Below, in pieces: positions 1 through 64,000 of a DNA stretch of 64,000 nucleotides. The stretch spans positions 43,987 through 107,986 of the forward strand of contig JAZOUB010000041.1 in the NCBI GenBank assembly GCA_045657945.1, given 5' to 3'. The position numbers and the translations under genes were made by a program. The notes under the pieces are model-generated. The model had not been told where the DNA came from, ran no database searches, and saw only the letters and a list, made by a program, of their open reading frames with translations. Source of the DNA: Bacteroidaceae bacterium (GTDB lineage Bacteria > Bacteroidota > Bacteroidia > Bacteroidales > Bacteroidaceae). How positions within the stretch are numbered: position 1 is the stretch's first letter; the number at the start of each line of letters is the position of its first letter.

Positions 1-55
1 TAAAACAGACGGTTTCTGTCATTTCACCAGGAACCATTTAAAAGAAGACACAACT

Positions 56-1513
56 ATGATAACATTCCTCATTTGCCTTGCGGCACTTGTAACCGCATAT
101 TTTACATATGGCAAATATCTTGAGAAGAAGTGCGAGATAGACCCGGCCAATCCCGTGCCGTCCAAGACAATGTACGACGGTGTCGATTACATCCCCATGC
201 CACGCTGGAAAGTCTTCCTGATCCAGTTGCTCAACATCGCAGGCCTTGGCCCCATCTTCGGCGCGTTGCTTGGTGCAGCTTATGGCCCGGTGGCATTCCT
301 GTGGATAACGCTCGGCGGCATATTCATGGGCGCGATGCACGATTTTATTGCCGGTGTAATATCCTTGAAGAACAAAGGCGTGAGCCTTCCCGAAATAATC
401 GGCAAATATCTTGGAGGCGGAACAAAGGCTTTCATGCGAGTCTTCTCTGTGCTGCTTATGGTACTTGTTGGTGCTGTGTTCATGTCGCAGCCGGCAGGGC
501 TCATAGCATCGAATGTGTCAATACCCTCGCTTGAGGTGGTCGCCTTTGGTGATACCACTTGGGAACTATTCATTGTGCTTGCCGTGATACTTGTCTATTA
601 TATCCTTGCAACCTTGTTGCCAATAGACAAGATTATTGGCCGTTTCTATCCTCTGTTCGGCGTGGCACTGCTTGTAATGGCATTGAGCATACTCTTTATT
701 CTCTTGACTCAGAGTGATACATATTCAATACCTGAGCTCACATCGTTGGACAACCAGATTGCTAATCCACAGAAATTCCCTATTGTGCCAATGCTCTTCA
801 CGACCATAGCCTGTGGCGCCATATCGGGTTTCCATGCAACACAGTCGCCAATGATGGCCCGTTGCATGACCAATGAGAAGCAGAGCCGCAGCATCTTCTA
901 CGGTGCAATGATTGCCGAGAGCATTGTCGCGCTCATTTGGGCCGCCATCGGTATGGCATTCTGGGGTGGAGTGAAGGGACTTAATGCTGCCATCGCTACA
1001 TATAAAGGCAGTGCAGCCGGAATGGTTGATGAGATAACATCTACAACCCTTGGCCCGGTTGTCGCGGCATTTGTACTGGTTGGTGTCGTCGGTTGCGCAA
1101 TTACATCGGGCGACACAGCATTCCGCTGTGCAAGGCTCATTGTTTCCGATATGTTCGGCATTTCACAAAAGAGCCTCAAGAAGAGAGTGCTTGTATCCCT
1201 GCCTCTTTTTGCGGTAGCGCTTTTCATTATCTTTGCCCTGCCGTTCCAGACAATATGGAGTTACTTCGCATGGTGCAACCAGACATTGGCGGTGCTTACA
1301 CTATGGTGCATAACGGTCTATCTGTTCCGTAATAAAAAGCCGGTGGCGATAGGTATGTTGCCGGCATTGATTATGACCTATGTCTGCTCGTCATACATCT
1401 TCATCTCCCCAATGATGTGCGGCATGGAGAACCGCGCGTTGGCTTATATCCTTGGTGGTGTGCTGACGCTCATTATCGCTGTGGCAGTGCATTTCAAGGC
1501 AAGGAAAGGATAA
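56..1513 (+). CDS. cstA: Carbon starvation protein A family transporter (485 aa)
   Basis: Complete ATG ORF encoding a polytopic membrane protein. The N-terminus (MITFLICLAALVTAYFTYGKYLEKK) and overall composition look CstA-like. The family call is by recognition only. Confidence 0.75.
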   Translation: MITFLICLAALVTAYFTYGKYLEKKCEIDPANPVPSKTMYDGVDYIPMPRWKVFLIQLLNIAGLGPIFGALLGAAYGPVAFLWITLGGIFMGAMHDFIAGVISLKNKGVSLPEIIGKYLGGGTKAFMRVFSVLLMVLVGAVFMSQPAGLIASNVSIPSLEVVAFGDTTWELFIVLAVILVYYILATLLPIDKIIGRFYPLFGVALLVMALSILFILLTQSDTYSIPELTSLDNQIANPQKFPIVPMLFTTIACGAISGFHATQSPMMARCMTNEKQSRSIFYGAMIAESIVALIWAAIGMAFWGGVKGLNAAIATYKGSAAGMVDEITSTTLGPVVAAFVLVGVVGCAITSGDTAFRCARLIVSDMFGISQKSLKKRVLVSLPLFAVALFIIFALPFQTIWSYFAWCNQTLAVLTLWCITVYLFRNKKPVAIGMLPALIMTYVCSSYIFISPMMCGMENRALAYILGGVLTLIIAVAVHFKARKG

Positions 1514-1534
1514 TTCCTTCCTTTTAGATAAAAG

Positions 1535-1572
1535 AACTGCGGCATAGAGTTTGAAACTCTATGCCGCAGTTT
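1535..1572. terminator. Bidirectional hairpin between convergent cstA and the L,D-transpeptidase gene
   Basis: AACTGCGGCATAGAG-TTTGAA-ACTCTATGCCGCAGTT is a near-perfect ~15-bp stem lying between two convergent stop codons. Confidence 0.6.
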
Positions 1573-1587
1573 ATGTTGCAAAAACAA

Positions 1588-2058
1588 TTATTCGTCTTTC
1601 TCTATCGTTACCGGCATGCCAATGTAACAATACTTGTACAGTGCCTTGATGTCCTCGTTCCTCATTCTTATACATCCTTCGCTGCTGCGGGTGCCAATGC
1701 TCTCGGGGAAGATGGTACCGTGGATGCCAATGTCATTGAACCCCGGGACATTGAGCCTGAAGAATAATGGGCCGTAGGCTCCAAGGCGCATGCCCTGTCC
1801 GTCGCCAAAATCGTGCTTCCACGATGTGGCATCGTACATTTTTCTAATCTTGAAATCACCCTCGGGGGTCTTCTTGTCGCCAATCATGGTCTTGTCCCCT
1901 AAGTTCTCGCCACATGCGATTGGACGCTGGAAAATTGTATCGCTCTGTTCATTGAGAACATATAGCATCAATGCTTTTTTGGATACGACAATGCGGTTGC
2001 CGCATAGTGCGAGCAACGGCATTGTTGCGAGTATTGTTATTGCAAATAGTTTCTTCAT
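1588..2058 (-). CDS. L,D-transpeptidase (YkuD domain) lipoprotein
   Basis: Catalytic motif GIHGT...SSEGCIRM. Lipoprotein-type signal (MKKLFAITILATMPLLALCG). Confidence 0.8.
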   Translation of the reverse strand: MKKLFAITILATMPLLALCGNRIVVSKKALMLYVLNEQSDTIFQRPIACGENLGDKTMIGDKKTPEGDFKIRKMYDATSWKHDFGDGQGMRLGAYGPLFFRLNVPGFNDIGIHGTIFPESIGTRSSEGCIRMRNEDIKALYKYCYIGMPVTIEKDE

Positions 2059-2067
2059 AGTTCTTTT

Positions 2068-5000
2068 TTATCTTGTAAGTGAGAATTTCATGCTCACACC
2101 AAAGTCTATCGTGGTTGTGGGGTATGAACTTGTTGATATAAGCGGTATTGTCTTCTGTCCGTCAAAATAGAGGCTGAATGTCAACATCTTGCTGTATGCG
2201 TAGTCGGCAGTCATTGAGTAGTTGAATGACTTGTTTCCGCTTGTTGCCTGTGTTGTACCCTTGTCTATGCTGCGGCAGATTGATGACTGGTTCTTGAACG
2301 AGAAATCCGCGCGGATGTTGATGTCGTTTCCGCTGTTCTTCTGCTTGCTCTTGCTTGCCTTGTTGCCACCACCGAACAGTTTTACGTTCAGAATCTTGTA
2401 GCCCAGGTTGAATGCAATCTCCTGGTTCTGTGTCTCAACCATCTGTATTGCGGTAAGGCTCAGGTTAATCATTCGTGACTTGATGAACTTTGCGCCTATT
2501 GTAAGGTTATTGTTGGTTGTTACATCAACACCAATGAGTGGCGAGAAACTCTCATTTATTGATACTGCACCAATGTTGTAGCGGCTGCTTGGTATTGGCA
2601 GGCCTGTTGTTGTGTTGTTCACAAAACCTATGCCGCGGCTGTACTCCATGTATGTAGCGTAAGTGCTGTATGCGCCCACGGCATATACACTCTTATAGCC
2701 ATGCTCAATGTTCACGCTCTTGAAATATTTTTCAAAGAACGGCAGTTTTGACAATCCCGAGTACTTGATTTTCCAGTTCGGGAGTATGCTGAGCATGCTT
2801 GGGAAAATATCGTTTCCGCCAATGCCGGTATATGCGTCAAGGAATGCCGGTATCATGACATCGGCCGAGTATTTATCTACACCTCCGTTTGCAGGGTCAT
2901 ATTTCTTTCCTGCAAGGCTGCTCGATACCGGGTATTCGCTACCCATATATTTTCCTTCAAGTCCTGCACGGCGGTTCTCAAGGTTACCAACGAACTTGTC
3001 ATACACATCGGACTGGTAGTTGTTGCTTGCACTTCCACCGCCGAACGATGTGCCAATAGTGATTGTGGTCATGTTGAATCCGCCCGATTCATTGGTTGGC
3101 ATACCGTCGTACATGAACTGTATGCTCTTGCTCTGGTTGCGTGTCCAGCTCGCATTCAGGTCAATCTTGAAGTCCCTGAATGGTTCAAGAGTCATGCGTG
3201 CCTGCAGATCCTCTGCTGCTGTCGATGTCGCCATTGAGGCAATGCTGTCACTGCGCAGCAACCAGCTCTGTCTTTGTGCCTTTGCGAGGTAGCTGTCATC
3301 GATGAGGCCGAAAGCAAAGTCAAGTCCAGGAGCATAGAACCCGTCAACCCTGTTCTGGCCGAACACATCTCCGGCACTCGGCAGGAAGCCCGGCAGGTTC
3401 ATTGCGTATGCGTTGGTGTAGTTCACCGATGCGTTGCGCACCATCATAAGCATTCGTATCGGGTACTGCATTGCCTTTGCAAAGTTGCTGCGCTCGGTAT
3501 TCTTCGGCTTGGCAGTAATGGTTACCTTGATGCCGAGGGTGTCCTTGTTCTTGATAAGAATCTTGTTCTCGTCAAGAACCCTGTATTTGAGTTTGTATGT
3601 CTCGCCATTTTTTGTGCGTGCCAGCACCTCAATTTTCTTGTTCTTCAGGTTGTGTGTGATTGTCGTTGTGGTGTCGCTTTTCAGTTTTACCTCTTTTGTA
3701 AACGCCTTGGGTTTCTCAACCTTGGGTTTGGCACTCTTTTTGGATTTCTGGTTCTTTTTGTTGCTTGCAAAGCGCTTGTTGGTCTCCTCAAGATATGGCA
3801 CAAGATTATACAGCTTCTCAAAGTTCATGCTTGCCTTCAAGGTGATGTTGCGTTTGTTGGCAATGTTGTTGCCGACATTAACTCCAGCAATGCTGTTGCC
3901 TCTCTGCCAATTGTATGTAGCTGCGTATGAACCGTCTGCTGTCAGCCACTCGAAGATAGGCAGTTTGTTCAGCGGCAGGGTATATGACGCATTGAAACTC
4001 TGCTGGTAGGCCAACGGGTTACCAAAGCTCTGGAGGCTGTGTTTTACAGAGTCCTTCCAGGCGGCATATTCATTAGGGTATCTCTCCTTGTTCACCGGCA
4101 CGAAAGGCTCTTCAACCTCGGCATTGGTGCCGGTGTTCAGGCTCATTCTCAGATTAGTCGTTGGATCCCACTTTATAGCCATTGAGCGGTTCCAATAGAA
4201 CTGCTGCGAGAAGGTGAGCGGAATCTCGTTGTTATCCTGCATTGCCTGCAGGTCGCGACGCTGTAGTTCGTGGTAGGTGCGTGTCATATCGGTGTTCAGA
4301 GCCAGCGACTGTGGCAACGGGTTCACTCCCCATTCCTTCACCATCTTGAGCCACTTCGACTTGCTCTTGAGCTTGCCAAATGGCTTTATGGTTTTTATCG
4401 GGCTGGAGTAGTTGTAACTCAAAGAGGCCTTCCAGTTGACCCTGTTCTCCCAACTTATAGTACTTCCGGTGTTGTCGGTTGCCGAGTGTGAGAAACTGAA
4501 ACTTAGGTTCGATGGGTCGTATGGCATCGGAGTCTTGCTCGAGATGTTTATCTTGGCGTTGCTGATGCTGAAATTGCGCATGACAGAACGCACCTCGGCC
4601 ATGTTCCTAAGTGAGTCGCGGCCGATGTCATCATACGAATCAAGAACATCGTCAAGCTCCAGGTCTGTATCGAACGGGCTGTAGAGTGGTGATGTTATCT
4701 CCTCGGTGAACGAATAGTATGTAGGTACTGTTACCTTGAATGAGCGTGGCAGGAAACGGCCGAAATCGACAGTTCCCGTCAGTGAGTAACGGTAGTAGTC
4801 ATCGGTGCGACGTGCCGCCAGTTTCTCCTCAAGTCCACCGAAGCCGGCAGTCTCAACCTTTCCCTGTGCTGCAAATGAGCCCAGGTCGCTGAGCTTGATG
4901 TTAAGGTTACCCTGCGCAGCCCAGCCACTCTTGTTGTTGAAACCTATGAGACGCATCTCGTTGACCCAGATGATTGCCGACTTGCTGCTTGAACTGTTGT

Positions 5001-8000
5001 TGCGCACACCAATCATCATAACCTTGACCTGTCCTAGCGACGGGCTACCTACAATGCTTATTCTGTTCTTGGGAGTCTCGCTGTCATACTCGCTGTATAT
5101 GGTGGTATTGGTCACACCCTCGGCATTGCTGTTGCGCAGTGTGTTGCGTCGTGTCTTTATTTCAGTCAATCTGTCGAGCGGAATGTCTATCATATTCTCC
5201 TGTGGCCATACAACGGCTGCAGCAACCGAACTGTTGCCATCGTATGAACCGTGTGGGGTTACAGTAAGCGGAACCTCATATTCATAGTAGTTGCTCTTGT
5301 AGTCCGAACCGAACCTTACGAACAGTGACATGTCATTGTTCTTGAGCTGTGTGGCATCAATCTCTGGCGCTTCGGCATGGATGAACAACTGTATGCGCTC
5401 ATACTGGCGTATATCAAGGTTGCTCTTCTTGTAAACAGCACGGCTCTCCTTGCTGCCAAGGTTGTTTATGTTCAGCGCGAGTGCCTGCTCGTTGTCCTGG
5501 CGCAATTGTGGCTGGCTGGGATCAATTATTCGTGTCACTCCCGGAGGAAGCACGTAGTTCACGGGCTTGCGGTCTCCATGCTCCTCAATGCTCACGGCCG
5601 ATGTGGTGAACTCGCCCGAAACCGTTGGCGCTGTATTATTCTTGGATGCAATGGGTTGCAAGTAGGGGCGCCAGTCACCACGTACAAGTTTCATGGTTGC
5701 AAAGCGCAACGTGATGGGCTTCTGGAACTGTGTCATATACATGCGGATGAAGCGTATTGACGTGAAATCGCGTATAGAACCCACAGCCTTCTCATACTCG
5801 TCAATTGGAATACGGAACTTGTACCAGTTCACGCTCTCGCTGTTACCGTTACGCAACTTGGTAGTTACACTACGCTTGTCGGTGATGTAGTTACGGCCTA
5901 CCTGCATATCCTCGGGACGTAGTGAAATCTTGTACTGGAAGAAATTCTCATACTCGTCCATTGTGAAGTCCTGGTTCGCGTCCTCCACATCGGGGGTTGT
6001 TTTTGCCGCGCTGCTGTAGTCACTGTCCGAGTCGCTTGGCGAGTTACCCTCGCTATTGTTGAAGTATTTGTAGCGTTCAATGATGCCACGCTGCGCAGCA
6101 TCGTAGTCGCTACCACGGAAATAGTGATACTTGTCGCCGGCAGGGTCGGCGGCAATGCTGTCATATACCTCCTGGCGCACGCGGCCTCTGATAGCGTCAA
6201 GGTATGCCTTGTATGTCGGGTGCTCGGCCTCGTCGGCACTGCTGAGTCCGTTGAGTCCGGTATCCTGCTGGTCGCGACTCTCCGAGTTGTTGTCAAATGC
6301 ATATACAAGGCTGGTGTTTGTCGGTATGCGTCCCCAAACAGTCTCTTCATACTCATAGTTGTTACCATTGGCAGGCAAACCGTTCTCATAGAACTTCTTG
6401 CCGTCCTTGAGAATATCTTCCGACACCTCGCCCAGATTGAAGTAGAGGTCGCCGCCCATACCGCTTTGTTCATAGATGAAGGGGTCGAGCATCCAGAACT
6501 CAATGTACTGTATGTTTGCGCTCTCGAAGTCGGTGGTGGTGAGTTGACGTGTGATACCTCCCCAACGGTTTTCAGGGTCTTCAAACTTTCCTTCTCTATT
6601 GATGTTGGTGTCAAGATTGTAAGGACCTCGTTCATTGGGGTAGTATGTCACATTCAGCAGCGAGAGAGTCGATGACTCGCCGTATGTCGATTCCTTGTTG
6701 GGGTACAACTCGCGCTCATATACCTCGCGTACATAATGGTTCGATAGCTGTTCTACATCGCTCTTTATGTGTGCCGGTGTGAGTGACGAGCTACGGCGTG
6801 TGAAAAGCGGGTCAATGCTGTACCAGCTTATACGTGCACGGTTGTATCCTGTGCGTATGTCGTTGGTGAGGTTGCTGTACTGCATGCCGTATGGCAGTGA
6901 CGACAACATCCATTGCGACGGCGATGAGATGTCAATGCCGTTTTCTGTATTCTCAAAATCATCAATGTATGACGCCTCGCTCTGCACAGCCTTTGATGTA
7001 CCGGCTTCCAGTCTCGCAAATTCGGCCGAGAGGCTTATTGACGACGGCTCGGTGCAACTGATGAGCGGCAGGCGGTCAATCATGTTCGTGAGCCACTGGC
7101 TCTGCTTCTTCCATGAGAGGTTGAAACCCCACAGGAAGTTCTGCAATGGCTCAGAACCCATGTCAACCTTTGATGTCAGTGGCTTCTCGGATAGAGACAT
7201 GAGCGTACCGCCGAACTTGAAGTCGTTCGAGAAGTCATACTTCCAGTTCAATCCCAGCACGGTCTTTCGCTGCATGTTGAACATGGTGTTGCTCTCGAGC
7301 GACACCTGTACATTTGTTCCGGCATCAATGATATTCTGGTTCAGGATTGTCACCGTTCCCGATGCGTAGTCCACCTGATAGTCGCTGTTCTCAACGAGTG
7401 TCACGCCACCGGCGGTTACCACCACCGAACCACGTGGTATGTTCGTAGAACCGGTCTGGATGACATTGGCTGCCGTGCCGGTGTACTCTCCAATGAGGTA
7501 GAACTTGTCCTTCTCGGCAATCTGCTTTGCCACGGTCTTTGTCGAGTCATAGAGCTCATGGAATACATACTTGCCGGCAAGCGACGGGTTGTCGATCTTG
7601 CCTTCGAGGTAGCTGCCGAATGGCTCTACCGACGGGAAGAAGATTCGTCCCGATGCCGCGTCAACCGTGTATCCCTGTATGAAGTCAAACACACCGTTGG
7701 GGTTCTCCTTGCTGTTGTTGCTGTCGAGCCTGTCGAGCGCAAGCAACTGGAGCAGTGACTTGCCCTTGAGCTCAGCCTCGGGCAGGTATGTGATGTTTGT
7801 GCCCAGGCTGTCGCTTGCGTAATATACATCAAGCTTGAAACTGGTGCTTTGCAGGTTACGTGTGCCAAGTGCATAGACATTCTTCATCATCAAGTCCCAG
7901 CAACCGTTATTCGGTGAGCATGCGTTCGGTTTGATGAGCTTTACGTAGAGCGTAGCCTTCGACTCCTTTACATCGCTCGAGAACTCACCGACCTGATAAG

Positions 8001-9450
8001 TCTGTCCGCCGTATGTATATTCGTATGCAACGGCAAGTACCTCATCGGCACGTAGCGGTGTCTTCAATGAGATAAAACCCAGTTCGCTGTTTAGGGTATA
8101 TTCCGATGATGAGAGCAGTCTCGCGTTCGAGAGCTTCTCATAGTCGCGTCCGCCGTTTATGCCGTCAATATTGTTCAGGATGTTGTTGGCCTGATCAATG
8201 TCGCGTACCCCGGCGTATGTAGTGCTCATCTGCGCATACAGGTTGTTGGCGTTGTTGTGCGGTATTGCGGTACTGCCGTTTGCGTTCCACGCAGAGTTGC
8301 TTATGTGGTGGCTCTCGGCAATGTCGGTAAAGGCAACAATATTACGTGGGTTGTTGTAGTCGCTTGTCTTGTTTGTGACCCAAACCTCAATGCGGTTGAT
8401 GTTTATGCCCGACAGGATTGTGGGCAACTGTGACATCGAACGGTCATAGTTGTCGCGGAAGTAGTGCGCGAGGAAGAAGTGCTTGTTCTCGTCGTAATTG
8501 GTAATCTCAATCTCGAATGTGGTGAGCTGTGTTCCGCCCTTTGAGTTAACGACAGTGCTGTTCGATGTCTTTTGCGAGACAACCGTCTGCAACAGAAGCT
8601 TTCCGAACTGCAGGTCGGCTCTCACACCGAACAGTGACGATGCGCCCTTGATGAGGCTCGAGTTTGTGGGGAACGATACATTTCCGGCTTCAAGCAGTTT
8701 GACAATCTCATCCTCCTTGCCGTCATATTTCAGGTTTATTTTCTTTGCGTCGTAGCTGAATGTGGCCTCGGTGTTGTAGTTGAAATCCATGTTCATCTTG
8801 TCGCCGACGCTTCCCCTTACATTTAGGTTGATTTTTTCGTCAAAATCGAAACTGTTTGTCCTGCGGCTACGTGACGGCAAAGCAGGGTTGTCTATGCTCT
8901 GTATCGAGTAGCCTATCTTCAGTTCAGCATTACCCTGTGTCTTCACGCGCACACCACCGGGACCGAATATCTTCTCGGCAGGTCCAAGGTCAAAGTGCAT
9001 GTCGGTAAAGTCGAACTTGTTCTTGCTCCTTGAACTCTCCCACAATTCAAAATTCTTCTTGCGGAAGAACCTGCTCATTGAGTTTCTCTCCTGCCACTTC
9101 GCATACTCTTCGGGTGTGAGCAGAATGGGCGCAGTAAGTGGCGAACCTTGACCAAGACGAGTACTCAATCGGTATGTTCCATCTACATCGTTGTAAGTAG
9201 TGTCCGTTACAATATTCGACGGGGTCTTCAGGTTAAAGGTCTTTGGCTCAATGTCATCAATGCTTTGTGGAACAGTCTCGGCAATGGGGTAGCGTGCCTC
9301 AATGGTATCCAGTGTAACCTCCCTGTTTGCCTGTGCCCTGTTTCTTCCCTTGATGGACTTGCGTATTGAGTCATTGCGCACGACACCCTGCGCGAGAATT
9401 GTCATTGTCGCGAAAAGCAGGGTGAGTAATACTGATGTGCGCTTGCTCAT
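2068..9450 (-). CDS. sprA: T9SS translocon / gliding-motility protein SprA (Sov), 2460 aa
   Basis: Single uninterrupted 7.4-kb ORF with a signal peptide. It is a giant beta-rich protein with SprA-type stretches (LLEAGNVSFP, FDFDEKINLNVRGSVGDK). Its size is typical of Bacteroidota SprA. Confidence 0.88.
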   Translation of the reverse strand: MSKRTSVLLTLLFATMTILAQGVVRNDSIRKSIKGRNRAQANREVTLDTIEARYPIAETVPQSIDDIEPKTFNLKTPSNIVTDTTYNDVDGTYRLSTRLGQGSPLTAPILLTPEEYAKWQERNSMSRFFRKKNFELWESSRSKNKFDFTDMHFDLGPAEKIFGPGGVRVKTQGNAELKIGYSIQSIDNPALPSRSRRTNSFDFDEKINLNVRGSVGDKMNMDFNYNTEATFSYDAKKINLKYDGKEDEIVKLLEAGNVSFPTNSSLIKGASSLFGVRADLQFGKLLLQTVVSQKTSNSTVVNSKGGTQLTTFEIEITNYDENKHFFLAHYFRDNYDRSMSQLPTILSGININRIEVWVTNKTSDYNNPRNIVAFTDIAESHHISNSAWNANGSTAIPHNNANNLYAQMSTTYAGVRDIDQANNILNNIDGINGGRDYEKLSNARLLSSSEYTLNSELGFISLKTPLRADEVLAVAYEYTYGGQTYQVGEFSSDVKESKATLYVKLIKPNACSPNNGCWDLMMKNVYALGTRNLQSTSFKLDVYYASDSLGTNITYLPEAELKGKSLLQLLALDRLDSNNSKENPNGVFDFIQGYTVDAASGRIFFPSVEPFGSYLEGKIDNPSLAGKYVFHELYDSTKTVAKQIAEKDKFYLIGEYTGTAANVIQTGSTNIPRGSVVVTAGGVTLVENSDYQVDYASGTVTILNQNIIDAGTNVQVSLESNTMFNMQRKTVLGLNWKYDFSNDFKFGGTLMSLSEKPLTSKVDMGSEPLQNFLWGFNLSWKKQSQWLTNMIDRLPLISCTEPSSISLSAEFARLEAGTSKAVQSEASYIDDFENTENGIDISSPSQWMLSSLPYGMQYSNLTNDIRTGYNRARISWYSIDPLFTRRSSSLTPAHIKSDVEQLSNHYVREVYERELYPNKESTYGESSTLSLLNVTYYPNERGPYNLDTNINREGKFEDPENRWGGITRQLTTTDFESANIQYIEFWMLDPFIYEQSGMGGDLYFNLGEVSEDILKDGKKFYENGLPANGNNYEYEETVWGRIPTNTSLVYAFDNNSESRDQQDTGLNGLSSADEAEHPTYKAYLDAIRGRVRQEVYDSIAADPAGDKYHYFRGSDYDAAQRGIIERYKYFNNSEGNSPSDSDSDYSSAAKTTPDVEDANQDFTMDEYENFFQYKISLRPEDMQVGRNYITDKRSVTTKLRNGNSESVNWYKFRIPIDEYEKAVGSIRDFTSIRFIRMYMTQFQKPITLRFATMKLVRGDWRPYLQPIASKNNTAPTVSGEFTTSAVSIEEHGDRKPVNYVLPPGVTRIIDPSQPQLRQDNEQALALNINNLGSKESRAVYKKSNLDIRQYERIQLFIHAEAPEIDATQLKNNDMSLFVRFGSDYKSNYYEYEVPLTVTPHGSYDGNSSVAAAVVWPQENMIDIPLDRLTEIKTRRNTLRNSNAEGVTNTTIYSEYDSETPKNRISIVGSPSLGQVKVMMIGVRNNSSSSKSAIIWVNEMRLIGFNNKSGWAAQGNLNIKLSDLGSFAAQGKVETAGFGGLEEKLAARRTDDYYRYSLTGTVDFGRFLPRSFKVTVPTYYSFTEEITSPLYSPFDTDLELDDVLDSYDDIGRDSLRNMAEVRSVMRNFSISNAKINISSKTPMPYDPSNLSFSFSHSATDNTGSTISWENRVNWKASLSYNYSSPIKTIKPFGKLKSKSKWLKMVKEWGVNPLPQSLALNTDMTRTYHELQRRDLQAMQDNNEIPLTFSQQFYWNRSMAIKWDPTTNLRMSLNTGTNAEVEEPFVPVNKERYPNEYAAWKDSVKHSLQSFGNPLAYQQSFNASYTLPLNKLPIFEWLTADGSYAATYNWQRGNSIAGVNVGNNIANKRNITLKASMNFEKLYNLVPYLEETNKRFASNKKNQKSKKSAKPKVEKPKAFTKEVKLKSDTTTTITHNLKNKKIEVLARTKNGETYKLKYRVLDENKILIKNKDTLGIKVTITAKPKNTERSNFAKAMQYPIRMLMMVRNASVNYTNAYAMNLPGFLPSAGDVFGQNRVDGFYAPGLDFAFGLIDDSYLAKAQRQSWLLRSDSIASMATSTAAEDLQARMTLEPFRDFKIDLNASWTRNQSKSIQFMYDGMPTNESGGFNMTTITIGTSFGGGSASNNYQSDVYDKFVGNLENRRAGLEGKYMGSEYPVSSSLAGKKYDPANGGVDKYSADVMIPAFLDAYTGIGGNDIFPSMLSILPNWKIKYSGLSKLPFFEKYFKSVNIEHGYKSVYAVGAYSTYATYMEYSRGIGFVNNTTTGLPIPSSRYNIGAVSINESFSPLIGVDVTTNNNLTIGAKFIKSRMINLSLTAIQMVETQNQEIAFNLGYKILNVKLFGGGNKASKSKQKNSGNDINIRADFSFKNQSSICRSIDKGTTQATSGNKSFNYSMTADYAYSKMLTFSLYFDGQKTIPLISTSSYPTTTIDFGVSMKFSLTR

Positions 9451-9454
9451 CTGT

Positions 9455-10048
9455 TTAGAGTTGTTTGAGAGCCAGTTTGATGACCTGCTCGATTGTTGCA
9501 GTCGGTTCGCTCTTTACAATTGCCTGTACCACCTTGTTGGTTGTAGCCGAGGGAAAACCGAGCATGATGAGTGCCGACACAGCACCTTCAATGACATCGT
9601 TATCTGGTGCGACAATAGTTGTAGCAGTGCCCTGTACACTACAGCCAATGCCTTTAATCTTGTCTTTCAAGTCAATTATTATGCGCTGTGCTGTCTTCAG
9701 GCCAATACCCTTTACACTCTTTATTGCAGCCTCGTTGCCGGTGAAGATGGCCTCGCACAACTCGTTCACGGTGAATGCCGAGAGTATTGTGCGTGCAGTG
9801 TTGCCACCGATGCCCGATACAGAGATGAGCAGCAGGAACAACTCGCGCTCCTCCTTCTGGCTGAAGCCGAAGAGCTGGTGGGTGTCCTCGCGGATAACCT
9901 CGTATATGTATAGTTTTACGCTCTTCTTGTCCTGCAATGCGCTGTATGTGTTCAGGGTGATGCTTGTCTCATATCCTACACCACAGCACTCCACAATGGC
10001 TGTTGCCGGTGTTAATTCAGCAAGTTCCCCTCTCAAATATTCAATCAT
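9455..10048 (-). CDS. ruvA: Holliday junction DNA helicase subunit RuvA
   Basis: 197 aa. N-terminus is MIEYLRGEL..., followed by HhH motifs (VSGIGGNTARTILS, VKGIGLKTAQRII). Confidence 0.9.
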   Translation of the reverse strand: MIEYLRGELAELTPATAIVECCGVGYETSITLNTYSALQDKKSVKLYIYEVIREDTHQLFGFSQKEERELFLLLISVSGIGGNTARTILSAFTVNELCEAIFTGNEAAIKSVKGIGLKTAQRIIIDLKDKIKGIGCSVQGTATTIVAPDNDVIEGAVSALIMLGFPSATTNKVVQAIVKSEPTATIEQVIKLALKQL

Positions 10049-10126
10049 AATAGTTTATTTATCTAATTTCTATCTTTATAAGAACGTCGGAATGGCGTTT
10101 TTATTGCGTTATTTTAATAATAATAC

Positions 10127-10151
10127 AAAAACACCCGCGAGGGGTGTCTTT
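10127..10151 (-). terminator. Rho-independent terminator after the ABC transporter gene
   Basis: The minus strand reads ACACCC-CTCGC-GGGTGT followed by TTTTT, immediately after the stop codon at 10152. Confidence 0.5.
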
Positions 10152-17912: not shown

Positions 17913-19331
17913 ATGCGTACTTGGCTCAGAAACATATCATTCGGTTCTCTGGCACTTGTTGTGGCTGTGCTCATAGCCGCAACCCTTTATGAAAAATTCC
18001 ACGGTACAAATTCTGTCCTTGAAAACATATATCACTCCCACTGGTTTGTAGCCCTGTGGGCTGTTGTTGTGCAGACGGGTACACTTTATATATTCATCTC
18101 CCGTATGAAACGTCTTAGTGCAGCATTCGTGTTGCACATGGCATTTGTAGTGGTGTTGGCAGGAGCTATGACAACTTTTACAACTGCCGAACGTGGAACG
18201 CTTTGCGTTTCGCAAGACGCTCCTCCGGCATCAATGTATGAAACCGCAAAGGGTGAACTGAAAAAACTCCCGTTCAGGATAAATCTATATGATTTTACAA
18301 TAGAGCACCACTCCGATGGTTCCCCGGTAGGGTATAACGCACAGCTTTGCTTGCAGTCACGTGGTGGAGATGTGGAGAATGTAAAAATCTCCATGAATAA
18401 TCCTGCCTCGTACAAAGGATACAGCCTGTATATCATGGGGCATATAGAAGATGTCGTTACCCTGCTTGTCTCTTATGACCCTTGGGGCTTGCCAATTACA
18501 TACACTGGATACGCCTTGTTGTTGGTTGGTGTCTTGTTCATGTTTCTTGACCCCAAGGGAGGCTTCCGTCGCAACCTTGCCTCATTGCACAAAACCCTTT
18601 CAGCCTCAAGCAACAGTAAAGCCGGAACATTCATGCGTCGGCTCCGTCTGTTCTTTGCCTTGTTACTCTTTATGGCAATTACATACATGGGCGTGTGCCG
18701 TTGGGTCGAGACCGGTTATTTCCCTGCATCCAATGGATATGAGACAATCCTCTTGCTCGCATGGTGTGCCCTGTTGGCAGGTGTGCTCCTGCGCCGCCAT
18801 TTCTCATCGGCGTTGTCCTACTCCCTTGTGCTTGCTCTTGTTGCAATCGCAGTCGTTCTCTTGAGCGGCGGTTCATCTTCGGGTGCAGTCATGCCCGTGT
18901 TGCGCACTCCATTGCTTGGAGTTCATGTTGCTCAGGTCATTGTTGCATATATGCTGCTTGCCGCAATGGCGGTGAATGCCGTTGTTGCGTTGTGGTACAG
19001 ATACCGCCATGCTAACATAGCAAAAATGGAGCAACTGGCACACGTCGGGAGGGTGGTGCTCTATCCGGCAGTGATGCTGCTCATAACAGGCATATTCACC
19101 GGTGCCGTGTGGGCAAACCTGTCATGGGGACGTTATTGGGGTTGGGATCCAAAAGAGGTGTGGGCCTTGGTAACAATGCTCATAGCAGCCGTGGCATTCC
19201 ACACCCGTTCGTTGCCATTTATCTCAAAACCACTTCCATTTCATCTCTTTTGCATTGTAGCGTTTGTGGCAATGCTTTTTACCTATTTTGGCGTCAACTA
19301 TTTGCTTGGCGGTTTACACAGTTATAATTAA
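17913..19331 (+). CDS. ccsA: Cytochrome c biogenesis protein, CcsA/ResC-type with N-terminal extension (CcsBA-like)
   Basis: WWD heme-handling motif WANLSWGRYWGWDPKEVWAL in a polytopic membrane protein of 472 aa. Confidence 0.7.
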   Translation: MRTWLRNISFGSLALVVAVLIAATLYEKFHGTNSVLENIYHSHWFVALWAVVVQTGTLYIFISRMKRLSAAFVLHMAFVVVLAGAMTTFTTAERGTLCVSQDAPPASMYETAKGELKKLPFRINLYDFTIEHHSDGSPVGYNAQLCLQSRGGDVENVKISMNNPASYKGYSLYIMGHIEDVVTLLVSYDPWGLPITYTGYALLLVGVLFMFLDPKGGFRRNLASLHKTLSASSNSKAGTFMRRLRLFFALLLFMAITYMGVCRWVETGYFPASNGYETILLLAWCALLAGVLLRRHFSSALSYSLVLALVAIAVVLLSGGSSSGAVMPVLRTPLLGVHVAQVIVAYMLLAAMAVNAVVALWYRYRHANIAKMEQLAHVGRVVLYPAVMLLITGIFTGAVWANLSWGRYWGWDPKEVWALVTMLIAAVAFHTRSLPFISKPLPFHLFCIVAFVAMLFTYFGVNYLLGGLHSYN

Positions 19332-19334
19332 ATA

Positions 19335-19378
19335 CAACGACAAGAGGATGACTTAATTAAGTCATCCTCTTGTCGTTG
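19335..19378. terminator. Bidirectional terminator (20-bp perfect stem)
   Basis: CAACGACAAGAGGATGACTT-AATT-AAGTCATCCTCTTGTCGTTG, lying between the ccsA-like stop and small ORF 1. Confidence 0.7.
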
Positions 19379-19427
19379 GAGATTGACATTTATTCAATCT
19401 CTTCATGCCAGGGAGTAGGGCACGATA

Positions 19428-19613
19428 TTACATGTTGCCCCAAATGTTATCCCAGTCACCGCGGTGTCCGCCCGAGAGTTGGTCGCTTCCGTCGGGGTTT
19501 GCATAATCTTCACCTCCACCACCATCAATCCAAAGATCGCCACTTGACCCGTCTAGTATTGGAGATGTCTTGACTTCAATAAATTCGATTGTAGGTTTTG
19601 TATATCGTTTCAT
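19428..19613 (-). CDS. Small W(G/D)N(L/I)W-tail peptide, copy 1 (61 aa)
   Basis: MKRYTKPTIEFIEVKTSPILDGSSGDLWIDGGGGEDYANPDGSDQLSGGHRGDWDNIWGNM. An internal ATG of the track ORF was chosen because it aligns with the two paralogs (33669..33833 and 47040..47204). No signal peptide and no Cys. Confidence 0.5.
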   Translation of the reverse strand: MKRYTKPTIEFIEVKTSPILDGSSGDLWIDGGGGEDYANPDGSDQLSGGHRGDWDNIWGNM

Positions 19614-19668
19614 AGTAGTGATATTTTCTTTTATCTGCAAGGACAGTTTCCTGTCCTTGCTGTGTTAT

Positions 19669-22600
19669 TTATTTTACGAATATCTTTTTGCCATTGACAA
19701 TGTAGAAGCCAGGTTCGGTAATCTCGTTGAGCTTGCGGCCCTGGAGGTCATAGATTGTATCCTCAACCTCTCTCTCAATCTCCTCAATCTCGGTAGTTCC
19801 GTCATCGAATACAAAGCGGAAACCTGTACCCTGCTGCAACAGCTGTGCAAAGTTACCCTCAACAGGCAAGTATGCCTTGTGACTGTTGTTGGTGAATGTC
19901 GCTGTTGCTCCACCTGTTATGTATGAGTTGTTAGAGAGTGGATACATACCAACTCCATTACTTTTTTTAGTAAGGATGTAAGCATCCTTGTTTACATAAC
20001 TCTTTGCAACTGTTCCCTCAAGAATGTTTCCAACCGCTTCGGCTCTTGCCGCGTCTGTATTCTCAGTGATGATGAAATCGTATATCTTCGCCTCGTCACT
20101 CCTTAGGATTACACCTGTGTTTGCAGGGATAATACCGTTCTGCAACATTGTCATTGTAACCCATGAATCGGCTGTAATATTCTTCTCTTTGAGAACATAT
20201 GCTCTAACACCCTCGGGGATTTCAACTGCAACAGGCGCGTAGAATGTAGCGTGCAATGCCGAACCAATGGTTACAGGAAGTGACTCAACCTCCTCAAGAA
20301 CAAAGTTGTGGTTTGTTGCATGGTTATCGGGGTTGCCACTACAGTGGTCAACATAGCGTGTTGTGCCATCTACTGCGTGCAAGTAGCTTGGTGCAGCAAT
20401 GGTTGTTGTCTCTCCGCTGGTTGTTATTGTAACAGTGCCGCTTGTTCCAACAGCCTGCAGACCGCGTGTTCCGCCATCCTCTTTTATGTATGTACCCTTG
20501 TCGTATGAGAGCAACTTGTTGTCGGCATAGTAGAAGATAGATGCGGCGCCAGTCTCTTTTGTCATAAGCAATGCGTTAGCCTTATTGGTTACACCGCTTG
20601 CCTCGCTCTGGATGTAGTACCTGTTGGCAGGAGTTTCTGGAGTTTCACCGCTGCCTTCACCTTCGTCACCTTCACTATTGCCTGTTTCTATCATGGTCAA
20701 AGCTGTTACATATATATATCGGCCTATAATTCCAGATAGTTTGAATGAAGTTTCCCCTTCTATAAATGTGATTGTTTGTACACTCGTACCTCCATTCAGT
20801 GAAACATTTTCTGAATTGTAAGAAACGGTCATGTCATATGTTCTGTAGCCGTTCTTATAACTCATCTCTGTTAGGGTGTAACCTTCGGGAACAGTAATTG
20901 TATATTCAACAGGTGTTGTAACTCCGTCAATGAGGTGCAATTGGAAACCATTATTGTATTTCATTGATGCAATTTCAGTTCCATTAGCATCTCTTGCAAT
21001 AATATTAACTCCGTTATCACTAGTCCATTGCGAATAAGTGGTCTTATCTCCCGTTTGTCCACCGAATGCTCCAGTTGTCAAATCTATTGTCACCACATCT
21101 CCAGCCGCTCTTGCAGCGCCTGCGCTGGCTGCAGCTGCGAAACCGTCATATCCAATGCGGTAGTAAACACCGGCTGTGGCATTCTCAACAGGGAGGAAGT
21201 TTGCAACATACTCGGCATCCTCCATATTCTCCACATTTGCAATGCCGGGGATAGTGTATGGGTTCTCGCTGCTGACAACATCTGTACCCTTTGTCCAGTT
21301 TACAAAGTAATAACCGGTATTTGCGGTTGCTGTGATGGTTGCCTCCATATTATGGCCCACCTTAATGGTTGTTCCTGATGAAGTGTCTGATTCTGCAGTT
21401 ACTGTACCATAGCTGTCATCATTTGCACGAACGGTGAGGTTGTATGATGCAGGCTCAAAGGTGGCTGTGTAAGTTACATCCTTCTCAATGGTGATGACAA
21501 GATTTTGCTCATTGCCCACAATGTTGTCATTCTCATCTTTCCAAATTGTTTCGTAGCCATAGCTTAACCAAGTGTTTATCATAACCTCGGTTCCTTCTTT
21601 CACAACGGCTCTGTTACTTGCATCATAGCCCAATGATGTTCCATCGGGGAGTGTGATTTTAGTGACATATCCAATTCTATTGCTTTTGGGTTCACCTATT
21701 ACAACACAACCACGGAAGAAGCGTGCCTGGTATGTTGCGGCCTCTGTTGCCTGAACAGTTATTGCAAGCTCTTTGCTCACAAGTACATCGTTCTTGTACC
21801 AACCGTCGAACAGGTAGGCCTTCTGGTCGTAGTCGGATGATGCAACAAGTTCAACATCGGCACCTACAACGAAATCGGCATCAGTTGCCCACGCCTGTCC
21901 AATGTTGTTGATGATAGCCTTTACATTACCATCTACAGCGTTAGTTACAGTTGTGCCGTCGGTCGATGCAACTGTGATGTGTATTGCAACTGTGCCTGTT
22001 GGAACCTCATTGAAACGTGCAGTGTAGTTGATGTGGCTTGTGACGGTGAATGTATAACTTGCCTCAGCGCTTATTAAATTCTCTCCATCGTACCAACCTG
22101 CAAAACTGTAGCCAGTACTTGGTGTGGCTGTGAGTGTCACCTCGCTGCCATGTTCAACATTTGTTGCGCTTGCGGTTGCGCTACCGCCCTCGCCGGCTGT
22201 TACATTGATGTTGTATATGTTGATTGCAAAGTTCACATTAATGTTTGTCACCCAATTTTTTGATCCACTTGTGCTTGTGGTGTATTCAGCATTTTCGCTA
22301 AGTACAGTACTGGTAGAATCGGACCAGTTTACAAAGTGGTAACCTACGGCAGGTGTAGCTACAAGAGGAAGTTGATATCCAATAGGAGCTTTTTTCTTTG
22401 TAACATTCTCCTCGCCATTGATGCTTGTTGTTCCGCCTTCAGTTGGTTTAATGTTCAATTTGATAGCCGGCCATCTCCAGGCTTCTTCCAATATGGCAGC
22501 GTATGCATTGATAGTGTTGTATGTCAGGCCACCCCATTTTTCGAAATCACCCAAGTTCTCAACTATTGGAACCAGCGCGTCTGTAATGATACATTTGCCT

Positions 22601-25600
22601 TCTCCTACACCTGCATAGTAATAGTACATTGCATATGTATCATTGAGCATGACTTCATAGTAGGGTGATTCAACAAACTCAAACCAAGCACCCTGGTGAC
22701 CATTGCTGTTGTAGTGTGTAGCGTAGTTGTAACCGGTTGCCGATGTGGAACAAAGATAACCCTTTTCTTCGCCCACGTTTGCTGTAAGAGAATACTGTGC
22801 ATCGGTATAATAATCATTTCCTGCAGGTTTCTTCTCGATTGTGAACACTGTTGCATCTATGGCATTCTCTACATATACCACATTCTGAGCATCACCATTG
22901 GCAACACTTGTTACCTGAATGTATTTACCTGTAAGCTCGTTCTTGAAGATGAACTCAAAGCTGTTGTTTACGTTGTAGATAGCCCAAGCAATCTTTGGAT
23001 TACCTCCCATGGTGTTGTATGTAGGGTGGTCGCCATAAGCGTAAGAGCCTGTAACCTTTGGTACATAAGTGTCATCAGCACTTGAAGCCGACAGATATAC
23101 CGGGTAATCGTTGTTTTTTGTATTTGATGGCCAGTAGATATTATGCCATATCTCATTCTGAGCATTACTTACTTTGAATGGTAATATGACATTGTTGGTA
23201 TATGTATAAGAATTGCCATTAATCTGGAGCTTACCATTGTCAATAACTTCATCTTCACTTTTTTCACCTAATGCTATATAAGGATACAGCTCAACCAACT
23301 TGGCAGCAACAGTTTCTTTTGTTATACCGTTGGTGAAGCCGTCCAACCGAATGCGATATTCATTGGTTTGGCCTGCATTGGTACCGATAATCTCAGTCAA
23401 GACAACATCTACAACTATCTGCTCAAAGTTCGCCTCAAGGCTCAATGCCTCGCTCACAGTTACGGTGTATGGGTTTTGGTCACTTACAACATTGCTGTTT
23501 CTTGCTTCGGCTGTTCTTGCAGCTGCGCTTGCCTGTGCAGCAGGTCTTGTCCAGTTGACAAAACGGTAACCGGGGTTGGCTGTTGCAAGAATTGAAACCG
23601 TTGCGTTAGCAGGTACAAACTTGTTGTTAACAGTCTCGGCAGCACTGCCATTTACTGTAATTGACACACTACCGGGAACAGTTTCTGTTTCCTCATCATT
23701 TACAGTCAACACAACCTCGCGGTAGCTCTCCTTAACGTTCTGCACAGTCTCGGTGTGTGTGTTAAGGGTGTTGAGAGGCGTATTCGCAATATTTTCTATA
23801 ATAGCCTTGATTGCATTGATGTCGTTATTGTCGGTGTAATTGCCATCACCGGCACCAAACTTGGCAACATTTTCTGTCAAAGCATCAATAATAGCCTGAT
23901 AGTCGGGAGCCTCAACGAACTCAATCCAAGCACCTTGGTGACCATATCCGTTATTACTATTGTTGAAATAGTGTGTTGCGTAATTGTAGCCTGTTGCCGA
24001 TGTTGAGCAGAGATAACCTGTTGTCTCGCCAACCTTTGCAGCAAGTGCATACTGTGCTGGAGTATAATAATCATTTCCTGCAGGCTTGTTGAAAATTGTG
24101 AACGCTGTTGCCTCCTCAATATTTTCAACATAAACTACATTTTGAGCACCATCATCGGCAACATTTGTTACCTGAATATACTTTTGGGTAACCTTGTTCT
24201 TGAAGATGAACTCAAAACCGTTGTTTACATTGTAGATAGCCCAACTGATTTTTTCATTACCATCCAATGTATTATATGTCGGGTGGTTACCATAAGCGTA
24301 TGAGTCTGTTACCTTTGGTACATATGTGTCATCTTTACTTGAAGCCGACAGATATACCGGGTAATCGTTCTCTCTAGTGTTTGCCGGCCAGTATATGTTG
24401 TGCCATACAGTTGTGTTGGCATTACTTACCTTGAATGGCAATGTCACAGTGTTGGTGTATGTGTTGTCTGCAATAGCACCGTTCTCGCCCAATGTAATGA
24501 ATGGGTATGTTGTTGTCAGGTAAGTTGCTACAGCAGCTGCATCGTTGGGAACGTAGTCGAGTGTCTCTCGGTAGATGTTGCCCTCTGTATCGGTAAGCTC
24601 AATGTTGAACTCAACAGGTACATATTCAACATCTGCATTCGGGTTAAGGAAATTGTTGTTTGTAATCTCCTCAATTGTCAAAGGAACATATACCATTGAG
24701 TAACCATAGGTGTTGTCGTCGTTATGACAAGGAGCCTCCTCAAAGAAGAATGCTATCTCGCCATTCTCCTGCAGTGCCATTGCGCTGTATGCGCTCTGCA
24801 CTGTGCTCACCTGCAAGCCCTTTGTCCAACCGCCTGCAATTGAAGACGGAGTCTGTGTCTCGTTGCCAATCTCCTTGTACCAGATGGTTACATCCTTGCG
24901 GTCCCAAGTGCTTGAACCACCCTGTGGCTGTGACTGCAACAGAATTTTTGTAGGCTTGCCGTTGGTTTGCTTTGCGTCAAGGCAGATTATTTCACCGTTT
25001 GTGCCGTTTTTGCCTTCATTGCTGCAACCGCTGACAGCAGTGCCCCAAGTGCCTTCGCCGGCAGCCTTGTCGTTGCCGTATGTGAAGACATTGAACACAC
25101 GGCTACCACCGCTTGCGTGGCGTGAACTGAGCAGAACCTGTCCGTTTGGCAGAATCTCAACCTTTGGCTCGTCAGCTTCGGCTATATGTGTTTTGCTGCC
25201 ACCGAGGATATTCCAGGTTGCACCCCAGTCATCCGAGAACAGAACATAGTTGTTTGTGCTGCGTGCGCTGTTCTTTAAAAGGATTGCACCATAGACACGT
25301 GCCTTGCCTGTGCCGTTGAAGTCGGGGTCAACAGCCAATTTACCGCTGCCGAAGAATGTTGCGTATGCCTCGTCGAAGAGACCAAAGATATTGCTTGTAA
25401 CCTCCTCTTTTGTCCAAGATTGACCATTGTTGTTGCTGTAGATACGGTAGGTCTTATTTTTGTTTGTTGCATTGGCATTGGGGTAGAATACATTGCCGGC
25501 AACAGCCATAACAAGGATGTCCTGTCCGTTGGCTACAATAGCTGCATCGCCGTAACCGAATGTCGATGTACCCTCGGCTATAGTCTGCTTTGCAGTCCAA

Positions 25601-28600
25601 GTTGCACCGTTGTCGTCGCTTGTACGCATAACAAGGTCAACTCTGTTTGTTCCTGTGCCGTGGTTGTCGCGGCCAATATCATCGTGGCTGTGACGGTAGT
25701 CGCTCACTGCAACAAGGCGGTTTGTGCCGGTCTTTGCAATGGCAGGGATGCGGTATGAGAATTCATCATCATCGTAGAAGAGTGTCACATCATTGGTTGC
25801 TGTGAACTTTGCAACAAGCGGAGTAGTCTCGTTGATTGCTGCAACATTGTCAGCTGTGAGTGTCGGGTTTGTTCCAAGTGATGTCGCGCCAATGTAGAAA
25901 CCGTTGAACTCAAAGCCACGATACTTGCGTGTGAATGCAAGTGTTGTACCCTCGGCGAGTGGCATTGTAAGCTCGCTTGCTGTTTGGTGAGCTGGAGTGA
26001 GCTTCATTGCTGTTCCGCCAATGGTTATTGTACCCAAGTGAGTATTTGGATTATCGTTTCTCCAGTTCTCAACCTCGGCCTGGAACATTGCCGGCACAAA
26101 CTCCTCTTCAATGTATGTGATTTCAAGAGCTGTGATGAAGATACCATTTCCTGCAGTTCCACCTACACCAATGTTAATGGTATTGGTTTCAAGTCCTGTT
26201 GCAGAAATAGTTTTTTCTGTAGTACCACTTATTGCAATAGTACCGGTATTGTTGTTTGTAGCGGTATATGTAACATCACCAGAGAATGAATCACCTTCTC
26301 CCCTGATAGTCATACTATATCCTGCAATTTTATATGGTTCAGGGATAGAAATTGTAAAATTAGTTGCTTTAGCCAAATATGGAGTTTTATTACCATTAAC
26401 CTTGGTAGTCCAACCAAGATTGTTGTTAGTAATTCCATCCACTTTGATTGTTACAGTTGGAGTTGTGTTTACAACTGCTTTGTAACCCCAACCGCTGTTT
26501 ATTGTATTACCGGCATAGTTTGTATATGTAACATCTGCAAATGTAAGATTCAATGTCTTCTCGTTAGAAGGGATAACCTCCTCGAGAACCCAGGTAGAAG
26601 CTGCGTTTGAAGCTGCATCACAATATACATATCCGTTCTCTGCCTTGAAGTAATCGTCGCGCTCAACACCGTTATTCATGTTCGTGTTGTCCCACTTGAT
26701 GAGGTACTCAAGTTCGTTACCTGTTGTCTCAAAGGTGAGTACTGTGGCATCGTTTGCGCTGGTGGTGTTTGCATTGGCATTCCAAGCGTGGCACTTGATG
26801 TAGTTGCCGCTGTTTGCTTTCAGTTTATAGCCATCGCCGCTCTGCTCAAAGAGGAATATCTGTGTGTCGCTGCTTTCGTTCTTGGCAACAACAGTTACAC
26901 CACTTGTTGAACCTGTATTGTTGCTTGTATTTGCAATGTTCATATAGTTGGTGGTGTTCTTTACCTTCAAACGGAAGAACTTGCCTGCAAGAGATGTTGT
27001 TGGTTCTGTCGGCGTATTTGACTCAAAATTTGCAACATAGTTTGAAGCCTGTGCCACGCTTACATTGCAAGTTGCTTCGGTGCTAACCACATTTCCGCCC
27101 AATGTCCAGTTTACAAAGTTGTAACCGGTGTTGGCGGTAGCATAAAGTGTTATCTGAGTTCCGTTTTCAACATCGCCCTGTGTCTTTTGGCTACCAGTGC
27201 CAACTGCGAACTTTGCTGTACCACCCGCTGCAGGGTTTGCAGTCGTTGTAACGGCGTAGGTTGTTGGGGTTGGGTCAGGCTCCGGCTCCGGCTCTGGGTC
27301 GGGAGTTGGGGTAGAGGCTCCGCCTTCTGACTGGATGGTTACTGTAACTCCATCTTCCAAAATTGCCAAGCCGGCACGACCGGCATAAGTTGAACCCAAT
27401 ACAAACGAAGTGCTTTGTGAATTGATGTCTGATGCAGAAAACACAACGCCTGCAGCAGCATTATTTACATTTGTTGTATTTCCTCCAATTGTAACATCAA
27501 TTGTGTAAGAACTACTGGGGCTTTTACCCTTAAAACTGTAACTTTTTATTATATAACCTGCAGGTGCAGTCAATGTATAAGTTATATCCGAAACAAGTGT
27601 CTCAGAGTTTCCTACAGGCGCTTTTGCGAAGAATGTATTGACGGTTGTTGAAAGGGCATAAGCCGGCTCAGAGCCTTTCGAACAGTTCAATACAATACCG
27701 TCGCTTGTTGTCCAAGTGCTGCAATAAGATCCATTAGCTCCACTTATCTCTACACTCGAAATGTTAAATGTGCAATCTTTCTCAACCAGCACATTTGCCT
27801 CATCGTCAAAGTTTGCAACATAGTCATTGTCGGATGCACCTACTTTTACCTGTAGTGTGTTCTTTGTGCCGACTATGACACCGTTCTTTGTCCAATTTGC
27901 AAGTGCATAACCGTCGGCAGGGTGTGCGGTGAGGGTTGCGGTGAAGTTCTCATTAATTTCTGCGCTTGCAGTTGTTCCGGCAGTTCCACCATTGATTGAA
28001 ACAGTACCCATATTTGAAGGTGTAGCTGTTGCAGTAACGGTGAATTTTTCTGTTTTTGGCGCAAGGTTAAAGAGTGCGTAATGTTCTGCACCATCTATCC
28101 AAGAATAATTGTCGCCTTGAGAAGGAGTGATAGCGTCAAGTTTGAACCAACCATTACCCGAGCCGTTCCATCCGAAGTTGAAATGAAAGTAATTATTGGC
28201 TGTGTAACCATCAAGGACAAACATATGGCGTGTATCACCTGTACCACTATTATCTGACGCGTATGGTATTGGGCAACCGTTGTCAATGCTCTCCTTGATT
28301 TTTTCAATCCACTGCTCCATAGTAAAGTTTGCCTGGTATGAGGCATTGATGAGCTGGTAATTGAAATAGTCATTCAGAACCTTGCTGTCCGATCCTTCGT
28401 TTACAGTTGTTGCACCGGTGCCTATACTTGAAGGGAAACAGGCGTGCAGTATGTGTGAGAAGAACTTTGAAACCTCGTCAATCTGCTCCTGTGTCCAGTC
28501 ACTGTTGTATGTAAGAGGCATCTTGCTGAAATCATATACTCTGTCGGTTATCTCTACATATGTAGGTGCCTGACAGTTGTACAGGGTCTTGGCTGTTCCT

Positions 28601-33956: not shown

Positions 33957-35717
33957 TTACTTTACAAGTGTTTTTTTGCCATTTACAATGTAGATACCGG
34001 GAGCAGTGATAGCCTCTACACGGCGGCCTGTGAGGTCGTAAACAGTTTTCACATTTCCGTTTTCCGTTTTCACCTCTTCAACGCCTGTTGTACCCTCGCC
34101 AAAGCGGAAGCTGAAGTTTGCTGCACCCTGTGCTGCTGCAGGAACTGCGCTTACAGGCAAGTATGCCTTGTTGGCATTGTTAAGGAAAACTTTTACTGAA
34201 CCAGATGCTTGACTTAGTGCTATAGTGGTCATCTGTGCCTTGTAGAGGCCGGTTTCGCCTTCAACAACACCAAGTATGTAAGCCTGACCAATGATGTTGG
34301 TGTTGATTACTGTACCCTTGAAAAGGTTGCCGGTTACGGCTGCTGCATTTGTCTCTGATACACTGAAAGTGTACTCACCCTCTGCGCCCTCAAGGATAAC
34401 GGCTGTGTTTGCAGGGATTACATTCTCAATCTGTGTCAATGTTACTTTCTCACCATTGAAACTTCCTTCGGTAATGTAGTATGCCTTTACATTCTCGGGG
34501 ATTTCAACCTCAGCAGGTGCATAGAATGTAGCATAGCCGACACCGCTGATATTAGCCTTGAATGAAGCAACTTCTGCAACCTCATATACATAGTGGATAG
34601 TCCAACCGCCGGTTCCGGTGTTATAAACAGGAGTGCCGTTTGAACCATTCTGGACGTTAATCCAGTTGCTGCCTTTTACAAAGCGTACAAGGTTGGCGTC
34701 GTTGCTGCCTGTGATGTAAAGGTTTGAGTCGCCGTCGCCGTTGAATGTACCGTCAACGCCGGGAGCTGTTGCTGTAAATACTGCAGCATTGTCAATTGTT
34801 CCAAAATCCTTTGGTGATGATGTCTGCATGTATGTGCCGTCCAATTTCTTCAAATAGTATGAACCGGCTTGACCTGCGTTCACAGGCTCCCAAACAAAAA
34901 TTGCATCATTTGTGAACTCCTCCTCGCTGTAAGGTACTGCGCCAGTGTTGCCCACAAACCAACGGTTATTTGTGTAAGAGAGGTTTTTGATTGCAATGTA
35001 TGTGGGCTCGGTTTTTGCCATCAAATCACTTGCTGTAACCTGTGTGAGGTATGAAACTTCTGCGGGTTCTTCAGGGAGCTCGGGAGTTGCAACCTCAGTG
35101 TCAATAGTCACCTTGAACAATCCATAGAAGCAACCATAGGCTGTGTAGTTGTTGACAATGTTGATTTTGAGTGTTACGGTTCCGTCAGCAGCCTTGATAG
35201 GGGTACTTGGAACAAAATTTACTGTTACACTTTCACCTCCATTAGAGTTCACCTTGATTGCGACCTCGTTATGTTGAGCTACTGTGGCGTCATCCTGCTT
35301 TAGAATGAAATCAATATGCTGTGCGTTTGCATTGTCGCCCTGAAATGCACCACCGCCATTCAAAGCAACGCTCTTGAGTGTTATGGCCGTGAATTCGTAG
35401 TTGTCGGGAACACCTGCAATGGTAAGTGTTATTACGCCCGCCGCATCACCGGTCATGTCCTTTGTGTTCTTGTCTGGGCAAAGGATGCTTGAATTTGGAA
35501 ATGTTGCGCTATTTGCTCCAAATGCTTTCCAGTTGTAGTTGCAAGCGATAGTTGAGGTGATGCCTGTTGCATCAACATCGCCAGTGCCTGTCACTGTAAC
35601 ATTTGCGTCAGTGCCTGCCGCACTGTTGTTTCTTGAGAATGTCAAGTCAATTGCATTCTGCGCCATTGTTGCTCCACAGAAGAGCGCAAGCGCCATAGAT
35701 AGTAAAATTTTCTTCAT
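33957..35717 (-). CDS. T9SS cargo protein, adhesin/lectin-like (586 aa)
   Basis: Signal peptide MKKILLSMALALFCGATMAQ. CTD is VYDLTGRRVEAITAPGIYIVNGKKTLVK. The roughly 200 aa before the CTD are homologous to the same region of the giant protein. Confidence 0.8.
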   Translation of the reverse strand: MKKILLSMALALFCGATMAQNAIDLTFSRNNSAAGTDANVTVTGTGDVDATGITSTIACNYNWKAFGANSATFPNSSILCPDKNTKDMTGDAAGVITLTIAGVPDNYEFTAITLKSVALNGGGAFQGDNANAQHIDFILKQDDATVAQHNEVAIKVNSNGGESVTVNFVPSTPIKAADGTVTLKINIVNNYTAYGCFYGLFKVTIDTEVATPELPEEPAEVSYLTQVTASDLMAKTEPTYIAIKNLSYTNNRWFVGNTGAVPYSEEEFTNDAIFVWEPVNAGQAGSYYLKKLDGTYMQTSSPKDFGTIDNAAVFTATAPGVDGTFNGDGDSNLYITGSNDANLVRFVKGSNWINVQNGSNGTPVYNTGTGGWTIHYVYEVAEVASFKANISGVGYATFYAPAEVEIPENVKAYYITEGSFNGEKVTLTQIENVIPANTAVILEGAEGEYTFSVSETNAAAVTGNLFKGTVINTNIIGQAYILGVVEGETGLYKAQMTTIALSQASGSVKVFLNNANKAYLPVSAVPAAAQGAANFSFRFGEGTTGVEEVKTENGNVKTVYDLTGRRVEAITAPGIYIVNGKKTLVK

Positions 35718-35756
35718 ATAATTAAATTTTGCGTTAATGAATACTTTTTAATAACG

Positions 35757-35790
35757 CAAATGTAACTATAAAGAAAGAATTCACCCCCCC
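35757..35790 (-). promoter_or_regulatory. Putative promoter: -7 box TACATTTG, 19-nt spacer, G7 tract
   Basis: The plus strand reads CAAATGTA(35757-35764)-19 nt-C7(35784-35790). The ATG is at 35717. It shares the GCAAATGTAACT core with 15125-15136. Confidence 0.5.
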
Positions 35791-35811
35791 ATTTAGTTAA
35801 ATAATGTTAAA

Positions 35812-35912
35812 AAAGGGGGCTAAGGGGACTAAGGGAGCTAAAGAAAACATTAGTGTTCCTTAGTTCTCCTTATGTTCTTTAGTCTCCTTTTTAATCCCAC
35901 CTTAGTGCTCCT
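35812..35912. repeat. Composite TAAGG array (3-4 direct, about 7 inverted units)
   Basis: TAAGG at 35821 and 35830, TAAAG at 35839. CCTTA-type units at 35858, 35868, 35877, 35885, 35900 and 35910. The centre, AACATTAGTGTTCCTTAG, is homologous to 33055-33084. Confidence 0.65.
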
Positions 35913-36212
35913 TTAAACCCTCTTATTGTTCTTTTTAGAATAGTCATTGTAAACTTTTATTGCAAAGATGATGCAGCTGCATGTGCCGGTGACTGCGTTT
36001 GTGATGAACATTGACCAGATGATATTTGGCTGGTGCAGCAGTCCTTGCAACATAAAGGCGAAGGCACCTATTGCCATGAGCAGGAATGCGGGTACTGATA
36101 TGCCGTCGGTGTTGCGGGTGCGTATGGTGGTAATTGCCTGTGGCAGGAAACCGAGAATGAGTCCAATGCTTGCCACATAGCCACAGATTGTGTAAAGGGT
36201 TGATTGTTCCAT
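35913..36212 (-). CDS. PQ-loop / SemiSWEET-like 3-TM protein (99 aa)
   Basis: MEQSTLYTICGYVASIGLILGFLPQAITTIRTRNTDGIS has a PQ motif, and three TM helices are present. The 26-codon upstream extension in the track runs into a REP palindrome and was trimmed. Confidence 0.65.
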   Translation of the reverse strand: MEQSTLYTICGYVASIGLILGFLPQAITTIRTRNTDGISVPAFLLMAIGAFAFMLQGLLHQPNIIWSMFITNAVTGTCSCIIFAIKVYNDYSKKNNKRV

Positions 36213-36252
36213 TGTCGTTTTTATTTCATAACAATGGTTTTGCGTTTTTGTT

Positions 36253-36304
36253 GTAGGGGCAGACCGATGTGTCTCGTTGGGCAGACACATCGGTCTGCCC
36301 CTAC
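36253..36304. repeat. REP-like perfect hairpin (22-bp stem), overlaps the prmA stop
   Basis: GTAGGGGCAGACCGATGTGTCT-CGTTGGG-CAGACACATCGGTCTGCCCCTAC. Confidence 0.75.
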
Positions 36305-37146
36305 AAAGTAAACCGCATCATCGCCCAGCGGTTGTCCTCGGCATAGTCGAGATAGCGCAAACCGTGCTGTGCAGCCTCGGCCTTGAGAACCTCCATGTCC
36401 TCGGTGTAGAAACCGCTGATGAAGAGCAACGAGCCTGCGTGCATGGCCTTGACATAGTTTACCATGTCCATGAGCAGGATATTGCGGTTGATGTTGGCAA
36501 TGACCACATCAAAGCTGTCGGTAGGCTTGATGGCATCGGCACCACCCAGGCGCACCTCAATGTCGGGGGTGTTGTTGAGGATGATGTTCTCCTTGGCGTT
36601 CTCAAAGGCGAATTCGTCGATGTCAATTGCAACTACATCGGTTGCTCCGTGCTTGCGTGCAAGGATGGCGAGCAGGGCTGTACCGCAACCCATGTCCAGA
36701 ACGCTCTTGCCTGTCATATCCTGGGCAAGGATGGCGCGCAGCATGTGGCAGGTTGTCTGGTGATAGCCTGTGCCGAACGCCATCTTGGGGTCTATGAGTA
36801 TGTCGTAGCGTGCTGCCGGCACATCCTTGTGGAATGTGCTGTGTATGACGCAGTCCTCGCCAAGCACAATGGGCTGGAAATAGTTCTTCTCCCACTCGGC
36901 ATTCCAGTCCTCGCCCTCAATGAACTCGTCGGTGTAGGTGATTGCGAACCCTTCGAGGGGGAAGGCTGCGACAACAGCTGCAACGGCATCGGCGTCATAG
37001 AGTGCCTGTGGGGCATAGGCCGACATTCCGTCTTCCTCGGGAAGGAAACTCTCGAAGCCCACCTCGGCAAGCAGTGCTGCAAGTACATCGGTGGCCACTT
37101 CCTCGTTCGGGGTCACGGTGAATTTTACTCTTGTATAATCGTTCAT
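36301..37146 (-). CDS. prmA: Ribosomal protein L11 methyltransferase PrmA
   Basis: SAM-binding motif VLDMGCGTALLAILARKHGA and the PrmA layout. Start is at MNDYTRVKF; the longer track ORF extends into a palindromic repeat. Confidence 0.85.
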   Translation of the reverse strand: MNDYTRVKFTVTPNEEVATDVLAALLAEVGFESFLPEEDGMSAYAPQALYDADAVAAVVAAFPLEGFAITYTDEFIEGEDWNAEWEKNYFQPIVLGEDCVIHSTFHKDVPAARYDILIDPKMAFGTGYHQTTCHMLRAILAQDMTGKSVLDMGCGTALLAILARKHGATDVVAIDIDEFAFENAKENIILNNTPDIEVRLGGADAIKPTDSFDVVIANINRNILLMDMVNYVKAMHAGSLLFISGFYTEDMEVLKAEAAQHGLRYLDYAEDNRWAMMRFTL

Positions 37147-37183
37147 GGTTGTTGATTTATGCTCCCCTCCGGTCTTCGACCAC

Positions 37184-37202
37184 CTCCCCTCGTGAGGGGA
37201 GG
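37184..37202. repeat. Short GC palindrome CCTCCCCTC-GTG-AGGGGAGG
   Basis: Lies between the glycosyltransferase stop and the prmA start. Terminator-like or REP-like. Confidence 0.45.
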
Positions 37203-37259
37203 AGCTTTCAAACTCTCCCACCTTGATGTAACAAGGGGGCTTTTACGGGCGAGGGGAAA

Positions 37260-38318
37260 TTATTTGTTCAATACTGTGTTATATACTTTCTCTATTTTCT
37301 TTATGAATACGGGGAACGCAAGTTGCTCTTCGAAGGTTCTTCTTGCAGCCTTGCCTATCGCACTGCGCTGCCCGGCATCTGCCAAGGCCTTTATGGCCGC
37401 AGCAAGTGCCTCGATGTCATCGGGCGCAACAAGCAGGCCGCTCTTTCCGTTTGTGATGTACTCGGGCTGTGAGCCGTTGTTGCTTGCTACAACAGGCTTG
37501 CCGTGCGACATGTATTCGAGTACTGAAAGGCTGCCGGCTTCGCGTACACGTGACGGGCAGACGCCAATGTCGGCTTTTTCAATAAGGGGGTGTATGTCGG
37601 TTACATGCCCCATCCAGCTTATCTGCTGCGCTATGCCGGCCTTTTCGGCTATGTCGTGCAGTTCTTTTACATACTCGTCGTTGCCGCTGCCGGCAATGAC
37701 GAGTCGCGCGTTGGGCAGGGCTGCCATGGCGTATGCCTGTAGCAGGGTGTCTATACCCTTCTCGGGCGAGAGACGGCCGTGGAACATCAAGGTGAGTTCC
37801 TTGTTTGGTGTGCACTCTGCCGTTGCAGTGGTGTTCTTTATGCTGTTGTGTATTACATGGATCTTTGCGGTATCGATAACCGGCGAGGTGCTCATGAATT
37901 CGTTCTTGGCAAGGTGCGAGACGAAGACTATCGCGTCGAGCCTGTTGTAGATTGATTTCCTCTTTGCTGCCTTGACAAGGTGGCGTGTCATTACAATGCG
38001 CACGTTTCTGTTGCGCGAGAGGGCGCGTGCGCGCACTGCTGTGGTGGCGTCCTTGAAGTTGTGGACATGTATTATGGCAGGTTGTTCCTTGCCAATGATT
38101 CTTGCCAGTTTGAACGGGCTTACAATGTCTATTGCGCCCTTCAGTGCCATTGTGGTCATCGGTAGGCCGGCCTCCTTGAAACGGTGGGTGACGGCATCGA
38201 TGTCGCGCGACACAATGGTTACTTCGTGGCCTTTGGCTGCAAATGTCGTGGCAAGGTCAAGAACATACAGTTCTCCGCCGCCCCAGACTTTGTTCGATAC
38301 AAGGTGTATGATTTTCAT
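37260..38318 (-). CDS. Glycosyltransferase family 4 (GT-B fold)
   Basis: N-terminus VWGGGELYVLDLA. C-terminal E-x7-E region REAGSLSVLEYMSHGKPVVASNNGSQPEYI. Confidence 0.85.
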   Translation of the reverse strand: MKIIHLVSNKVWGGGELYVLDLATTFAAKGHEVTIVSRDIDAVTHRFKEAGLPMTTMALKGAIDIVSPFKLARIIGKEQPAIIHVHNFKDATTAVRARALSRNRNVRIVMTRHLVKAAKRKSIYNRLDAIVFVSHLAKNEFMSTSPVIDTAKIHVIHNSIKNTTATAECTPNKELTLMFHGRLSPEKGIDTLLQAYAMAALPNARLVIAGSGNDEYVKELHDIAEKAGIAQQISWMGHVTDIHPLIEKADIGVCPSRVREAGSLSVLEYMSHGKPVVASNNGSQPEYITNGKSGLLVAPDDIEALAAAIKALADAGQRSAIGKAARRTFEEQLAFPVFIKKIEKVYNTVLNK

Positions 38319-38358
38319 TTTTTTTATTGTTTCAATGTGCTAATATAATGTTATTAAG

Positions 38359-39708
38359 TCAAGCTTTATGCATGGATGCCTCTTTTTTTCTCACCGTTGA
38401 CTTGAACCGCAGGTAGAACATCACTCCGGCACTGGTGAGTCCAAAGGGGAATGACATCCACACTCCCTGCAATCCCCAGTCGAATACGAAACCAAAGAGG
38501 TAACCCACCGGTAAAGAGATGACAAAATATGCGATAAAGGCATAGAGCATCACTGGCTTTACATCGGCAATGCCTCTTAGGGCGTTGGAGTAGTTGCATT
38601 GCAGGCCGTCACCAAACTGGTAAAGGATGAATGGCAAGCTGAGCGTTGCTACCATTGTGGCGACTTCCCGGTCGTCGTTGAATATGCCGCCGATATGCTG
38701 TCGCAACAGGTATATGATTGCCGATGCAATAACTGCCATCACCAGTATGAGATGAAAACCGGCACTTGCGGTGTGCCGTATGTTGGCTGTGTCGCCTGTG
38801 CCGTTGTAGTTGCTCACCTTGACTGCAACTGCTGCTGCCATGCCATAGTATAGCATGAAACCAAGTTGCCCCACCGTGCACATTATTTGGTGGGCAGCGA
38901 GTGCGGTTGTTCCAAGCCATCCTACCATTATGGTGGCAAGGCTGAACGATGCTGTCTCCAGGCCCATCTGAATGGCCACGGGAAGGCCGATGCGGAACAG
39001 CTCTTTCTGGTTCTGCTTGGTGATCTTTGTGTGCCAAAATCCAAGGGTGTACTCCCTGTAACGCTTTTTCTTGAAGAAGATTACAAGGAAAATGGCGAGC
39101 ATTGCCATGCGCGAGAGCAGGGTGGAGATGCCGGCGCCAAGCAGTCCCAGTTCGGGGAAACCGCACTTGCCGAAGATGAGCAGGTAGTTGCCTGCGATGT
39201 TGAGCATGTTGCCCATGAGCAATATCCACATGGATGTCTTTGTGTCGGTAATGCCGTCGGCAAACTGCTTGAATGCGTTGAATAGCAGGATGAACGGCAT
39301 TGAGATGAGCAGGGTGAGGTAGTATGGGCGCATCAGTTCAAGCAACTCCAACGGCTGACCCAACTTGTCAATATTCAGGTACAACAGCCACATTATGGTC
39401 ACGAGTATCAGTGACATCATGCCGTTGGTAAAGAGTGCATTCCTCAACATTCCGCCGGCCTTGCGCTTCTCGTCACTGCCGAACAGCTTGCCAATGATGG
39501 GGGTGAGGCCGTATGAGAAACCTGTGGCGAATATTATGGCAAGGTTGAATACGTTGTTCACAAAGCCTGCCGCTGCCAGGTCGTTCTTGCCGTGATGCCC
39601 CACCATGAAGGTGTCGATAAAGGATACAAAGATTATGCCCAATTGTCCAATGACAATGGGCAGTCCCAGCCGGGACAGTTCCTTGTAGTGCGATAAGAAC
39701 GGTTTCAT
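38359..39708 (-). CDS. MATE family efflux transporter
   Basis: 12-TM protein. N-terminus YKELSRLGLPIVIGQLG is typical of MATE. The internal ATG (MKPFLSHY) removes the 29-nt overlap with the upstream gene. Confidence 0.85.
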   Translation of the reverse strand: MKPFLSHYKELSRLGLPIVIGQLGIIFVSFIDTFMVGHHGKNDLAAAGFVNNVFNLAIIFATGFSYGLTPIIGKLFGSDEKRKAGGMLRNALFTNGMMSLILVTIMWLLYLNIDKLGQPLELLELMRPYYLTLLISMPFILLFNAFKQFADGITDTKTSMWILLMGNMLNIAGNYLLIFGKCGFPELGLLGAGISTLLSRMAMLAIFLVIFFKKKRYREYTLGFWHTKITKQNQKELFRIGLPVAIQMGLETASFSLATIMVGWLGTTALAAHQIMCTVGQLGFMLYYGMAAAVAVKVSNYNGTGDTANIRHTASAGFHLILVMAVIASAIIYLLRQHIGGIFNDDREVATMVATLSLPFILYQFGDGLQCNYSNALRGIADVKPVMLYAFIAYFVISLPVGYLFGFVFDWGLQGVWMSFPFGLTSAGVMFYLRFKSTVRKKEASMHKA

Positions 39709-39718
39709 TGACAGGTCT

Positions 39719-40678
39719 TTAACATATGTCTTGTCCTGTTTCCTCAAAATATTTCTTCATCACCAATAGTGAGATGAGATCCTCCTGCTTTTTGTTGCGG
39801 AACTGTCTTACATACTCGTTGGCATTCTTGATGATGGCCTTGACTTCGTCGATGTGGTTGTTGTAGTATTCGATACGCTCGATAAGGTCAGAGTAATCGG
39901 GCTTTATCTCAATGTAGTGGAAATTGGGAATGAGCCTACCCTCCATGAACCATGTCTCATATACCGGGCGTGGCATTACTGCTACCGAGTTGCTCGACAT
40001 CACCCATTTCAGGTTGCTGGCAACATCGTTGCCTTCGAGTGCCATGATGTATCGGTAGTCAAGGTGCTTGGCAATGGACATGTTCTCGGCACGCCATTTC
40101 TGCGGGTTGATGGAATTTGGTGACGTGTCGCGTACATCACACATTGGATGGTCTGCAAATTTTTCTATGAAATCCTGTCTCCTGGGTTTTCTATATACAT
40201 ATCCGCGGAAAAGAATCTTTGGCATTTTCTTCTCGAACGGGATTGTGTCTTCCACAAAGAAGAAATGACGCACTTTGTCCATCTTCAGTATCACCGAGTT
40301 GGCGTTGTTGCCTGCTATCGGGCGGCTCTTGACGAATGTGGGATGTTCGGGTACGGTTATAATATCGCCACCTTTTACCATCCAGCGCAAGTCGCGGCGG
40401 AAACAACGGGCATATTCGTATGAATCAAGAAAATAGACGCTGCCGCCGTTCTTCTCCTTGTATCTTTGTTGTGACAGTTCTTTGGCACTGTCGGGGAGCT
40501 GTGCGTTGCTTAGTTTGTTATAATAGTTCACACGCTCCATTATATATTCATAATTGGGTAACTCGGGTGCTTTCGCAATTCTTTTCAATGTGCGTTTGCG
40601 CAACAGGAATTTCGGATACAGCATCAGCGAAAAACCACGCAAATAGTACAGGAATTTGATATTCTTTCTTGCTTTCAT
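39719..40678 (-). CDS. Glycosyltransferase family 90 (CAP10/LPS-modifying-like)
   Basis: Segment KHLDYRYIMALEGNDVASNLKWVMSSNSVAVMPRPVYETWFMEGRLIPNFHYIEIKPDYSDL resembles the GT90 core. Confidence 0.65.
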   Translation of the reverse strand: MKARKNIKFLYYLRGFSLMLYPKFLLRKRTLKRIAKAPELPNYEYIMERVNYYNKLSNAQLPDSAKELSQQRYKEKNGGSVYFLDSYEYARCFRRDLRWMVKGGDIITVPEHPTFVKSRPIAGNNANSVILKMDKVRHFFFVEDTIPFEKKMPKILFRGYVYRKPRRQDFIEKFADHPMCDVRDTSPNSINPQKWRAENMSIAKHLDYRYIMALEGNDVASNLKWVMSSNSVAVMPRPVYETWFMEGRLIPNFHYIEIKPDYSDLIERIEYYNNHIDEVKAIIKNANEYVRQFRNKKQEDLISLLVMKKYFEETGQDIC

Positions 40679-40718
40679 TGTCTATTGTCTATTGTCTGTT
40701 GCTTGTGTTGCTGTTATT

Positions 40719-41135
40719 TTACATTATGGCTACCAGCTCCATCTCAAAAATCAATGTAGAATATGCGGGGATGGGGCCACTGTCGCGTGTGCCATAGCCC
40801 AACTGGTAGGGGATATATACAATCCAATGGTCGCCTATATGCATCTGTGTGAGTGCAATCTGCCAGCCCACGATGAGGTCGCTGAGGCGGAACGCCTCGG
40901 GGTAGCCACGCTCGTAACTGCTGTCGAACACCTTGCCGTTGATGAGGCTGCCCTTGTAGTGGACGGTGACGACATTGCCACCGCGTGGGCAACGGTCGCC
41001 CTCGCCTTGCTTCAGTATTTTCACAAGCACGCCTTGTGAAATCTCGAAGAGTTCCTCTTCGCCGTCGCGCAACGCCTGAATGAAGGCTTCGTTGCGCTGC
41101 TTGTATTCGTTGTTTTTTGGTTGTTTCTTTGCCAT
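40719..41135 (-). CDS. FKBP-type peptidyl-prolyl cis-trans isomerase
   Basis: VTVHYKGSLINGKVFDSSYERG...LIVGWQIALTQMHIGDHW...YGTRDSGPIPAYSTLIFEMELV. Start is at MAKKQPKN. Confidence 0.85.
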   Translation of the reverse strand: MAKKQPKNNEYKQRNEAFIQALRDGEEELFEISQGVLVKILKQGEGDRCPRGGNVVTVHYKGSLINGKVFDSSYERGYPEAFRLSDLIVGWQIALTQMHIGDHWIVYIPYQLGYGTRDSGPIPAYSTLIFEMELVAIM

Positions 41136-41151
41136 GTGTGTTTGTTTAATG

Positions 41152-41188
41152 CCCAAAAGGGCGTAAAGGGCTAAAAGGCCCAAAAGGG
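41152..41188. repeat. Phased AAAGGG array (4 units)
   Basis: CCCAAAAGGG CGTAAAGGG CTAAAAGG CCCAAAAGGG lies just upstream (in gene orientation) of the FKBP start. Confidence 0.55.
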
Positions 41189-41259
41189 ATTATGGAAACT
41201 GAAAGGTATGTGGCTGTAAATTCCTCCCCTGTTTTAGGAAGACAATTTAAGTTTGTTGT

Positions 41260-41514
41260 TTATTCCTCTCTCATCAGTTCTTCTATCGCGCAGCATAGCT
41301 GGTCGGGGCAGGATGTGGGCTTGCCGTTGCAGCTGATGCCCTTGAGGCGTGCAATGATCTCCTCGTACTTCATGCCTGTGACAAGGCGGCTTATGCCCTG
41401 GAGGTTACCGTTGCAACCGCCATAGAACTTCACCTCTTTCAAAACTCCATCCTCGCCCGATACCTCGATGTATCGCGCGCATGTTCCGTGTGTTGTGTAT
41501 GTTATTGTTTTCAT
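41260..41514 (-). CDS. TSCPD-domain small protein (84 aa)
   Basis: MKTITYTTHGTCARYIEV...FYGGCNGNLQGISRL...GKPTSCPDQL. Confidence 0.75.
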   Translation of the reverse strand: MKTITYTTHGTCARYIEVSGEDGVLKEVKFYGGCNGNLQGISRLVTGMKYEEIIARLKGISCNGKPTSCPDQLCCAIEELMREE

Positions 41515-41529
41515 GGTTCTATTATTTAA

Positions 41530-41560
41530 TAAGGCCCATAAGGGCATAAAGGGCTAAAAG
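41530..41560. repeat. Phased (A/T)AAGGG array (4 units)
   Basis: ATAAGG CCCATAAGGG CATAAAGGG CTAAAAGG. Confidence 0.55.
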
Positions 41561-41561
41561 G

Positions 41562-41595
41562 TTGTTTTGGGCGGGACTATGCCCGCCCAAAACAA
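41562..41595 (-). terminator. Terminator hairpin directly after the GH20 gene
   Basis: TTGTTTTGGGCGGG-ACTAT-GCCCGCCCAAAACAA, abutting the stop at 41596. Confidence 0.6.
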
Positions 41596-44500
41596 TTACT
41601 TGATAAACATCTTCTTGCCGTCGATGATGTAGATTCCCTTTGTTGGATTCTCTACCTTGCGGCCCTGCAAATCGTAGATAGCTTTTACCTTTCCGTTTTC
41701 ACCTTTCACCTCATCAAGCACCTCCTCAATGCCTGTCTCGCCATTGGTGTAGGTGTAGGTGATGTCAAGGTTCTTGCTCACATACGCAAGCTCGTCATAT
41801 ACGGCGTTGCTCTCCTTGAGTGTGTAACCCTCAAAGATTGGGGTGAGCATGGTGAACTGTTCACCGCCCTTTACATAACGTGTGCCGCTTGCCAGTTCGT
41901 TGCCCTCTTCATCGATACACTTGTATGCTACAGCAAAGTAGGGGTGTGGGTTGTAGGTGTAGATGATGAATGGGTGGCCGTCGTCCCAGCCTGTGAAGGT
42001 GTTGTTGGCGTTGCCGTTCCAGTAGTAGTTGTTGCTTGTGCCCTTTACGCTCCATGTGGCGCCGTCGCTGTTGAGGGTAAACTTGAAACGCTCGGGGGTG
42101 CTGCCACCGGTTACCAATGAACCGCGCAACAGCTGTGGAATATATACGCCATAGTTGTTTACAACGGTGAAGATGTTGTTCGCGCCCTCAAGGTTCCAGA
42201 TGAATCCCGGGTTTGCATCTGTCACTCCGTTGGTTGTTGTGATGCCGTCGCCAACGTTTGTGACGCTCAGGAATCCGCTGCGTGCAGTTTCGTTCTTTGC
42301 GTTATAAATAAGGTATGATGCACCATCCTGGAGCTCGGTAACAACCTCGCCGATTGATGCCGCACCCATGATACCCTCGGTTGTGAATACTGCTTCAATC
42401 ACGGTGTCCTCTGTCGGGGTGAAGGTTACTTCGCCGTCCCATACAAGGTTTACGAAATCAAAGAACTCTACCTGTGGTTCTGCAATGGTGTATGCCTCGC
42501 CAATGGTGCATGGAGTGTCAATCTCCTTGATGATGTTGCCGTCGGCTGTGATGCAACGGTAGGTCACATTGTAGGCTGTGCGCTTGTAGGTTACCTTTAT
42601 GTTCTTGTTCTCAGCGACATTGTCGAACACGGGAGCATCGGCTGTGCCGGTTGCCTCGTATGCCACAATGCCGTGGTTCTCAATTGCTGGAGCAACGGCT
42701 GTGTATGGCTTGCCGTCGGCTGCTGCCTGGTAGGCGGTCTGCATCAGGTTTCCATCCTCGTTGTAGCACTCGAATGTTACAAGGAATGCCTTCTCATAGA
42801 TCCAACCTGTTCCCTGTGGGTAGATACCGCCTTTGTTCAGGGTGTTTGGGTTGGTGGTTGCATGCTCCGAAACAGGATGCAATGCGTCGTTGCCGCTCTT
42901 GATGCTGAAGTCGCCGCTTCTTGTGTTGTATGCATTGGTGAGCACTGCACCGCTTGCGCCCAGTTTCACAGGTGCATTGGCGTTGCTGATGTAACGGCCT
43001 GTCGCTACGTTGCGTAGCTTGAATGTCTGGCCGGCATCGGTTACTGTGGCATCTGTGATTTCCCATACATCTGCGCCATACTGTAACTGTGCTGCGGTTA
43101 CATTTTCGTTGTTGTTGTCATACATTGTCCAACCCTTGAAACGCTCGGTGTTGTTCACAATGCGGTATGTTGTGCCCTCTACAGGGTATTCAAAGTCAAT
43201 GCTTGGTTCGTCGTCCACCAACGGGCGGAACTCCCATATGCCGCCGTTGCCGTCGGCCGGGTCACTCCACAGGTTTATTGAGTGGTTCTGTCCGGGGCCT
43301 GCATAGTTGAGACACATGTTGCCGTTCGATACCTTTTGGCTGCGTATGCTGTAGGTGTAGTTATTGCCTTTCTGTGCATAGGCCTTGTCACCGAGGATAA
43401 AATCATAGTGGCGGTTGTTCTCGTCATAGTCCCAACGGCCGGTGTTGTTCTCGGCTGTAGGTGTTCCCTTTACCGAACCGTTTGGTTTTGCCTTGTTCAC
43501 CAAAGCCCAACGCTGTGGGTTGGCTGGGTCCTGCATGAAAGCCCATAACTGCCAGTCGTAGCCTTCGTTGTTCTCATCTTCGATTACCTCGCTGTTCCAC
43601 AGGCGTCCGGCTGGTGCAGTGCCTGTCTTGTCGGTGATGTTCATACCTTCGCGCAGAAGCTGGATGCAACGTCCGGCACGTGTGTCGGTAGCTGTGGTAA
43701 CAATGCGGTACCATGTCTTCTCCTCATCGGTAGAGGCCTTTGGCATCACCTTGTCGTCGCCATTCTTGTTGTCGAGAATATAGTGGCGTCCATAGTCGTA
43801 GTTATTGTAGTTGAGCAAGAGAGTATCCTTTGTGATGCGCTCCTGGAAGTCGCTGAAGTTCTTCTTTGATGCGGGTGTCCAGCCTGTCTCGGCAATAGCG
43901 GTGAGGCGTGGCAGGGCAAGGTATTCGAGCAGGTCGTTGTCCTGTACGTGCTCGGTCCAGAATGTACCCTGTACACCAACGTAGTACTTGTGCAGGTTTG
44001 ATGGCACGCTTGATGGTATCGGCGCATAGTCATATACCACTTTCACGTTGTCTGTTCCATAACCAGCTACTGGTGGCTCGTCGGCATCGGTGCTCTGGCG
44101 GCGGTTGATGTAGTAGGGGACTTGTGTGGTGATGATTGACTTCATGCCATTCTGTGCCGCTTTCAAAGCACATGGCTGTGCGTTGCCAATCTCCCAGCAC
44201 ATCATTGTGCCGCCTGTACCCAAGATTTTCTCCTCGTCGGTACCGCCGGCGGTGAGGCTCTCGTTCCACATGATTACGGTGCGCTTCTTGTCGCCCTCCT
44301 TTGAGGTTACGTAGTCCGATACCTGGCGCACGAAGTGCGACTGCAACTGACGGTAGTTGGTGAATCCCATCTTCTGCATCATTGCCTGGCACTCGGCATT
44401 GCCCTGCCAAGCGTTTGTAGGTGTCTCGTCACCACCGATGTGAATCTGGCTGTAGGGGAATACCTCAATTACCTCGTCGAGCACATCCTTTGCAAACTGC

Positions 44501-45450
44501 AATACCAATGGGCTTGCAACGTTGAGCACATCGCTGAAGATACCGCCGCTTATCTGTACGCTGTGGCCGGCATTGGGGTTACAGCTGAGTTCGGGGTATG
44601 CTGCGTTCACGGCGCATGAGTGGCCGGGGAACTCAATCTCGGGTACCACCTCGATGTGACGCTCTGCTGCGTATGCTACAATCTCGCGGCACTGCTCCTG
44701 TGTGTAGAAGTATGGACCGTAAGGCTCATTGGTATAGTAACCGCCATATACGCGGTCGGTGCTCCATGAGTTGCTGCGTGTTGCACCGACAGTTGTCAGG
44801 CGTGGGTATTTCTTTACCTCGAAACGCCAGCCCTGGTCGTCGGTGAGGTGCCAGTGGAAGCGGTTGAGCTTGTAATATGACATCACATCAATAATGCGCT
44901 TGATCTCATCCAAATCAAAGAAGTGACGGCTCACATCGAGCATGAAACCGCGGTACTCAAAGCGCGGAGCATCGACAATGCTCACGATGGGGAGCGGGTA
45001 TTCGGTCACGGTCTCGTCCTTCACACCGGCCATGACATTGGCTGGGAGCATCTTCTTGATACTCTGGAATGCATAGTAGAAACCGTTTGAACAGGTAGCA
45101 CTGATTGCAATGCCGTCGGTTGTTATGTCAAGGGTGTAACCCTCGCAACCCAAGTTCTCGCTACCATTGTAGAGAGACATGGTTATGAGCGCGTCGGCAG
45201 CCTCGGCCTTTACATCGACAGTGTAGCCTGTAACGCCTGTAAAGTGATTTGCAAACTTTGTAGCCTCGTTGGAGAGACTGTCGGGCAACTCACCTGTTGC
45301 AATTGTGAAATTCTGTGGCAATACGAGCGTGCCGTTGCCAACAGTCATTTTCATTGGAACCGGTGTAAGGTTTACTCTGCTGTCGGCAAACATCGTCGCC
45401 GGGATAGCCAGGAGAACCAACAGTAAGAAACGTGTAAACAGGTTTTTCAT
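41596..45450 (-). CDS. GH20 beta-N-acetylhexosaminidase with C-terminal lectin-like modules and T9SS CTD (1284 aa)
   Basis: GH20 motifs RGFMLDVSRHFF, HWHLTDDQGWR, IHIGGDE. CTD is IYDLQGRKVENPTKGIYIIDGKKMFIK. Confidence 0.9.
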   Translation of the reverse strand: MKNLFTRFLLLVLLAIPATMFADSRVNLTPVPMKMTVGNGTLVLPQNFTIATGELPDSLSNEATKFANHFTGVTGYTVDVKAEAADALITMSLYNGSENLGCEGYTLDITTDGIAISATCSNGFYYAFQSIKKMLPANVMAGVKDETVTEYPLPIVSIVDAPRFEYRGFMLDVSRHFFDLDEIKRIIDVMSYYKLNRFHWHLTDDQGWRFEVKKYPRLTTVGATRSNSWSTDRVYGGYYTNEPYGPYFYTQEQCREIVAYAAERHIEVVPEIEFPGHSCAVNAAYPELSCNPNAGHSVQISGGIFSDVLNVASPLVLQFAKDVLDEVIEVFPYSQIHIGGDETPTNAWQGNAECQAMMQKMGFTNYRQLQSHFVRQVSDYVTSKEGDKKRTVIMWNESLTAGGTDEEKILGTGGTMMCWEIGNAQPCALKAAQNGMKSIITTQVPYYINRRQSTDADEPPVAGYGTDNVKVVYDYAPIPSSVPSNLHKYYVGVQGTFWTEHVQDNDLLEYLALPRLTAIAETGWTPASKKNFSDFQERITKDTLLLNYNNYDYGRHYILDNKNGDDKVMPKASTDEEKTWYRIVTTATDTRAGRCIQLLREGMNITDKTGTAPAGRLWNSEVIEDENNEGYDWQLWAFMQDPANPQRWALVNKAKPNGSVKGTPTAENNTGRWDYDENNRHYDFILGDKAYAQKGNNYTYSIRSQKVSNGNMCLNYAGPGQNHSINLWSDPADGNGGIWEFRPLVDDEPSIDFEYPVEGTTYRIVNNTERFKGWTMYDNNNENVTAAQLQYGADVWEITDATVTDAGQTFKLRNVATGRYISNANAPVKLGASGAVLTNAYNTRSGDFSIKSGNDALHPVSEHATTNPNTLNKGGIYPQGTGWIYEKAFLVTFECYNEDGNLMQTAYQAAADGKPYTAVAPAIENHGIVAYEATGTADAPVFDNVAENKNIKVTYKRTAYNVTYRCITADGNIIKEIDTPCTIGEAYTIAEPQVEFFDFVNLVWDGEVTFTPTEDTVIEAVFTTEGIMGAASIGEVVTELQDGASYLIYNAKNETARSGFLSVTNVGDGITTTNGVTDANPGFIWNLEGANNIFTVVNNYGVYIPQLLRGSLVTGGSTPERFKFTLNSDGATWSVKGTSNNYYWNGNANNTFTGWDDGHPFIIYTYNPHPYFAVAYKCIDEEGNELASGTRYVKGGEQFTMLTPIFEGYTLKESNAVYDELAYVSKNLDITYTYTNGETGIEEVLDEVKGENGKVKAIYDLQGRKVENPTKGIYIIDGKKMFIK

Positions 45451-45480
45451 GTTATTTATGGTTTAGTTAATATTTATTTG

Positions 45481-45526
45481 TTAAAAGGCCTAAAAGGGCA
45501 AAAAGGGCGAAAAGGGCGAAAAGGCA
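45481..45526. repeat. Phased AAAAGGG array, 5 units at exactly 9-bp spacing
   Basis: TTAAAAGG CCTAAAAGGG CAAAAAGGG CGAAAAGGG CGAAAAGG. The GG starts fall at 45487, 45496, 45505, 45514 and 45523. Confidence 0.7.
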
Positions 45527-45534
45527 TTCTCATC

Positions 45535-46206
45535 TTAACTCTCCTTGCTGATCTTCCCGTTTTCATCGTCATCCTCGGGGCGCAGCGTTGGCAGGCAAAT
45601 TTGGTATTTGACAGCCAAAGCACGGGTCAGGAACACTGTTGCACCACAGATGAGGTGCGTTGGGAATGTTGCAAGCCCTGTCCAATGGCATATAGCAAAA
45701 GCTATGCCACCCACGACACAGGCCATGGCATATATCTCCTTGCGGAAGATGAGCGGTTCTTCATTTATGAGCACATCGCGTATGACACCACCGGCGGCAC
45801 CGGTCATTGTACCCATTATGATTCCAACCCAGATTGTCTGTCCGCATGTCAATGACTTTTGGATACCAACTACGGTGAACAGCGCAAGGCCAATGGCGTC
45901 GAACACAAAGAATGTGTTGTGCATGTGTACAAGGTTCTTGCGAAAGATAATCACCCACAGTAATGCCAGGCCGGTACACAAAAGATATGTGCCGTTCTCC
46001 ATCCAGAAGACAGGTTGGTTCAGCATTAAATCGCGCAGTGTACCGCCGCCAATGGCTGTTGCTGCACCAACAACATAGGCTCCGAACCAGTCGAAACGTT
46101 TTGCCGATGCAAGTCGTATGCCGCTGATGGCAAAGGCGAATGTTCCTACAAAATCTATGATTTCAAGGAAGTTTATATCTTGAATCCAACTCATGTGTTG
46201 TTGCAT
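45535..46206 (-). CDS. Trimeric intracellular cation channel family protein (UPF0126/YadS-like)
   Basis: Duplicated glycine-rich motif (GTFAFAISGIRLA...GGGTLRD and GAAGGVIRD). The start is ambiguous between M at 46206 and M at 46194. Confidence 0.8.
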   Translation of the reverse strand: MQQHMSWIQDINFLEIIDFVGTFAFAISGIRLASAKRFDWFGAYVVGAATAIGGGTLRDLMLNQPVFWMENGTYLLCTGLALLWVIIFRKNLVHMHNTFFVFDAIGLALFTVVGIQKSLTCGQTIWVGIIMGTMTGAAGGVIRDVLINEEPLIFRKEIYAMACVVGGIAFAICHWTGLATFPTHLICGATVFLTRALAVKYQICLPTLRPEDDDENGKISKES

Positions 46207-46377
46207 TTCTACATTATATGTTGCGAAGATAGGAATAAAAAAGGGGTTTTGCATTTTTTTACTTGTAAAAAACATGCGATTGCTCTAAAAAAGTAGCCTT
46301 GAATTCAAAGTCTCGCACTTTCGCGTTGTTAAAAATAGCACTTTGCATTATATTTGCATTGGCGTAAAAGAATTTTC

Positions 46378-46926
46378 ATGATTAAAAGGCTCCTGATAAT
46401 AACATTGCTCGCTGTTTTCATGCCACTGCGCAGTGTGGCGCAGTATGCCCGTGCCGTGGATTATTCCACTGATGTGGCAATGTTTGTGCCTGCGGCAGTT
46501 GGTCTTGGCGTGGCCATATACGAGGGCGACAGGGAGGGTATTGCTCAGCTTGGCAAGACACTTGCCGTTTCAACGGCTGTGACATATATTCTCAAATACA
46601 GCGTAAAGAAGGCGCGTCCCGACGGCGATGGCTTCGATGCCTTTCCATCCAACCATTGTAACTTTGCCTTTGGCGGTGCCACGTTTCTTCAGCGCCGCTA
46701 TGGCTGGAAGTGGGGAGTTCCGGCCTATCTTGTCAGTGCCTATGTCGCCTGGGGTAGGATATATGCCAAGAAACATGACATCTGGGATGTGCTTGCCGGT
46801 GCTGCCATAAGCGTGGGCAGCGGTTTCCTCTTTACAACACCTTTTGCCAAGAAACACAATGTCCAACTCGCACCGATAATCACAAGCGAAGGTGGCTGCG
46901 GCGTATATTTCTCAATGACGCTGTAG
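46378..46926 (+). CDS. PAP2-family phosphatase
   Basis: Motifs KKARPDG, PSNH and GRIYAKKHDIWDVLAG. The ATG at 46378 (MIKRLLIITLL) is preferred to the TTG at 46354. Confidence 0.8.
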   Translation: MIKRLLIITLLAVFMPLRSVAQYARAVDYSTDVAMFVPAAVGLGVAIYEGDREGIAQLGKTLAVSTAVTYILKYSVKKARPDGDGFDAFPSNHCNFAFGGATFLQRRYGWKWGVPAYLVSAYVAWGRIYAKKHDIWDVLAGAAISVGSGFLFTTPFAKKHNVQLAPIITSEGGCGVYFSMTL

Positions 46927-47039
46927 CTGCTCCTTTTCTGCTATGCGGCAACCCACATCAATAAAAACTCAGGGACGTTGAACAAAAGTCCTTTTTTTTG
47001 TGTTTATCCTATGAATGGATTGAAATAAATTGATGTGAA

Positions 47040-47204
47040 ATGAGAAAAGAGTATTTTAAACCGCGGATGAAGGTTATGGAACTGGGGGCGGTCGATATGT
47101 TGGCTGCTTCAGCTCCCCGATATGAGTATCGGGGTTTTGGTCAGAACAAGAGTGATGATACCGGCGGCAGTGCTGATGAGTGGGGTAATCTCTGGAATAG
47201 ATAA
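47040..47204 (+). CDS. Small W(G/D)N(L/I)W-tail peptide, copy 3 (54 aa)
   Basis: Hand-translated, below the track cutoff: MRKEYFKPRMKVMELGAVDMLAASAPRYEYRGFGQNKSDDTGGSADEWGNLWNR*. Followed by its own terminator. Confidence 0.5.
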   Translation: MRKEYFKPRMKVMELGAVDMLAASAPRYEYRGFGQNKSDDTGGSADEWGNLWNR

Positions 47205-47221
47205 GTTTGACCGTTAACAAT

Positions 47222-47260
47222 AAAAAACCATTGGATGCGATTGCATTCAATGGTTTTTTT
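47222..47260 (+). terminator. Rho-independent terminator after small ORF 3
   Basis: AAAAAACCATTGGATGC-GATT-GCATTCAATGGTTTTTTT. Confidence 0.65.
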
Positions 47261-47298
47261 GTATCTTCGCCAAAAGTAACAAAAAGAACCAGTGAATT

Positions 47299-48279
47299 AT
47301 GATAAAGCAGGATTGGATAGAGAAGGGATACATCAATGAAGCAATCCCCGAAGGTGTTGACCTGAAAGCCGAGATACGCCGTTTGTGCGAGGAGAAAAAT
47401 GCAGTTGTGCTGGCGCACTATTATACCGATGGCACCATTCAGGATGTTGCTGATTTCGTTGGCGATAGCCTTGCCCTTGCGCAGATAGCCGAGAAGACAA
47501 CAGCTGACATACTGGTGATGTGCGGCGTGCACTTCATGGCCGAGACAAACAAGATTCTCTCGCCGGGCAAGAAGGTGCTCATCCCCGACTTGAACGCCGG
47601 CTGCTCGCTTGCCGAGAGCTGTCCTGCCGAGGAACTTGCAAAGTTCAAGACACTGCATCCCGGTCACAAGGTAGTAGCCTATGTGAACACATCGGCAGCC
47701 GTAAAGGCTCTGACCGACATAGTGGTTACATCTACCAACGCACGTGCCATTGTGGAGAGTTTCCCCAAGGACGAGAAAATCATCTTCGCCCCCGACAAGA
47801 ACTTGGGTGGTTACCTGAATGCTGTTACAGGACGCAATATGCTACTTTGGAACGGTGGTTGCCATGTCCATGAGCAGTTCTCAATAGAAAAAATCGTTGA
47901 GCTGAAGGCTGCTCATCCCGATGCAAAGGTTCTTGCTCACCCCGAGTGCAAGAGTGGTGTGCTTGCCCTTGCCGATTTCATAGGCTCAACAGCGGCAATC
48001 CTTACATTTGCCGAGAAGGACGATGCTACAGAGTTTATCGTGGCCACCGAGAGCGGTATCCTTCACGAGATGGTGAAGCGCTGCCCCGGAAAGGTATTCA
48101 TGCCTGTTCCCCCTTCAACCGGTTTATGCGCATGCAATGAGTGCGGATACATGCGCCTCAACACACTTGAGAAACTCTACAATACACTCAAGTACGAGTG
48201 GCCAACTGTTGAACTCGACGAGCAGTTGCGCGCAGAGGCGAAGAAACCTATTGTGAGAATGCTCGAACTTTCTAAATAA
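47299..48279 (+). CDS. nadA: Quinolinate synthase NadA
   Basis: 326 aa. Contains VVLAHYYT, VMCGVHFMAET and the conserved Cys ligands (NAGCSLA, GGCHVHEQF, CACNECGYM). Confidence 0.9.
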   Translation: MIKQDWIEKGYINEAIPEGVDLKAEIRRLCEEKNAVVLAHYYTDGTIQDVADFVGDSLALAQIAEKTTADILVMCGVHFMAETNKILSPGKKVLIPDLNAGCSLAESCPAEELAKFKTLHPGHKVVAYVNTSAAVKALTDIVVTSTNARAIVESFPKDEKIIFAPDKNLGGYLNAVTGRNMLLWNGGCHVHEQFSIEKIVELKAAHPDAKVLAHPECKSGVLALADFIGSTAAILTFAEKDDATEFIVATESGILHEMVKRCPGKVFMPVPPSTGLCACNECGYMRLNTLEKLYNTLKYEWPTVELDEQLRAEAKKPIVRMLELSK

Positions 48280-48289
48280 TGGCAATGCG

Positions 48290-48604
48290 GTGGGTGGGCT
48301 GCTGAACTATTCTATAGCTTTGCTGTTCGTGGCATTTGCCCTGTCTGTACTCTTGGGCAAGGCCGATTGGGTTATTGGAAAATACAAGCCTGTCCTCAAA
48401 GAGCACAGGCTTGTATTTGTCAAGTATCGCAGTTATGACCCACGGCGTGCACGACCATTATTTGCATTTCTTCTCTTCTTGTTGGCTGCTTTTATTGTGC
48501 TGGAATATCTGTTCCGCCCATTGCCGCTGTATTGCGCAGTCATACTGCTTGCGCTTGTGGTGCCCATAGCTGTGTATGTGGAAGTCCGTTGCCGTCTGAA
48601 GTGA
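48290..48604 (+). CDS. Hypothetical small membrane protein (104 aa, GTG start)
   Basis: Three predicted hydrophobic helices. There is no ATG in frame. No family recognised. Confidence 0.35.
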   Translation: MGGLLNYSIALLFVAFALSVLLGKADWVIGKYKPVLKEHRLVFVKYRSYDPRRARPLFAFLLFLLAAFIVLEYLFRPLPLYCAVILLALVVPIAVYVEVRCRLK

Positions 48605-48642
48605 GGCAGTTGAAACGTAAATTCAGAATACGGTTGTTACTT

Positions 48643-49539
48643 CTACTCTTTATTGCCGAATACCGAGAAGTGAACATAGCGCTTTGGATGCGCCTTCAAA
48701 TCCTCGAGCAATGATATTGCGGTGTTGCAGACATCGTTCAGCCTGCTGTACAACAGAGTGTCTTTCAGCAGCATGCCGGCGGTGCCTTCACCACTGTTCA
48801 GTGCAGCGGTAATCTGCTGCATGTTGTTGAGCGAAGTCTCAAGGCTGACAACCATCTCACTGAGGTTTATTTCGCTCAGTTGTGCCGACACTTTCAATAG
48901 GTCGTCTTCCAGCTGTATAAGTTTGTCGGTAGCTACAGGAATATCATTCTTTACAAGGTAACTTATCTGTGCCGATGTGGTGTTCAGCTGTGCTGTGAGT
49001 GACTCGATGTTGTTGAGTGTGTTGTTTATTGCCGGGTTGGACAATATGCTGTTCAGTGATGTCAGCACCGAATCTACCTTTGGTACAATGGCCTCAACCT
49101 GTGGTACAATGTTACCTACCTCGCCCAGTGCGCCTGCATCCAGCACGCCCTTGATTGTAGTTCCCGGTTTCAGTATCTTCTCGCTGTCGCCCAATACAAT
49201 GCTTATGGTGCTGCCACCCATCAGTTTATTGTGTATCTCAGCATAAGTCCCTTCGGGCAGTTCCAGTTCCTTGTCAATATCCACTGTCACATACACGCTC
49301 TTGCTCTTGTTGAAATTGTGCTCAATGCCGTTTACATTTCCAACCTTACAACCGTTGATATATACAGGTGCCGAGTTGGTTATTTCGCCAATGTTTGCAA
49401 ACTCAATGCGGTATTTGTGCGTGTCATTGAAGACATCAATACCTTTGAAGAAGTTGATGAGGTAATAGATGATGAGTATTGCGACAATGCCCAATACTCC
49501 TATCCATAGTTCACGCGAAAATCTCTTTATTCTGCTCAT
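48643..49539 (-). CDS. mlaD: MlaD/MCE-domain protein
   Basis: N-terminal anchor plus MCE domain (YRIEFANIGEITNSAPVYINGCKVGNV) and a C-terminal helical region. The start overlaps the amidase stop as TAATG. Confidence 0.8.
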   Translation of the reverse strand: MSRIKRFSRELWIGVLGIVAILIIYYLINFFKGIDVFNDTHKYRIEFANIGEITNSAPVYINGCKVGNVNGIEHNFNKSKSVYVTVDIDKELELPEGTYAEIHNKLMGGSTISIVLGDSEKILKPGTTIKGVLDAGALGEVGNIVPQVEAIVPKVDSVLTSLNSILSNPAINNTLNNIESLTAQLNTTSAQISYLVKNDIPVATDKLIQLEDDLLKVSAQLSEINLSEMVVSLETSLNNMQQITAALNSGEGTAGMLLKDTLLYSRLNDVCNTAISLLEDLKAHPKRYVHFSVFGNKE

Positions 49540-50672
49540 TATCTCTGCTTTTTAAACATTTCTATTGCCTCTTTGGTATTTATCTTCTTGCCATTGAGGA
49601 AAGCGATTATAAAGGAATCCTTGAACTTGTCGGCAATACTCTTCTTCAGTTTAAGAATCTCATTATAATCCTCGCTAACGCCGTATGTATATTTGTATAT
49701 GCCGTTCTCGACATAAAAATCGGTCTTCAATCCCTTGTGTCTCTTGTCGTCGCTCTTTAACTTGCTGCTCGAGGTCATTATCTGTATTTTGAAGATAGGT
49801 CTGTCACTCTCCTTTTCCGGCTTGGCGCTGCTTTCGCTCTCCACCTCGTTGTCAACTTCAATCCTTTTCTGCTCCTTGCTCTTGCCGTAGAGTTCATAAT
49901 ATTGTGCAAAACCATTAAAGATACCTTTTGCGAGTTTCTCCTGTCCCTCTTTCGATGCAATCAAGTTTTCGTCCTTGCTGTTGGTTATGAAGCCCAACTC
50001 TATAAGGATACTTGGCATTACAGTGCGGTGCAGCACAAGGAAACCTGCCGATGAAACACCGCGGTCATAGAGTTTGGTACTCTCGACCATGCCTCCCTGT
50101 ACCATTTCGGCAAGTTTTACGCTCAGTTCCATGTCGTGGCTGCGCATGAGCTCAAAGATTATGTAGCTCTCGCTTGAACGTGGGTCAAATCCTTTATAGG
50201 TCTCCTCAAAATTGTCCTCGGTCAGGATGACCTCGTTCTCGTACATTGCGGCAGCCTTTGCCTCGGCATCGCTGCCCGAACCTAATGTAAACGTCTGGCA
50301 TCCGTTGGCATTCTTGTTCTTGCTCGCATTCGAGTGAATTGAGATGAAGAGGTTTGCATTTTCCTTGTTTGCAATGTCAGCACGCTTGGCAAGCGGAATC
50401 TTAACATCGGTTGTGCGTGTGAAGATAACCTTGACCTCGGGATACTCCTTCTTTATGAGTTCTGCAAGCATTTCCGACACACTCTTGTTGATATTCTTCT
50501 CCTGCGACTTTTTGCCCAGTGCACCAGGGTCAACACCTCCGTGACCGGCATCTATTACCACTGTAAAGGGTTTCTTGCTCTGCTTCTGTTTCTGCGCCAT
50601 TGCCTGCGGCATGTAGGCGACGAGCAACAAAAGCCAGAGTGTGGTCTTTATGTAACAAATAATGTTTTTCAT
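49539..50672 (-). CDS. N-acetylmuramoyl-L-alanine amidase (Amidase_3) with C-terminal SPOR-like domain
   Basis: VVIDAGHGGVDPGALG...FISIHSNAS...E. The C-terminus IFKIQIMTSSSKLK...IIAFLNGKKI is SPOR-like. The internal ATG (MKNIICYIKTTLWLLLLVAY) was chosen. Confidence 0.85.
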   Translation of the reverse strand: MKNIICYIKTTLWLLLLVAYMPQAMAQKQKQSKKPFTVVIDAGHGGVDPGALGKKSQEKNINKSVSEMLAELIKKEYPEVKVIFTRTTDVKIPLAKRADIANKENANLFISIHSNASKNKNANGCQTFTLGSGSDAEAKAAAMYENEVILTEDNFEETYKGFDPRSSESYIIFELMRSHDMELSVKLAEMVQGGMVESTKLYDRGVSSAGFLVLHRTVMPSILIELGFITNSKDENLIASKEGQEKLAKGIFNGFAQYYELYGKSKEQKRIEVDNEVESESSAKPEKESDRPIFKIQIMTSSSKLKSDDKRHKGLKTDFYVENGIYKYTYGVSEDYNEILKLKKSIADKFKDSFIIAFLNGKKINTKEAIEMFKKQR

Positions 50673-51091
50673 ATAACAATTGGGGCATTGTATTGTTTCC
50701 CGTGGCTCCAGCCGGTACGGTAACAATATGACATGAAATCCTGTTCTTGTGAAATTTCTGCAAAAATAACCCTTTTATTACAAACGACAAGGCCGATTGA
50801 CGATATTTTCCCCTTTTTGGCGCTATGTGGCGTTGCACATGTTGCTGTTATTGATATTTTTTTGTATTTTCGCATGGTTTATAAGAAGCTGTTTAAAATT
50901 ATATCGCCAAGTTTTTTATAGAGCAAGAATAGAATGTTTATTTATTTTTAAAGGGCGCATAGCGGGCTATGTAACCGCAAAAAAGAAAGAAACAGGCATT
51001 ATTGAACATAAAAAACGGCGAAACTATCAGCTTCTTTAAGAAAATATTTTTTAGAATTTTAAACAGCTTCTAAAACAACGTTTGACGTAAA

Positions 51092-53779
51092 ATGCATTTT
51101 ATAGAATTCAATATACGATACAATGTCAGCGACAGTGCTACATTGCATCTCTGTTACAATCTTGACGGTGGTAACACTGCCCCCGAAAACACTCTGTCAC
51201 TGCGTGAAGTGCAGAAGGGATGGTGGCAATGCTCTCTCGAAGTGCCCGATGGCCACAAGCATATAAACTACGGTTATGAATTGCGTCAGGGTAGCAATAT
51301 CCTCTGCTCGGAGTGGGCAGGTACACCGCATACCTTGCGTTTCAACTGCGTGAACCGCAATTACATTGTTCACGACATGTGGCTCGACTCTCCGGCCGGG
51401 TACTATACCCGCACCAATCTTTTTCGTTTCTTCGACAAGCAACAGATACAGTTGGATGAGCCCTCGGTGAACTGGTATAACCGTAGCGTGACCTTCTCGG
51501 TCTATGCCACAGGCTTGCGAAGCGGCGAGCGTCTGCACCTTGTGGGTGATGCCGATGTTTTGGGTTGTTGGGAACCTGCAAAGGCGTTGCCGATGCAGCA
51601 GCGTGTGCCCAACCGCTGGAGCGTGACCTTTGATGTGTCGTCACTCTGGAGCGGCGGCCTCTACTACAAGTTCATTGCTGTTGATGAGAATGGCGCGGTG
51701 CGCTGGGAAGATGGCGAGAACCGCCATATCCTGTTGCCCGATTTCGAGCCATCGACCAACTATTTCTATCAGCTCGATGCCTTGACATTCGATGCCCCTT
51801 CGCTCCGCCTGGCAGGAACGGTAATTCCGCTCTTCTCATTGCGCTCGGCCCACGGTTGGGGTATCGGTGATTTCGGCGATATAAAACTGATGACCGACTG
51901 GCTTGTATCTACAGGGCAGAAGATCCTGCAGCTCCTGCCGGTGAACGATACAACCGTTCGTGGTGGCAATGAGGATTCATATCCCTATAACTGCGTCTCG
52001 GTGTTCGCCTTGAACCCCATATACGCCGACATGTCGGAGCTTCCCGAGCTCTCAAAACCGCGCCGCAATGCCTACTACCAGAAGGAGCGTGAGGTACTCA
52101 ATGCTTTGCCCGTGGTGAACTATTCAAAGGCATATCGCCTGAAAATAAACTATCTTCGCGAACTCTTTGACGAGGTAGGTGCCGATGTGCTTGCAAGCGA
52201 TGGTTATGTGGCATTTGAGAAAGAGCAGGAGCGTTGGCTCAAACCATATACACTATTCCGTTTCCTCTCCTCTCGTCTGCATAGCAATATATGGGACTGG
52301 GGCGAGTATTCCCGTTACGACAGCACTACAGCAGAGCGTGTCATTGCCGAGTACCCCGATGCCGTGCATGAGATGCGTTTTCACAGCTACGTGCAATATC
52401 TGCTGTTCACACAACTGTCTGCAGCCCACAACTACGCCAACAGCCGTGGTGTAGCTCTCAAAGGCGACATTCCCATTGGCGTTGCTCCCAATGGAGTTGA
52501 TGTGTGGTGCGACAGTGAGCAGTTCAACCTCTCCGTGTCGGCAGGTGCACCGCCCGATATGTTTGCAGCCGATGGTCAGAACTGGGGCTTCCCCACATAC
52601 AACTGGCAGGTGATGGCAGGTGACGGTTATGCCTGGTGGCGTCGCCGTCTGCAATACATGTCGTGCTTCTTCGATGCCTACCGCATAGACCACATATTGG
52701 GCTTCTTCCGCATTTGGGAAATCCCACGCACCGCAAAGAGCGGTCTTGCAGGCAGTTTCTCGCCCAACCGTCCGCTTTCCGTCGAGGAAATTCAAATGTC
52801 GGGCTTGGCCTTTGACGAGGCACAGCACACTGTTCCATACATTGATGATGCATTGCTCAAGAAACATTTCCCACGCAAGGTAAAGCTGGTTGTGGACTCA
52901 TTCCTTGATGCAAACGGTGATGGAACATACCGTTTCAAGCCCGAGATGGAGAATGCCAACCTGTTGGCCTACTACATATACGAGCGCACTCCAAAACTTC
53001 CACAGGCAATGAAGGATGCACTCCTTGCAATATATGGCAAGGTGCTCTTTATGCACGACCTCAACGCCCCGCAGCTCTTTGTGCCCCGCATCCTTGGCTA
53101 TGAGACCGAGGCCTATGTGCAGCTGAGCCAGAGCGACCGCGTAGCATACGACCATCTCTATGAGGACTATTTCTACAACCGCCATACAATGTTCTGGTTC
53201 CGCGAGGGAACACGTAAACTCACTCCGTTGCTCCTCTCTACGCCAATGACAGCCTGTGGCGAGGATTTGGGAATGATTCCGGCCTGTGTGCCCTGGGTTA
53301 TGAAGAACCTCCAGGTTCTCTCGCTCGAGATACAGCGAATGCCAAAGCTCTATGGCGAGACATTTGCCAACCCTGCACGTTACCCCTATCTCTCGGTTGC
53401 AACCCCCTCTACCCACGACATGAGCACGCTCCGTGGTTGGTGGCGCGAGGATGAGACCATGTCCCAGCAGTTCTATAACTGCATGCTTGGCTTCGACGGC
53501 AAGGCGCCTCTCGAAATGGATGGCCGTGTGGCTCATGCTATACTTTTGCAACATCTTGCTTCTCCGTCGGCGTTCGCGCTGTTCGCTTGGCAGGACTGGA
53601 TGGCAATGGACGAGCGTCTGCGCCGCGATAACCCCGATGACGAGCGCATCAACATACCGTCCAACCGCGACCACTGCTGGAACTATCGCATGCACATTCC
53701 GCTTGAACAGCTCATGCAAGAGCGTCTTTTCAACGACACCGTGCGCAACATGATAGCAGGTACAGGTCGTCTATGCTAA
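51092..53779 (+). CDS. malQ: 4-alpha-glucanotransferase (GH77, long Bacteroidota form with N-terminal CBM20-like repeats)
   Basis: Contains WGIGDFGD, LLPVNDT, YPYNCVSVFALNPIY, RIDHILGFFRIWEIP, CGEDLGMIP and PSTHDMSTLRGWW. Confidence 0.9.
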   Translation: MHFIEFNIRYNVSDSATLHLCYNLDGGNTAPENTLSLREVQKGWWQCSLEVPDGHKHINYGYELRQGSNILCSEWAGTPHTLRFNCVNRNYIVHDMWLDSPAGYYTRTNLFRFFDKQQIQLDEPSVNWYNRSVTFSVYATGLRSGERLHLVGDADVLGCWEPAKALPMQQRVPNRWSVTFDVSSLWSGGLYYKFIAVDENGAVRWEDGENRHILLPDFEPSTNYFYQLDALTFDAPSLRLAGTVIPLFSLRSAHGWGIGDFGDIKLMTDWLVSTGQKILQLLPVNDTTVRGGNEDSYPYNCVSVFALNPIYADMSELPELSKPRRNAYYQKEREVLNALPVVNYSKAYRLKINYLRELFDEVGADVLASDGYVAFEKEQERWLKPYTLFRFLSSRLHSNIWDWGEYSRYDSTTAERVIAEYPDAVHEMRFHSYVQYLLFTQLSAAHNYANSRGVALKGDIPIGVAPNGVDVWCDSEQFNLSVSAGAPPDMFAADGQNWGFPTYNWQVMAGDGYAWWRRRLQYMSCFFDAYRIDHILGFFRIWEIPRTAKSGLAGSFSPNRPLSVEEIQMSGLAFDEAQHTVPYIDDALLKKHFPRKVKLVVDSFLDANGDGTYRFKPEMENANLLAYYIYERTPKLPQAMKDALLAIYGKVLFMHDLNAPQLFVPRILGYETEAYVQLSQSDRVAYDHLYEDYFYNRHTMFWFREGTRKLTPLLLSTPMTACGEDLGMIPACVPWVMKNLQVLSLEIQRMPKLYGETFANPARYPYLSVATPSTHDMSTLRGWWREDETMSQQFYNCMLGFDGKAPLEMDGRVAHAILLQHLASPSAFALFAWQDWMAMDERLRRDNPDDERINIPSNRDHCWNYRMHIPLEQLMQERLFNDTVRNMIAGTGRLC

Positions 53780-53804
53780 TATTGATAATAAAAACAGATA
53801 AAAT

Positions 53805-54488
53805 ATGAGTACTACTTACAGTTTGTCAGCAAACACATTCCGTTCATCAATCCTTTCGGGAATCGCTGTCGGCATTGCCGGTTGGGGATATTTGGCATGT
53901 CGCAGCAAGGGACTTGAAGCTGAATATGATGCCAAGTGGTTTGAGGTCGTTGGTGCCGTGCTTTTCTCATTCGGCCTTTTGACCGTGGTCAATTACAAGT
54001 TGAAACTTTACACAGGAACAGCCGGTTTTGTTTCCTTGCGCAAAGAGGATGGAAGTTGCCGTTTCTTTAGAGCCATTGCAGAACTCCTCTTTATCCTTTT
54101 GGGCAATATCACAGGCTGTATGCTTGTTGCGCTTTTGCTGCGCTGTTCTCCAAATGATTTAGGTCTGGAACAGGCGAAAGTCATACTTGAAGGTCGCCTT
54201 GCCCTTGGACCTTTGAAGGCCGGAGCGCTTGCAATCGGTTGCGGTTTCATCATGACAACAGTCGTAACATTCGCCCGTGAGGGAAAACCATTGGCACTGC
54301 TTTTTGGTGTACCCCTCTTCATCTACTGCGGTTTTCCACACTGTCTGGCCGATGCGTTCTACTACATGGCAGCACCACTTTCTTACACCGGCGAGCACTT
54401 ATGGGAGATTGTAGCGCTTTATCCCTGTCTTGTGATAGGAAACTTTATTGGATGCAATCTTTATCGTTTCCTCGCCCCCAAGGAATGA
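53805..54488 (+). CDS. Formate/nitrite transporter (FNT)-like membrane protein
   Basis: 6-TM protein. KLYTGTAG and CGFPHCLADAFYY resemble the FNT motifs ELFTGN and GFEHSIANMF but are divergent. Confidence 0.5.
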   Translation: MSTTYSLSANTFRSSILSGIAVGIAGWGYLACRSKGLEAEYDAKWFEVVGAVLFSFGLLTVVNYKLKLYTGTAGFVSLRKEDGSCRFFRAIAELLFILLGNITGCMLVALLLRCSPNDLGLEQAKVILEGRLALGPLKAGALAIGCGFIMTTVVTFAREGKPLALLFGVPLFIYCGFPHCLADAFYYMAAPLSYTGEHLWEIVALYPCLVIGNFIGCNLYRFLAPKE

Positions 54489-54503
54489 TAGTTCGACCTA
54501 CAT

Positions 54504-54545
54504 AAAACAAGAACCGCTGCGAGACCTCGCAGCGGTTCTTGTTTT
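54504..54545. terminator. Bidirectional terminator
   Basis: AAAACAAGAACCGCTGCGAG-AC-CTCGCAGCGGTTCTTGTTTT, lying between convergent genes. Confidence 0.7.
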
Positions 54546-54577
54546 ATAGCAAATTCCATTTCGGGCTCCTTGCACCA

Positions 54578-57295
54578 TTATCTTATAAAGACCTTCTTGC
54601 CATCAATGATGTAAATACCTTTGCTTGGAATGTCAACTTTTCTTCCTGTCAAATCGTAAATGGTTCCAATTTCTCCGTTTTCAATCTCAATATCCTCAAT
54701 CGCGGTGTTGTTGAGTTCCACAGCGCGGATACCCCAAGTTGCGGCATTCGTAAGCTGATCTGAAGCGACGATAGTATAGCTGTTGACATCCATCGCCAAA
54801 TACTTTCCACAGCCCTGTATGGTAAAGTATATAGTGCCGTTGTCAAGATAGTTTGCCTTGAACACCAGCGCCTCCTCCTTGCTTTCTCCGCTGCATGATG
54901 TTCCGTTGTTGGCAATATCATTTATGTACAAACCATTCTTGTTCTTGATGTAGTAGTGGTGTGCAACACCTGTGCTCTCGAACATCCAACGCTTGTTTGG
55001 TGATGTATTCGCCATAGTGTTCGCAATGAGGCCATACTTGTCATAACACATGCTATATGACCTCAATTCACCGTTGGCAAGTGTATAAACATCAAGTTCC
55101 TTGAGGTATGCACGTGCCGATGGGTCATTCTTTAAATCCACCATCTCCTGCTCGAGCAATGCTATCCACTCCTTGTAGCTATGCTTGCTTGTATCCTTGC
55201 TGTCGGCAGCAGCCTTGGCCTCGTTGTACAGTGCTGTGATTTCAGTCAATGCACTCTTGTAGAAGTGACCGACCTCCTTGCCGGTTGTGGTAGTCTTGCT
55301 TGTGAGGCTCTTCACTGACGATAAAGTTGCATTTAAAGCCTCAAGCTGCATCTCCTCGTCATCGCTGTCTGCGACATTGGGCACTTCATAATCGGTACCG
55401 TCGGCCTGTGCAGCCACCACTCTCAATGGAGCATTTGCCTGTGCAACAGGCACTGTCAACTTGAACCCGTTGTTGAAGTCGAGCAACTCGCCGGTAGCTG
55501 CATTGTACAATTTGAAGCCGAGAGCACCCTTTACATCGGCAGCCTGCTTGATAGTAATGTTGTTCTGTATTCTTGCATAGTAATATCCCTGAGCCTTAAC
55601 ACTCTCGTCGATGTAATCGCTCCACTGTCCCGTGCTACCCATCTTGCCAATTGCAAACTCATCATTGAAGTTCAATCTATTACCGGCAACGCCATCGGTT
55701 CTTGGAGATGGTTTGATGCGGTCCTCAATGAATAGAAGGTGACCGCCCTTCTTTGCAAAACGCTGCATACGCGCACGGCTTGCCTCGGCCTCCTCTTTGG
55801 TGAGGTTCACGATGAAATTCTCATAATCACCCACACCCGCATCGGTCATAGGCTCAAACATACCCCAAGCCTCAAAGAACTCGCTGAGGTCCATCTGCGC
55901 AACATCGCAGCACACCTCGGCAAATCTCAGCTGGTCATCCTTGGCCTGTGTCAGCGAAGTCCAGTTGCGGTCTTTGGGTCCCTTGTCAAGTGGATTCTTG
56001 CGCAGAGCCTCGAACACTCTTGGATAGAATGTGGTGTCCTTGCCTGCTGCATGGAAATAGAGATAGAGCTGGAAGAACATTCTCGACTTTGCGATGATGT
56101 CACTGCCGCGCAACGGGAACGGAGTCTTGTTGCTGAAATCCTCGCGGCACACGCTCACACCGTTTCCACGTGTAGTTGTCTTTCCGGTGCGGAAAATCTG
56201 TGCATTGGCAAAGAGGTTGTTGGTGGCCTCGGTACATGATACAATGTTTATTGCATTCTGGTTTACATGGCCAATCTCGTGTGCCGGTCCCCACATCTGT
56301 CCCGGATCGGCGTACACCTTTTCCCAAGGCAGGATGTCGGGCAGTGTGTAATACTCATAGTAAGTATATGTCTCTGTCGCATACATGAACATACCTTCAT
56401 AGCCGTCCTTTGCCATAATCAGGTCGTTCCAACGGTCATAGTATTTGTCTGCGCCCATCAGCTCATGCTGCCACTTTACGCACTGGTCCCACCATTTGAT
56501 GGCATCGGTGATTGTGTTGGGGCATGCATTCAGCACATTCTTCAACTCCATGTGGAACATCACCCTCTCGCCAAGTACCTGAACCGAGTAGTGCTTCATC
56601 ATGTTCTGTGTCATGTCGCGCCAATCCTCATCGGTGTGGCGTGAAAGGTCGAAGTAACCGTTCACATATCCGCCCTCGATGTGGATGGGTACATTGGGGT
56701 AGTCGGCAAGCTTCTTGCTTGTAGCAGAGCTGTCTGTGTCAACATAATACTGTATGAACAACATACGGTCATCACCCTCTGTGTCGGGAATCTTCACTAC
56801 GTTCAATCCGCTTTGGAGCACATTTGTCATCAATGGACGGGGCATGTTGCCGGCCACAGGGGCAAGTTCCATCCAGATTGAGTCGGGCAACTCACTGCCC
56901 ACGAAAATGAGCACATACTCATTGTCTGCACTGATACCTGTGGGGTTCTGCAGTTCACTGTATTGTCTCACATTCATCAGGTACTTCCAGTTGTAGGAGT
57001 TACTGTAGGGCTTGGCCTCGAACACGCGGAACTCCTTCTCGCGCTTTTCCCAAGTATTGTTCTTCACCTTCAAGGCAATGTTTATAAGTTCTTCGGGCAT
57101 CGCACTCATTGTGGTACGCAACTGCTCGTCGGTCATTGCAGAGTAGGGAACTGCAAGTTCTGTACAGATGTCATCGACAAAGTAGTTCTTGAACTCGGCA
57201 TAATAACGCTGCGCATTGTTTGTTGTCAGCTGTGCATTTGCAGTCACAGCCACAGCAAGCAATAGTAATGTGAGAAGTAGATTTCTTAGTCTCAT
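54578..57295 (-). CDS. M60-like (enhancin-type) zinc metallopeptidase with lectin-like C-terminal module and T9SS CTD (905 aa)
   Basis: Zinc motif GPAHEIGHVNQ. Long collinear similarity to the next gene. CTD is IYDLTGRKVDIPSKGIYIIDGKKVFIR. Start is at MRLRNLLLTLLLLAVAVTANAQ. Confidence 0.85.
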   Translation of the reverse strand: MRLRNLLLTLLLLAVAVTANAQLTTNNAQRYYAEFKNYFVDDICTELAVPYSAMTDEQLRTTMSAMPEELINIALKVKNNTWEKREKEFRVFEAKPYSNSYNWKYLMNVRQYSELQNPTGISADNEYVLIFVGSELPDSIWMELAPVAGNMPRPLMTNVLQSGLNVVKIPDTEGDDRMLFIQYYVDTDSSATSKKLADYPNVPIHIEGGYVNGYFDLSRHTDEDWRDMTQNMMKHYSVQVLGERVMFHMELKNVLNACPNTITDAIKWWDQCVKWQHELMGADKYYDRWNDLIMAKDGYEGMFMYATETYTYYEYYTLPDILPWEKVYADPGQMWGPAHEIGHVNQNAINIVSCTEATNNLFANAQIFRTGKTTTRGNGVSVCREDFSNKTPFPLRGSDIIAKSRMFFQLYLYFHAAGKDTTFYPRVFEALRKNPLDKGPKDRNWTSLTQAKDDQLRFAEVCCDVAQMDLSEFFEAWGMFEPMTDAGVGDYENFIVNLTKEEAEASRARMQRFAKKGGHLLFIEDRIKPSPRTDGVAGNRLNFNDEFAIGKMGSTGQWSDYIDESVKAQGYYYARIQNNITIKQAADVKGALGFKLYNAATGELLDFNNGFKLTVPVAQANAPLRVVAAQADGTDYEVPNVADSDDEEMQLEALNATLSSVKSLTSKTTTTGKEVGHFYKSALTEITALYNEAKAAADSKDTSKHSYKEWIALLEQEMVDLKNDPSARAYLKELDVYTLANGELRSYSMCYDKYGLIANTMANTSPNKRWMFESTGVAHHYYIKNKNGLYINDIANNGTSCSGESKEEALVFKANYLDNGTIYFTIQGCGKYLAMDVNSYTIVASDQLTNAATWGIRAVELNNTAIEDIEIENGEIGTIYDLTGRKVDIPSKGIYIIDGKKVFIR

Positions 57296-57425
57296 ATTGT
57301 TAGGTTTTGTTTTTGCAGAATTTACCAAAATAGTTATAATATTGTGCCAAAAGTAGTGCTTTTTAATCAAATAAACAATAATAGGTGTTGTGATATATTA
57401 TATAAGGTAACAAATGTATAAAAAA

Positions 57426-57494
57426 GAGATTCTTCACATTCGTTCAGGATGACAATTTGCATGTCTTGTCATTCTGAGCGAAGCGAAGAATCTC
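57426..57494. repeat. REP-like long imperfect palindrome between the two M60 genes
   Basis: GAGATTCTTCACATTCGTTCAGGATGACA-ATTTGCATGTCT-TGTCATTCTGAGCGAAGCGAAGAATCTC. Confidence 0.65.
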
Positions 57495-57520
57495 AATTAT
57501 ATTCTGCTAACGGATTGTGA

Positions 57521-60500
57521 TTACTTCACAAGAACCTTTTTACCACCCTGGATGAAAATACCTCTTTCAGGATTTACAACTCGGCGACCGTTGAGGTCAT
57601 AGATTGCACCGTTGACATTAGCCTCGGGAATCACGTTCTCGATGTTTGTGATAATGTCGGCAACCTCCTTGTTGTTCTCAATAAGCGCAATCTGTACTCT
57701 CCAGTAAGACTTTGAAGCAGAAAGCTGTACTGCTGTACCTCCATCGTAAATGGTCTTTTCTGCCGCTGTCATAAGCAAACCATCATTCTTTGCATCATAC
57801 TCAATTGTCACAGGCAAGAAATCCTCCTCGGCCGAGGTGAAGATATAGTTCTTTGTGCCCTGGCGATATGCGAATCCCTTCTGACCTGCATTGTAGAGTT
57901 TGTACTCACCGGCCTTACCTGTTGAAACAAAGCTCCACAGAACGTCGTCGGTAACCTCGTCGCTCATCTCTACACGTCCCTTTCGGCTTGCCTGTGTTCC
58001 ATTATAGATACCTGCAAACTTCTCGCTCTTGTTGCTTATGATGTAGTACCATATAACCTGCTCGCCCTTTGTCACCATTGGAGCTGTCACTATGTACTTG
58101 CCCTCAATGTCGGTCAACTGCTTGCGCAATGTATTGGCATACTTCTGTAGCTGTGTTGCGGTAGCATTCTCCATGTTTGCCGATACCTCATAATATGTAT
58201 CGAGCAAGTTGAGTGCGTATGTGTTCAGGTTGTTGTCCTTTACAATGATTCCATCATTGAAGATGTTCATTGTTTGCAGGCTGTCAAGGTTAAGTACCTC
58301 GGTAATCTTTATGTTGGCCTCGGTCATCAATTCCTCAACAGCAGCCTTGTAGAATGCAAGTGAGTTGTCCTCTACAATATCCACGCGCCACTTTGCGCCG
58401 GTCTCGTTGAGCGGGAGAATACCGACGCTTCCGCCATCGCTCAGACCAAGAGTCTGTTCGCTGCCGTCGGCAAGGATGAAGTTTACACCACCATCATCGG
58501 TATAACCGACTGTGAACTTGAGTGCATCCTCCTGCTTCTTGGTCTCAAGGAAAGCACCGGCGGTTGTGAGGTTTGTCAGATAATAACCTGTTGATGTGCA
58601 TTTGAGGAAGTACTCGCCAACCTTTCCTGCATACTCGATAGTCCAATTGATGTTGCCGCCGGTCTTGTTGGTTGTTGTTGCTGTAGGATACTCACCGACT
58701 GCATAGTAACCTCTGTAAGGATTAATCAATCTTCTCATTGTAAATACAGCACCCTCCTTGATGGTAATGCGTGCATCCTCGTTGTTGAGAACCTTGCTGC
58801 ACTCATCGTCGAGCATAATGCTCCACTCGGCAAACGAATACTTGCTTGTGTCATTAGCCTTGTAAGCGGCATTCGCCTCCTTGTATAATGCCTCAAGGTC
58901 AGCAATAGCCTCGGGATAGTAATAACCCACAATAGTGTTTGCAGCAGCCTTTGTGGCAATAATTGCGCTTGCCGATTTCAATGAACCGTCAAGAGCCTCC
59001 TTCTGCATTGACTCGGGACCCTGTGAAGCGTGAGGTACCTCATAGTCTGTACCGTCGGCCTGTGCTGCAACAACCTTCAAAGGCGCACCACTTGCTGTTA
59101 CAGGTACATTCATCTCATACTTGTTAGTGTAAGAGAGCAACTCACCTGTCTCGGCATTGTAGAGCTTGAAACCAAGCGCACCGCTTGCACCCTCAGCCTC
59201 CTTTATAACCACCTTGCCCTTTGAAACGGCATAGTAGTAGCCCTGAGCCTTCACAGTCTCATCGATGTAATCCATCCACTGGCCAAAGTTACCAACGGTA
59301 CCGATAGTCTCGCCATCCCAGTCGGCATAGTTTGCACGGTAGCCTGTACCGTCGCAGAATGGGCTCTTCTTTCTTGGCGACTTGCGCACGCGGTCCTCGA
59401 GGAACATCAAGTGACCACCCTTCTTCTCATACTTCTGCATACGGGCCTTGCTTGCCTTGGCATCCTCCTCGAGCAAGTAAACCCAGTGGTGACCATAGTC
59501 GCCCACGAACGCATTCTTCATTGGGATAAAGAATCCCCATGCCTCGAAGAACTCGCTGAGGTCCATCTGTGCAATCTCACAGCAAGCCTCGGCAAACTTC
59601 AGCTGGTCTTTCGAAGCATCTACAGAGTTTCTGTAGAAACCGTTCTCGTCAAGTTCGTCCCAAGATCCTACTCTCCAACCCGGCAGCTGGTCGTAACGCA
59701 ACTTCTCGAACAGACGTGGATAGAATGTGGTATCCTTCTCTGCTGCGTGGAAGTAGAGGAACAACTGGAAGTACATACGTGTCATACTGAACAGCTTTGA
59801 ACCATACATACCCTCACCGCGTACAACGTATGGAATCTTGTTCTCGAAGTCGAGAATCTGGTTATCCATGTTGTTGCCACGGCTCACGTGTGTACCCTGG
59901 TCAAAGATGGCAAAGTTTGTGAGCGCGTTGTTGCTCACCTCGGATGTACCCACAATCTGGAACGCATACTGGTTTGTGTGACCGATCTCGTGGTTTGGAC
60001 CCCAAGAGCTGCCGGCATCGGCAATAAGCAGGTCATAGTTCACGATTGTGCTCAGAGTATTGTTGTTGTAGTGTGTGCGGTAAGCACTTGCATCCATGAA
60101 GCCGTTGTCGTCACTCATGGCAAGCTGCTTGTTGTTCATCCATGGATAATACTTGTCAAGAGCCATGTAGTGGTTCTGACGGCTGTTCCAGAAATCCCAA
60201 AGGCGCATTACACCCTCAATGTTGTCGGGGCACTCCTTGAGGAACTCGTATGTGCGGAAGTTGAGCACGGTGAGGTCACCGGCAGCCTGTACGGCAGTAG
60301 GGTTCTTGAACATGTTGTCGCGCATGTAAACCCAATCCTCGTTGGTGTGTCCGCGCTCCTTGCTCCAGAAACCGTTCACGTAACCGTTCTCGATGTGAAC
60401 CTTTACGGTAGGGTAGTCGGCAAGTTTCTTGCCGTCGATAGCAGTCTCGCACACATAGCGGATGTAGAGCGAACCGTCCTTGTTCGCACATGGTACAATG

Positions 60501-61453
60501 TTCAAACCCTCCTTCAAACGTGTGTCGTTACCCCAGAACTTGGTGCTCGCCATTTCTGCAAGGTCAATTGTTGTACCCTCGGGAATCTCCTCTACAAACA
60601 CATAGATGAAGCTCTTTGAGTCGCTTGTGCTGATACCGGTAGGGTTGTTTATACGGTTATAAGGACGTGTAAACAATCTGTCGGCCCAAACCTCGGGGTT
60701 GCTGTATGGCTTGTAGTCATAAATGCGGAACTCCTTCTCGCGTGTAACGCTGTCCCAAGCATTGTTCTTTATCTTGAGAACAGCCTGCTGCAGGTCGGCA
60801 GGAACACCCTCGAGCTCGGCGATGATCTCGGCATCGCTCTTTGCTGCCCACTCGGCCTTGAGCACAGTGCAGGCATTGTCTTCAAAAAGGCCACCCACCT
60901 TTGCTGCAATAGCATTGGCGTTGTTGAGCACCTTGGCATAATCCTGATATGCGGCAGCAGCTGCAGCAATCTCCTCGGCACTGATGTTTACCTCTTCAAA
61001 TGTCCACTCGGTACCCGAAATCTCATTGGTACCGTAACTCCATGGTACAATGTTTGAACTGCCGTCGCAGTGCATACCCCAGTTCTTTGTCGGGGTGAGG
61101 TCGATGTTGTAGCAGCCCTTGAGCATTGGGTTCTCGGTAACAGTGAACTGTGTCACGGTGTTGCCGGTCTTCCACTGGACATTACGGCCGGTCTCGTACT
61201 GCACATAACGCTGTGTATAGACATTCTTAATTGTAAACTTGCCGTCATCGGCAGCGTTGAACATCCACATCTCGTGGTAGTCGGTTGCTGTGCCTTTTGA
61301 CGCGCATGACAGTGTGTGCAGGATGGGGCTTTCCGACATCACTGTGCCATATTTTGCACTTACAATGCGGTAAACCTTTCCGTCCTCAACCTGTGCAAAA
61401 GCAAAGGTTGCAAGCATTACAAGGAATGCTGTGAGTAAAGATTTCAGTTTCAT
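57521..61453 (-). CDS. M60-like zinc metallopeptidase with N-terminal ricin-type-like module, C-terminal modules and T9SS CTD (1310 aa)
   Basis: Zinc motif GPNHEIGHTNQ. Paralog of 54578..57295. CTD is IYDLNGRRVVNPERGIFIQGGKKVLVK. Confidence 0.85.
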   Translation of the reverse strand: MKLKSLLTAFLVMLATFAFAQVEDGKVYRIVSAKYGTVMSESPILHTLSCASKGTATDYHEMWMFNAADDGKFTIKNVYTQRYVQYETGRNVQWKTGNTVTQFTVTENPMLKGCYNIDLTPTKNWGMHCDGSSNIVPWSYGTNEISGTEWTFEEVNISAEEIAAAAAAYQDYAKVLNNANAIAAKVGGLFEDNACTVLKAEWAAKSDAEIIAELEGVPADLQQAVLKIKNNAWDSVTREKEFRIYDYKPYSNPEVWADRLFTRPYNRINNPTGISTSDSKSFIYVFVEEIPEGTTIDLAEMASTKFWGNDTRLKEGLNIVPCANKDGSLYIRYVCETAIDGKKLADYPTVKVHIENGYVNGFWSKERGHTNEDWVYMRDNMFKNPTAVQAAGDLTVLNFRTYEFLKECPDNIEGVMRLWDFWNSRQNHYMALDKYYPWMNNKQLAMSDDNGFMDASAYRTHYNNNTLSTIVNYDLLIADAGSSWGPNHEIGHTNQYAFQIVGTSEVSNNALTNFAIFDQGTHVSRGNNMDNQILDFENKIPYVVRGEGMYGSKLFSMTRMYFQLFLYFHAAEKDTTFYPRLFEKLRYDQLPGWRVGSWDELDENGFYRNSVDASKDQLKFAEACCEIAQMDLSEFFEAWGFFIPMKNAFVGDYGHHWVYLLEEDAKASKARMQKYEKKGGHLMFLEDRVRKSPRKKSPFCDGTGYRANYADWDGETIGTVGNFGQWMDYIDETVKAQGYYYAVSKGKVVIKEAEGASGALGFKLYNAETGELLSYTNKYEMNVPVTASGAPLKVVAAQADGTDYEVPHASQGPESMQKEALDGSLKSASAIIATKAAANTIVGYYYPEAIADLEALYKEANAAYKANDTSKYSFAEWSIMLDDECSKVLNNEDARITIKEGAVFTMRRLINPYRGYYAVGEYPTATTTNKTGGNINWTIEYAGKVGEYFLKCTSTGYYLTNLTTAGAFLETKKQEDALKFTVGYTDDGGVNFILADGSEQTLGLSDGGSVGILPLNETGAKWRVDIVEDNSLAFYKAAVEELMTEANIKITEVLNLDSLQTMNIFNDGIIVKDNNLNTYALNLLDTYYEVSANMENATATQLQKYANTLRKQLTDIEGKYIVTAPMVTKGEQVIWYYIISNKSEKFAGIYNGTQASRKGRVEMSDEVTDDVLWSFVSTGKAGEYKLYNAGQKGFAYRQGTKNYIFTSAEEDFLPVTIEYDAKNDGLLMTAAEKTIYDGGTAVQLSASKSYWRVQIALIENNKEVADIITNIENVIPEANVNGAIYDLNGRRVVNPERGIFIQGGKKVLVK

Positions 61454-61465
61454 ATTGAAAAAATT

Positions 61466-64000: not shown

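Follow-up and report, generated by a model that had tools for sequence, protein, structure and literature searches.

Small, predicted disordered proteins encoded behind large secreted proteins in gut Bacteroidaceae

A short open reading frame (ORF) encoding 61 amino acids lies directly behind the gene for a giant secreted protein in the genome of a Bacteroidaceae bacterium, and two similar frames occur within the same window (the whole stretch of 64,000 nucleotides that was analysed). The question raised by this locus is what so small a protein does, and what its position has to do with it. A sequence-only reading had noted a conserved N-terminal region, a variable core and a conserved Trp-rich tail, and had likened this layout to RiPP precursors or secreted signalling peptides, treating the link to the secreted-protein gene as incidental. 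Here we find that this link to the cargo gene is the strongest signal, and we propose, with a probability of roughly 40%, that the peptide is a small partner protein of large secreted proteins ending in an all-beta module and a shortened T9SS-type tail.

The window holds three members of the family:

19428..19613, minus strand: copy 1 small-protein gene, 61 aa, ATG start; 'WDNIWGNM' subfamily
33669..33833, minus strand: copy 2 small-protein gene, 54 aa; commonest subfamily
47040..47204, plus strand: copy 3 small-protein gene, 54 aa; an orphan with no cargo gene in front

The translation of copy 1 agrees letter for letter with that reported earlier, and the gene lies on the minus strand. The features said to unite the three copies are likewise present, namely an MK(K/R)xYxxP start and a W(G/D)N(L/I)W tail, with QLSGG(H/S)RG(D/T)W common to copies 1 and 2. 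The consensus of the copy 2 subfamily is MKKTYVSPLMVEVNVEAExMLAASLKMDxxKTVDTSNGGQLSGGSRGEWGNLWN. The absence of Cys and of a signal peptide, noted earlier for copy 1, is correct: by inspection, the N-terminal region is too acidic for a Sec signal peptide (Glu 29-49% at five positions in residues 9-18), and both a Sec and a lipoprotein signal peptide were rejected.

A profile HMM of the three copies matched 1042 proteins (clusters at 90% identity; best E-value 1e-24), and an exhaustive profile search gave 749 cluster representatives at 50% identity. In reference genomes, 51 related loci were found; the 28 genomes that carry them come from uncultured gut Bacteroidaceae/Bacteroidales, each with at most six peptide loci. 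Orthologs of copy 1 at 87-97% identity include P0002, P0013, P0038 and P0087, and P0014 is 98% identical to copy 3 over all 54 residues. The reading frame is under purifying selection, with a dN/dS of about 0.28 overall and 0.16 in the tail, and the tail Leu has different codons in two of the copies, CTC and TTG. A conserved RNA instead of a protein was rejected, as synonymous changes dominate and the only Rfam match in the window is a tmRNA that lies elsewhere. The ORFs are genuine protein-coding genes, and form a new, unnamed family of about 55 residues. Literature searches on WGNLW, the tail motifs and T9SS small proteins returned nothing relevant.

The layout of conserved N-terminus, variable core and conserved Trp tail holds across 117 diverse members. 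The N-terminal block consists of MKKxY-x-x-P, then an amphipathic beta-strand, then (M/I)(L/I)AxS, a segment which ends G-S in about 13% of members and A-S, T-S or S-S in the remainder. Among the 117 members Y5, P8 and W53 are 100% conserved, and conservation is also high at S24 (94%), W49 (96%), G50 (85%) and N51 (97%), with A22 at 82% (range for A22/S24, 82-94%). In the second block, R-G-x-W-G-N-L-W, each fixed position is 74-100% conserved, and W-G-N-L-W ends 0-5 codons before the stop. The linker joining the blocks varies in both sequence and length, while the blocks themselves are near-identical among paralogs of one genome. AlphaFold gave no fold for the peptide (pLDDT 57.6, pTM 0.15), and family members are predicted to be intrinsically disordered.

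Copy 1 begins 55 nt past the stop of a gene for a 3060-aa protein, and copy 2 begins 123 nt past a gene for a 586-aa protein, behind a REP-like hairpin pair. Both upstream genes end in the same way:

19669..20298, minus strand: module and CTD-like tail of the 3060-aa gene (whole gene 19669..28851), residues about 2852-3060
33957..34580, minus strand: module and CTD-like tail of the 586-aa gene (whole gene 33957..35717), residues about 380-586

These two regions (residues 2852-3060 and 380-586) are 41% identical. The remainder of the 3060-aa protein carries Peptidase_C10, BNR and InlB B-repeat domains, and in their N-terminal parts the cargo proteins show no mutual relationship. The conserved all-beta module comprises ~160 residues before the tail; in the AlphaFold model of the 586-aa protein it is predicted with a pLDDT >90, with a disordered linker and then a short beta tail after it. 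The module found no match in Pfam, NCBIfam, a PDB sequence search, or Foldseek with the confident AlphaFold model. The tail-bearing proteins all begin with a signal-peptide-like N-terminal sequence, and a SprA/Sov translocon gene is present in the window (2068..9450).

Copies 1 and 2 had each been placed behind a T9SS cargo gene and a hairpin. The position and the hairpins were confirmed, but the curated T9SS CTD profiles do not recognise the upstream tails: TIGR04183 and PF18962 had no match at E<=10 in the last 90 residues of the seven tail-bearing window proteins. In L002 a canonical CTD does match PF18962, and it is visibly longer than the window tails. A profile of the tails matched the RgpB (gingipain) CTD structures 5hfs, 7pq4 and 5ag8 weakly (E 0.06-0.18), the matches spanning the YDxxGRxV...GxY motifs. 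A canonical T9SS CTD is thus unconfirmed by TIGR04183 and PF18962 for these tails, the likeness found being the weak one to the RgpB CTD.

The arrangement recurs well beyond the window. When neighbouring genes were tabulated, 54 of 61 peptide genes lay directly downstream of a gene with a T9SS-like CTD tail on the same strand (median gap 153 nt), a synteny count that is ascertainment-biased because the related loci were chosen for containing the peptide. The module is also present in 48 of these 54 neighbours, at least three of the seven exceptions sit behind large proteins with a variant tail, and divergent family members show the same placement behind cargo. At L008 and L009 the copy 1 subfamily stands behind orthologous proteins of 3233 aa and 3203 aa. 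In the reverse test, for which the tail-only proteins of the same loci are an internal control, a peptide ORF came next in 55/61 module-bearing proteins versus 3/24 tail-only proteins (odds ratio 64, Fisher p = 1e-11). The same is seen in the window, where only the two module-bearing proteins among the seven with a tail have a peptide copy behind them.

Peptide and module also diverge together, peptide identity being correlated with module identity (Spearman 0.72; 0/2000 Mantel permutations reached 0.72). Such co-divergence might mean co-inheritance only. The pairing is kept while the sequence upstream of the module is exchanged, and the modules have diverged to 15-40% identity across lineages where peptide residues stay invariant. 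Both the synteny and the co-divergence are established in this analysis, as are the coding status of the peptide, its conservation pattern and its predicted disorder, and the synteny points to a partner role and not to a stand-alone antibiotic-type peptide.

On the preferred reading, in which the peptide is a partner of the cargo, every module-bearing cargo gene would have its own trailing small gene. This gene is probably the last cistron of the cargo mRNA, so that peptide and cargo would be produced side by side and at the same time; the strong hairpins at or just past the peptide stop codon fit the end of such a transcription unit. The Bacteroidetes -7 box (TAnnTTTG) was found in 0/59 upstream regions, which is a weak promoter test as the stand-alone copy 3 also has no such box. 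The N-terminal block and the R-G-x-W-G-N-L-W block may be two contact sites. An escort or adaptor would be the likeliest form, with one end binding the module and tail, the sole feature common to the upstream proteins, and the other binding a shared partner in the cell while the cargo is exported, processed or attached to the surface. It counts against this reading that the peptide has no signal peptide whereas the module is expected to be extracytoplasmic: contact would have to take place before or during Sec export, barring another export route for the peptide. Co-transcription, physical contact between peptide and module, and the stage at which the peptide acts are inferred here.

A narrower version of this proposal, which we regard as unlikely, is that the peptide is a cargo-specific accessory factor of an unrecognised type IX substrate subclass, defined by the all-beta module and shortened CTD. 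It would be produced one-for-one with its cargo from the same mRNA, and would either escort the module in export or be consumed in processing or attachment. We know of no secretion system that uses a leaderless, disordered 54-residue protein as an export accessory. The near-identity of the two blocks among paralogs suggests common partners and not pair-specific recognition; with common partners a single gene copy would seem enough, which counts against the cargo-partner reading, as does the failure of the curated T9SS CTD profiles to recognise the upstream tails. In addition, copy 3 sits between a PAP2 gene and nadA, and a divergent family copy at L044 (12646..12807) also adjoins nadA and PAP2. 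As these copies stand alone, at least one paralog works without a cis-linked cargo gene.

The peptide may alternatively be the precursor of a RiPP or pheromone, matured by an enzyme with its gene at another site in the genome, as happens with scattered prochlorosin precursors, a possibility we consider real if somewhat improbable. Residues 1-24 would then serve as a leader for an RRE-type domain, and R-G-x-W-G-N-L-W would be a core that is modified and then cleaved and exported. The modification could be a Trp cross-link, given the similarity of W-x-N to a three-residue cyclophane, or Trp prenylation as in ComX. Two-block conservation with a variable linker and predicted disorder, several copies per genome, and a tail that is the site of strongest purifying selection all fit such a precursor. 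Double-glycine leaders, which are exported by a C39-peptidase ABC transporter (PCAT), end in GG, GA or GS; the corresponding segment of the peptide ends in G-S in the minority of members given above. The leader pattern looks like a beta-strand and not a helix, and the N-terminus with its YxxP presumably resembles RRE-bound leaders; likewise, we take W-x-N to resemble triceptide or dynobactin-type motifs. The aromatic-x-(N/K/R) motif of rSAM cyclophane RiPPs is present as W49-G-N51, although a motif of three residues is by itself weak evidence. Overall, the two conserved blocks and the disorder match the look of a leader-plus-core substrate, a look that is not specific to RiPPs.

The gene neighbourhoods argue against a precursor. 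Neighbour proteins were clustered (538 proteins from 58 loci plus the window), and no maturase, RRE protein, protease or peptidase-ABC (C39-ABC) exporter was enriched within ±10 kb of the 58 loci. Only the cargo cluster recurs among the 538 neighbours, the next most frequent being another secreted protein at 7 loci. The window itself had been said to hold no maturase, protease or dedicated exporter, and this was upheld, with no such recurrent cluster there either; its only ABC exporter (10152..11822) has no C39 domain and is unlinked to the peptide genes. The neighbour proteins with a CxxxCxxC motif are HydE/HydG, NrdG and one 280-aa rSAM/SPASM protein. The gene for the latter lends the RiPP reading some support, lying convergent to and 217 bp from the peptide gene at L012 and 7.4 kb off at L037, but it is near the peptide in only 2/58 loci. 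Its product scores far under every NCBIfam cut-off, DynA included, and was rejected as a specific maturase because its own family, with at least 8000 clusters at 70-80% identity, is much wider than that of the peptide.

No precursor model matched either. Pfam and NCBIfam hmmscan searches with all three copies (E<=10) gave no relevant match, the curated precursor families considered including those of NCBIfam/TIGRFAM (e.g. GG-Bacteroidales TIGR04149) and Pfam (e.g. NVEALA). Lasso precursors are defined by a YxxPxL leader with Thr at -2 and by an acidic core residue (position 7-9), and their genes adjoin those for B (RRE/protease) and C (cyclase). A lasso peptide was rejected here: Ala (82%), not Thr, stands at -2 from S24, no acidic residue is conserved 7-9 positions past the putative cleavage site, and there are no B or C genes nearby. 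Furthermore, the peptide genes are never in tandem arrays, and a precursor role leaves unexplained the copy behind nearly every module-bearing cargo gene, a linkage that is unlike the expectation for scattered RiPP precursors. The proposal of a RiPP or signalling peptide is therefore not supported by the enzymes, exporters or precursor families looked for; what it draws on is architecture, and it is no longer the best explanation.

RNA structures surround the peptide genes, and these bear on whether the peptide acts while still on the ribosome:

19637..19660, minus strand: 10-bp GC-rich hairpin in the spacer from the 3060-aa gene's stop to the copy 1 ATG
19335..19378, minus strand: 20-bp terminator-like hairpin, 50 nt past the copy 1 stop
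33872..33944, strand not given: two REP-like GC-rich hairpins in the spacer from the 586-aa gene to copy 2; repeat I1
33637..33673, minus strand: perfect hairpin with 18-nt arms covering the last codon and stop codon of copy 2; repeat I2

The first of these hairpins has no T-run after it on the minus strand, and most related loci also have a hairpin between the upstream gene and the peptide gene. An alternative, longer start of copy 1 (TTG at 19640) falls inside it; the start consensus across the family is the ATG. The second hairpin is common to copy 1 and the next gene, a convergent cytochrome c assembly gene (17913..19331). Copy 3 is flanked on both sides by terminator-like hairpins (about 46971-46999 and 47217-47262). 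In related loci strong hairpins are found at or just past the peptide stop codon, and an equivalent of the copy 2 hairpin begins <=5 nt from the stop codon in 18/57 loci.

These structures would suit a regulatory nascent peptide, in which the C-terminal motif stalls the ribosome (as in TnaC and SecM) and so masks the stop-codon hairpin, tuning termination, read-through or stability of the cargo mRNA and possibly sensing tryptophan or secretion load. The invariance of W-G-N-L-W so close to the stop agrees with this, as does the copy 2 hairpin, which takes in the last sense codon, and a same-strand gene follows the peptide in about 60% of loci, often another cargo gene. However, the N-terminal block (Y5, P8, S24) is equally invariant about 45 residues from the stop, so that arrest alone is insufficient, and this N-terminus is not a secretion signal. 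The gene after the peptide is on the opposite strand in 19/51 loci and is otherwise unrelated between loci, the conserved neighbour being the upstream gene, whereas the monitoring peptides that are known precede the genes under their control. In the case of copy 1, 50 nt separate the stop from the hairpin, and a convergent gene comes next. We consider a nascent-peptide role very unlikely.

Repeats and decayed copies raise the further possibility that the ORF is hitch-hiking, either as part of a duplicating 3' cassette (module, tail and hairpins), or with an unrelated housekeeping role and a synteny that is historical. Copy 2 is followed by two truncated 3' remnants (QWGNLWQ*, 33411-33425; QWDNLWN*, 33292-33306), within the following feature:

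33258..33428, minus strand: two 119-bp tandem repeat units, each a last-seven-codon remnant with an identical 28-nt flank

These remnants were not mentioned in the sequence-only reading, and a similar one occurs at L042 (4780..4920). REP-like repeats and decayed 3' remnants around the genes show recombination and duplication, passive co-inheritance would likewise give co-divergence, and copy 3 is an orphan, all of which is compatible with hitch-hiking. Yet a functionless ORF would be expected to decay, as the two remnants have, whereas purifying selection has been sustained (dN/dS 0.28) and residues remain invariant despite modules at 15-40% identity. The pairing has also been kept though everything upstream of the module was exchanged. 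Hitch-hiking thus seems quite improbable to us, and the cargo-partner reading remains the one we prefer.

The near one-to-one rule between a C-terminal module and a trailing small gene holds for dozens of species of gut Bacteroidaceae and for sequence clusters in the hundreds. To our knowledge, T9SS substrates with type-A-like CTDs are thought to need no substrate-specific helper. Should the rule have a functional basis, it would point to a missing component in the export or display of very large enzymes for the breakdown of mucin and other glycans of the host. Were the peptide to prove a RiPP, its precursors, scattered behind genes for secreted proteins and sharing a conserved W-G-N-L-W core, would be unusual for that class. 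The pairing of peptide and module predicts which proteins to examine, and the proposal is therefore directly testable. For annotation, the family is at present called 'hypothetical protein' or left unnamed, and gene callers often miss it or extend its start wrongly; a profile HMM would annotate >1000 clusters. For copy 1, there is no source name among the names shown for the profile matches.

Compared with known systems, the peptide is similar to RiPP precursors (streptide/RaS-RiPPs, darobactin/dynobactin, triceptides and ComX) in its size (50-60 aa), disorder and several copies per genome, and in its succession of K-x-Y-x-x-P with a beta-strand segment, a variable spacer and an invariant Trp motif at the extreme C-terminus. 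Unlike these precursors, its genes are tied to secreted-protein genes, with no linked enzyme, RRE, protease or exporter in about 60 loci, and it matches no curated precursor family. With TnaC, SecM, MifM and VemP it shares a small ORF, an invariant Trp motif near the stop and RNA structure right after the stop, but it lies downstream of its associated gene, has an invariant, non-targeting N-terminus, and often has no regulatable gene downstream. A third comparison is with dedicated secretion accessories. PorP/SprF genes adjoin type-B-CTD T9SS cargo, and no small accessory factor for type-A-like T9SS cargo was found described in the literature searched. PorP/SprF proteins have signal peptides and form outer-membrane beta-barrels of about 300 aa, and the chaperones of the T3SS and T6SS, at 100-300 aa, are folded, whereas the peptide is a leaderless, disordered protein of 54 aa with two conserved blocks. 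Nevertheless, as with PorP/SprF, T3SS class I chaperones and T6SS effector adaptors, a small dedicated gene stands directly beside each substrate gene, is duplicated along with it, and diverges in parallel with the secretion-proximal region of that substrate.

The 61-residue ORF at 19428..19613, described in a sequence-only reading as one of three related small peptides, has exactly the translation given there and lies on the minus strand, and both of the further copies claimed are genuine. A six-frame motif scan found no additional intact copy in the window, and revealed two truncated peptide tails downstream of copy 2.

19428..19613, minus strand, copy 1, 61 residues
33669..33833, minus strand, copy 2
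47040..47204, plus strand, copy 3, stand-alone, adjoining nadA and a PAP2 gene
33411-33425, minus strand, remnant QWGNLWQ ending in a stop codon
33292-33306, minus strand, remnant QWDNLWN ending in a stop codon

Across the three-copy alignment identity to copy 1 is 32-42%, with 13 invariant columns including Y, P, L, S, GG and W-x-N-x-W. Each remnant corresponds to the peptide gene's final seven codons and follows a REP-like hairpin; the pair sit in two 119-bp tandem repeat units (33258..33428, minus strand) with an identical 28-nt 3' flank; they look like decayed duplicates of the gene. A comparable 3' remnant is present in another genome (peptide-bearing locus L042, 4780..4920).

The peptides have no Pfam or NCBIfam match, even at E<=10. 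A profile built from the three copies retrieved 1042 protein clusters (90% identity; lowest E-value 1e-24), whose members are mostly exactly 54 aa long and called 'hypothetical protein' where the source gives a name. At the 50% identity level, searching the representatives exhaustively with HMMER gave 749 clusters. A scan of a single genome for each species, with the tail motif as the sole query, turned up 51 loci; they are spread over 28 genomes, none with more than six, and the true range may be wider. The 28 carriers are without exception uncultured gut genomes, of ruminant or human origin, labelled 'Bacteroidaceae/Bacteroidales bacterium'. In a comparison of 20 distinct 54-aa genes, dN/dS came to 0.28 (codons 1-24, 0.42; middle, 0.22; tail, 0.16), and the tail Leu codon is CTC in one copy and TTG in another. 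The sequence-only reading was to be abandoned if homologs and purifying selection were lacking; both are clearly there, and the family is real, large and unnamed. That the gene is a passive hitch-hiker in a duplicating 3' cassette is improbable, being contradicted by this sustained purifying selection.

We gathered 58 related loci with flanks of up to 10 kb on either side. Where the upstream neighbour is visible, 54 of 61 peptide genes lie directly 3' of a large same-strand protein gene (the cargo), at gaps of 5-478 nt (median 153). These upstream proteins, of 272-3233 aa, share an end of ~45 residues (the tail), ..TTGIEEV..IYDLxGRxV..GIYIxNGKKVxVK, and in 48 of the 54 this tail is directly preceded by a conserved ~160-residue region, the module. 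In at least three of the seven exceptions the peptide follows a large protein with the variant tail ..GVNILQMSDGSVVKVMIK, and divergent members from the exhaustive search show the same gene order. In the reverse test, a module HMM applied to the same loci, a peptide-tail ORF followed within 900 nt of 55/61 module-bearing proteins, whereas only 3/24 tail-only proteins were so followed (odds ratio 64, Fisher p = 1e-11), in a synteny sample that carries ascertainment bias. Of the six unpaired module-bearing proteins, four instead have a peptide gene directly upstream of them.

The window itself encodes seven tail-bearing proteins.

15203..16174, minus strand, 323 aa
19669..28851, minus strand, 3060 aa, module-bearing
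29168..31213, minus strand, 681 aa
33957..35717, minus strand, 586 aa, module-bearing
41596..45450, minus strand, 1284 aa
54578..57370, minus strand, 930 aa
57521..61453, minus strand, 1310 aa

The module is present in just two of them, of 586 and 3060 aa (41% identity over 214 residues), and only these two have a peptide copy behind them. Over 58 pairs, peptide identity follows module identity (Spearman 0.72; none of 2000 Mantel permutations as high). The cargo proteins have mutually unrelated N-terminal parts, among them a C10 peptidase carrying BNR and InlB repeats, CHB_HEX/Fn3_assoc and regions without a known domain. Given this pairing and co-divergence alongside unrelated N-termini, the conserved evolutionary unit is module plus tail, hairpin and small gene.

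The module has no sequence match in Pfam, NCBIfam or PDB. AlphaFold models it as a confident all-beta domain (pLDDT >90 for ~150 residues), with a disordered linker leading from it to a short two-strand tail, and Foldseek found no significant PDB neighbour (best E 0.33). TIGR04183 and PF18962 do not detect the tail; a canonical CTD taken from a genome of the same kind is longer. A profile built from 24 tails matches the C-terminus of a rumen arabinanase (4kca) strongly (E 1.8e-9), and three RgpB CTD structures weakly (E 0.06-0.18, over YDxxGRxV...GxY motifs); the tail may be a shortened CTD class missed by curated profiles. SprA/Sov, the T9SS outer-membrane translocon, is encoded at 2068..9450 (minus strand; a 2460-aa ORF whose last 90 residues match TIGR04189, E 2e-21), which places secretion machinery beside a set of presumed substrates. 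The earlier label of T9SS cargo can therefore be reasonably inferred for the upstream proteins from the translocon and the weak RgpB likeness, against which stands the lack of a match to curated CTD profiles.

The 323-aa protein is a C10 peptidase that aligns with the N-terminal end of the 3060-aa giant (28000..28851, minus strand) at 61% identity across 273 residues; it looks like a stand-alone paralog of that protein's protease head, with a CTD-like tail of its own. Tail-bearing proteins in 29168..61453 are of host-glycan- or mucin-degrading types (two M60 peptidases, a GH20 hexosaminidase with MucBP, a BNR/sialidase-like region, C10 peptidases); together with a sulfatase also encoded there, they suggest a gut bacterium that forages on mucin. 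A full-length tmRNA gene lies at 16767..17164 (minus strand; Rfam RF00023, 124 bits), and the 177-aa ORF overlapping it (16324..16857) is probably spurious.

The cargo gene and hairpin noted before copies 1 and 2 recur across most related loci, where a GC-rich hairpin, often REP-like and usually without a T-run, separates the cargo stop from the peptide ATG and is followed by an A-rich leader. The Bacteroidetes TAnnTTTG box occurs in 0/59 upstream regions, a weak test, as the stand-alone copy 3 is also without it. A strong hairpin follows the peptide stop, starting within 5 nt of it in 18/57 loci; that of copy 2 takes in the last sense codon, and copy 1 has a 20-bp hairpin 50 nt downstream, directly before a convergent gene. 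The simplest reading of this layout is that the small gene would be the last cistron of the cargo transcript. Terminator-like hairpins bracket copy 3, suggesting that it is monocistronic. An arrest- or attenuation-type nascent peptide would suit the tail and the stop-codon hairpin, but leaves the invariant N-terminus unexplained and would be encoded behind, not in front of, its associated gene; we consider it very improbable.

Two families of GC-rich palindromic REP-like elements, GTAGGGGCGAACCGATGTGTTCGCCC and GGTCGCGGGCAGCGCAGAC..GTTGCGCCCCGCGGGT, surround peptide genes in many genomes (window 33460..33620 and 33872..33944; in many loci ~32 nt past the peptide stop codon). A conserved hairpin, GTCCTCCAAACTCTCCCC-TATG-GGGGAGACGGAGGGGGCC, pairing CCTCC with GGAGG, lies ~10-55 nt upstream of the ATG, ending ~10 nt before it, in 11 loci (L004, L014, L016, L017, L035, L038, L042, L044, L048, L053 and L058). 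None of the window copies has this hairpin, which could serve in processing, termination or translational control.

Among 117 diverse family members Y5, P8 and W53 are 100% conserved, followed by N51 (97%), W49 (96%), S24 (94%), L/I52 (92%), R46 and G50 (85%), A22 (82%) and G47 (81%). Residues 9-19 alternate between hydrophobic and acidic in a beta-strand-like manner, residues 25-45 vary in both sequence and length, and 0-5 residues follow W53. The peptide has neither Cys nor an uncharged hydrophobic stretch, which on inspection rules out a Sec or lipoprotein signal. AlphaFold predicted no fold from a 37-sequence alignment (pLDDT 57.6, pTM 0.15). Taken with the conservation pattern, this predicts two invariant patches joined by a disordered linker, as expected of a two-site-recognised substrate or adaptor.

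This architecture also fits a RiPP or pheromone precursor with its maturase elsewhere in the genome; the sequence-only reading had found the layout reminiscent of RiPP precursors or secreted signalling peptides. We take the N-terminus to be like RRE-bound leaders, W-x-N to be like cyclophane motifs, and the peptide to have some likeness to ComX, as leads only. When 538 neighbouring proteins were clustered, however, no modifying enzyme recurred: the sole recurrent family is the cargo (51 loci), and the next cluster (7 loci) is another secreted protein. The CxxxCxxC motif near the peptides belongs to HydE/HydG (synteny conserved in four loci), to NrdG and to a single 280-aa rSAM/SPASM protein.

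L012 (a locus in another genome), 2768..3622, minus strand, rSAM/SPASM gene, convergent, 217 bp from the peptide gene
L037 (likewise), 12211..13050, plus strand, rSAM/SPASM gene, 7.4 kb from the peptide gene

The two rSAM/SPASM proteins are 72% identical and fall below every NCBIfam cut-off. They cannot be called a maturase, as their family is far broader than the peptide's (at least 8000 clusters at 70-80% identity in Bacteroidales) and is near a peptide in only 2/58 loci. In L004, L005, L017 and L028 a module-cargo and peptide pair, plus a ~1550-aa tail-bearing protein, lies between hydE/hydG and hydF, [FeFe]-hydrogenase maturase genes. An ABC exporter lacking a C39 domain, a MATE pump and secreted peptidases are encoded in the window, which, as noted before, offers no maturase candidate. 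Since genomic context lends it nothing and the pairing is left unexplained, the precursor reading is possible but doubtful.

The best-supported explanation, to which we give a probability of about 0.4, is a small partner protein that has two conserved contact blocks and is functionally tied to the secreted proteins bearing the module. It would be synthesised alongside each cargo, keeping pace with it, one conserved end contacting the shared module or tail and the other a common cellular partner, and would act in export, processing or attachment. Against this partner role, no export signal is present in the peptide; the paralogs are near-identical at both conserved ends, suggesting common partners; copy 3 stands alone beside nadA, as does a divergent copy in another genome (L044, 12646..12807, also adjoining nadA and PAP2, with gene orientations rearranged); and the synteny sample is biased in its ascertainment.

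Neither the family nor its pairing rule has a counterpart among the curated families, solved structures or literature searched, and that the peptide is a new type of T9SS cargo-specific factor is a tentative proposal, less likely than not but with a substantial chance. Among known kinds the family comes nearest to RiPP precursors whose C-terminal cores are short and conserved, and to accessory genes adjacent to secretion-system substrates, such as PorP/SprF beside type-B-CTD cargo; it departs from both in defining respects.

Follow-up and report, generated by a model that had tools for sequence, protein, structure and literature searches.

Does the 64,000-nucleotide stretch of DNA analysed here (the window) encode a discrete T9SS-based alternative to a PUL, as the preliminary description proposed, or a share of something larger? 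We consider it likely that the window is the largest local part of a genome-wide T9SS secretome dominated by host-glycan enzymes, and no autonomous system: the enzyme repertoire is real and coherent, but it does not form a discrete locus. The host is an uncultured gut Bacteroidaceae genus, kin of Prevotella and Paraprevotella; the window NadA is 88-94% identical to NadA of yak, sheep and human gut MAGs and ~70% identical to that of Paraprevotella. The claim of seven tail-bearing ORFs within ~46 kb stands: all seven are real, lie on the minus strand, carry an N-terminal signal peptide (by inspection) and share a common C-terminal tail. They are listed here with the other genes that matter to the argument.

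2068..9450, minus strand: sprA/sov, T9SS outer-membrane translocon, 2460 aa (Pfam SprA_N, 710 bits)
15203..16174, minus strand: stand-alone C10 cysteine peptidase with signal peptide and short CTD, 323 aa (Peptidase_C10, E = 9e-51)
19669..28851, minus strand: 3060-aa cargo protein with C10, GH33-type sialidase, Flg_new_2 and short CTD (Pfam/NCBIfam matches)
29168..31123, minus strand: 651-aa lectin-like cargo protein with short CTD (weak ricin-B, GEVED and Flg_new_2 matches)
31218..32828, minus strand: Ser-type S1_20 sulfatase, BT1636-like, of the 3-O-sulfo-galactose type (7AN1, 627 bits)
33957..35717, minus strand: 586-aa non-catalytic cargo protein with short CTD (AF2 mean pLDDT 74)
41596..45450, minus strand: GH20 beta-N-acetylhexosaminidase with C-terminal MucBP and short CTD, 1284 aa (GH20 354 bits, MucBP 37 bits)
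54578..57295, minus strand (ORF 54578-57370): M60-like O-glycopeptidase with M60_C and short CTD, ~905 aa from Met26 (Peptidase_M60)
57521..61453, minus strand: ricin-B and M60-like O-glycopeptidase (M60_C) with short CTD, 1310 aa (Pfam)
61814..64000, plus strand: 5' part of a gene for a 1279-aa secreted protein, previously labelled 'discoidin'

The ~45-residue tail has the consensus ...T(G/A)IE(E)V...IYDLxGR(K/R)V...(P)GIYI(V/I)xGKKv(l/f)VK, with four motifs: a T/GI cleavage site, B (IYDLxGR), D (GIYI) and E (GKKVxVK). It had been called a canonical T9SS CTD, a label that has to be replaced, as TIGR04183 and PF18962 recognise none of the seven window tails; by sequence, the tails instead belong to the 'short' type-A CTD class, a T9SS signal validated in P. 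intermedia, where such CTDs are cleaved and glycosylated in vivo (Ye et al. 2025, Open Biol., PMC11969387). Because both curated models miss them, the case for T9SS is made by homology and by work on a single species. Genome-wide, TIGR04183 yields 12 matches: 11 fall in different, long-CTD proteins, and the last (C37:37974-40085) in a protein that the short-tail HMM also finds. This HMM, made from the seven window tails, retrieves 54 ORFs (7.3% of genome DNA), bringing the CTD totals to 54 short and ~12 long. Compared by hhalign, the tail profile and the long CTDs of this genome align with 96.5% probability (E = 9e-10), two internal deletions being allowed for; against the PDB, the profile matches RgpB CTD structures weakly and the C-terminus of 4KCA, a rumen arabinanase, strongly.

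It would be possible to read the tail as a non-T9SS module, such as a surface-anchoring or oligomerisation motif, on proteins exported by another route, and the failure of the curated models on all seven, together with the size of a three-strand, 45-residue module far smaller than the solved seven-strand CTDs, would suit that reading. We nevertheless hold it to be extremely improbable, given that the identical class is processed in P. intermedia, that all 54 proteins carry the match at the very C-terminus, that signal peptides occur on the seven window proteins and, as a consensus, at the head of an alignment of 24 others, and that SprA and PorV are both encoded in the genome. A distance of 5.7 kb separates the machinery gene sprA/sov, itself within the window, from the first cargo gene, and porV adjoins a gene for a 1266-aa long-CTD protein. 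The interpretation of the tails as T9SS-type signals is upheld by these two machinery genes and by the P. intermedia class match.

Four enzyme families account for five of the cargo proteins, and the catalytic motifs of their M60, GH20, GH33 and C10 domains are intact. The stand-alone C10 peptidase has the Cys motif GCVATA and the His motif RHMFVIDG, and its tail scores 79 bits with the HMM. The 3060-aa protein comprises a C10 peptidase (residues 43-236), a GH33-type sialidase (~940-1400; PDB 10qf, E = 3e-62, with a RIP motif and two Asp boxes), six Flg_new_2 repeats and a shared pre-CTD module. GH20 and GH20b domains with a GGDE catalytic pair make up the core of the 1284-aa protein (PDB 7DUP, E = 3e-153), whose gene keeps its position between the FKBP and glycine-transporter genes across the genus. 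Both M60 proteins resemble, in sequence, the B. thetaiotaomicron O-glycopeptidase BT4244, which is the best PDB match of the ~905-aa protein (5KD2, E = 1e-66; HEIGH motif); the 1310-aa protein is its tandem paralogue at 42% identity, and the tandem pair recurs in genomes G007, G009, G010 and G012. The substrates of GH20, GH33 and C10 enzymes also include N-glycans, glycolipids, immunoglobulins and other proteins.

Pfam, PDB and Foldseek searches gave no assignable function for two of the seven cargo proteins or for the 1279-aa protein. The 651-aa lectin-like protein had no match in a PDB sequence search. The 586-aa protein, with no Pfam match, is modelled as an N-terminal beta-sandwich, a possible beta-trefoil, the shared pre-CTD beta-sandwich and the short CTD, and its Foldseek matches, all weak, are to jelly-roll and beta-trefoil binding modules and CBM51; on this predicted fold it is probably glycan-binding. 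A discoidin-module gene was said to run off the window edge: the gene does start at 61814, but the label is weak, since the best match of the window part is F5_F8_type_C_2 at E = 0.065 and the full-length protein has no Pfam or PDB match. Its C-terminus aligns with the short-CTD profile (hhalign 83%) and probably forms a medium-length CTD of the GxN type, which would make this an eighth cargo gene.

The sulfatase is, as described, a secreted Ser-type enzyme (SAPSR motif and signal peptide present, tail absent). Because it has an SPI signal peptide and neither lipobox nor CTD, it is probably periplasmic, and activity at the surface would require another export route. All five Gal-3S recognition residues (E100, Q173, H177, E334 and R353) and the Ser nucleophile are kept. 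The genome encodes exactly three sulfatases, with best matches to BT1636, BT4631 and BT3177 (627, 708 and 683 bits against the respective structures), and at the sequence level these match the three B. thetaiotaomicron mucin classes (3S-Gal, 6S-Gal/GalNAc and 6S-GlcNAc). The BT4631-like enzyme (6S-Gal/GalNAc) carries a short CTD. A check for an anaerobic sulfatase maturase elsewhere in the genome found anSME, whose gene adjoins that of the BT3177-like enzyme (6S-GlcNAc).

The proposal of an enzyme set for sulfated, sialylated O-glycoproteins gains from an S1_20 sulfatase with its specificity residues, BT4244-like M60 proteins, a MucBP domain on the GH20 protein and intact motifs, and subfamily assignment points to host O-glycan types (S1_20, 3-sulfo-Gal; BT4244-like M60). 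The genome-wide short-CTD set includes 5 M60 proteins, ~5 sialidases and 3 GH95 proteins; the 47 cargo proteins outside the window supply M60 (three), BNR (four), GH95 (three), GH20 (two), GH123 and GH89, as well as six BspA-type LRR proteins, and no plant-polysaccharide family is among the cargo families listed. A different use of this repertoire, chiefly in adhesion, immune evasion or the processing of other sialoglycoconjugates (IgA and other immunoglobulins, N-glycoproteins, milk, the epithelial glycocalyx, glycolipids), with the C10 proteases as interpain-type or SpeB-type virulence or colonisation factors, appears quite improbable to us. The C10 peptidases of P. intermedia are T9SS-secreted and complement-degrading (review PMC11205867), GH20 and GH33 lack O-glycan specificity, the 586-aa protein is lectin-like in architecture without a catalytic domain, and BspA-type proteins are frequent in the other cargo. 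However, M60 and the sulfatase triad match the set defined on colonic mucin O-glycans, the GH20 protein bears MucBP, and GH89, GH95 and GH123 cargo together with a complete sialic-acid catabolic (nan) cluster (lyase, 2-epimerase, NanM-SSF fusion and sialate O-acetylesterase) argue for feeding on released sugars.

For a secretome directed at host O-glycoproteins, we propose a pathway modelled on P. intermedia and P. gingivalis, in which cargo would be exported by Sec into the periplasm, recognised by its tail at the window-encoded SprA/Sov translocon and passed to PorV, after which the PorU sortase would cleave the tail and the protein would be attached to a surface glycolipid. At the surface, the lectin-like and 586-aa proteins would hold the substrate while the GH33 sialidase removed sialic-acid caps and GH20 removed beta-HexNAc, and the two M60 O-glycopeptidases and the C10 peptidases would cut the trimmed backbone. 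The tail-less BT1636-like sulfatase may then take the 3-sulfate off galactose of imported fragments, with released products taken up by the few Sus-type or other transporters and the nan pathway encoded elsewhere.

This scheme has several known counterparts. As in P. intermedia, where 48 short CTDs (tails of 43-55 residues) stand beside 32 long ones (PMC11969387), the tails are strictly C-terminal with a T/GI cleavage motif and conserved Ile, motif B (Y..GR/K), motif D (GxY-I, with GxN variants) and motif E (basic pair), both lengths coexist in one genome, and a C10 protease is among the cargo; P. intermedia is an oral pathogen, whereas the present host is an uncultured gut/ruminant genus with 54 short against ~12 long CTDs, mainly on host-glycan hydrolases, and its secretion is predicted from sequence. 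With B. thetaiotaomicron mucin machinery the genome shares the enzyme families BT1636 (S1_20), BT4631 (S1_15) and BT3177 (S1_11) and anSME, a counterpart of M60-like BT4244 from the BT4240-50 locus and, in the window sulfatase, the nucleophile and recognition residues of BT1636. B. thetaiotaomicron, however, has no T9SS and encodes these enzymes, which are lipoproteins or periplasmic, in SusC/SusD PULs under HTCS or ECF regulators, whereas here T9SS tails are found on the outer enzymes, Sus pairs and sensors are absent from the window, the genome has only eight SusC-like genes, and the BT1636 homologue lacks a lipobox. The chitinase ChiA of Flavobacterium johnsoniae is T9SS-dependent. For Cytophaga hutchinsonii, PMC11611037 describes T9SS-dependent cellulose degradation. 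Both resemble the present case in using T9SS to export glycan degraders that work extracellularly, from genes scattered or partly linked to Sus-type transporters, but they are environmental gliding bacteria with chitin or cellulose as targets and long type-A or type-B CTDs, unlike a gut anaerobe with short tails and a putative host O-glycoprotein target. In Paraprevotella clara, of the nearest named genus, T9SS-dependent surface proteins reportedly degrade trypsin (Li et al. 2022); like the predicted cargo here, these act on host luminal proteins, with other cargo families and another substrate.

How far, then, do the window genes form a unit? The 'exceptional density' claimed for them holds in part: seven of the genome's 54 short-CTD genes within 46.3 kb is the largest local count (P of at least seven tails = 0.007 under a random placement model), but tighter triplets occur elsewhere (three short-CTD genes per 8-12 kb on contigs C5, C30, C53 and C15), and ~47% of the span is non-cargo, comprising the sulfatase gene and ~16 unrelated genes (tmRNA, MntP, ResBC, PrmA, MatE, FKBP, NadA, MlaD, amidase, GH77, FNT and others). 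The cargo genes form three neighbouring groups amid these housekeeping genes. A family search of window ORFs of at least 150 aa matched no SusC/SusD, hybrid two-component or ECF/anti-sigma family, in agreement with the preliminary description. The inference of a discrete alternative to a PUL does not follow: the genome carries similar cargo genes in over 20 further places (among them C8, where anSME, a sulfatase, GH20 and two sialidase-type cargo genes sit in a tighter locus), and its eight SusC-like genes are all found on contigs other than this one, with a CTD gene as the immediate neighbour of at least one, so that T9SS enzymes probably feed Sus-type or other importers and do not replace them. 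Within the genus, the block giant-lectin-sulfatase-586aa-PrmA...GH20...NadA is kept and the block GH77-FNT-M60(s)-1279aa is conserved separately; the NadA/MlaD junction was found in no relative examined, nor was the M60 block beside NadA, including in relatives with 90-97% identical proteins.

Upstream sequences bear on the same question.

35784..35790, minus strand: G7 tract, ~19 nt upstream of the -7 box (TACATTTG) of the 586-aa gene
61578..61590, minus strand: G13 tract, then A10, in the promoter region of the 1310-aa M60 gene
32983..33110, no strand assigned: phased TAAGG/CCTTA palindromic array upstream of the sulfatase gene

Poly-G tracts do mark some promoters (586-aa and 1310-aa M60 genes), but the G10 tract at 15153-15162 lies 3' of the stand-alone C10 gene, outside its promoter. 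The description of the genes as individually promoted went too far, having a motif basis only: TAnnTTTG boxes precede four of the seven cargo genes, and the lectin-like and GH20 genes follow 84-94 nt behind the preceding gene; with its start 94 nt past the sulfatase stop, the lectin-like gene is probably co-transcribed with the sulfatase gene.

These elements suggest another reading, that the window is a discrete, co-regulated mucin-utilisation island whose transcription units (sulfatase-lectin-giant, the 586-aa gene and M60b-M60a) share a dedicated regulator, common cis elements and poly-G phase variation. The non-random gene count, the single strand of the sulfatase and all seven cargo genes, and the conserved giant-gene-to-GH20 block would favour it, as would the cis elements: two of the genome's only five G/C runs of at least 9 are in the window, as are three of its only four TAAGG/CCTTA arrays of at least five units, upstream of the sulfatase and M60b genes, with a weaker copy at the 586-aa gene. 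We regard it as unlikely, however, because the cargo genes are broken up by ~16 housekeeping genes, the window encodes no regulator, none of the relatives examined has the M60 block beside NadA, many other loci carry these enzyme classes with these tails, and array position relative to promoters varies. Related TAAGG arrays lie at 35812-35912 and 61466-61520, and the combination of arrays and poly-G tracts common to three window promoter regions hints at some local organisation beyond that expected of the largest local part of a dispersed secretome.

The window was mapped from an ORF listing and Pfam/NCBIfam scans covering all ORFs of at least 150 aa, and its principal features are as follows.

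Principal features of the window (coordinates, strand, description)
2068-9450, SprA (SprA_N, 710 bits)
15203-16174, stand-alone C10 peptidase
16767-17164, minus, tmRNA (ssrA; 124 bits; tag peptide AGKNLSGNNNYALAA), between the C10 gene and mntP
19669-28851, C10-sialidase protein of 3060 aa (the giant)
29168-31123, lectin-like protein of 651 aa
31218-32828, sulfatase
33957-35717, protein of 586 aa with no Pfam match
37260-38318, GT4 glycosyltransferase
39719-40678, GT90 glycosyltransferase
41596-45450, GH20 + MucBP protein
54578-57370, minus, M60-like peptidase of 930 aa
57521-61453, minus, M60-like peptidase of 1310 aa
from 61814, plus, 5' part of a secreted protein of 1279 aa that runs off the window

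The leftmost genes are, in order, CstA, L,D-transpeptidase, SprA, RuvA, an ABC exporter and a transglutaminase-like protein; MntP and then ResB/CcsA lie between the tmRNA and the giant gene; PrmA, GT4, MatE, GT90 and FKBP separate the 586-aa gene from the GH20 gene, in that order; and the GH20 gene is followed by a glycine transporter, PAP2, NadA, MlaD, an amidase, GH77 + CBM20 and a formate/nitrite transporter. The inventory of seven predicted cargo proteins in the preliminary description is correct, as a signal peptide and a common tail can be read directly on all seven. A 177-aa ORF at 16324-16857 overlaps the tmRNA gene and is spurious. A genomic island inserted at the tmRNA was considered and rejected, the tmRNA 3' end not being duplicated and no att-like repeat lying nearby; the sole direct repeats around the C10/tmRNA region are two paralogous small lipoprotein genes on either side of the C10 gene.

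The seven tails share the pattern ...T(G/A)IEEV...IYDLxGR(K/R)V...GIYIxxGKKVxVK. They had been described as canonical T9SS CTDs, a label that did not survive comparison with the curated models, since TIGR04183 and PF18962 matched none of the seven cargo proteins, either whole or as isolated tails (NCBIfam at E <= 0.1; Pfam at E <= 10 on isolated tails). Because these models missed the tails, homology was tested instead by profile-profile comparison. Aligned by hhalign, 43 short tails and 11 long CTDs of the same genome matched with a probability of 96.5% (E = 9e-10), in register at TGIEEV, IYDLxGR and GIYI...K..VK and with two internal deletions. Against PDB sequences, the short-CTD profile gave a weak match to RgpB CTD structures and a strong match to the C-terminus of the bovine-rumen arabinanase 4KCA. 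A class of short CTDs has been described in Prevotella intermedia; they are 43-55 residues long, their predicted structure is one three-stranded sheet, they carry motifs B, D and E besides the cleavage motif T/GI, and mass spectrometry showed that they are cleaved and C-terminally glycosylated (PMC11969387). By sequence, the window tails belong to this short-CTD class. The T9SS machinery found comprises SprA in the window and PorV on contig C49 (18168-19295, 497 bits), whose gene adjoins that of a 1266-aa long-CTD protein. Export of the cargo by the T9SS is a prediction well grounded by homology.

An HMM built from the seven window tails and run genome-wide retrieved 54 ORFs, in every one of which the match lies at the extreme C-terminus, no more than six residues from the stop; the tail consensus is TGIEEV..E.GE.K.IYDLxGRxV...T..GIYIVNGKKVLVK. 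TIGR04183 recognises 12 places in the genome, 11 of them other proteins with CTDs of about 85 residues and the remaining one a protein also found by the short-tail HMM; short-CTD proteins stand at 54 versus about 12 with long CTDs. Together the short-CTD proteins amount to 62,248 residues, or 7.3% of the 2.57-Mb genome. For nine of the 54 genes a contig end is no more than 1.5 kb away, where about 3.5 such genes would be expected, and cargo counts in such MAGs are therefore probably underestimates. When one genome per family of the order was sampled, two of 40 other genomes gave matches at E <= 1e-8, which makes the class phylogenetically restricted. The 1279-aa protein ends in ...TSIEDL...VSVAYFTPAGAAI...KGVNIV...KKKVVK; since hhalign places this tail on the short-CTD profile with a probability of 83% (E = 9e-6), the protein is probably an eighth cargo protein.

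The enzymes of the window bear out the glycoprotein-degrading reading of the preliminary description and resolve it more finely, with a sulfatase resembling BT1636, an M60 peptidase resembling BT4244, a MucBP domain on the GH20 protein and intact catalytic motifs. The M60 domains score 80 and 65 bits in the two peptidases (Pfam cut-off 25.8), each with M60_C, and both keep the HEIGH zinc motif, at residues 364 and 488. For the 930-aa protein, the one covered by the PDB comparison, the best match is BT4244 (5KD2, E = 1e-66), followed by Bacteroides caccae O-glycopeptidases and other M60 structures; the 1310-aa protein is 42% identical to it. Cys and His motifs are intact in both C10 domains. 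The sialidase region of the giant carries RIP at residue 1042 and two SxDxGxTW Asp boxes and matches the exo-alpha-sialidase 10qf in the PDB (E = 3e-62), which together point to GH33, although the scores stay below the cut-offs of the curated families (Pfam BNR_2 29.3 bits against 31.4; NCBIfam neuraminidase equivalog 242 bits against 900). The GH20 protein has a GH20 domain (354 bits), GH20b and a MucBP domain, presents the catalytic D-E pair in HIGGDE at residues 339-342, and matches 7DUP at E = 3e-153.

The window sulfatase (Pfam Sulfatase, 185 bits; nucleophile motif SAPSR) has BT1636 (7AN1) as its best solved relative, at 627 bits and E = 2e-187. BT1636 is an S1_20 3-O-sulfo-Gal sulfatase that B. 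thetaiotaomicron needs to access colonic mucin. With the list of its Gal-3S recognition residues taken from bioRxiv 10.64898/2026.08.28.747710, alignment to 7AN1, in which chain numbering equals native numbering plus one, showed that the Ser nucleophile, E100, Q173, H177, E334 and R353 are all kept, and the enzyme is accordingly predicted to be an S1_20, 3-O-sulfo-Gal sulfatase of the BT1636 type. An insertion of about 25 residues at positions 150-174 is absent from BT1636. The sulfatase is probably periplasmic because it has neither a lipobox nor a CTD. The preliminary description had proposed a check for an anaerobic sulfatase maturase elsewhere in the genome, and one is present: anSME at C8:72237-73355 (TIGR03942, 495 bits).

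This theme extends across the whole genome. BLAST found exactly three sulfatases, whose best matches are BT1636 (3S-Gal), BT4631 (S1_15, 6S-Gal/GalNAc) and BT3177 (S1_11, 6S-GlcNAc); the BT4631-like enzyme (708 bits) bears a short CTD, and the BT3177-like enzyme (683 bits) is a lipoprotein whose gene adjoins anSME. Beyond the window, a further 47 short-CTD proteins include three M60 proteins, four BNR sialidases, three GH95, two GH20, one GH123 and one GH89; the set also contains a sulfatase, a GDSL esterase, peptidases of families S8 and M12B, an endonuclease I, six BspA-type LRR and four F5/8-type C proteins, and none of the families listed for these 47 is a plant-cell-wall family. Fusions of cargo enzymes recur: alongside the C10 + GH33 giant, a 1667-aa protein at C37:55014-60017 joins GH20, a GH33 sialidase and ricin-B. 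Homology provides good grounds for a coherent repertoire. Two further loci are listed below.

Host-glycan and sialic-acid loci elsewhere in the genome (coordinates, description)
C8:72237-86946, host-glycan locus (15 kb) with anSME and the BT3177-like S1_11 sulfatase lipoprotein, both on the minus strand
C42:67032-74052, sialic-acid catabolic cluster with a DHDPS-type lyase, GlcNAc 2-epimerase, NanM-SSF fusion and GDSL + SASA esterase

On C8, a GH20, a sialidase with a short CTD and a sialidase-like protein with a short CTD are divergent from anSME and the sulfatase, forming a second host-glycan group that is tighter than that of the window. In the C42 cluster, an unusual 852-aa fusion of a NanM-like mutarotase (Kelch) with an SSF sodium:solute symporter precedes the GDSL + SASA sialate O-acetylesterase. 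Both DHDPS-family genes fall under the cut-off of the NanA equivalog TIGR00683, and the lyase was assigned from its neighbouring genes and Pfam. The genome has eight SusC-like genes, distributed over C1, C15, C25, C29, C35 and C37, and a CTD gene at C1:158638-161082 directly precedes the SusC-like gene at 161354.

How far the window itself forms a unit can be judged from its density and its gene order. The seven cargo genes span 46.3 kb, 53% of which is cargo coding sequence. When 54 points were placed randomly over 55 contigs in 20,000 trials, at least seven fell within 46.3 kb in 0.7% of trials; the clustering is real and is the largest cargo aggregate in the genome. The exceptional density claimed earlier stands to that extent, but cargo genes cluster generally: C5, C30, C53 and C15 each have a triplet spanning 8-12 kb, and the C8 group is tighter. 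As the preliminary description had stated, none of the window ORFs of at least 150 aa is a SusC/SusD, hybrid two-component (HTCS) or ECF/anti-sigma gene, and the window does not form a Sus-like PUL. In genomes of the same genus, we found a conserved order running [giant/C10 protein]-lectin-sulfatase-586aa-PrmA-(GT4)-MatE-(GT90)-FKBP and on through GH20-GlyT-PAP2-NadA, and GH77-FNT-M60(s)-1279aa forms a second, separately conserved block. GT4 and GT90, inside the conserved PrmA-MatE-FKBP stretch, are found in only some relatives; a link to a surface glycan for cargo anchoring is conceivable.

The two blocks meet at the NadA|MlaD junction, which occurs in none of 19 related loci with 10 kb of flanking sequence. 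The closest relatives, G010 and G007 (proteins 90-97% identical), have after NadA a block that lies on C29 in the source genome, and others have there the nan block of C42 together with a cargo gene of C8; in the related genome G009, the giant gene is followed by an orthologue of the GH20-sialidase fusion found on C37. Cargo genes repeatedly end up near one another, and the particular set in the window is not a conserved unit. The junction (48280-48640) includes a membrane ORF of about 107 aa and is unique to the source genome among the relatives examined; it stems either from recent rearrangement or from a join made in assembly. Exact matches between cargo tails are no longer than 44 nt, too short for k141-type assemblies, which makes misassembly of the cluster by way of repeated CTD-coding DNA unlikely. 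A discrete, co-regulated locus replacing a PUL is not well grounded: the 46 kb are juxtaposed conserved blocks, and their theme is genome-wide.

TAnnTTTG boxes of the Bacteroidetes type lie 47-123 nt upstream of the giant, the 586-aa and both M60 genes, and none was found for the lectin-like gene, which begins 94 nt after the sulfatase gene, or for the GH20 gene, 84 nt after the transporter gene. This 84-nt gap (45451-45535) contains a run of GCCCTTTT(C/T/A) units (GCCTTTTCGCCCTTTTCGCCCTTTTTGCCCTTTTAGGCC). The poly-G tracts that had been associated with cargo promoters are present as G7 at the 586-aa gene and G13 at the 1310-aa M60 gene, but the G10 tract (15153-15162) is 3' of the C10 gene. 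Phased palindromic TAAGG/CCTTA arrays are found at three places.

TAAGG/CCTTA arrays in the window (coordinates, description)
32983-33110, array upstream of the sulfatase gene
35812-35912, weaker array upstream of the 586-aa gene
61466-61520, array in the 5' region of the 1310-aa M60 gene

Arrays of at least five units number four in the genome, three of them in the window. A genome-wide promoter element of cargo genes was considered for them and rejected, as there are only four arrays and they are absent at other cargo genes; they are a local feature and not a mark of a T9SS regulon. They could be hairpin or insulator elements, the site of a regulator, or REP-like sequences, and they are the one observation that favours some local co-ordination in the window.

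Knowledge of mucin degradation by gut Bacteroidota comes almost entirely from the PULs of Bacteroides, where the paradigm is PUL-encoded lipoproteins; in the present genome, which is small and has few Sus transporters, the outer enzymes are predicted T9SS cargo instead. Taken together, we propose tentatively, and with more doubt than confidence, that mucin foraging here follows a third Bacteroidota architecture, a T9SS-anchored surface degradome. (i) It may rely neither on the Sus-lipoprotein PULs of Bacteroides nor on free secreted enzymes, with nearly all outer enzymes bearing the minimal three-strand CTD. (ii) Its enzymes may comprise sialidases, fucosidases, hexosaminidases, a 6S-Gal sulfatase and M60 and C10 peptidases, including enzyme-enzyme fusions such as C10-sialidase and GH20-sialidase, and may be completed by the minimal sulfatase triad and very few SusC transporters. 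(iii) Slippage-prone poly-G promoter tracts and the locus-specific TAAGG arrays may tune individual cargo genes. The tail class is the same as in P. intermedia and the enzymes are of known families. Full-text literature searches found no paper tying the T9SS to an M60/sialidase/sulfatase mucin repertoire, a paper on vaginal Prevotella sialidases leaves the T9SS unmentioned, and a 2024 review (PMC11205867) states that little is known of what T9SS-secreted O-glycosyl hydrolases do.

Since the short-CTD signal escapes the standard annotation models, such organisms would be scored with few T9SS substrates and few mucin loci. If the proposal is true, T9SS inventories based on TIGR04183/PF18962 would systematically overlook the majority of cargo in Prevotella-like bacteria of the gut, and PUL-based prediction would underestimate mucin-degrading capacity. 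The short-CTD class is here extended beyond the single species in which it was reported, and the sequences suggest that a whole uncultured gut lineage displays mucin-cutting enzymes on its surface via the T9SS, with sulfatase homologues in the source genome covering three B. thetaiotaomicron mucin classes, the BT1636 type included. In practice, T9SS-cargo HMMs would improve, mucus degraders could be predicted more reliably from gut metagenomes of livestock and humans, and glycobiology would gain a set of candidate O-glycopeptidases and sulfatases.

The 1279-aa protein had been labelled a discoidin, for which we found nothing beyond one match at E = 0.065, and neither it nor the lectin-like protein has a sequence match in the PDB. 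For the 586-aa protein, AF2 yielded a model of moderate quality (pLDDT 74, pTM 0.51) with beta-sandwich and trefoil-like domains; Foldseek returned weak matches of low TM-score to jelly-roll and beta-trefoil binding modules, CBM51 and CBM-like cyclases, and the modelled fold suggests that the protein is probably a non-catalytic glycan binder. Small ORFs of about 54 aa (MKKTYVSPLMVEV...GNLWN) are located immediately 3' of the 586-aa gene (33669-33833, minus) and of the giant gene (19428-19613). About 15 cargo proteins have, immediately ahead of the short CTD, a conserved module of about 140 residues (...NNANKAYLP...F.F.F..GTTGIEEV; BLAST identities of 33-48%), which has no Pfam family and is modelled by AF2 as a beta-sandwich; its window copies are encoded at 33957-34400 in the 586-aa gene and at 19669-20200 in the giant gene, and it recurs in at least 13 other cargo genes.

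Follow-up and report, generated by a model that had tools for sequence, protein, structure and literature searches.

The window considered here, a 64-kb stretch of DNA that was analysed as a whole, carries on its minus strand an open reading frame of 586 residues whose start codon is preceded by a tandem TTAAC repeat, a run of seven guanines and a −7 box of the Bacteroidetes type (Table 1). The original prediction held that this arrangement was the second copy of one promoter design, the other copy being located at 15.1 kb. The second copy is genuine, likewise with a TTAAC repeat, a G tract, a 19-nt spacer and the box, and the values given for the spacer, the G7 tract, the 39-nt distance to the ATG and the length of the reading frame are each exact on the minus strand. 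The −7 box and its 3′ flank are, as predicted, identical at the two loci (AGTTACATTTGC at 15125–15136 and 35756–35767), and the upstream segments, for which similarity was claimed, have a TTAAC-N5-TTAAC repeat in common. We refer to this arrangement, from the first TTAAC to the end of the −7 box, as the module.

Table 1. Positions of the 35.7-kb module, its gene and related elements in the window
Feature	Position	Strand	Remarks
TTAAC-ATTAT-TTAAC tandem direct repeat	35796–35810	−	10-bp period; upstream anchor of the G7 module
Linker TAAAT	35791–35795	−	5 nt, from the TTAAC repeat to the G tract
G7 homopolymeric tract	35784–35790	−	At the −33 position of a Bacteroidetes promoter
Spacer TGAATTCTTTCTTTATAGT	35765–35783	−	19 nt, between G7 and the −7 box
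−7 box TACATTTG (35757–35764), then C	35756–35764	−	Fits TAnnTTTGY
Leader, from the box to the start codon	35718–35755	−	Contains the predicted transcription start
ATG of the 586-residue reading frame	35717	−	39 nt 3′ of TACATTTG (C + 38 nt)
586-residue reading frame	33957–35717	−	Signal peptide, β-sandwich N-terminal domain, C-terminal tail
Composite TAAGG/CTAATG/CCTTAG array	35813–35912	−	Interrupted hairpin; between a SemiSWEET-like gene and the module
Sister module: TTAAC-N5-TTAAC, CAATC, G10, 19 nt, TACATTTG	15126–15182	−	Before an 81-residue lipoprotein-like reading frame
Third poly-G promoter: G13, 19 nt, TATTTTTG	61551–61590	−	Before a 1310-residue M60-like peptidase gene

The promoter region and the protein that follows it

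The 586-residue protein begins with a Sec signal peptide recognized by inspection (MKKILLSMALALFCGATMAQ, with N as the next residue) and has 530 homologues. Neither Pfam nor NCBIfam gave a match over its whole length, and neither this protein nor the 1310-residue protein of the window has an exact-protein record. With a mean pLDDT of 61, the AlphaFold model is confident in the N-terminal β-sandwich only; comparison of the model with the PDB using Foldseek returned matches of the CBM/jelly-roll type (TM ≤ 0.55) that are too weak for a function to be assigned. It is reasonable to regard the protein as secreted and possibly glycan-binding. The last 28 residues form a C-terminal tail (VYDLTGRRVEAITAPGIYIVNGKKTLVK) which is common to six other secreted proteins of the window, and the T9SS profile detects this tail in none of the seven. 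Por_Secre_tail and TIGR04183 likewise gave no match to the whole protein or to its last 85–120 residues (E ≤ 5–10). The label 'T9SS adhesin-like' that had been attached to the gene consequently finds no support in Pfam or NCBIfam, with the C-terminal tail included at E ≤ 10. The 28-residue tail resembles the end of T9SS type A sorting domains.

Promoters of Bacteroidetes consist of a −33 TTTG, 19–21 nt and a −7 TAnnTTTGY (PMC12632263). The second of these elements is present at 35.7 kb, where a TAnnTTTG(Y) box (TACATTTGC) stands at a suitable distance (39 nt) before the start codon. Since the 19 nt between the G run and the box equal the usual −33/−7 spacing (PMC12632263), the G run is predicted to occupy the −33 position. 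No TTTG is present 19–21 nt 5′ of the box; GGGG is found there, of which the final G only matches, and the −33 TTTG is replaced by the G tract throughout the module class. In length the tract reaches the seven or so residues typical of homopolymer switches, the sister copies having G10 and G13, and it lies among promoter elements, between the TTAAC tandem and the −7 box and over −33.

The TTAAC-N5-TTAAC repeat at 35.7 kb has a 10-bp period, ends 31 nt 5′ of the −7 box and has the form of a response-regulator box, i.e. direct repeats of 5–7 bp with a period of 10–11 bp upstream of or overlapping −35. It is predicted to span roughly −44 to −58 relative to the start of transcription and is a putative activator site or UP-like element, to which a candidate regulatory protein would bind. 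On the minus strand the first TTAAC is preceded by CCCCC TTTT. At the other end of the region, the sequence just before the ATG (AACGCAAAATTTAAnTAT) is kept in closer relatives. A palindrome in the 5′-UTR, which overlaps the −7 box, is kept in close relatives only.

A composite TAAGG array was originally placed immediately upstream of the module. Its position holds (∼35813–35912). The array is not part of the design: it is found in 0/117 other copies of the module, and this absence from all 117 rules it out as a part of the switch. Its copy number varies among orthologous loci, and it also adjoins genes without poly-G. Rfam, run over the whole window, identified a tmRNA and nothing else; the promoter region therefore corresponds to no RNA element already described. 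Scans for sigma-70 promoters and for terminators were uninformative, their models not being applicable to Bacteroidetes.

Recurrence of the module in related genomes

Only three runs of seven or more guanines occur in the window (G10 at 15153–15162, the G7 at 35.7 kb and G13 at 61578–61590), all on the minus strand. All three match G7-N19-TAnnTTTG, with 0.00 matches expected from 100 shuffles. The window contains 52 TAnnTTTG boxes in 128 000 positions (∼4 × 10⁻⁴ per position), and from this density the chance of finding 3/3 G runs at one fixed offset from a box is ∼7 × 10⁻¹¹. The pattern is thus not due to chance, as all three G≥7 runs are located 19 nt from a TAnnTTTG against none expected. 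The G13 promoter at 61.5 kb is without the TTAAC repeat that both the 15.1-kb and the 35.7-kb copies have, and the other promoters of the window contain a −7 box with neither the tract nor the TTAAC repeat.

A protein-guided scan with one genome per species yielded 21 loci, all from metagenome-assembled genomes, mostly of ruminant hindgut and labelled Bacteroidaceae bacterium, Alloprevotella sp. or Prevotellaceae bacterium. In the window and these loci together (197 kb), TTAAC-N5-TTAAC occurs 14 times, in 12 cases followed by poly-G, 18–19 nt and TAnnTTTG, and every G≥7 run in this set belongs to such a unit. Metagenome contigs were then searched with the pattern TTAACN5TTAACN{4,5}GGGGGN{19,30}TANNTTTG, and the module was found in at least 120 contigs from human gut, rumen, gorilla, giraffe and woodrat samples. 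Of 131 G≥7 runs in 1.05 Mb of related DNA, 124 lie within the module, as do 135 of 141 TTAAC-N5-TTAAC repeats (with a run of G≥5 next to them), these counts including ∼121 copies picked by the motif scan itself and hence not amounting to independent support. No C-run equivalent of the module is present in the same 1.05 Mb. The promoter design is widespread in Prevotella-like gut bacteria and is not peculiar to the source genome.

Copies of the main layout share the consensus TTAACa..aTTTAAC-aATc-G(n)-TAAaTTG-N5-TTTT-N3-TAa.TTTGc. Across the class the linker is aATc or TAAAT (4–5 nt), the tract ranges from G5 to G11 with a mode at G8 and the spacer reads TAAaTTG-N5-TTTT-N3. The sense strand invariably carries the run as G, and the next three bases are T (100% of the copies), A (91%) and A (83%). 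Conservation is confined to the ∼60 bp of the consensus, with no shared sequence 5′ of the first TTAAC or 3′ of TTTGC.

Among the matches listed, 98 of 123 metagenome copies are followed by a reading frame of at least 70 residues that starts within 350 nt, most often 25–50 nt past the box, and 70 of these 98 reading frames have signal-peptide-like N-termini by a crude rule. A Pfam scan of 92 downstream proteins identified BspA-type LRR (8), DUF3575 (8), CarboxypepD_reg/Plug/TonB-dependent receptors of the SusC-like type (6), autotransporter-like β domains (6), Por_Secre_tail (2) and a NusG/UpxY-like first gene (1). The genes that follow the module also include a few for small HTH proteins and, at locus L127, one for a DDE transposase. 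Judged by these predictions, the genes of the module would mostly encode surface or secreted proteins, i.e. genes of the contingency-locus type.

Tract length and promoter geometry

The tract was parsed at 25 loci orthologous to that of the 586-residue gene, the window included. It reads G7 in 11 of them (among these the window), G8 in six, G9 in seven and G5AG2 in one, so that G7 is not universal among the relatives. The polymorphism in G(n) that was to be sought across relatives is therefore present. Of 25 orthologous loci whose upstream DNA could be read, 23 keep the module, and it is retained in the same place before the gene at protein identities of 46–52% (L012, L014 and L009). L003 and L008, two further orthologues with legible upstream sequence, are without it. 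Tract length differs between loci with an identical spacer and box (G7 in L001, L004, L005, L142 and L143; G9 in L160), and the G7 of the window compares with G8 in L145 and L146, whose spacers agree with that of the window at 18 of 19 bases. Such changes recur within each subgroup of related promoters at the orthologous loci. Where contigs of two different samples encode one and the same protein of the 586-residue family, the tract length is equal (5/5 pairs); rapid switching at the 35.7-kb locus is accordingly not visible in assembly consensus sequences.

Near-identical copies, defined by no more than 6 mismatches in 75 nt of flanking sequence, form ten clusters among the metagenome matches listed, and in five of these the members differ in the number of guanines. 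The differing clusters have 7/8, 7/7/8, 9/10, 9/11 and 5/5/10 guanines, with a risk of sequencing error attached to runs of ten or more in short-read assemblies, and two of the five have zero mismatches in the flanks. At the sister locus (15.1 kb), eight near-identical strains have G10, G5TG4, G6TG4 or G5AG4, and in one of the eight (L154) an IS element abuts the tract in place of the TTAAC repeats. Length polymorphism among near-identical sequences, a mark of homopolymer switches, is thus found among both the clusters and the orthologues. Compared with its flanks, the tract is thus a hot spot of mutation. At the 35.7-kb locus it behaves as fairly stable, with equal lengths in the identical-protein pairs and G7 as the length found most often among species.

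Linker, tract and spacer together make up D, the distance between the second TTAAC and the −7 box, for which values of 28–40 were allowed in the search. In the 123 metagenome copies among the matches listed, D is 31 in 49, 30 in 23, 32 in 29 and 33 in 12. A second layout, with no linker, G9 and a 22-nt spacer, has the same D; the search pattern clips this layout from below, and the following statistics are restricted to the main layout. Among its 75 copies, D is 31 in 31, 30 in 17 and 32 in 16. Tract length is negatively correlated with linker + spacer (r = −0.53 overall; r = −0.31, permutation P = 0.007, in a strict subset of 69), and the mean tract shortens from 8.7 to 7.0 as linker + spacer increases from 22 to 25. 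L014 is a single case: an 18-nt spacer accompanies G8 there, as against 19 nt and G7 in its relatives. Because D is peaked and the correlation is negative, it matters where TTAAC stands with respect to the core promoter, and the tract has a share in setting this position. Tract length in part compensates for differences in linker and spacer; this compensation is moderate, values of 30 and 32 for D also being common.

The 35.7-kb copy has D = 5 + 7 + 19 = 31, the mode of the class, and from this modal geometry its G7 is most likely to be the favoured, probably ON, state. The original suggestion that G7 represents one state of a switch is in this respect in keeping with the geometry; that the promoter switches at all is a prediction. 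The 15.1-kb copy has D = 34, and D is 34–35 nt across the eight near-identical strains of the sister locus, in which the tract is mostly interrupted. These values do not fit a single ON length.

A candidate promoter switch, its alternatives and its relatives

The module has, as judged from sequence, the tract length, position and polymorphism by which homopolymer promoter switches are recognized, and we consider it fairly probable that a slipped-strand promoter switch or rheostat is embedded in this composite module of Prevotella-like Bacteroidales. RNA polymerase with the primary sigma factor would start just 3′ of TACATTTG, a predicted site that would leave a leader of ∼30 nt, and transcription would need a putative factor, or a contact of the polymerase itself, at the TTAAC repeat. 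The G run would act as a slippage-prone homopolymer separating the core promoter from the TTAAC site, such that the gain or loss of a G would shift the distance and helical phase between the two and, presumably, change the strength of the promoter. Each surface-protein gene would in this way possess its own heritable switch or rheostat, which we infer to be reversible. The G7 at 35.7 kb, as the least mutable length in the range, would be at the slow-switching end, and the copy as a whole would be an ordinary, probably 'on', member of the class.

More tentatively, the switch may extend to a clade-wide system of contingency promoters, in which the 60-bp module would confer individual slipped-strand switches, either ON/OFF or graded, on dozens of surface and secreted genes. 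Such a system might cover BspA-like LRR proteins, SusC-like receptors, DUF3575 proteins, T9SS-type cargo and UpxY-led capsule loci. It could be the slippage counterpart of the invertons of Bacteroides, possibly with one common TTAAC-binding activator.

The alternative that deserves most attention, unlikely as we consider it, is a specialized regulon promoter without a stochastic switch. One recognition site, that of a single activator or polymerase contact co-regulating envelope genes, would here be made up of the TTAAC repeat, the G tract and TAA; differences in tract length would be slow drift or fixed set-points, and G7 would simply be functional sequence. The TTAAC direct repeat with its 10-bp period, which we take to resemble the boxes of OmpR/PhoB-type response regulators, counts in favour of such a site, as does the retention of G7 in 11 of 25 orthologous loci over deep divergence together with the agreement in tract length in 5/5 identical-protein pairs. 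Interrupted tracts (G5AG2, G5TG4, G5AG4 and GGGAGGG) also persist in several strains. Furthermore, the tract is strictly strand-specific and the T, A and A that follow it are conserved; neither property is needed in a mere spacer, so the tract may itself be a recognized element. A fixed site, however, should not span G5–G11 among copies and G7–G9 among orthologues, half of the near-identical clusters differ in the number of guanines only, and tract length compensates for linker + spacer. Runs of G8–G11 are, moreover, physically prone to slippage whatever their function, and combined with a constrained geometry this implies that changes in length would affect expression. The switch and the regulon promoter are compatible; the tpr promoters of Treponema and, reportedly, the fim promoters of Bordetella combine an activator site with a homopolymer.

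A very improbable origin of the module is a promoter cassette that was mobile or duplicated, left behind by a mobile element and conserved through descent and spread, with the G run as a passenger. Nearly the same 60 bp do precede unrelated genes, one copy lies before a DDE transposase (L127) and an IS element adjoins the tract in L154. Against this origin, conservation ends at the edges of the module without terminal repeats, spacer positions 8–12 vary freely while the functional positions are fixed, and orthologues with 46% protein identity keep the module in the same place.

The remaining two explanations have a negligible probability. An inverton of the Bacteroides type, with an incidental G run, would have to rely on an imperfect 13-nt inverted repeat (35596–35608 and 35754–35766) that overlaps the −7 box, but about 0.2 repeats of such quality are expected by chance in an 800-nt region (an estimate), one arm is within coding sequence whose codons differ in the orthologue consensus, the promoter has no flanking inverted repeats and the design recurs without any; the repeat, at chance level and not conserved, was rejected as a candidate, and all 25 orthologous loci have the promoter in the same orientation. 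An artefact, in which poly-G from two-colour chemistry or assembly falls beside a fortuitous TAnnTTTG, could partly explain why the 10-nt tracts of the sister locus are interrupted in some cases and uninterrupted in others, but not a design whose offset is constant in over 140 independent contigs, obtained by many projects with many assemblers, and for which 0 matches are expected in shuffled sequence.

In gut Bacteroidales, nearly all known phase variation takes the form of DNA inversion. A 2025 review describes it in terms of inversions and does not mention slippage (PMC12632263), and a full-text search, in which subscription journals were incompletely covered, found no report of poly-G or other homopolymer promoter switches in Prevotella or Bacteroidales. 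A slipped-strand switch or rheostat in the module, if it does alter expression, would explain the diversification of surfaces in Prevotella/Segatella-type bacteria, which are dominant in ruminants and in non-industrialized human guts and are genetically hard to manipulate. The sequence rule TTAAC-N5-TTAAC, G(n), 19 nt, TAnnTTTG would then predict phase-variable genes from genomes and metagenomes, and ON and OFF states would be readable directly from metagenomic reads. The constrained 31-nt geometry, the strand-specific G tract and the TAA also point to a putative new contact of polymerase or activator in the unusual Bacteroidetes promoter.

Among known homopolymer switches, the fim2 and fim3 promoters of Bordetella pertussis reportedly carry a poly-C tract between the BvgA site and −10, across −35. 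Several surface-protein genes are said to have a tract of their own there, with a length that sets the distance between activator and core promoter; the tracts are said to be of ∼13–15 Cs, the activator known and the genes paralogous. The tracts described here are, in contrast, G7–G11, the factor is putative and the genes that follow are not related to one another.

The tpr promoters of Treponema pallidum are similar in that poly-G tracts of 7–11 residues are located at the promoters of several outer-membrane protein genes (tprE/G/J, tprL and tp0126; PMC7864442). The tpr tract varies from 7 to 11 within isolates, is permissive at eight or fewer guanines and acts together with a CRP-type activator (PMC7864442). 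T. pallidum is a spirochaete with sigma-70 −35/−10 promoters, whereas the promoter here is of the −33/−7 type with a TTAAC tandem at ∼31 nt, and tract length has been found to set transcription in T. pallidum (PMC7864442), an effect that is a prediction for the present system. In Neisseria meningitidis, the length of the TAAA repeats of nadA determines the spacing of elements and thereby graded expression (PMC2791445), and changes in the length of the porA poly-G and opc poly-C tracts alter spacing, with graded expression of the surface proteins (PMC7864442). The porA tract lies between −35 and −10, whereas the 3′ end of the tract is here at a constant 19 nt from the −7 box, and it is the distance to the upstream repeat that varies, as in opc and nadA.

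The invertons of Bacteroides have the same −7 box and the same classes of genes (UpxY-led capsule loci, SusC-like receptors and surface proteins) and occur in the same bacterial order (PMC12632263). They operate by site-specific inversion between flanking inverted repeats, in contrast to the homopolymer without flanking inverted repeats found here. The module resembles a canonical promoter of the Bacteroidetes primary sigma factor in its −7 box (TACATTTGC), its 19-nt spacing and its short leader without a Shine–Dalgarno sequence, and is unlike it in having GGGG for TTTG at −33, an additional TTAAC tandem and TAA after the tract. Alike in logic to the tpr, fim and opc/nadA promoters, the module differs from these in its −33/−7 type, in a tract that takes the place of TTTG, in its TTAAC anchor and in its association with unrelated genes across the clade.

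Tract variation at the poly-G promoters

At the sister promoter, the 15.1-kb copy of the poly-G module, the tract reads G10 in the window (15153–15162), compared with G5TG4, G6TG4 or G5AG4 in near-identical strains (loci L153–L159), and the total length of the interrupted variants is unchanged at 10–11. These interrupted tracts represent either locked variants or errors at long G runs. L154 carries an IS element (rve integrase) in place of the TTAAC repeats, extending to within 4 nt of the tract. Ahead of the M60-like peptidase gene, the G13 promoter (61480–61560, minus strand) has TGGCAC 17 nt 5' of the tract; its CCTTAG units lie 3' of the -7 box, within the ~100-nt leader, and not 5' of the promoter.

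Intergenic repeats and a conserved small ORF

The composite arrays proceed from purine-rich TAAGG-type units with a 9–10-nt period through a CTAATG centre to CCTTAG-type units and are predicted to fold into long interrupted hairpins (z of about -2.2 to -2.4). Their unit number ranges from ~3 to ~15 across orthologous loci, and in relatives an inserted 184-aa gene has such arrays on either side. Since none of the 117 other module copies checked (0/117) is accompanied by such an array, the arrays are independent of the poly-G module; they may serve as terminators or insulators.

A 1.1-kb noncoding stretch separates the 586-aa gene, which lies downstream of the G7 copy of the module, from the sulfatase gene. 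The interval contains hairpin repeats (GGTCGC..GTAGC..GGACA....CGCGGG and GTAGGGGC/GTAGGGCAGAC...) and two copies of the 30-mer aatccacaaattgacctatcggcgagcttt; all of these look like REP-type elements. The 54-aa ORF gave no NCBIfam match, and a 54–55-aa gene is called at the equivalent place in L145, L148, L150, L151, L152, L161 and L162. The encoded product recalls a peptide precursor in its leader-like N-terminus and Gly-rich C-terminus.

Features located in the window
Feature	Position	Strand	Remarks
Composite array, minisatellite-like	32984–33101		intergenic
Composite array, minisatellite-like	35813–35912		intergenic
Composite array, minisatellite-like	61480–61510		intergenic
Further composite arrays	41151–41187, 41540–41561, 45483–45524		intergenic
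tmRNA gene	16767–17164	-	Rfam RF00023, 124 bits
Conserved 54-aa ORF	33669–33833	-	MKKTYVSPLMVEVNVEAEAMLAASLKMDNEKTVDTSNGGQLSGGSRGTWGNLWN; directly 3' of 586-aa gene
GC-rich hairpin repeats (several), duplicated 30-mer	33250–33650, 33870–33945	-	between 586-aa and sulfatase genes
Tail-bearing ORFs	15203–16174, 19669–28851, 29168–31213, 33957–35717, 41596–45450, 54578–57370, 57521–61453	-	

A shared C-terminal tail

Seven secreted proteins of the window, including a C10 peptidase, the 3060-aa giant protein, a MucBP-containing protein and the M60-like peptidase, end in a common tail of ~28 residues, [IV]YDLxGR[RK]V...GIYI[VI]xGKKxx[VI][KR]. The Pfam Por_Secre_tail profile did not detect this tail in any of the seven; the tail may serve as a short sorting signal specific to the lineage.

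A module copy at a NusG/UpxY-like gene

One metagenome copy of the module (L057, 2658–2712) lies 5' of a NusG/UpxY-like gene (1964–2485, minus strand), the type of gene that comes first in Bacteroidales capsule loci. In Bacteroides, such capsule loci are under the control of invertible promoters.
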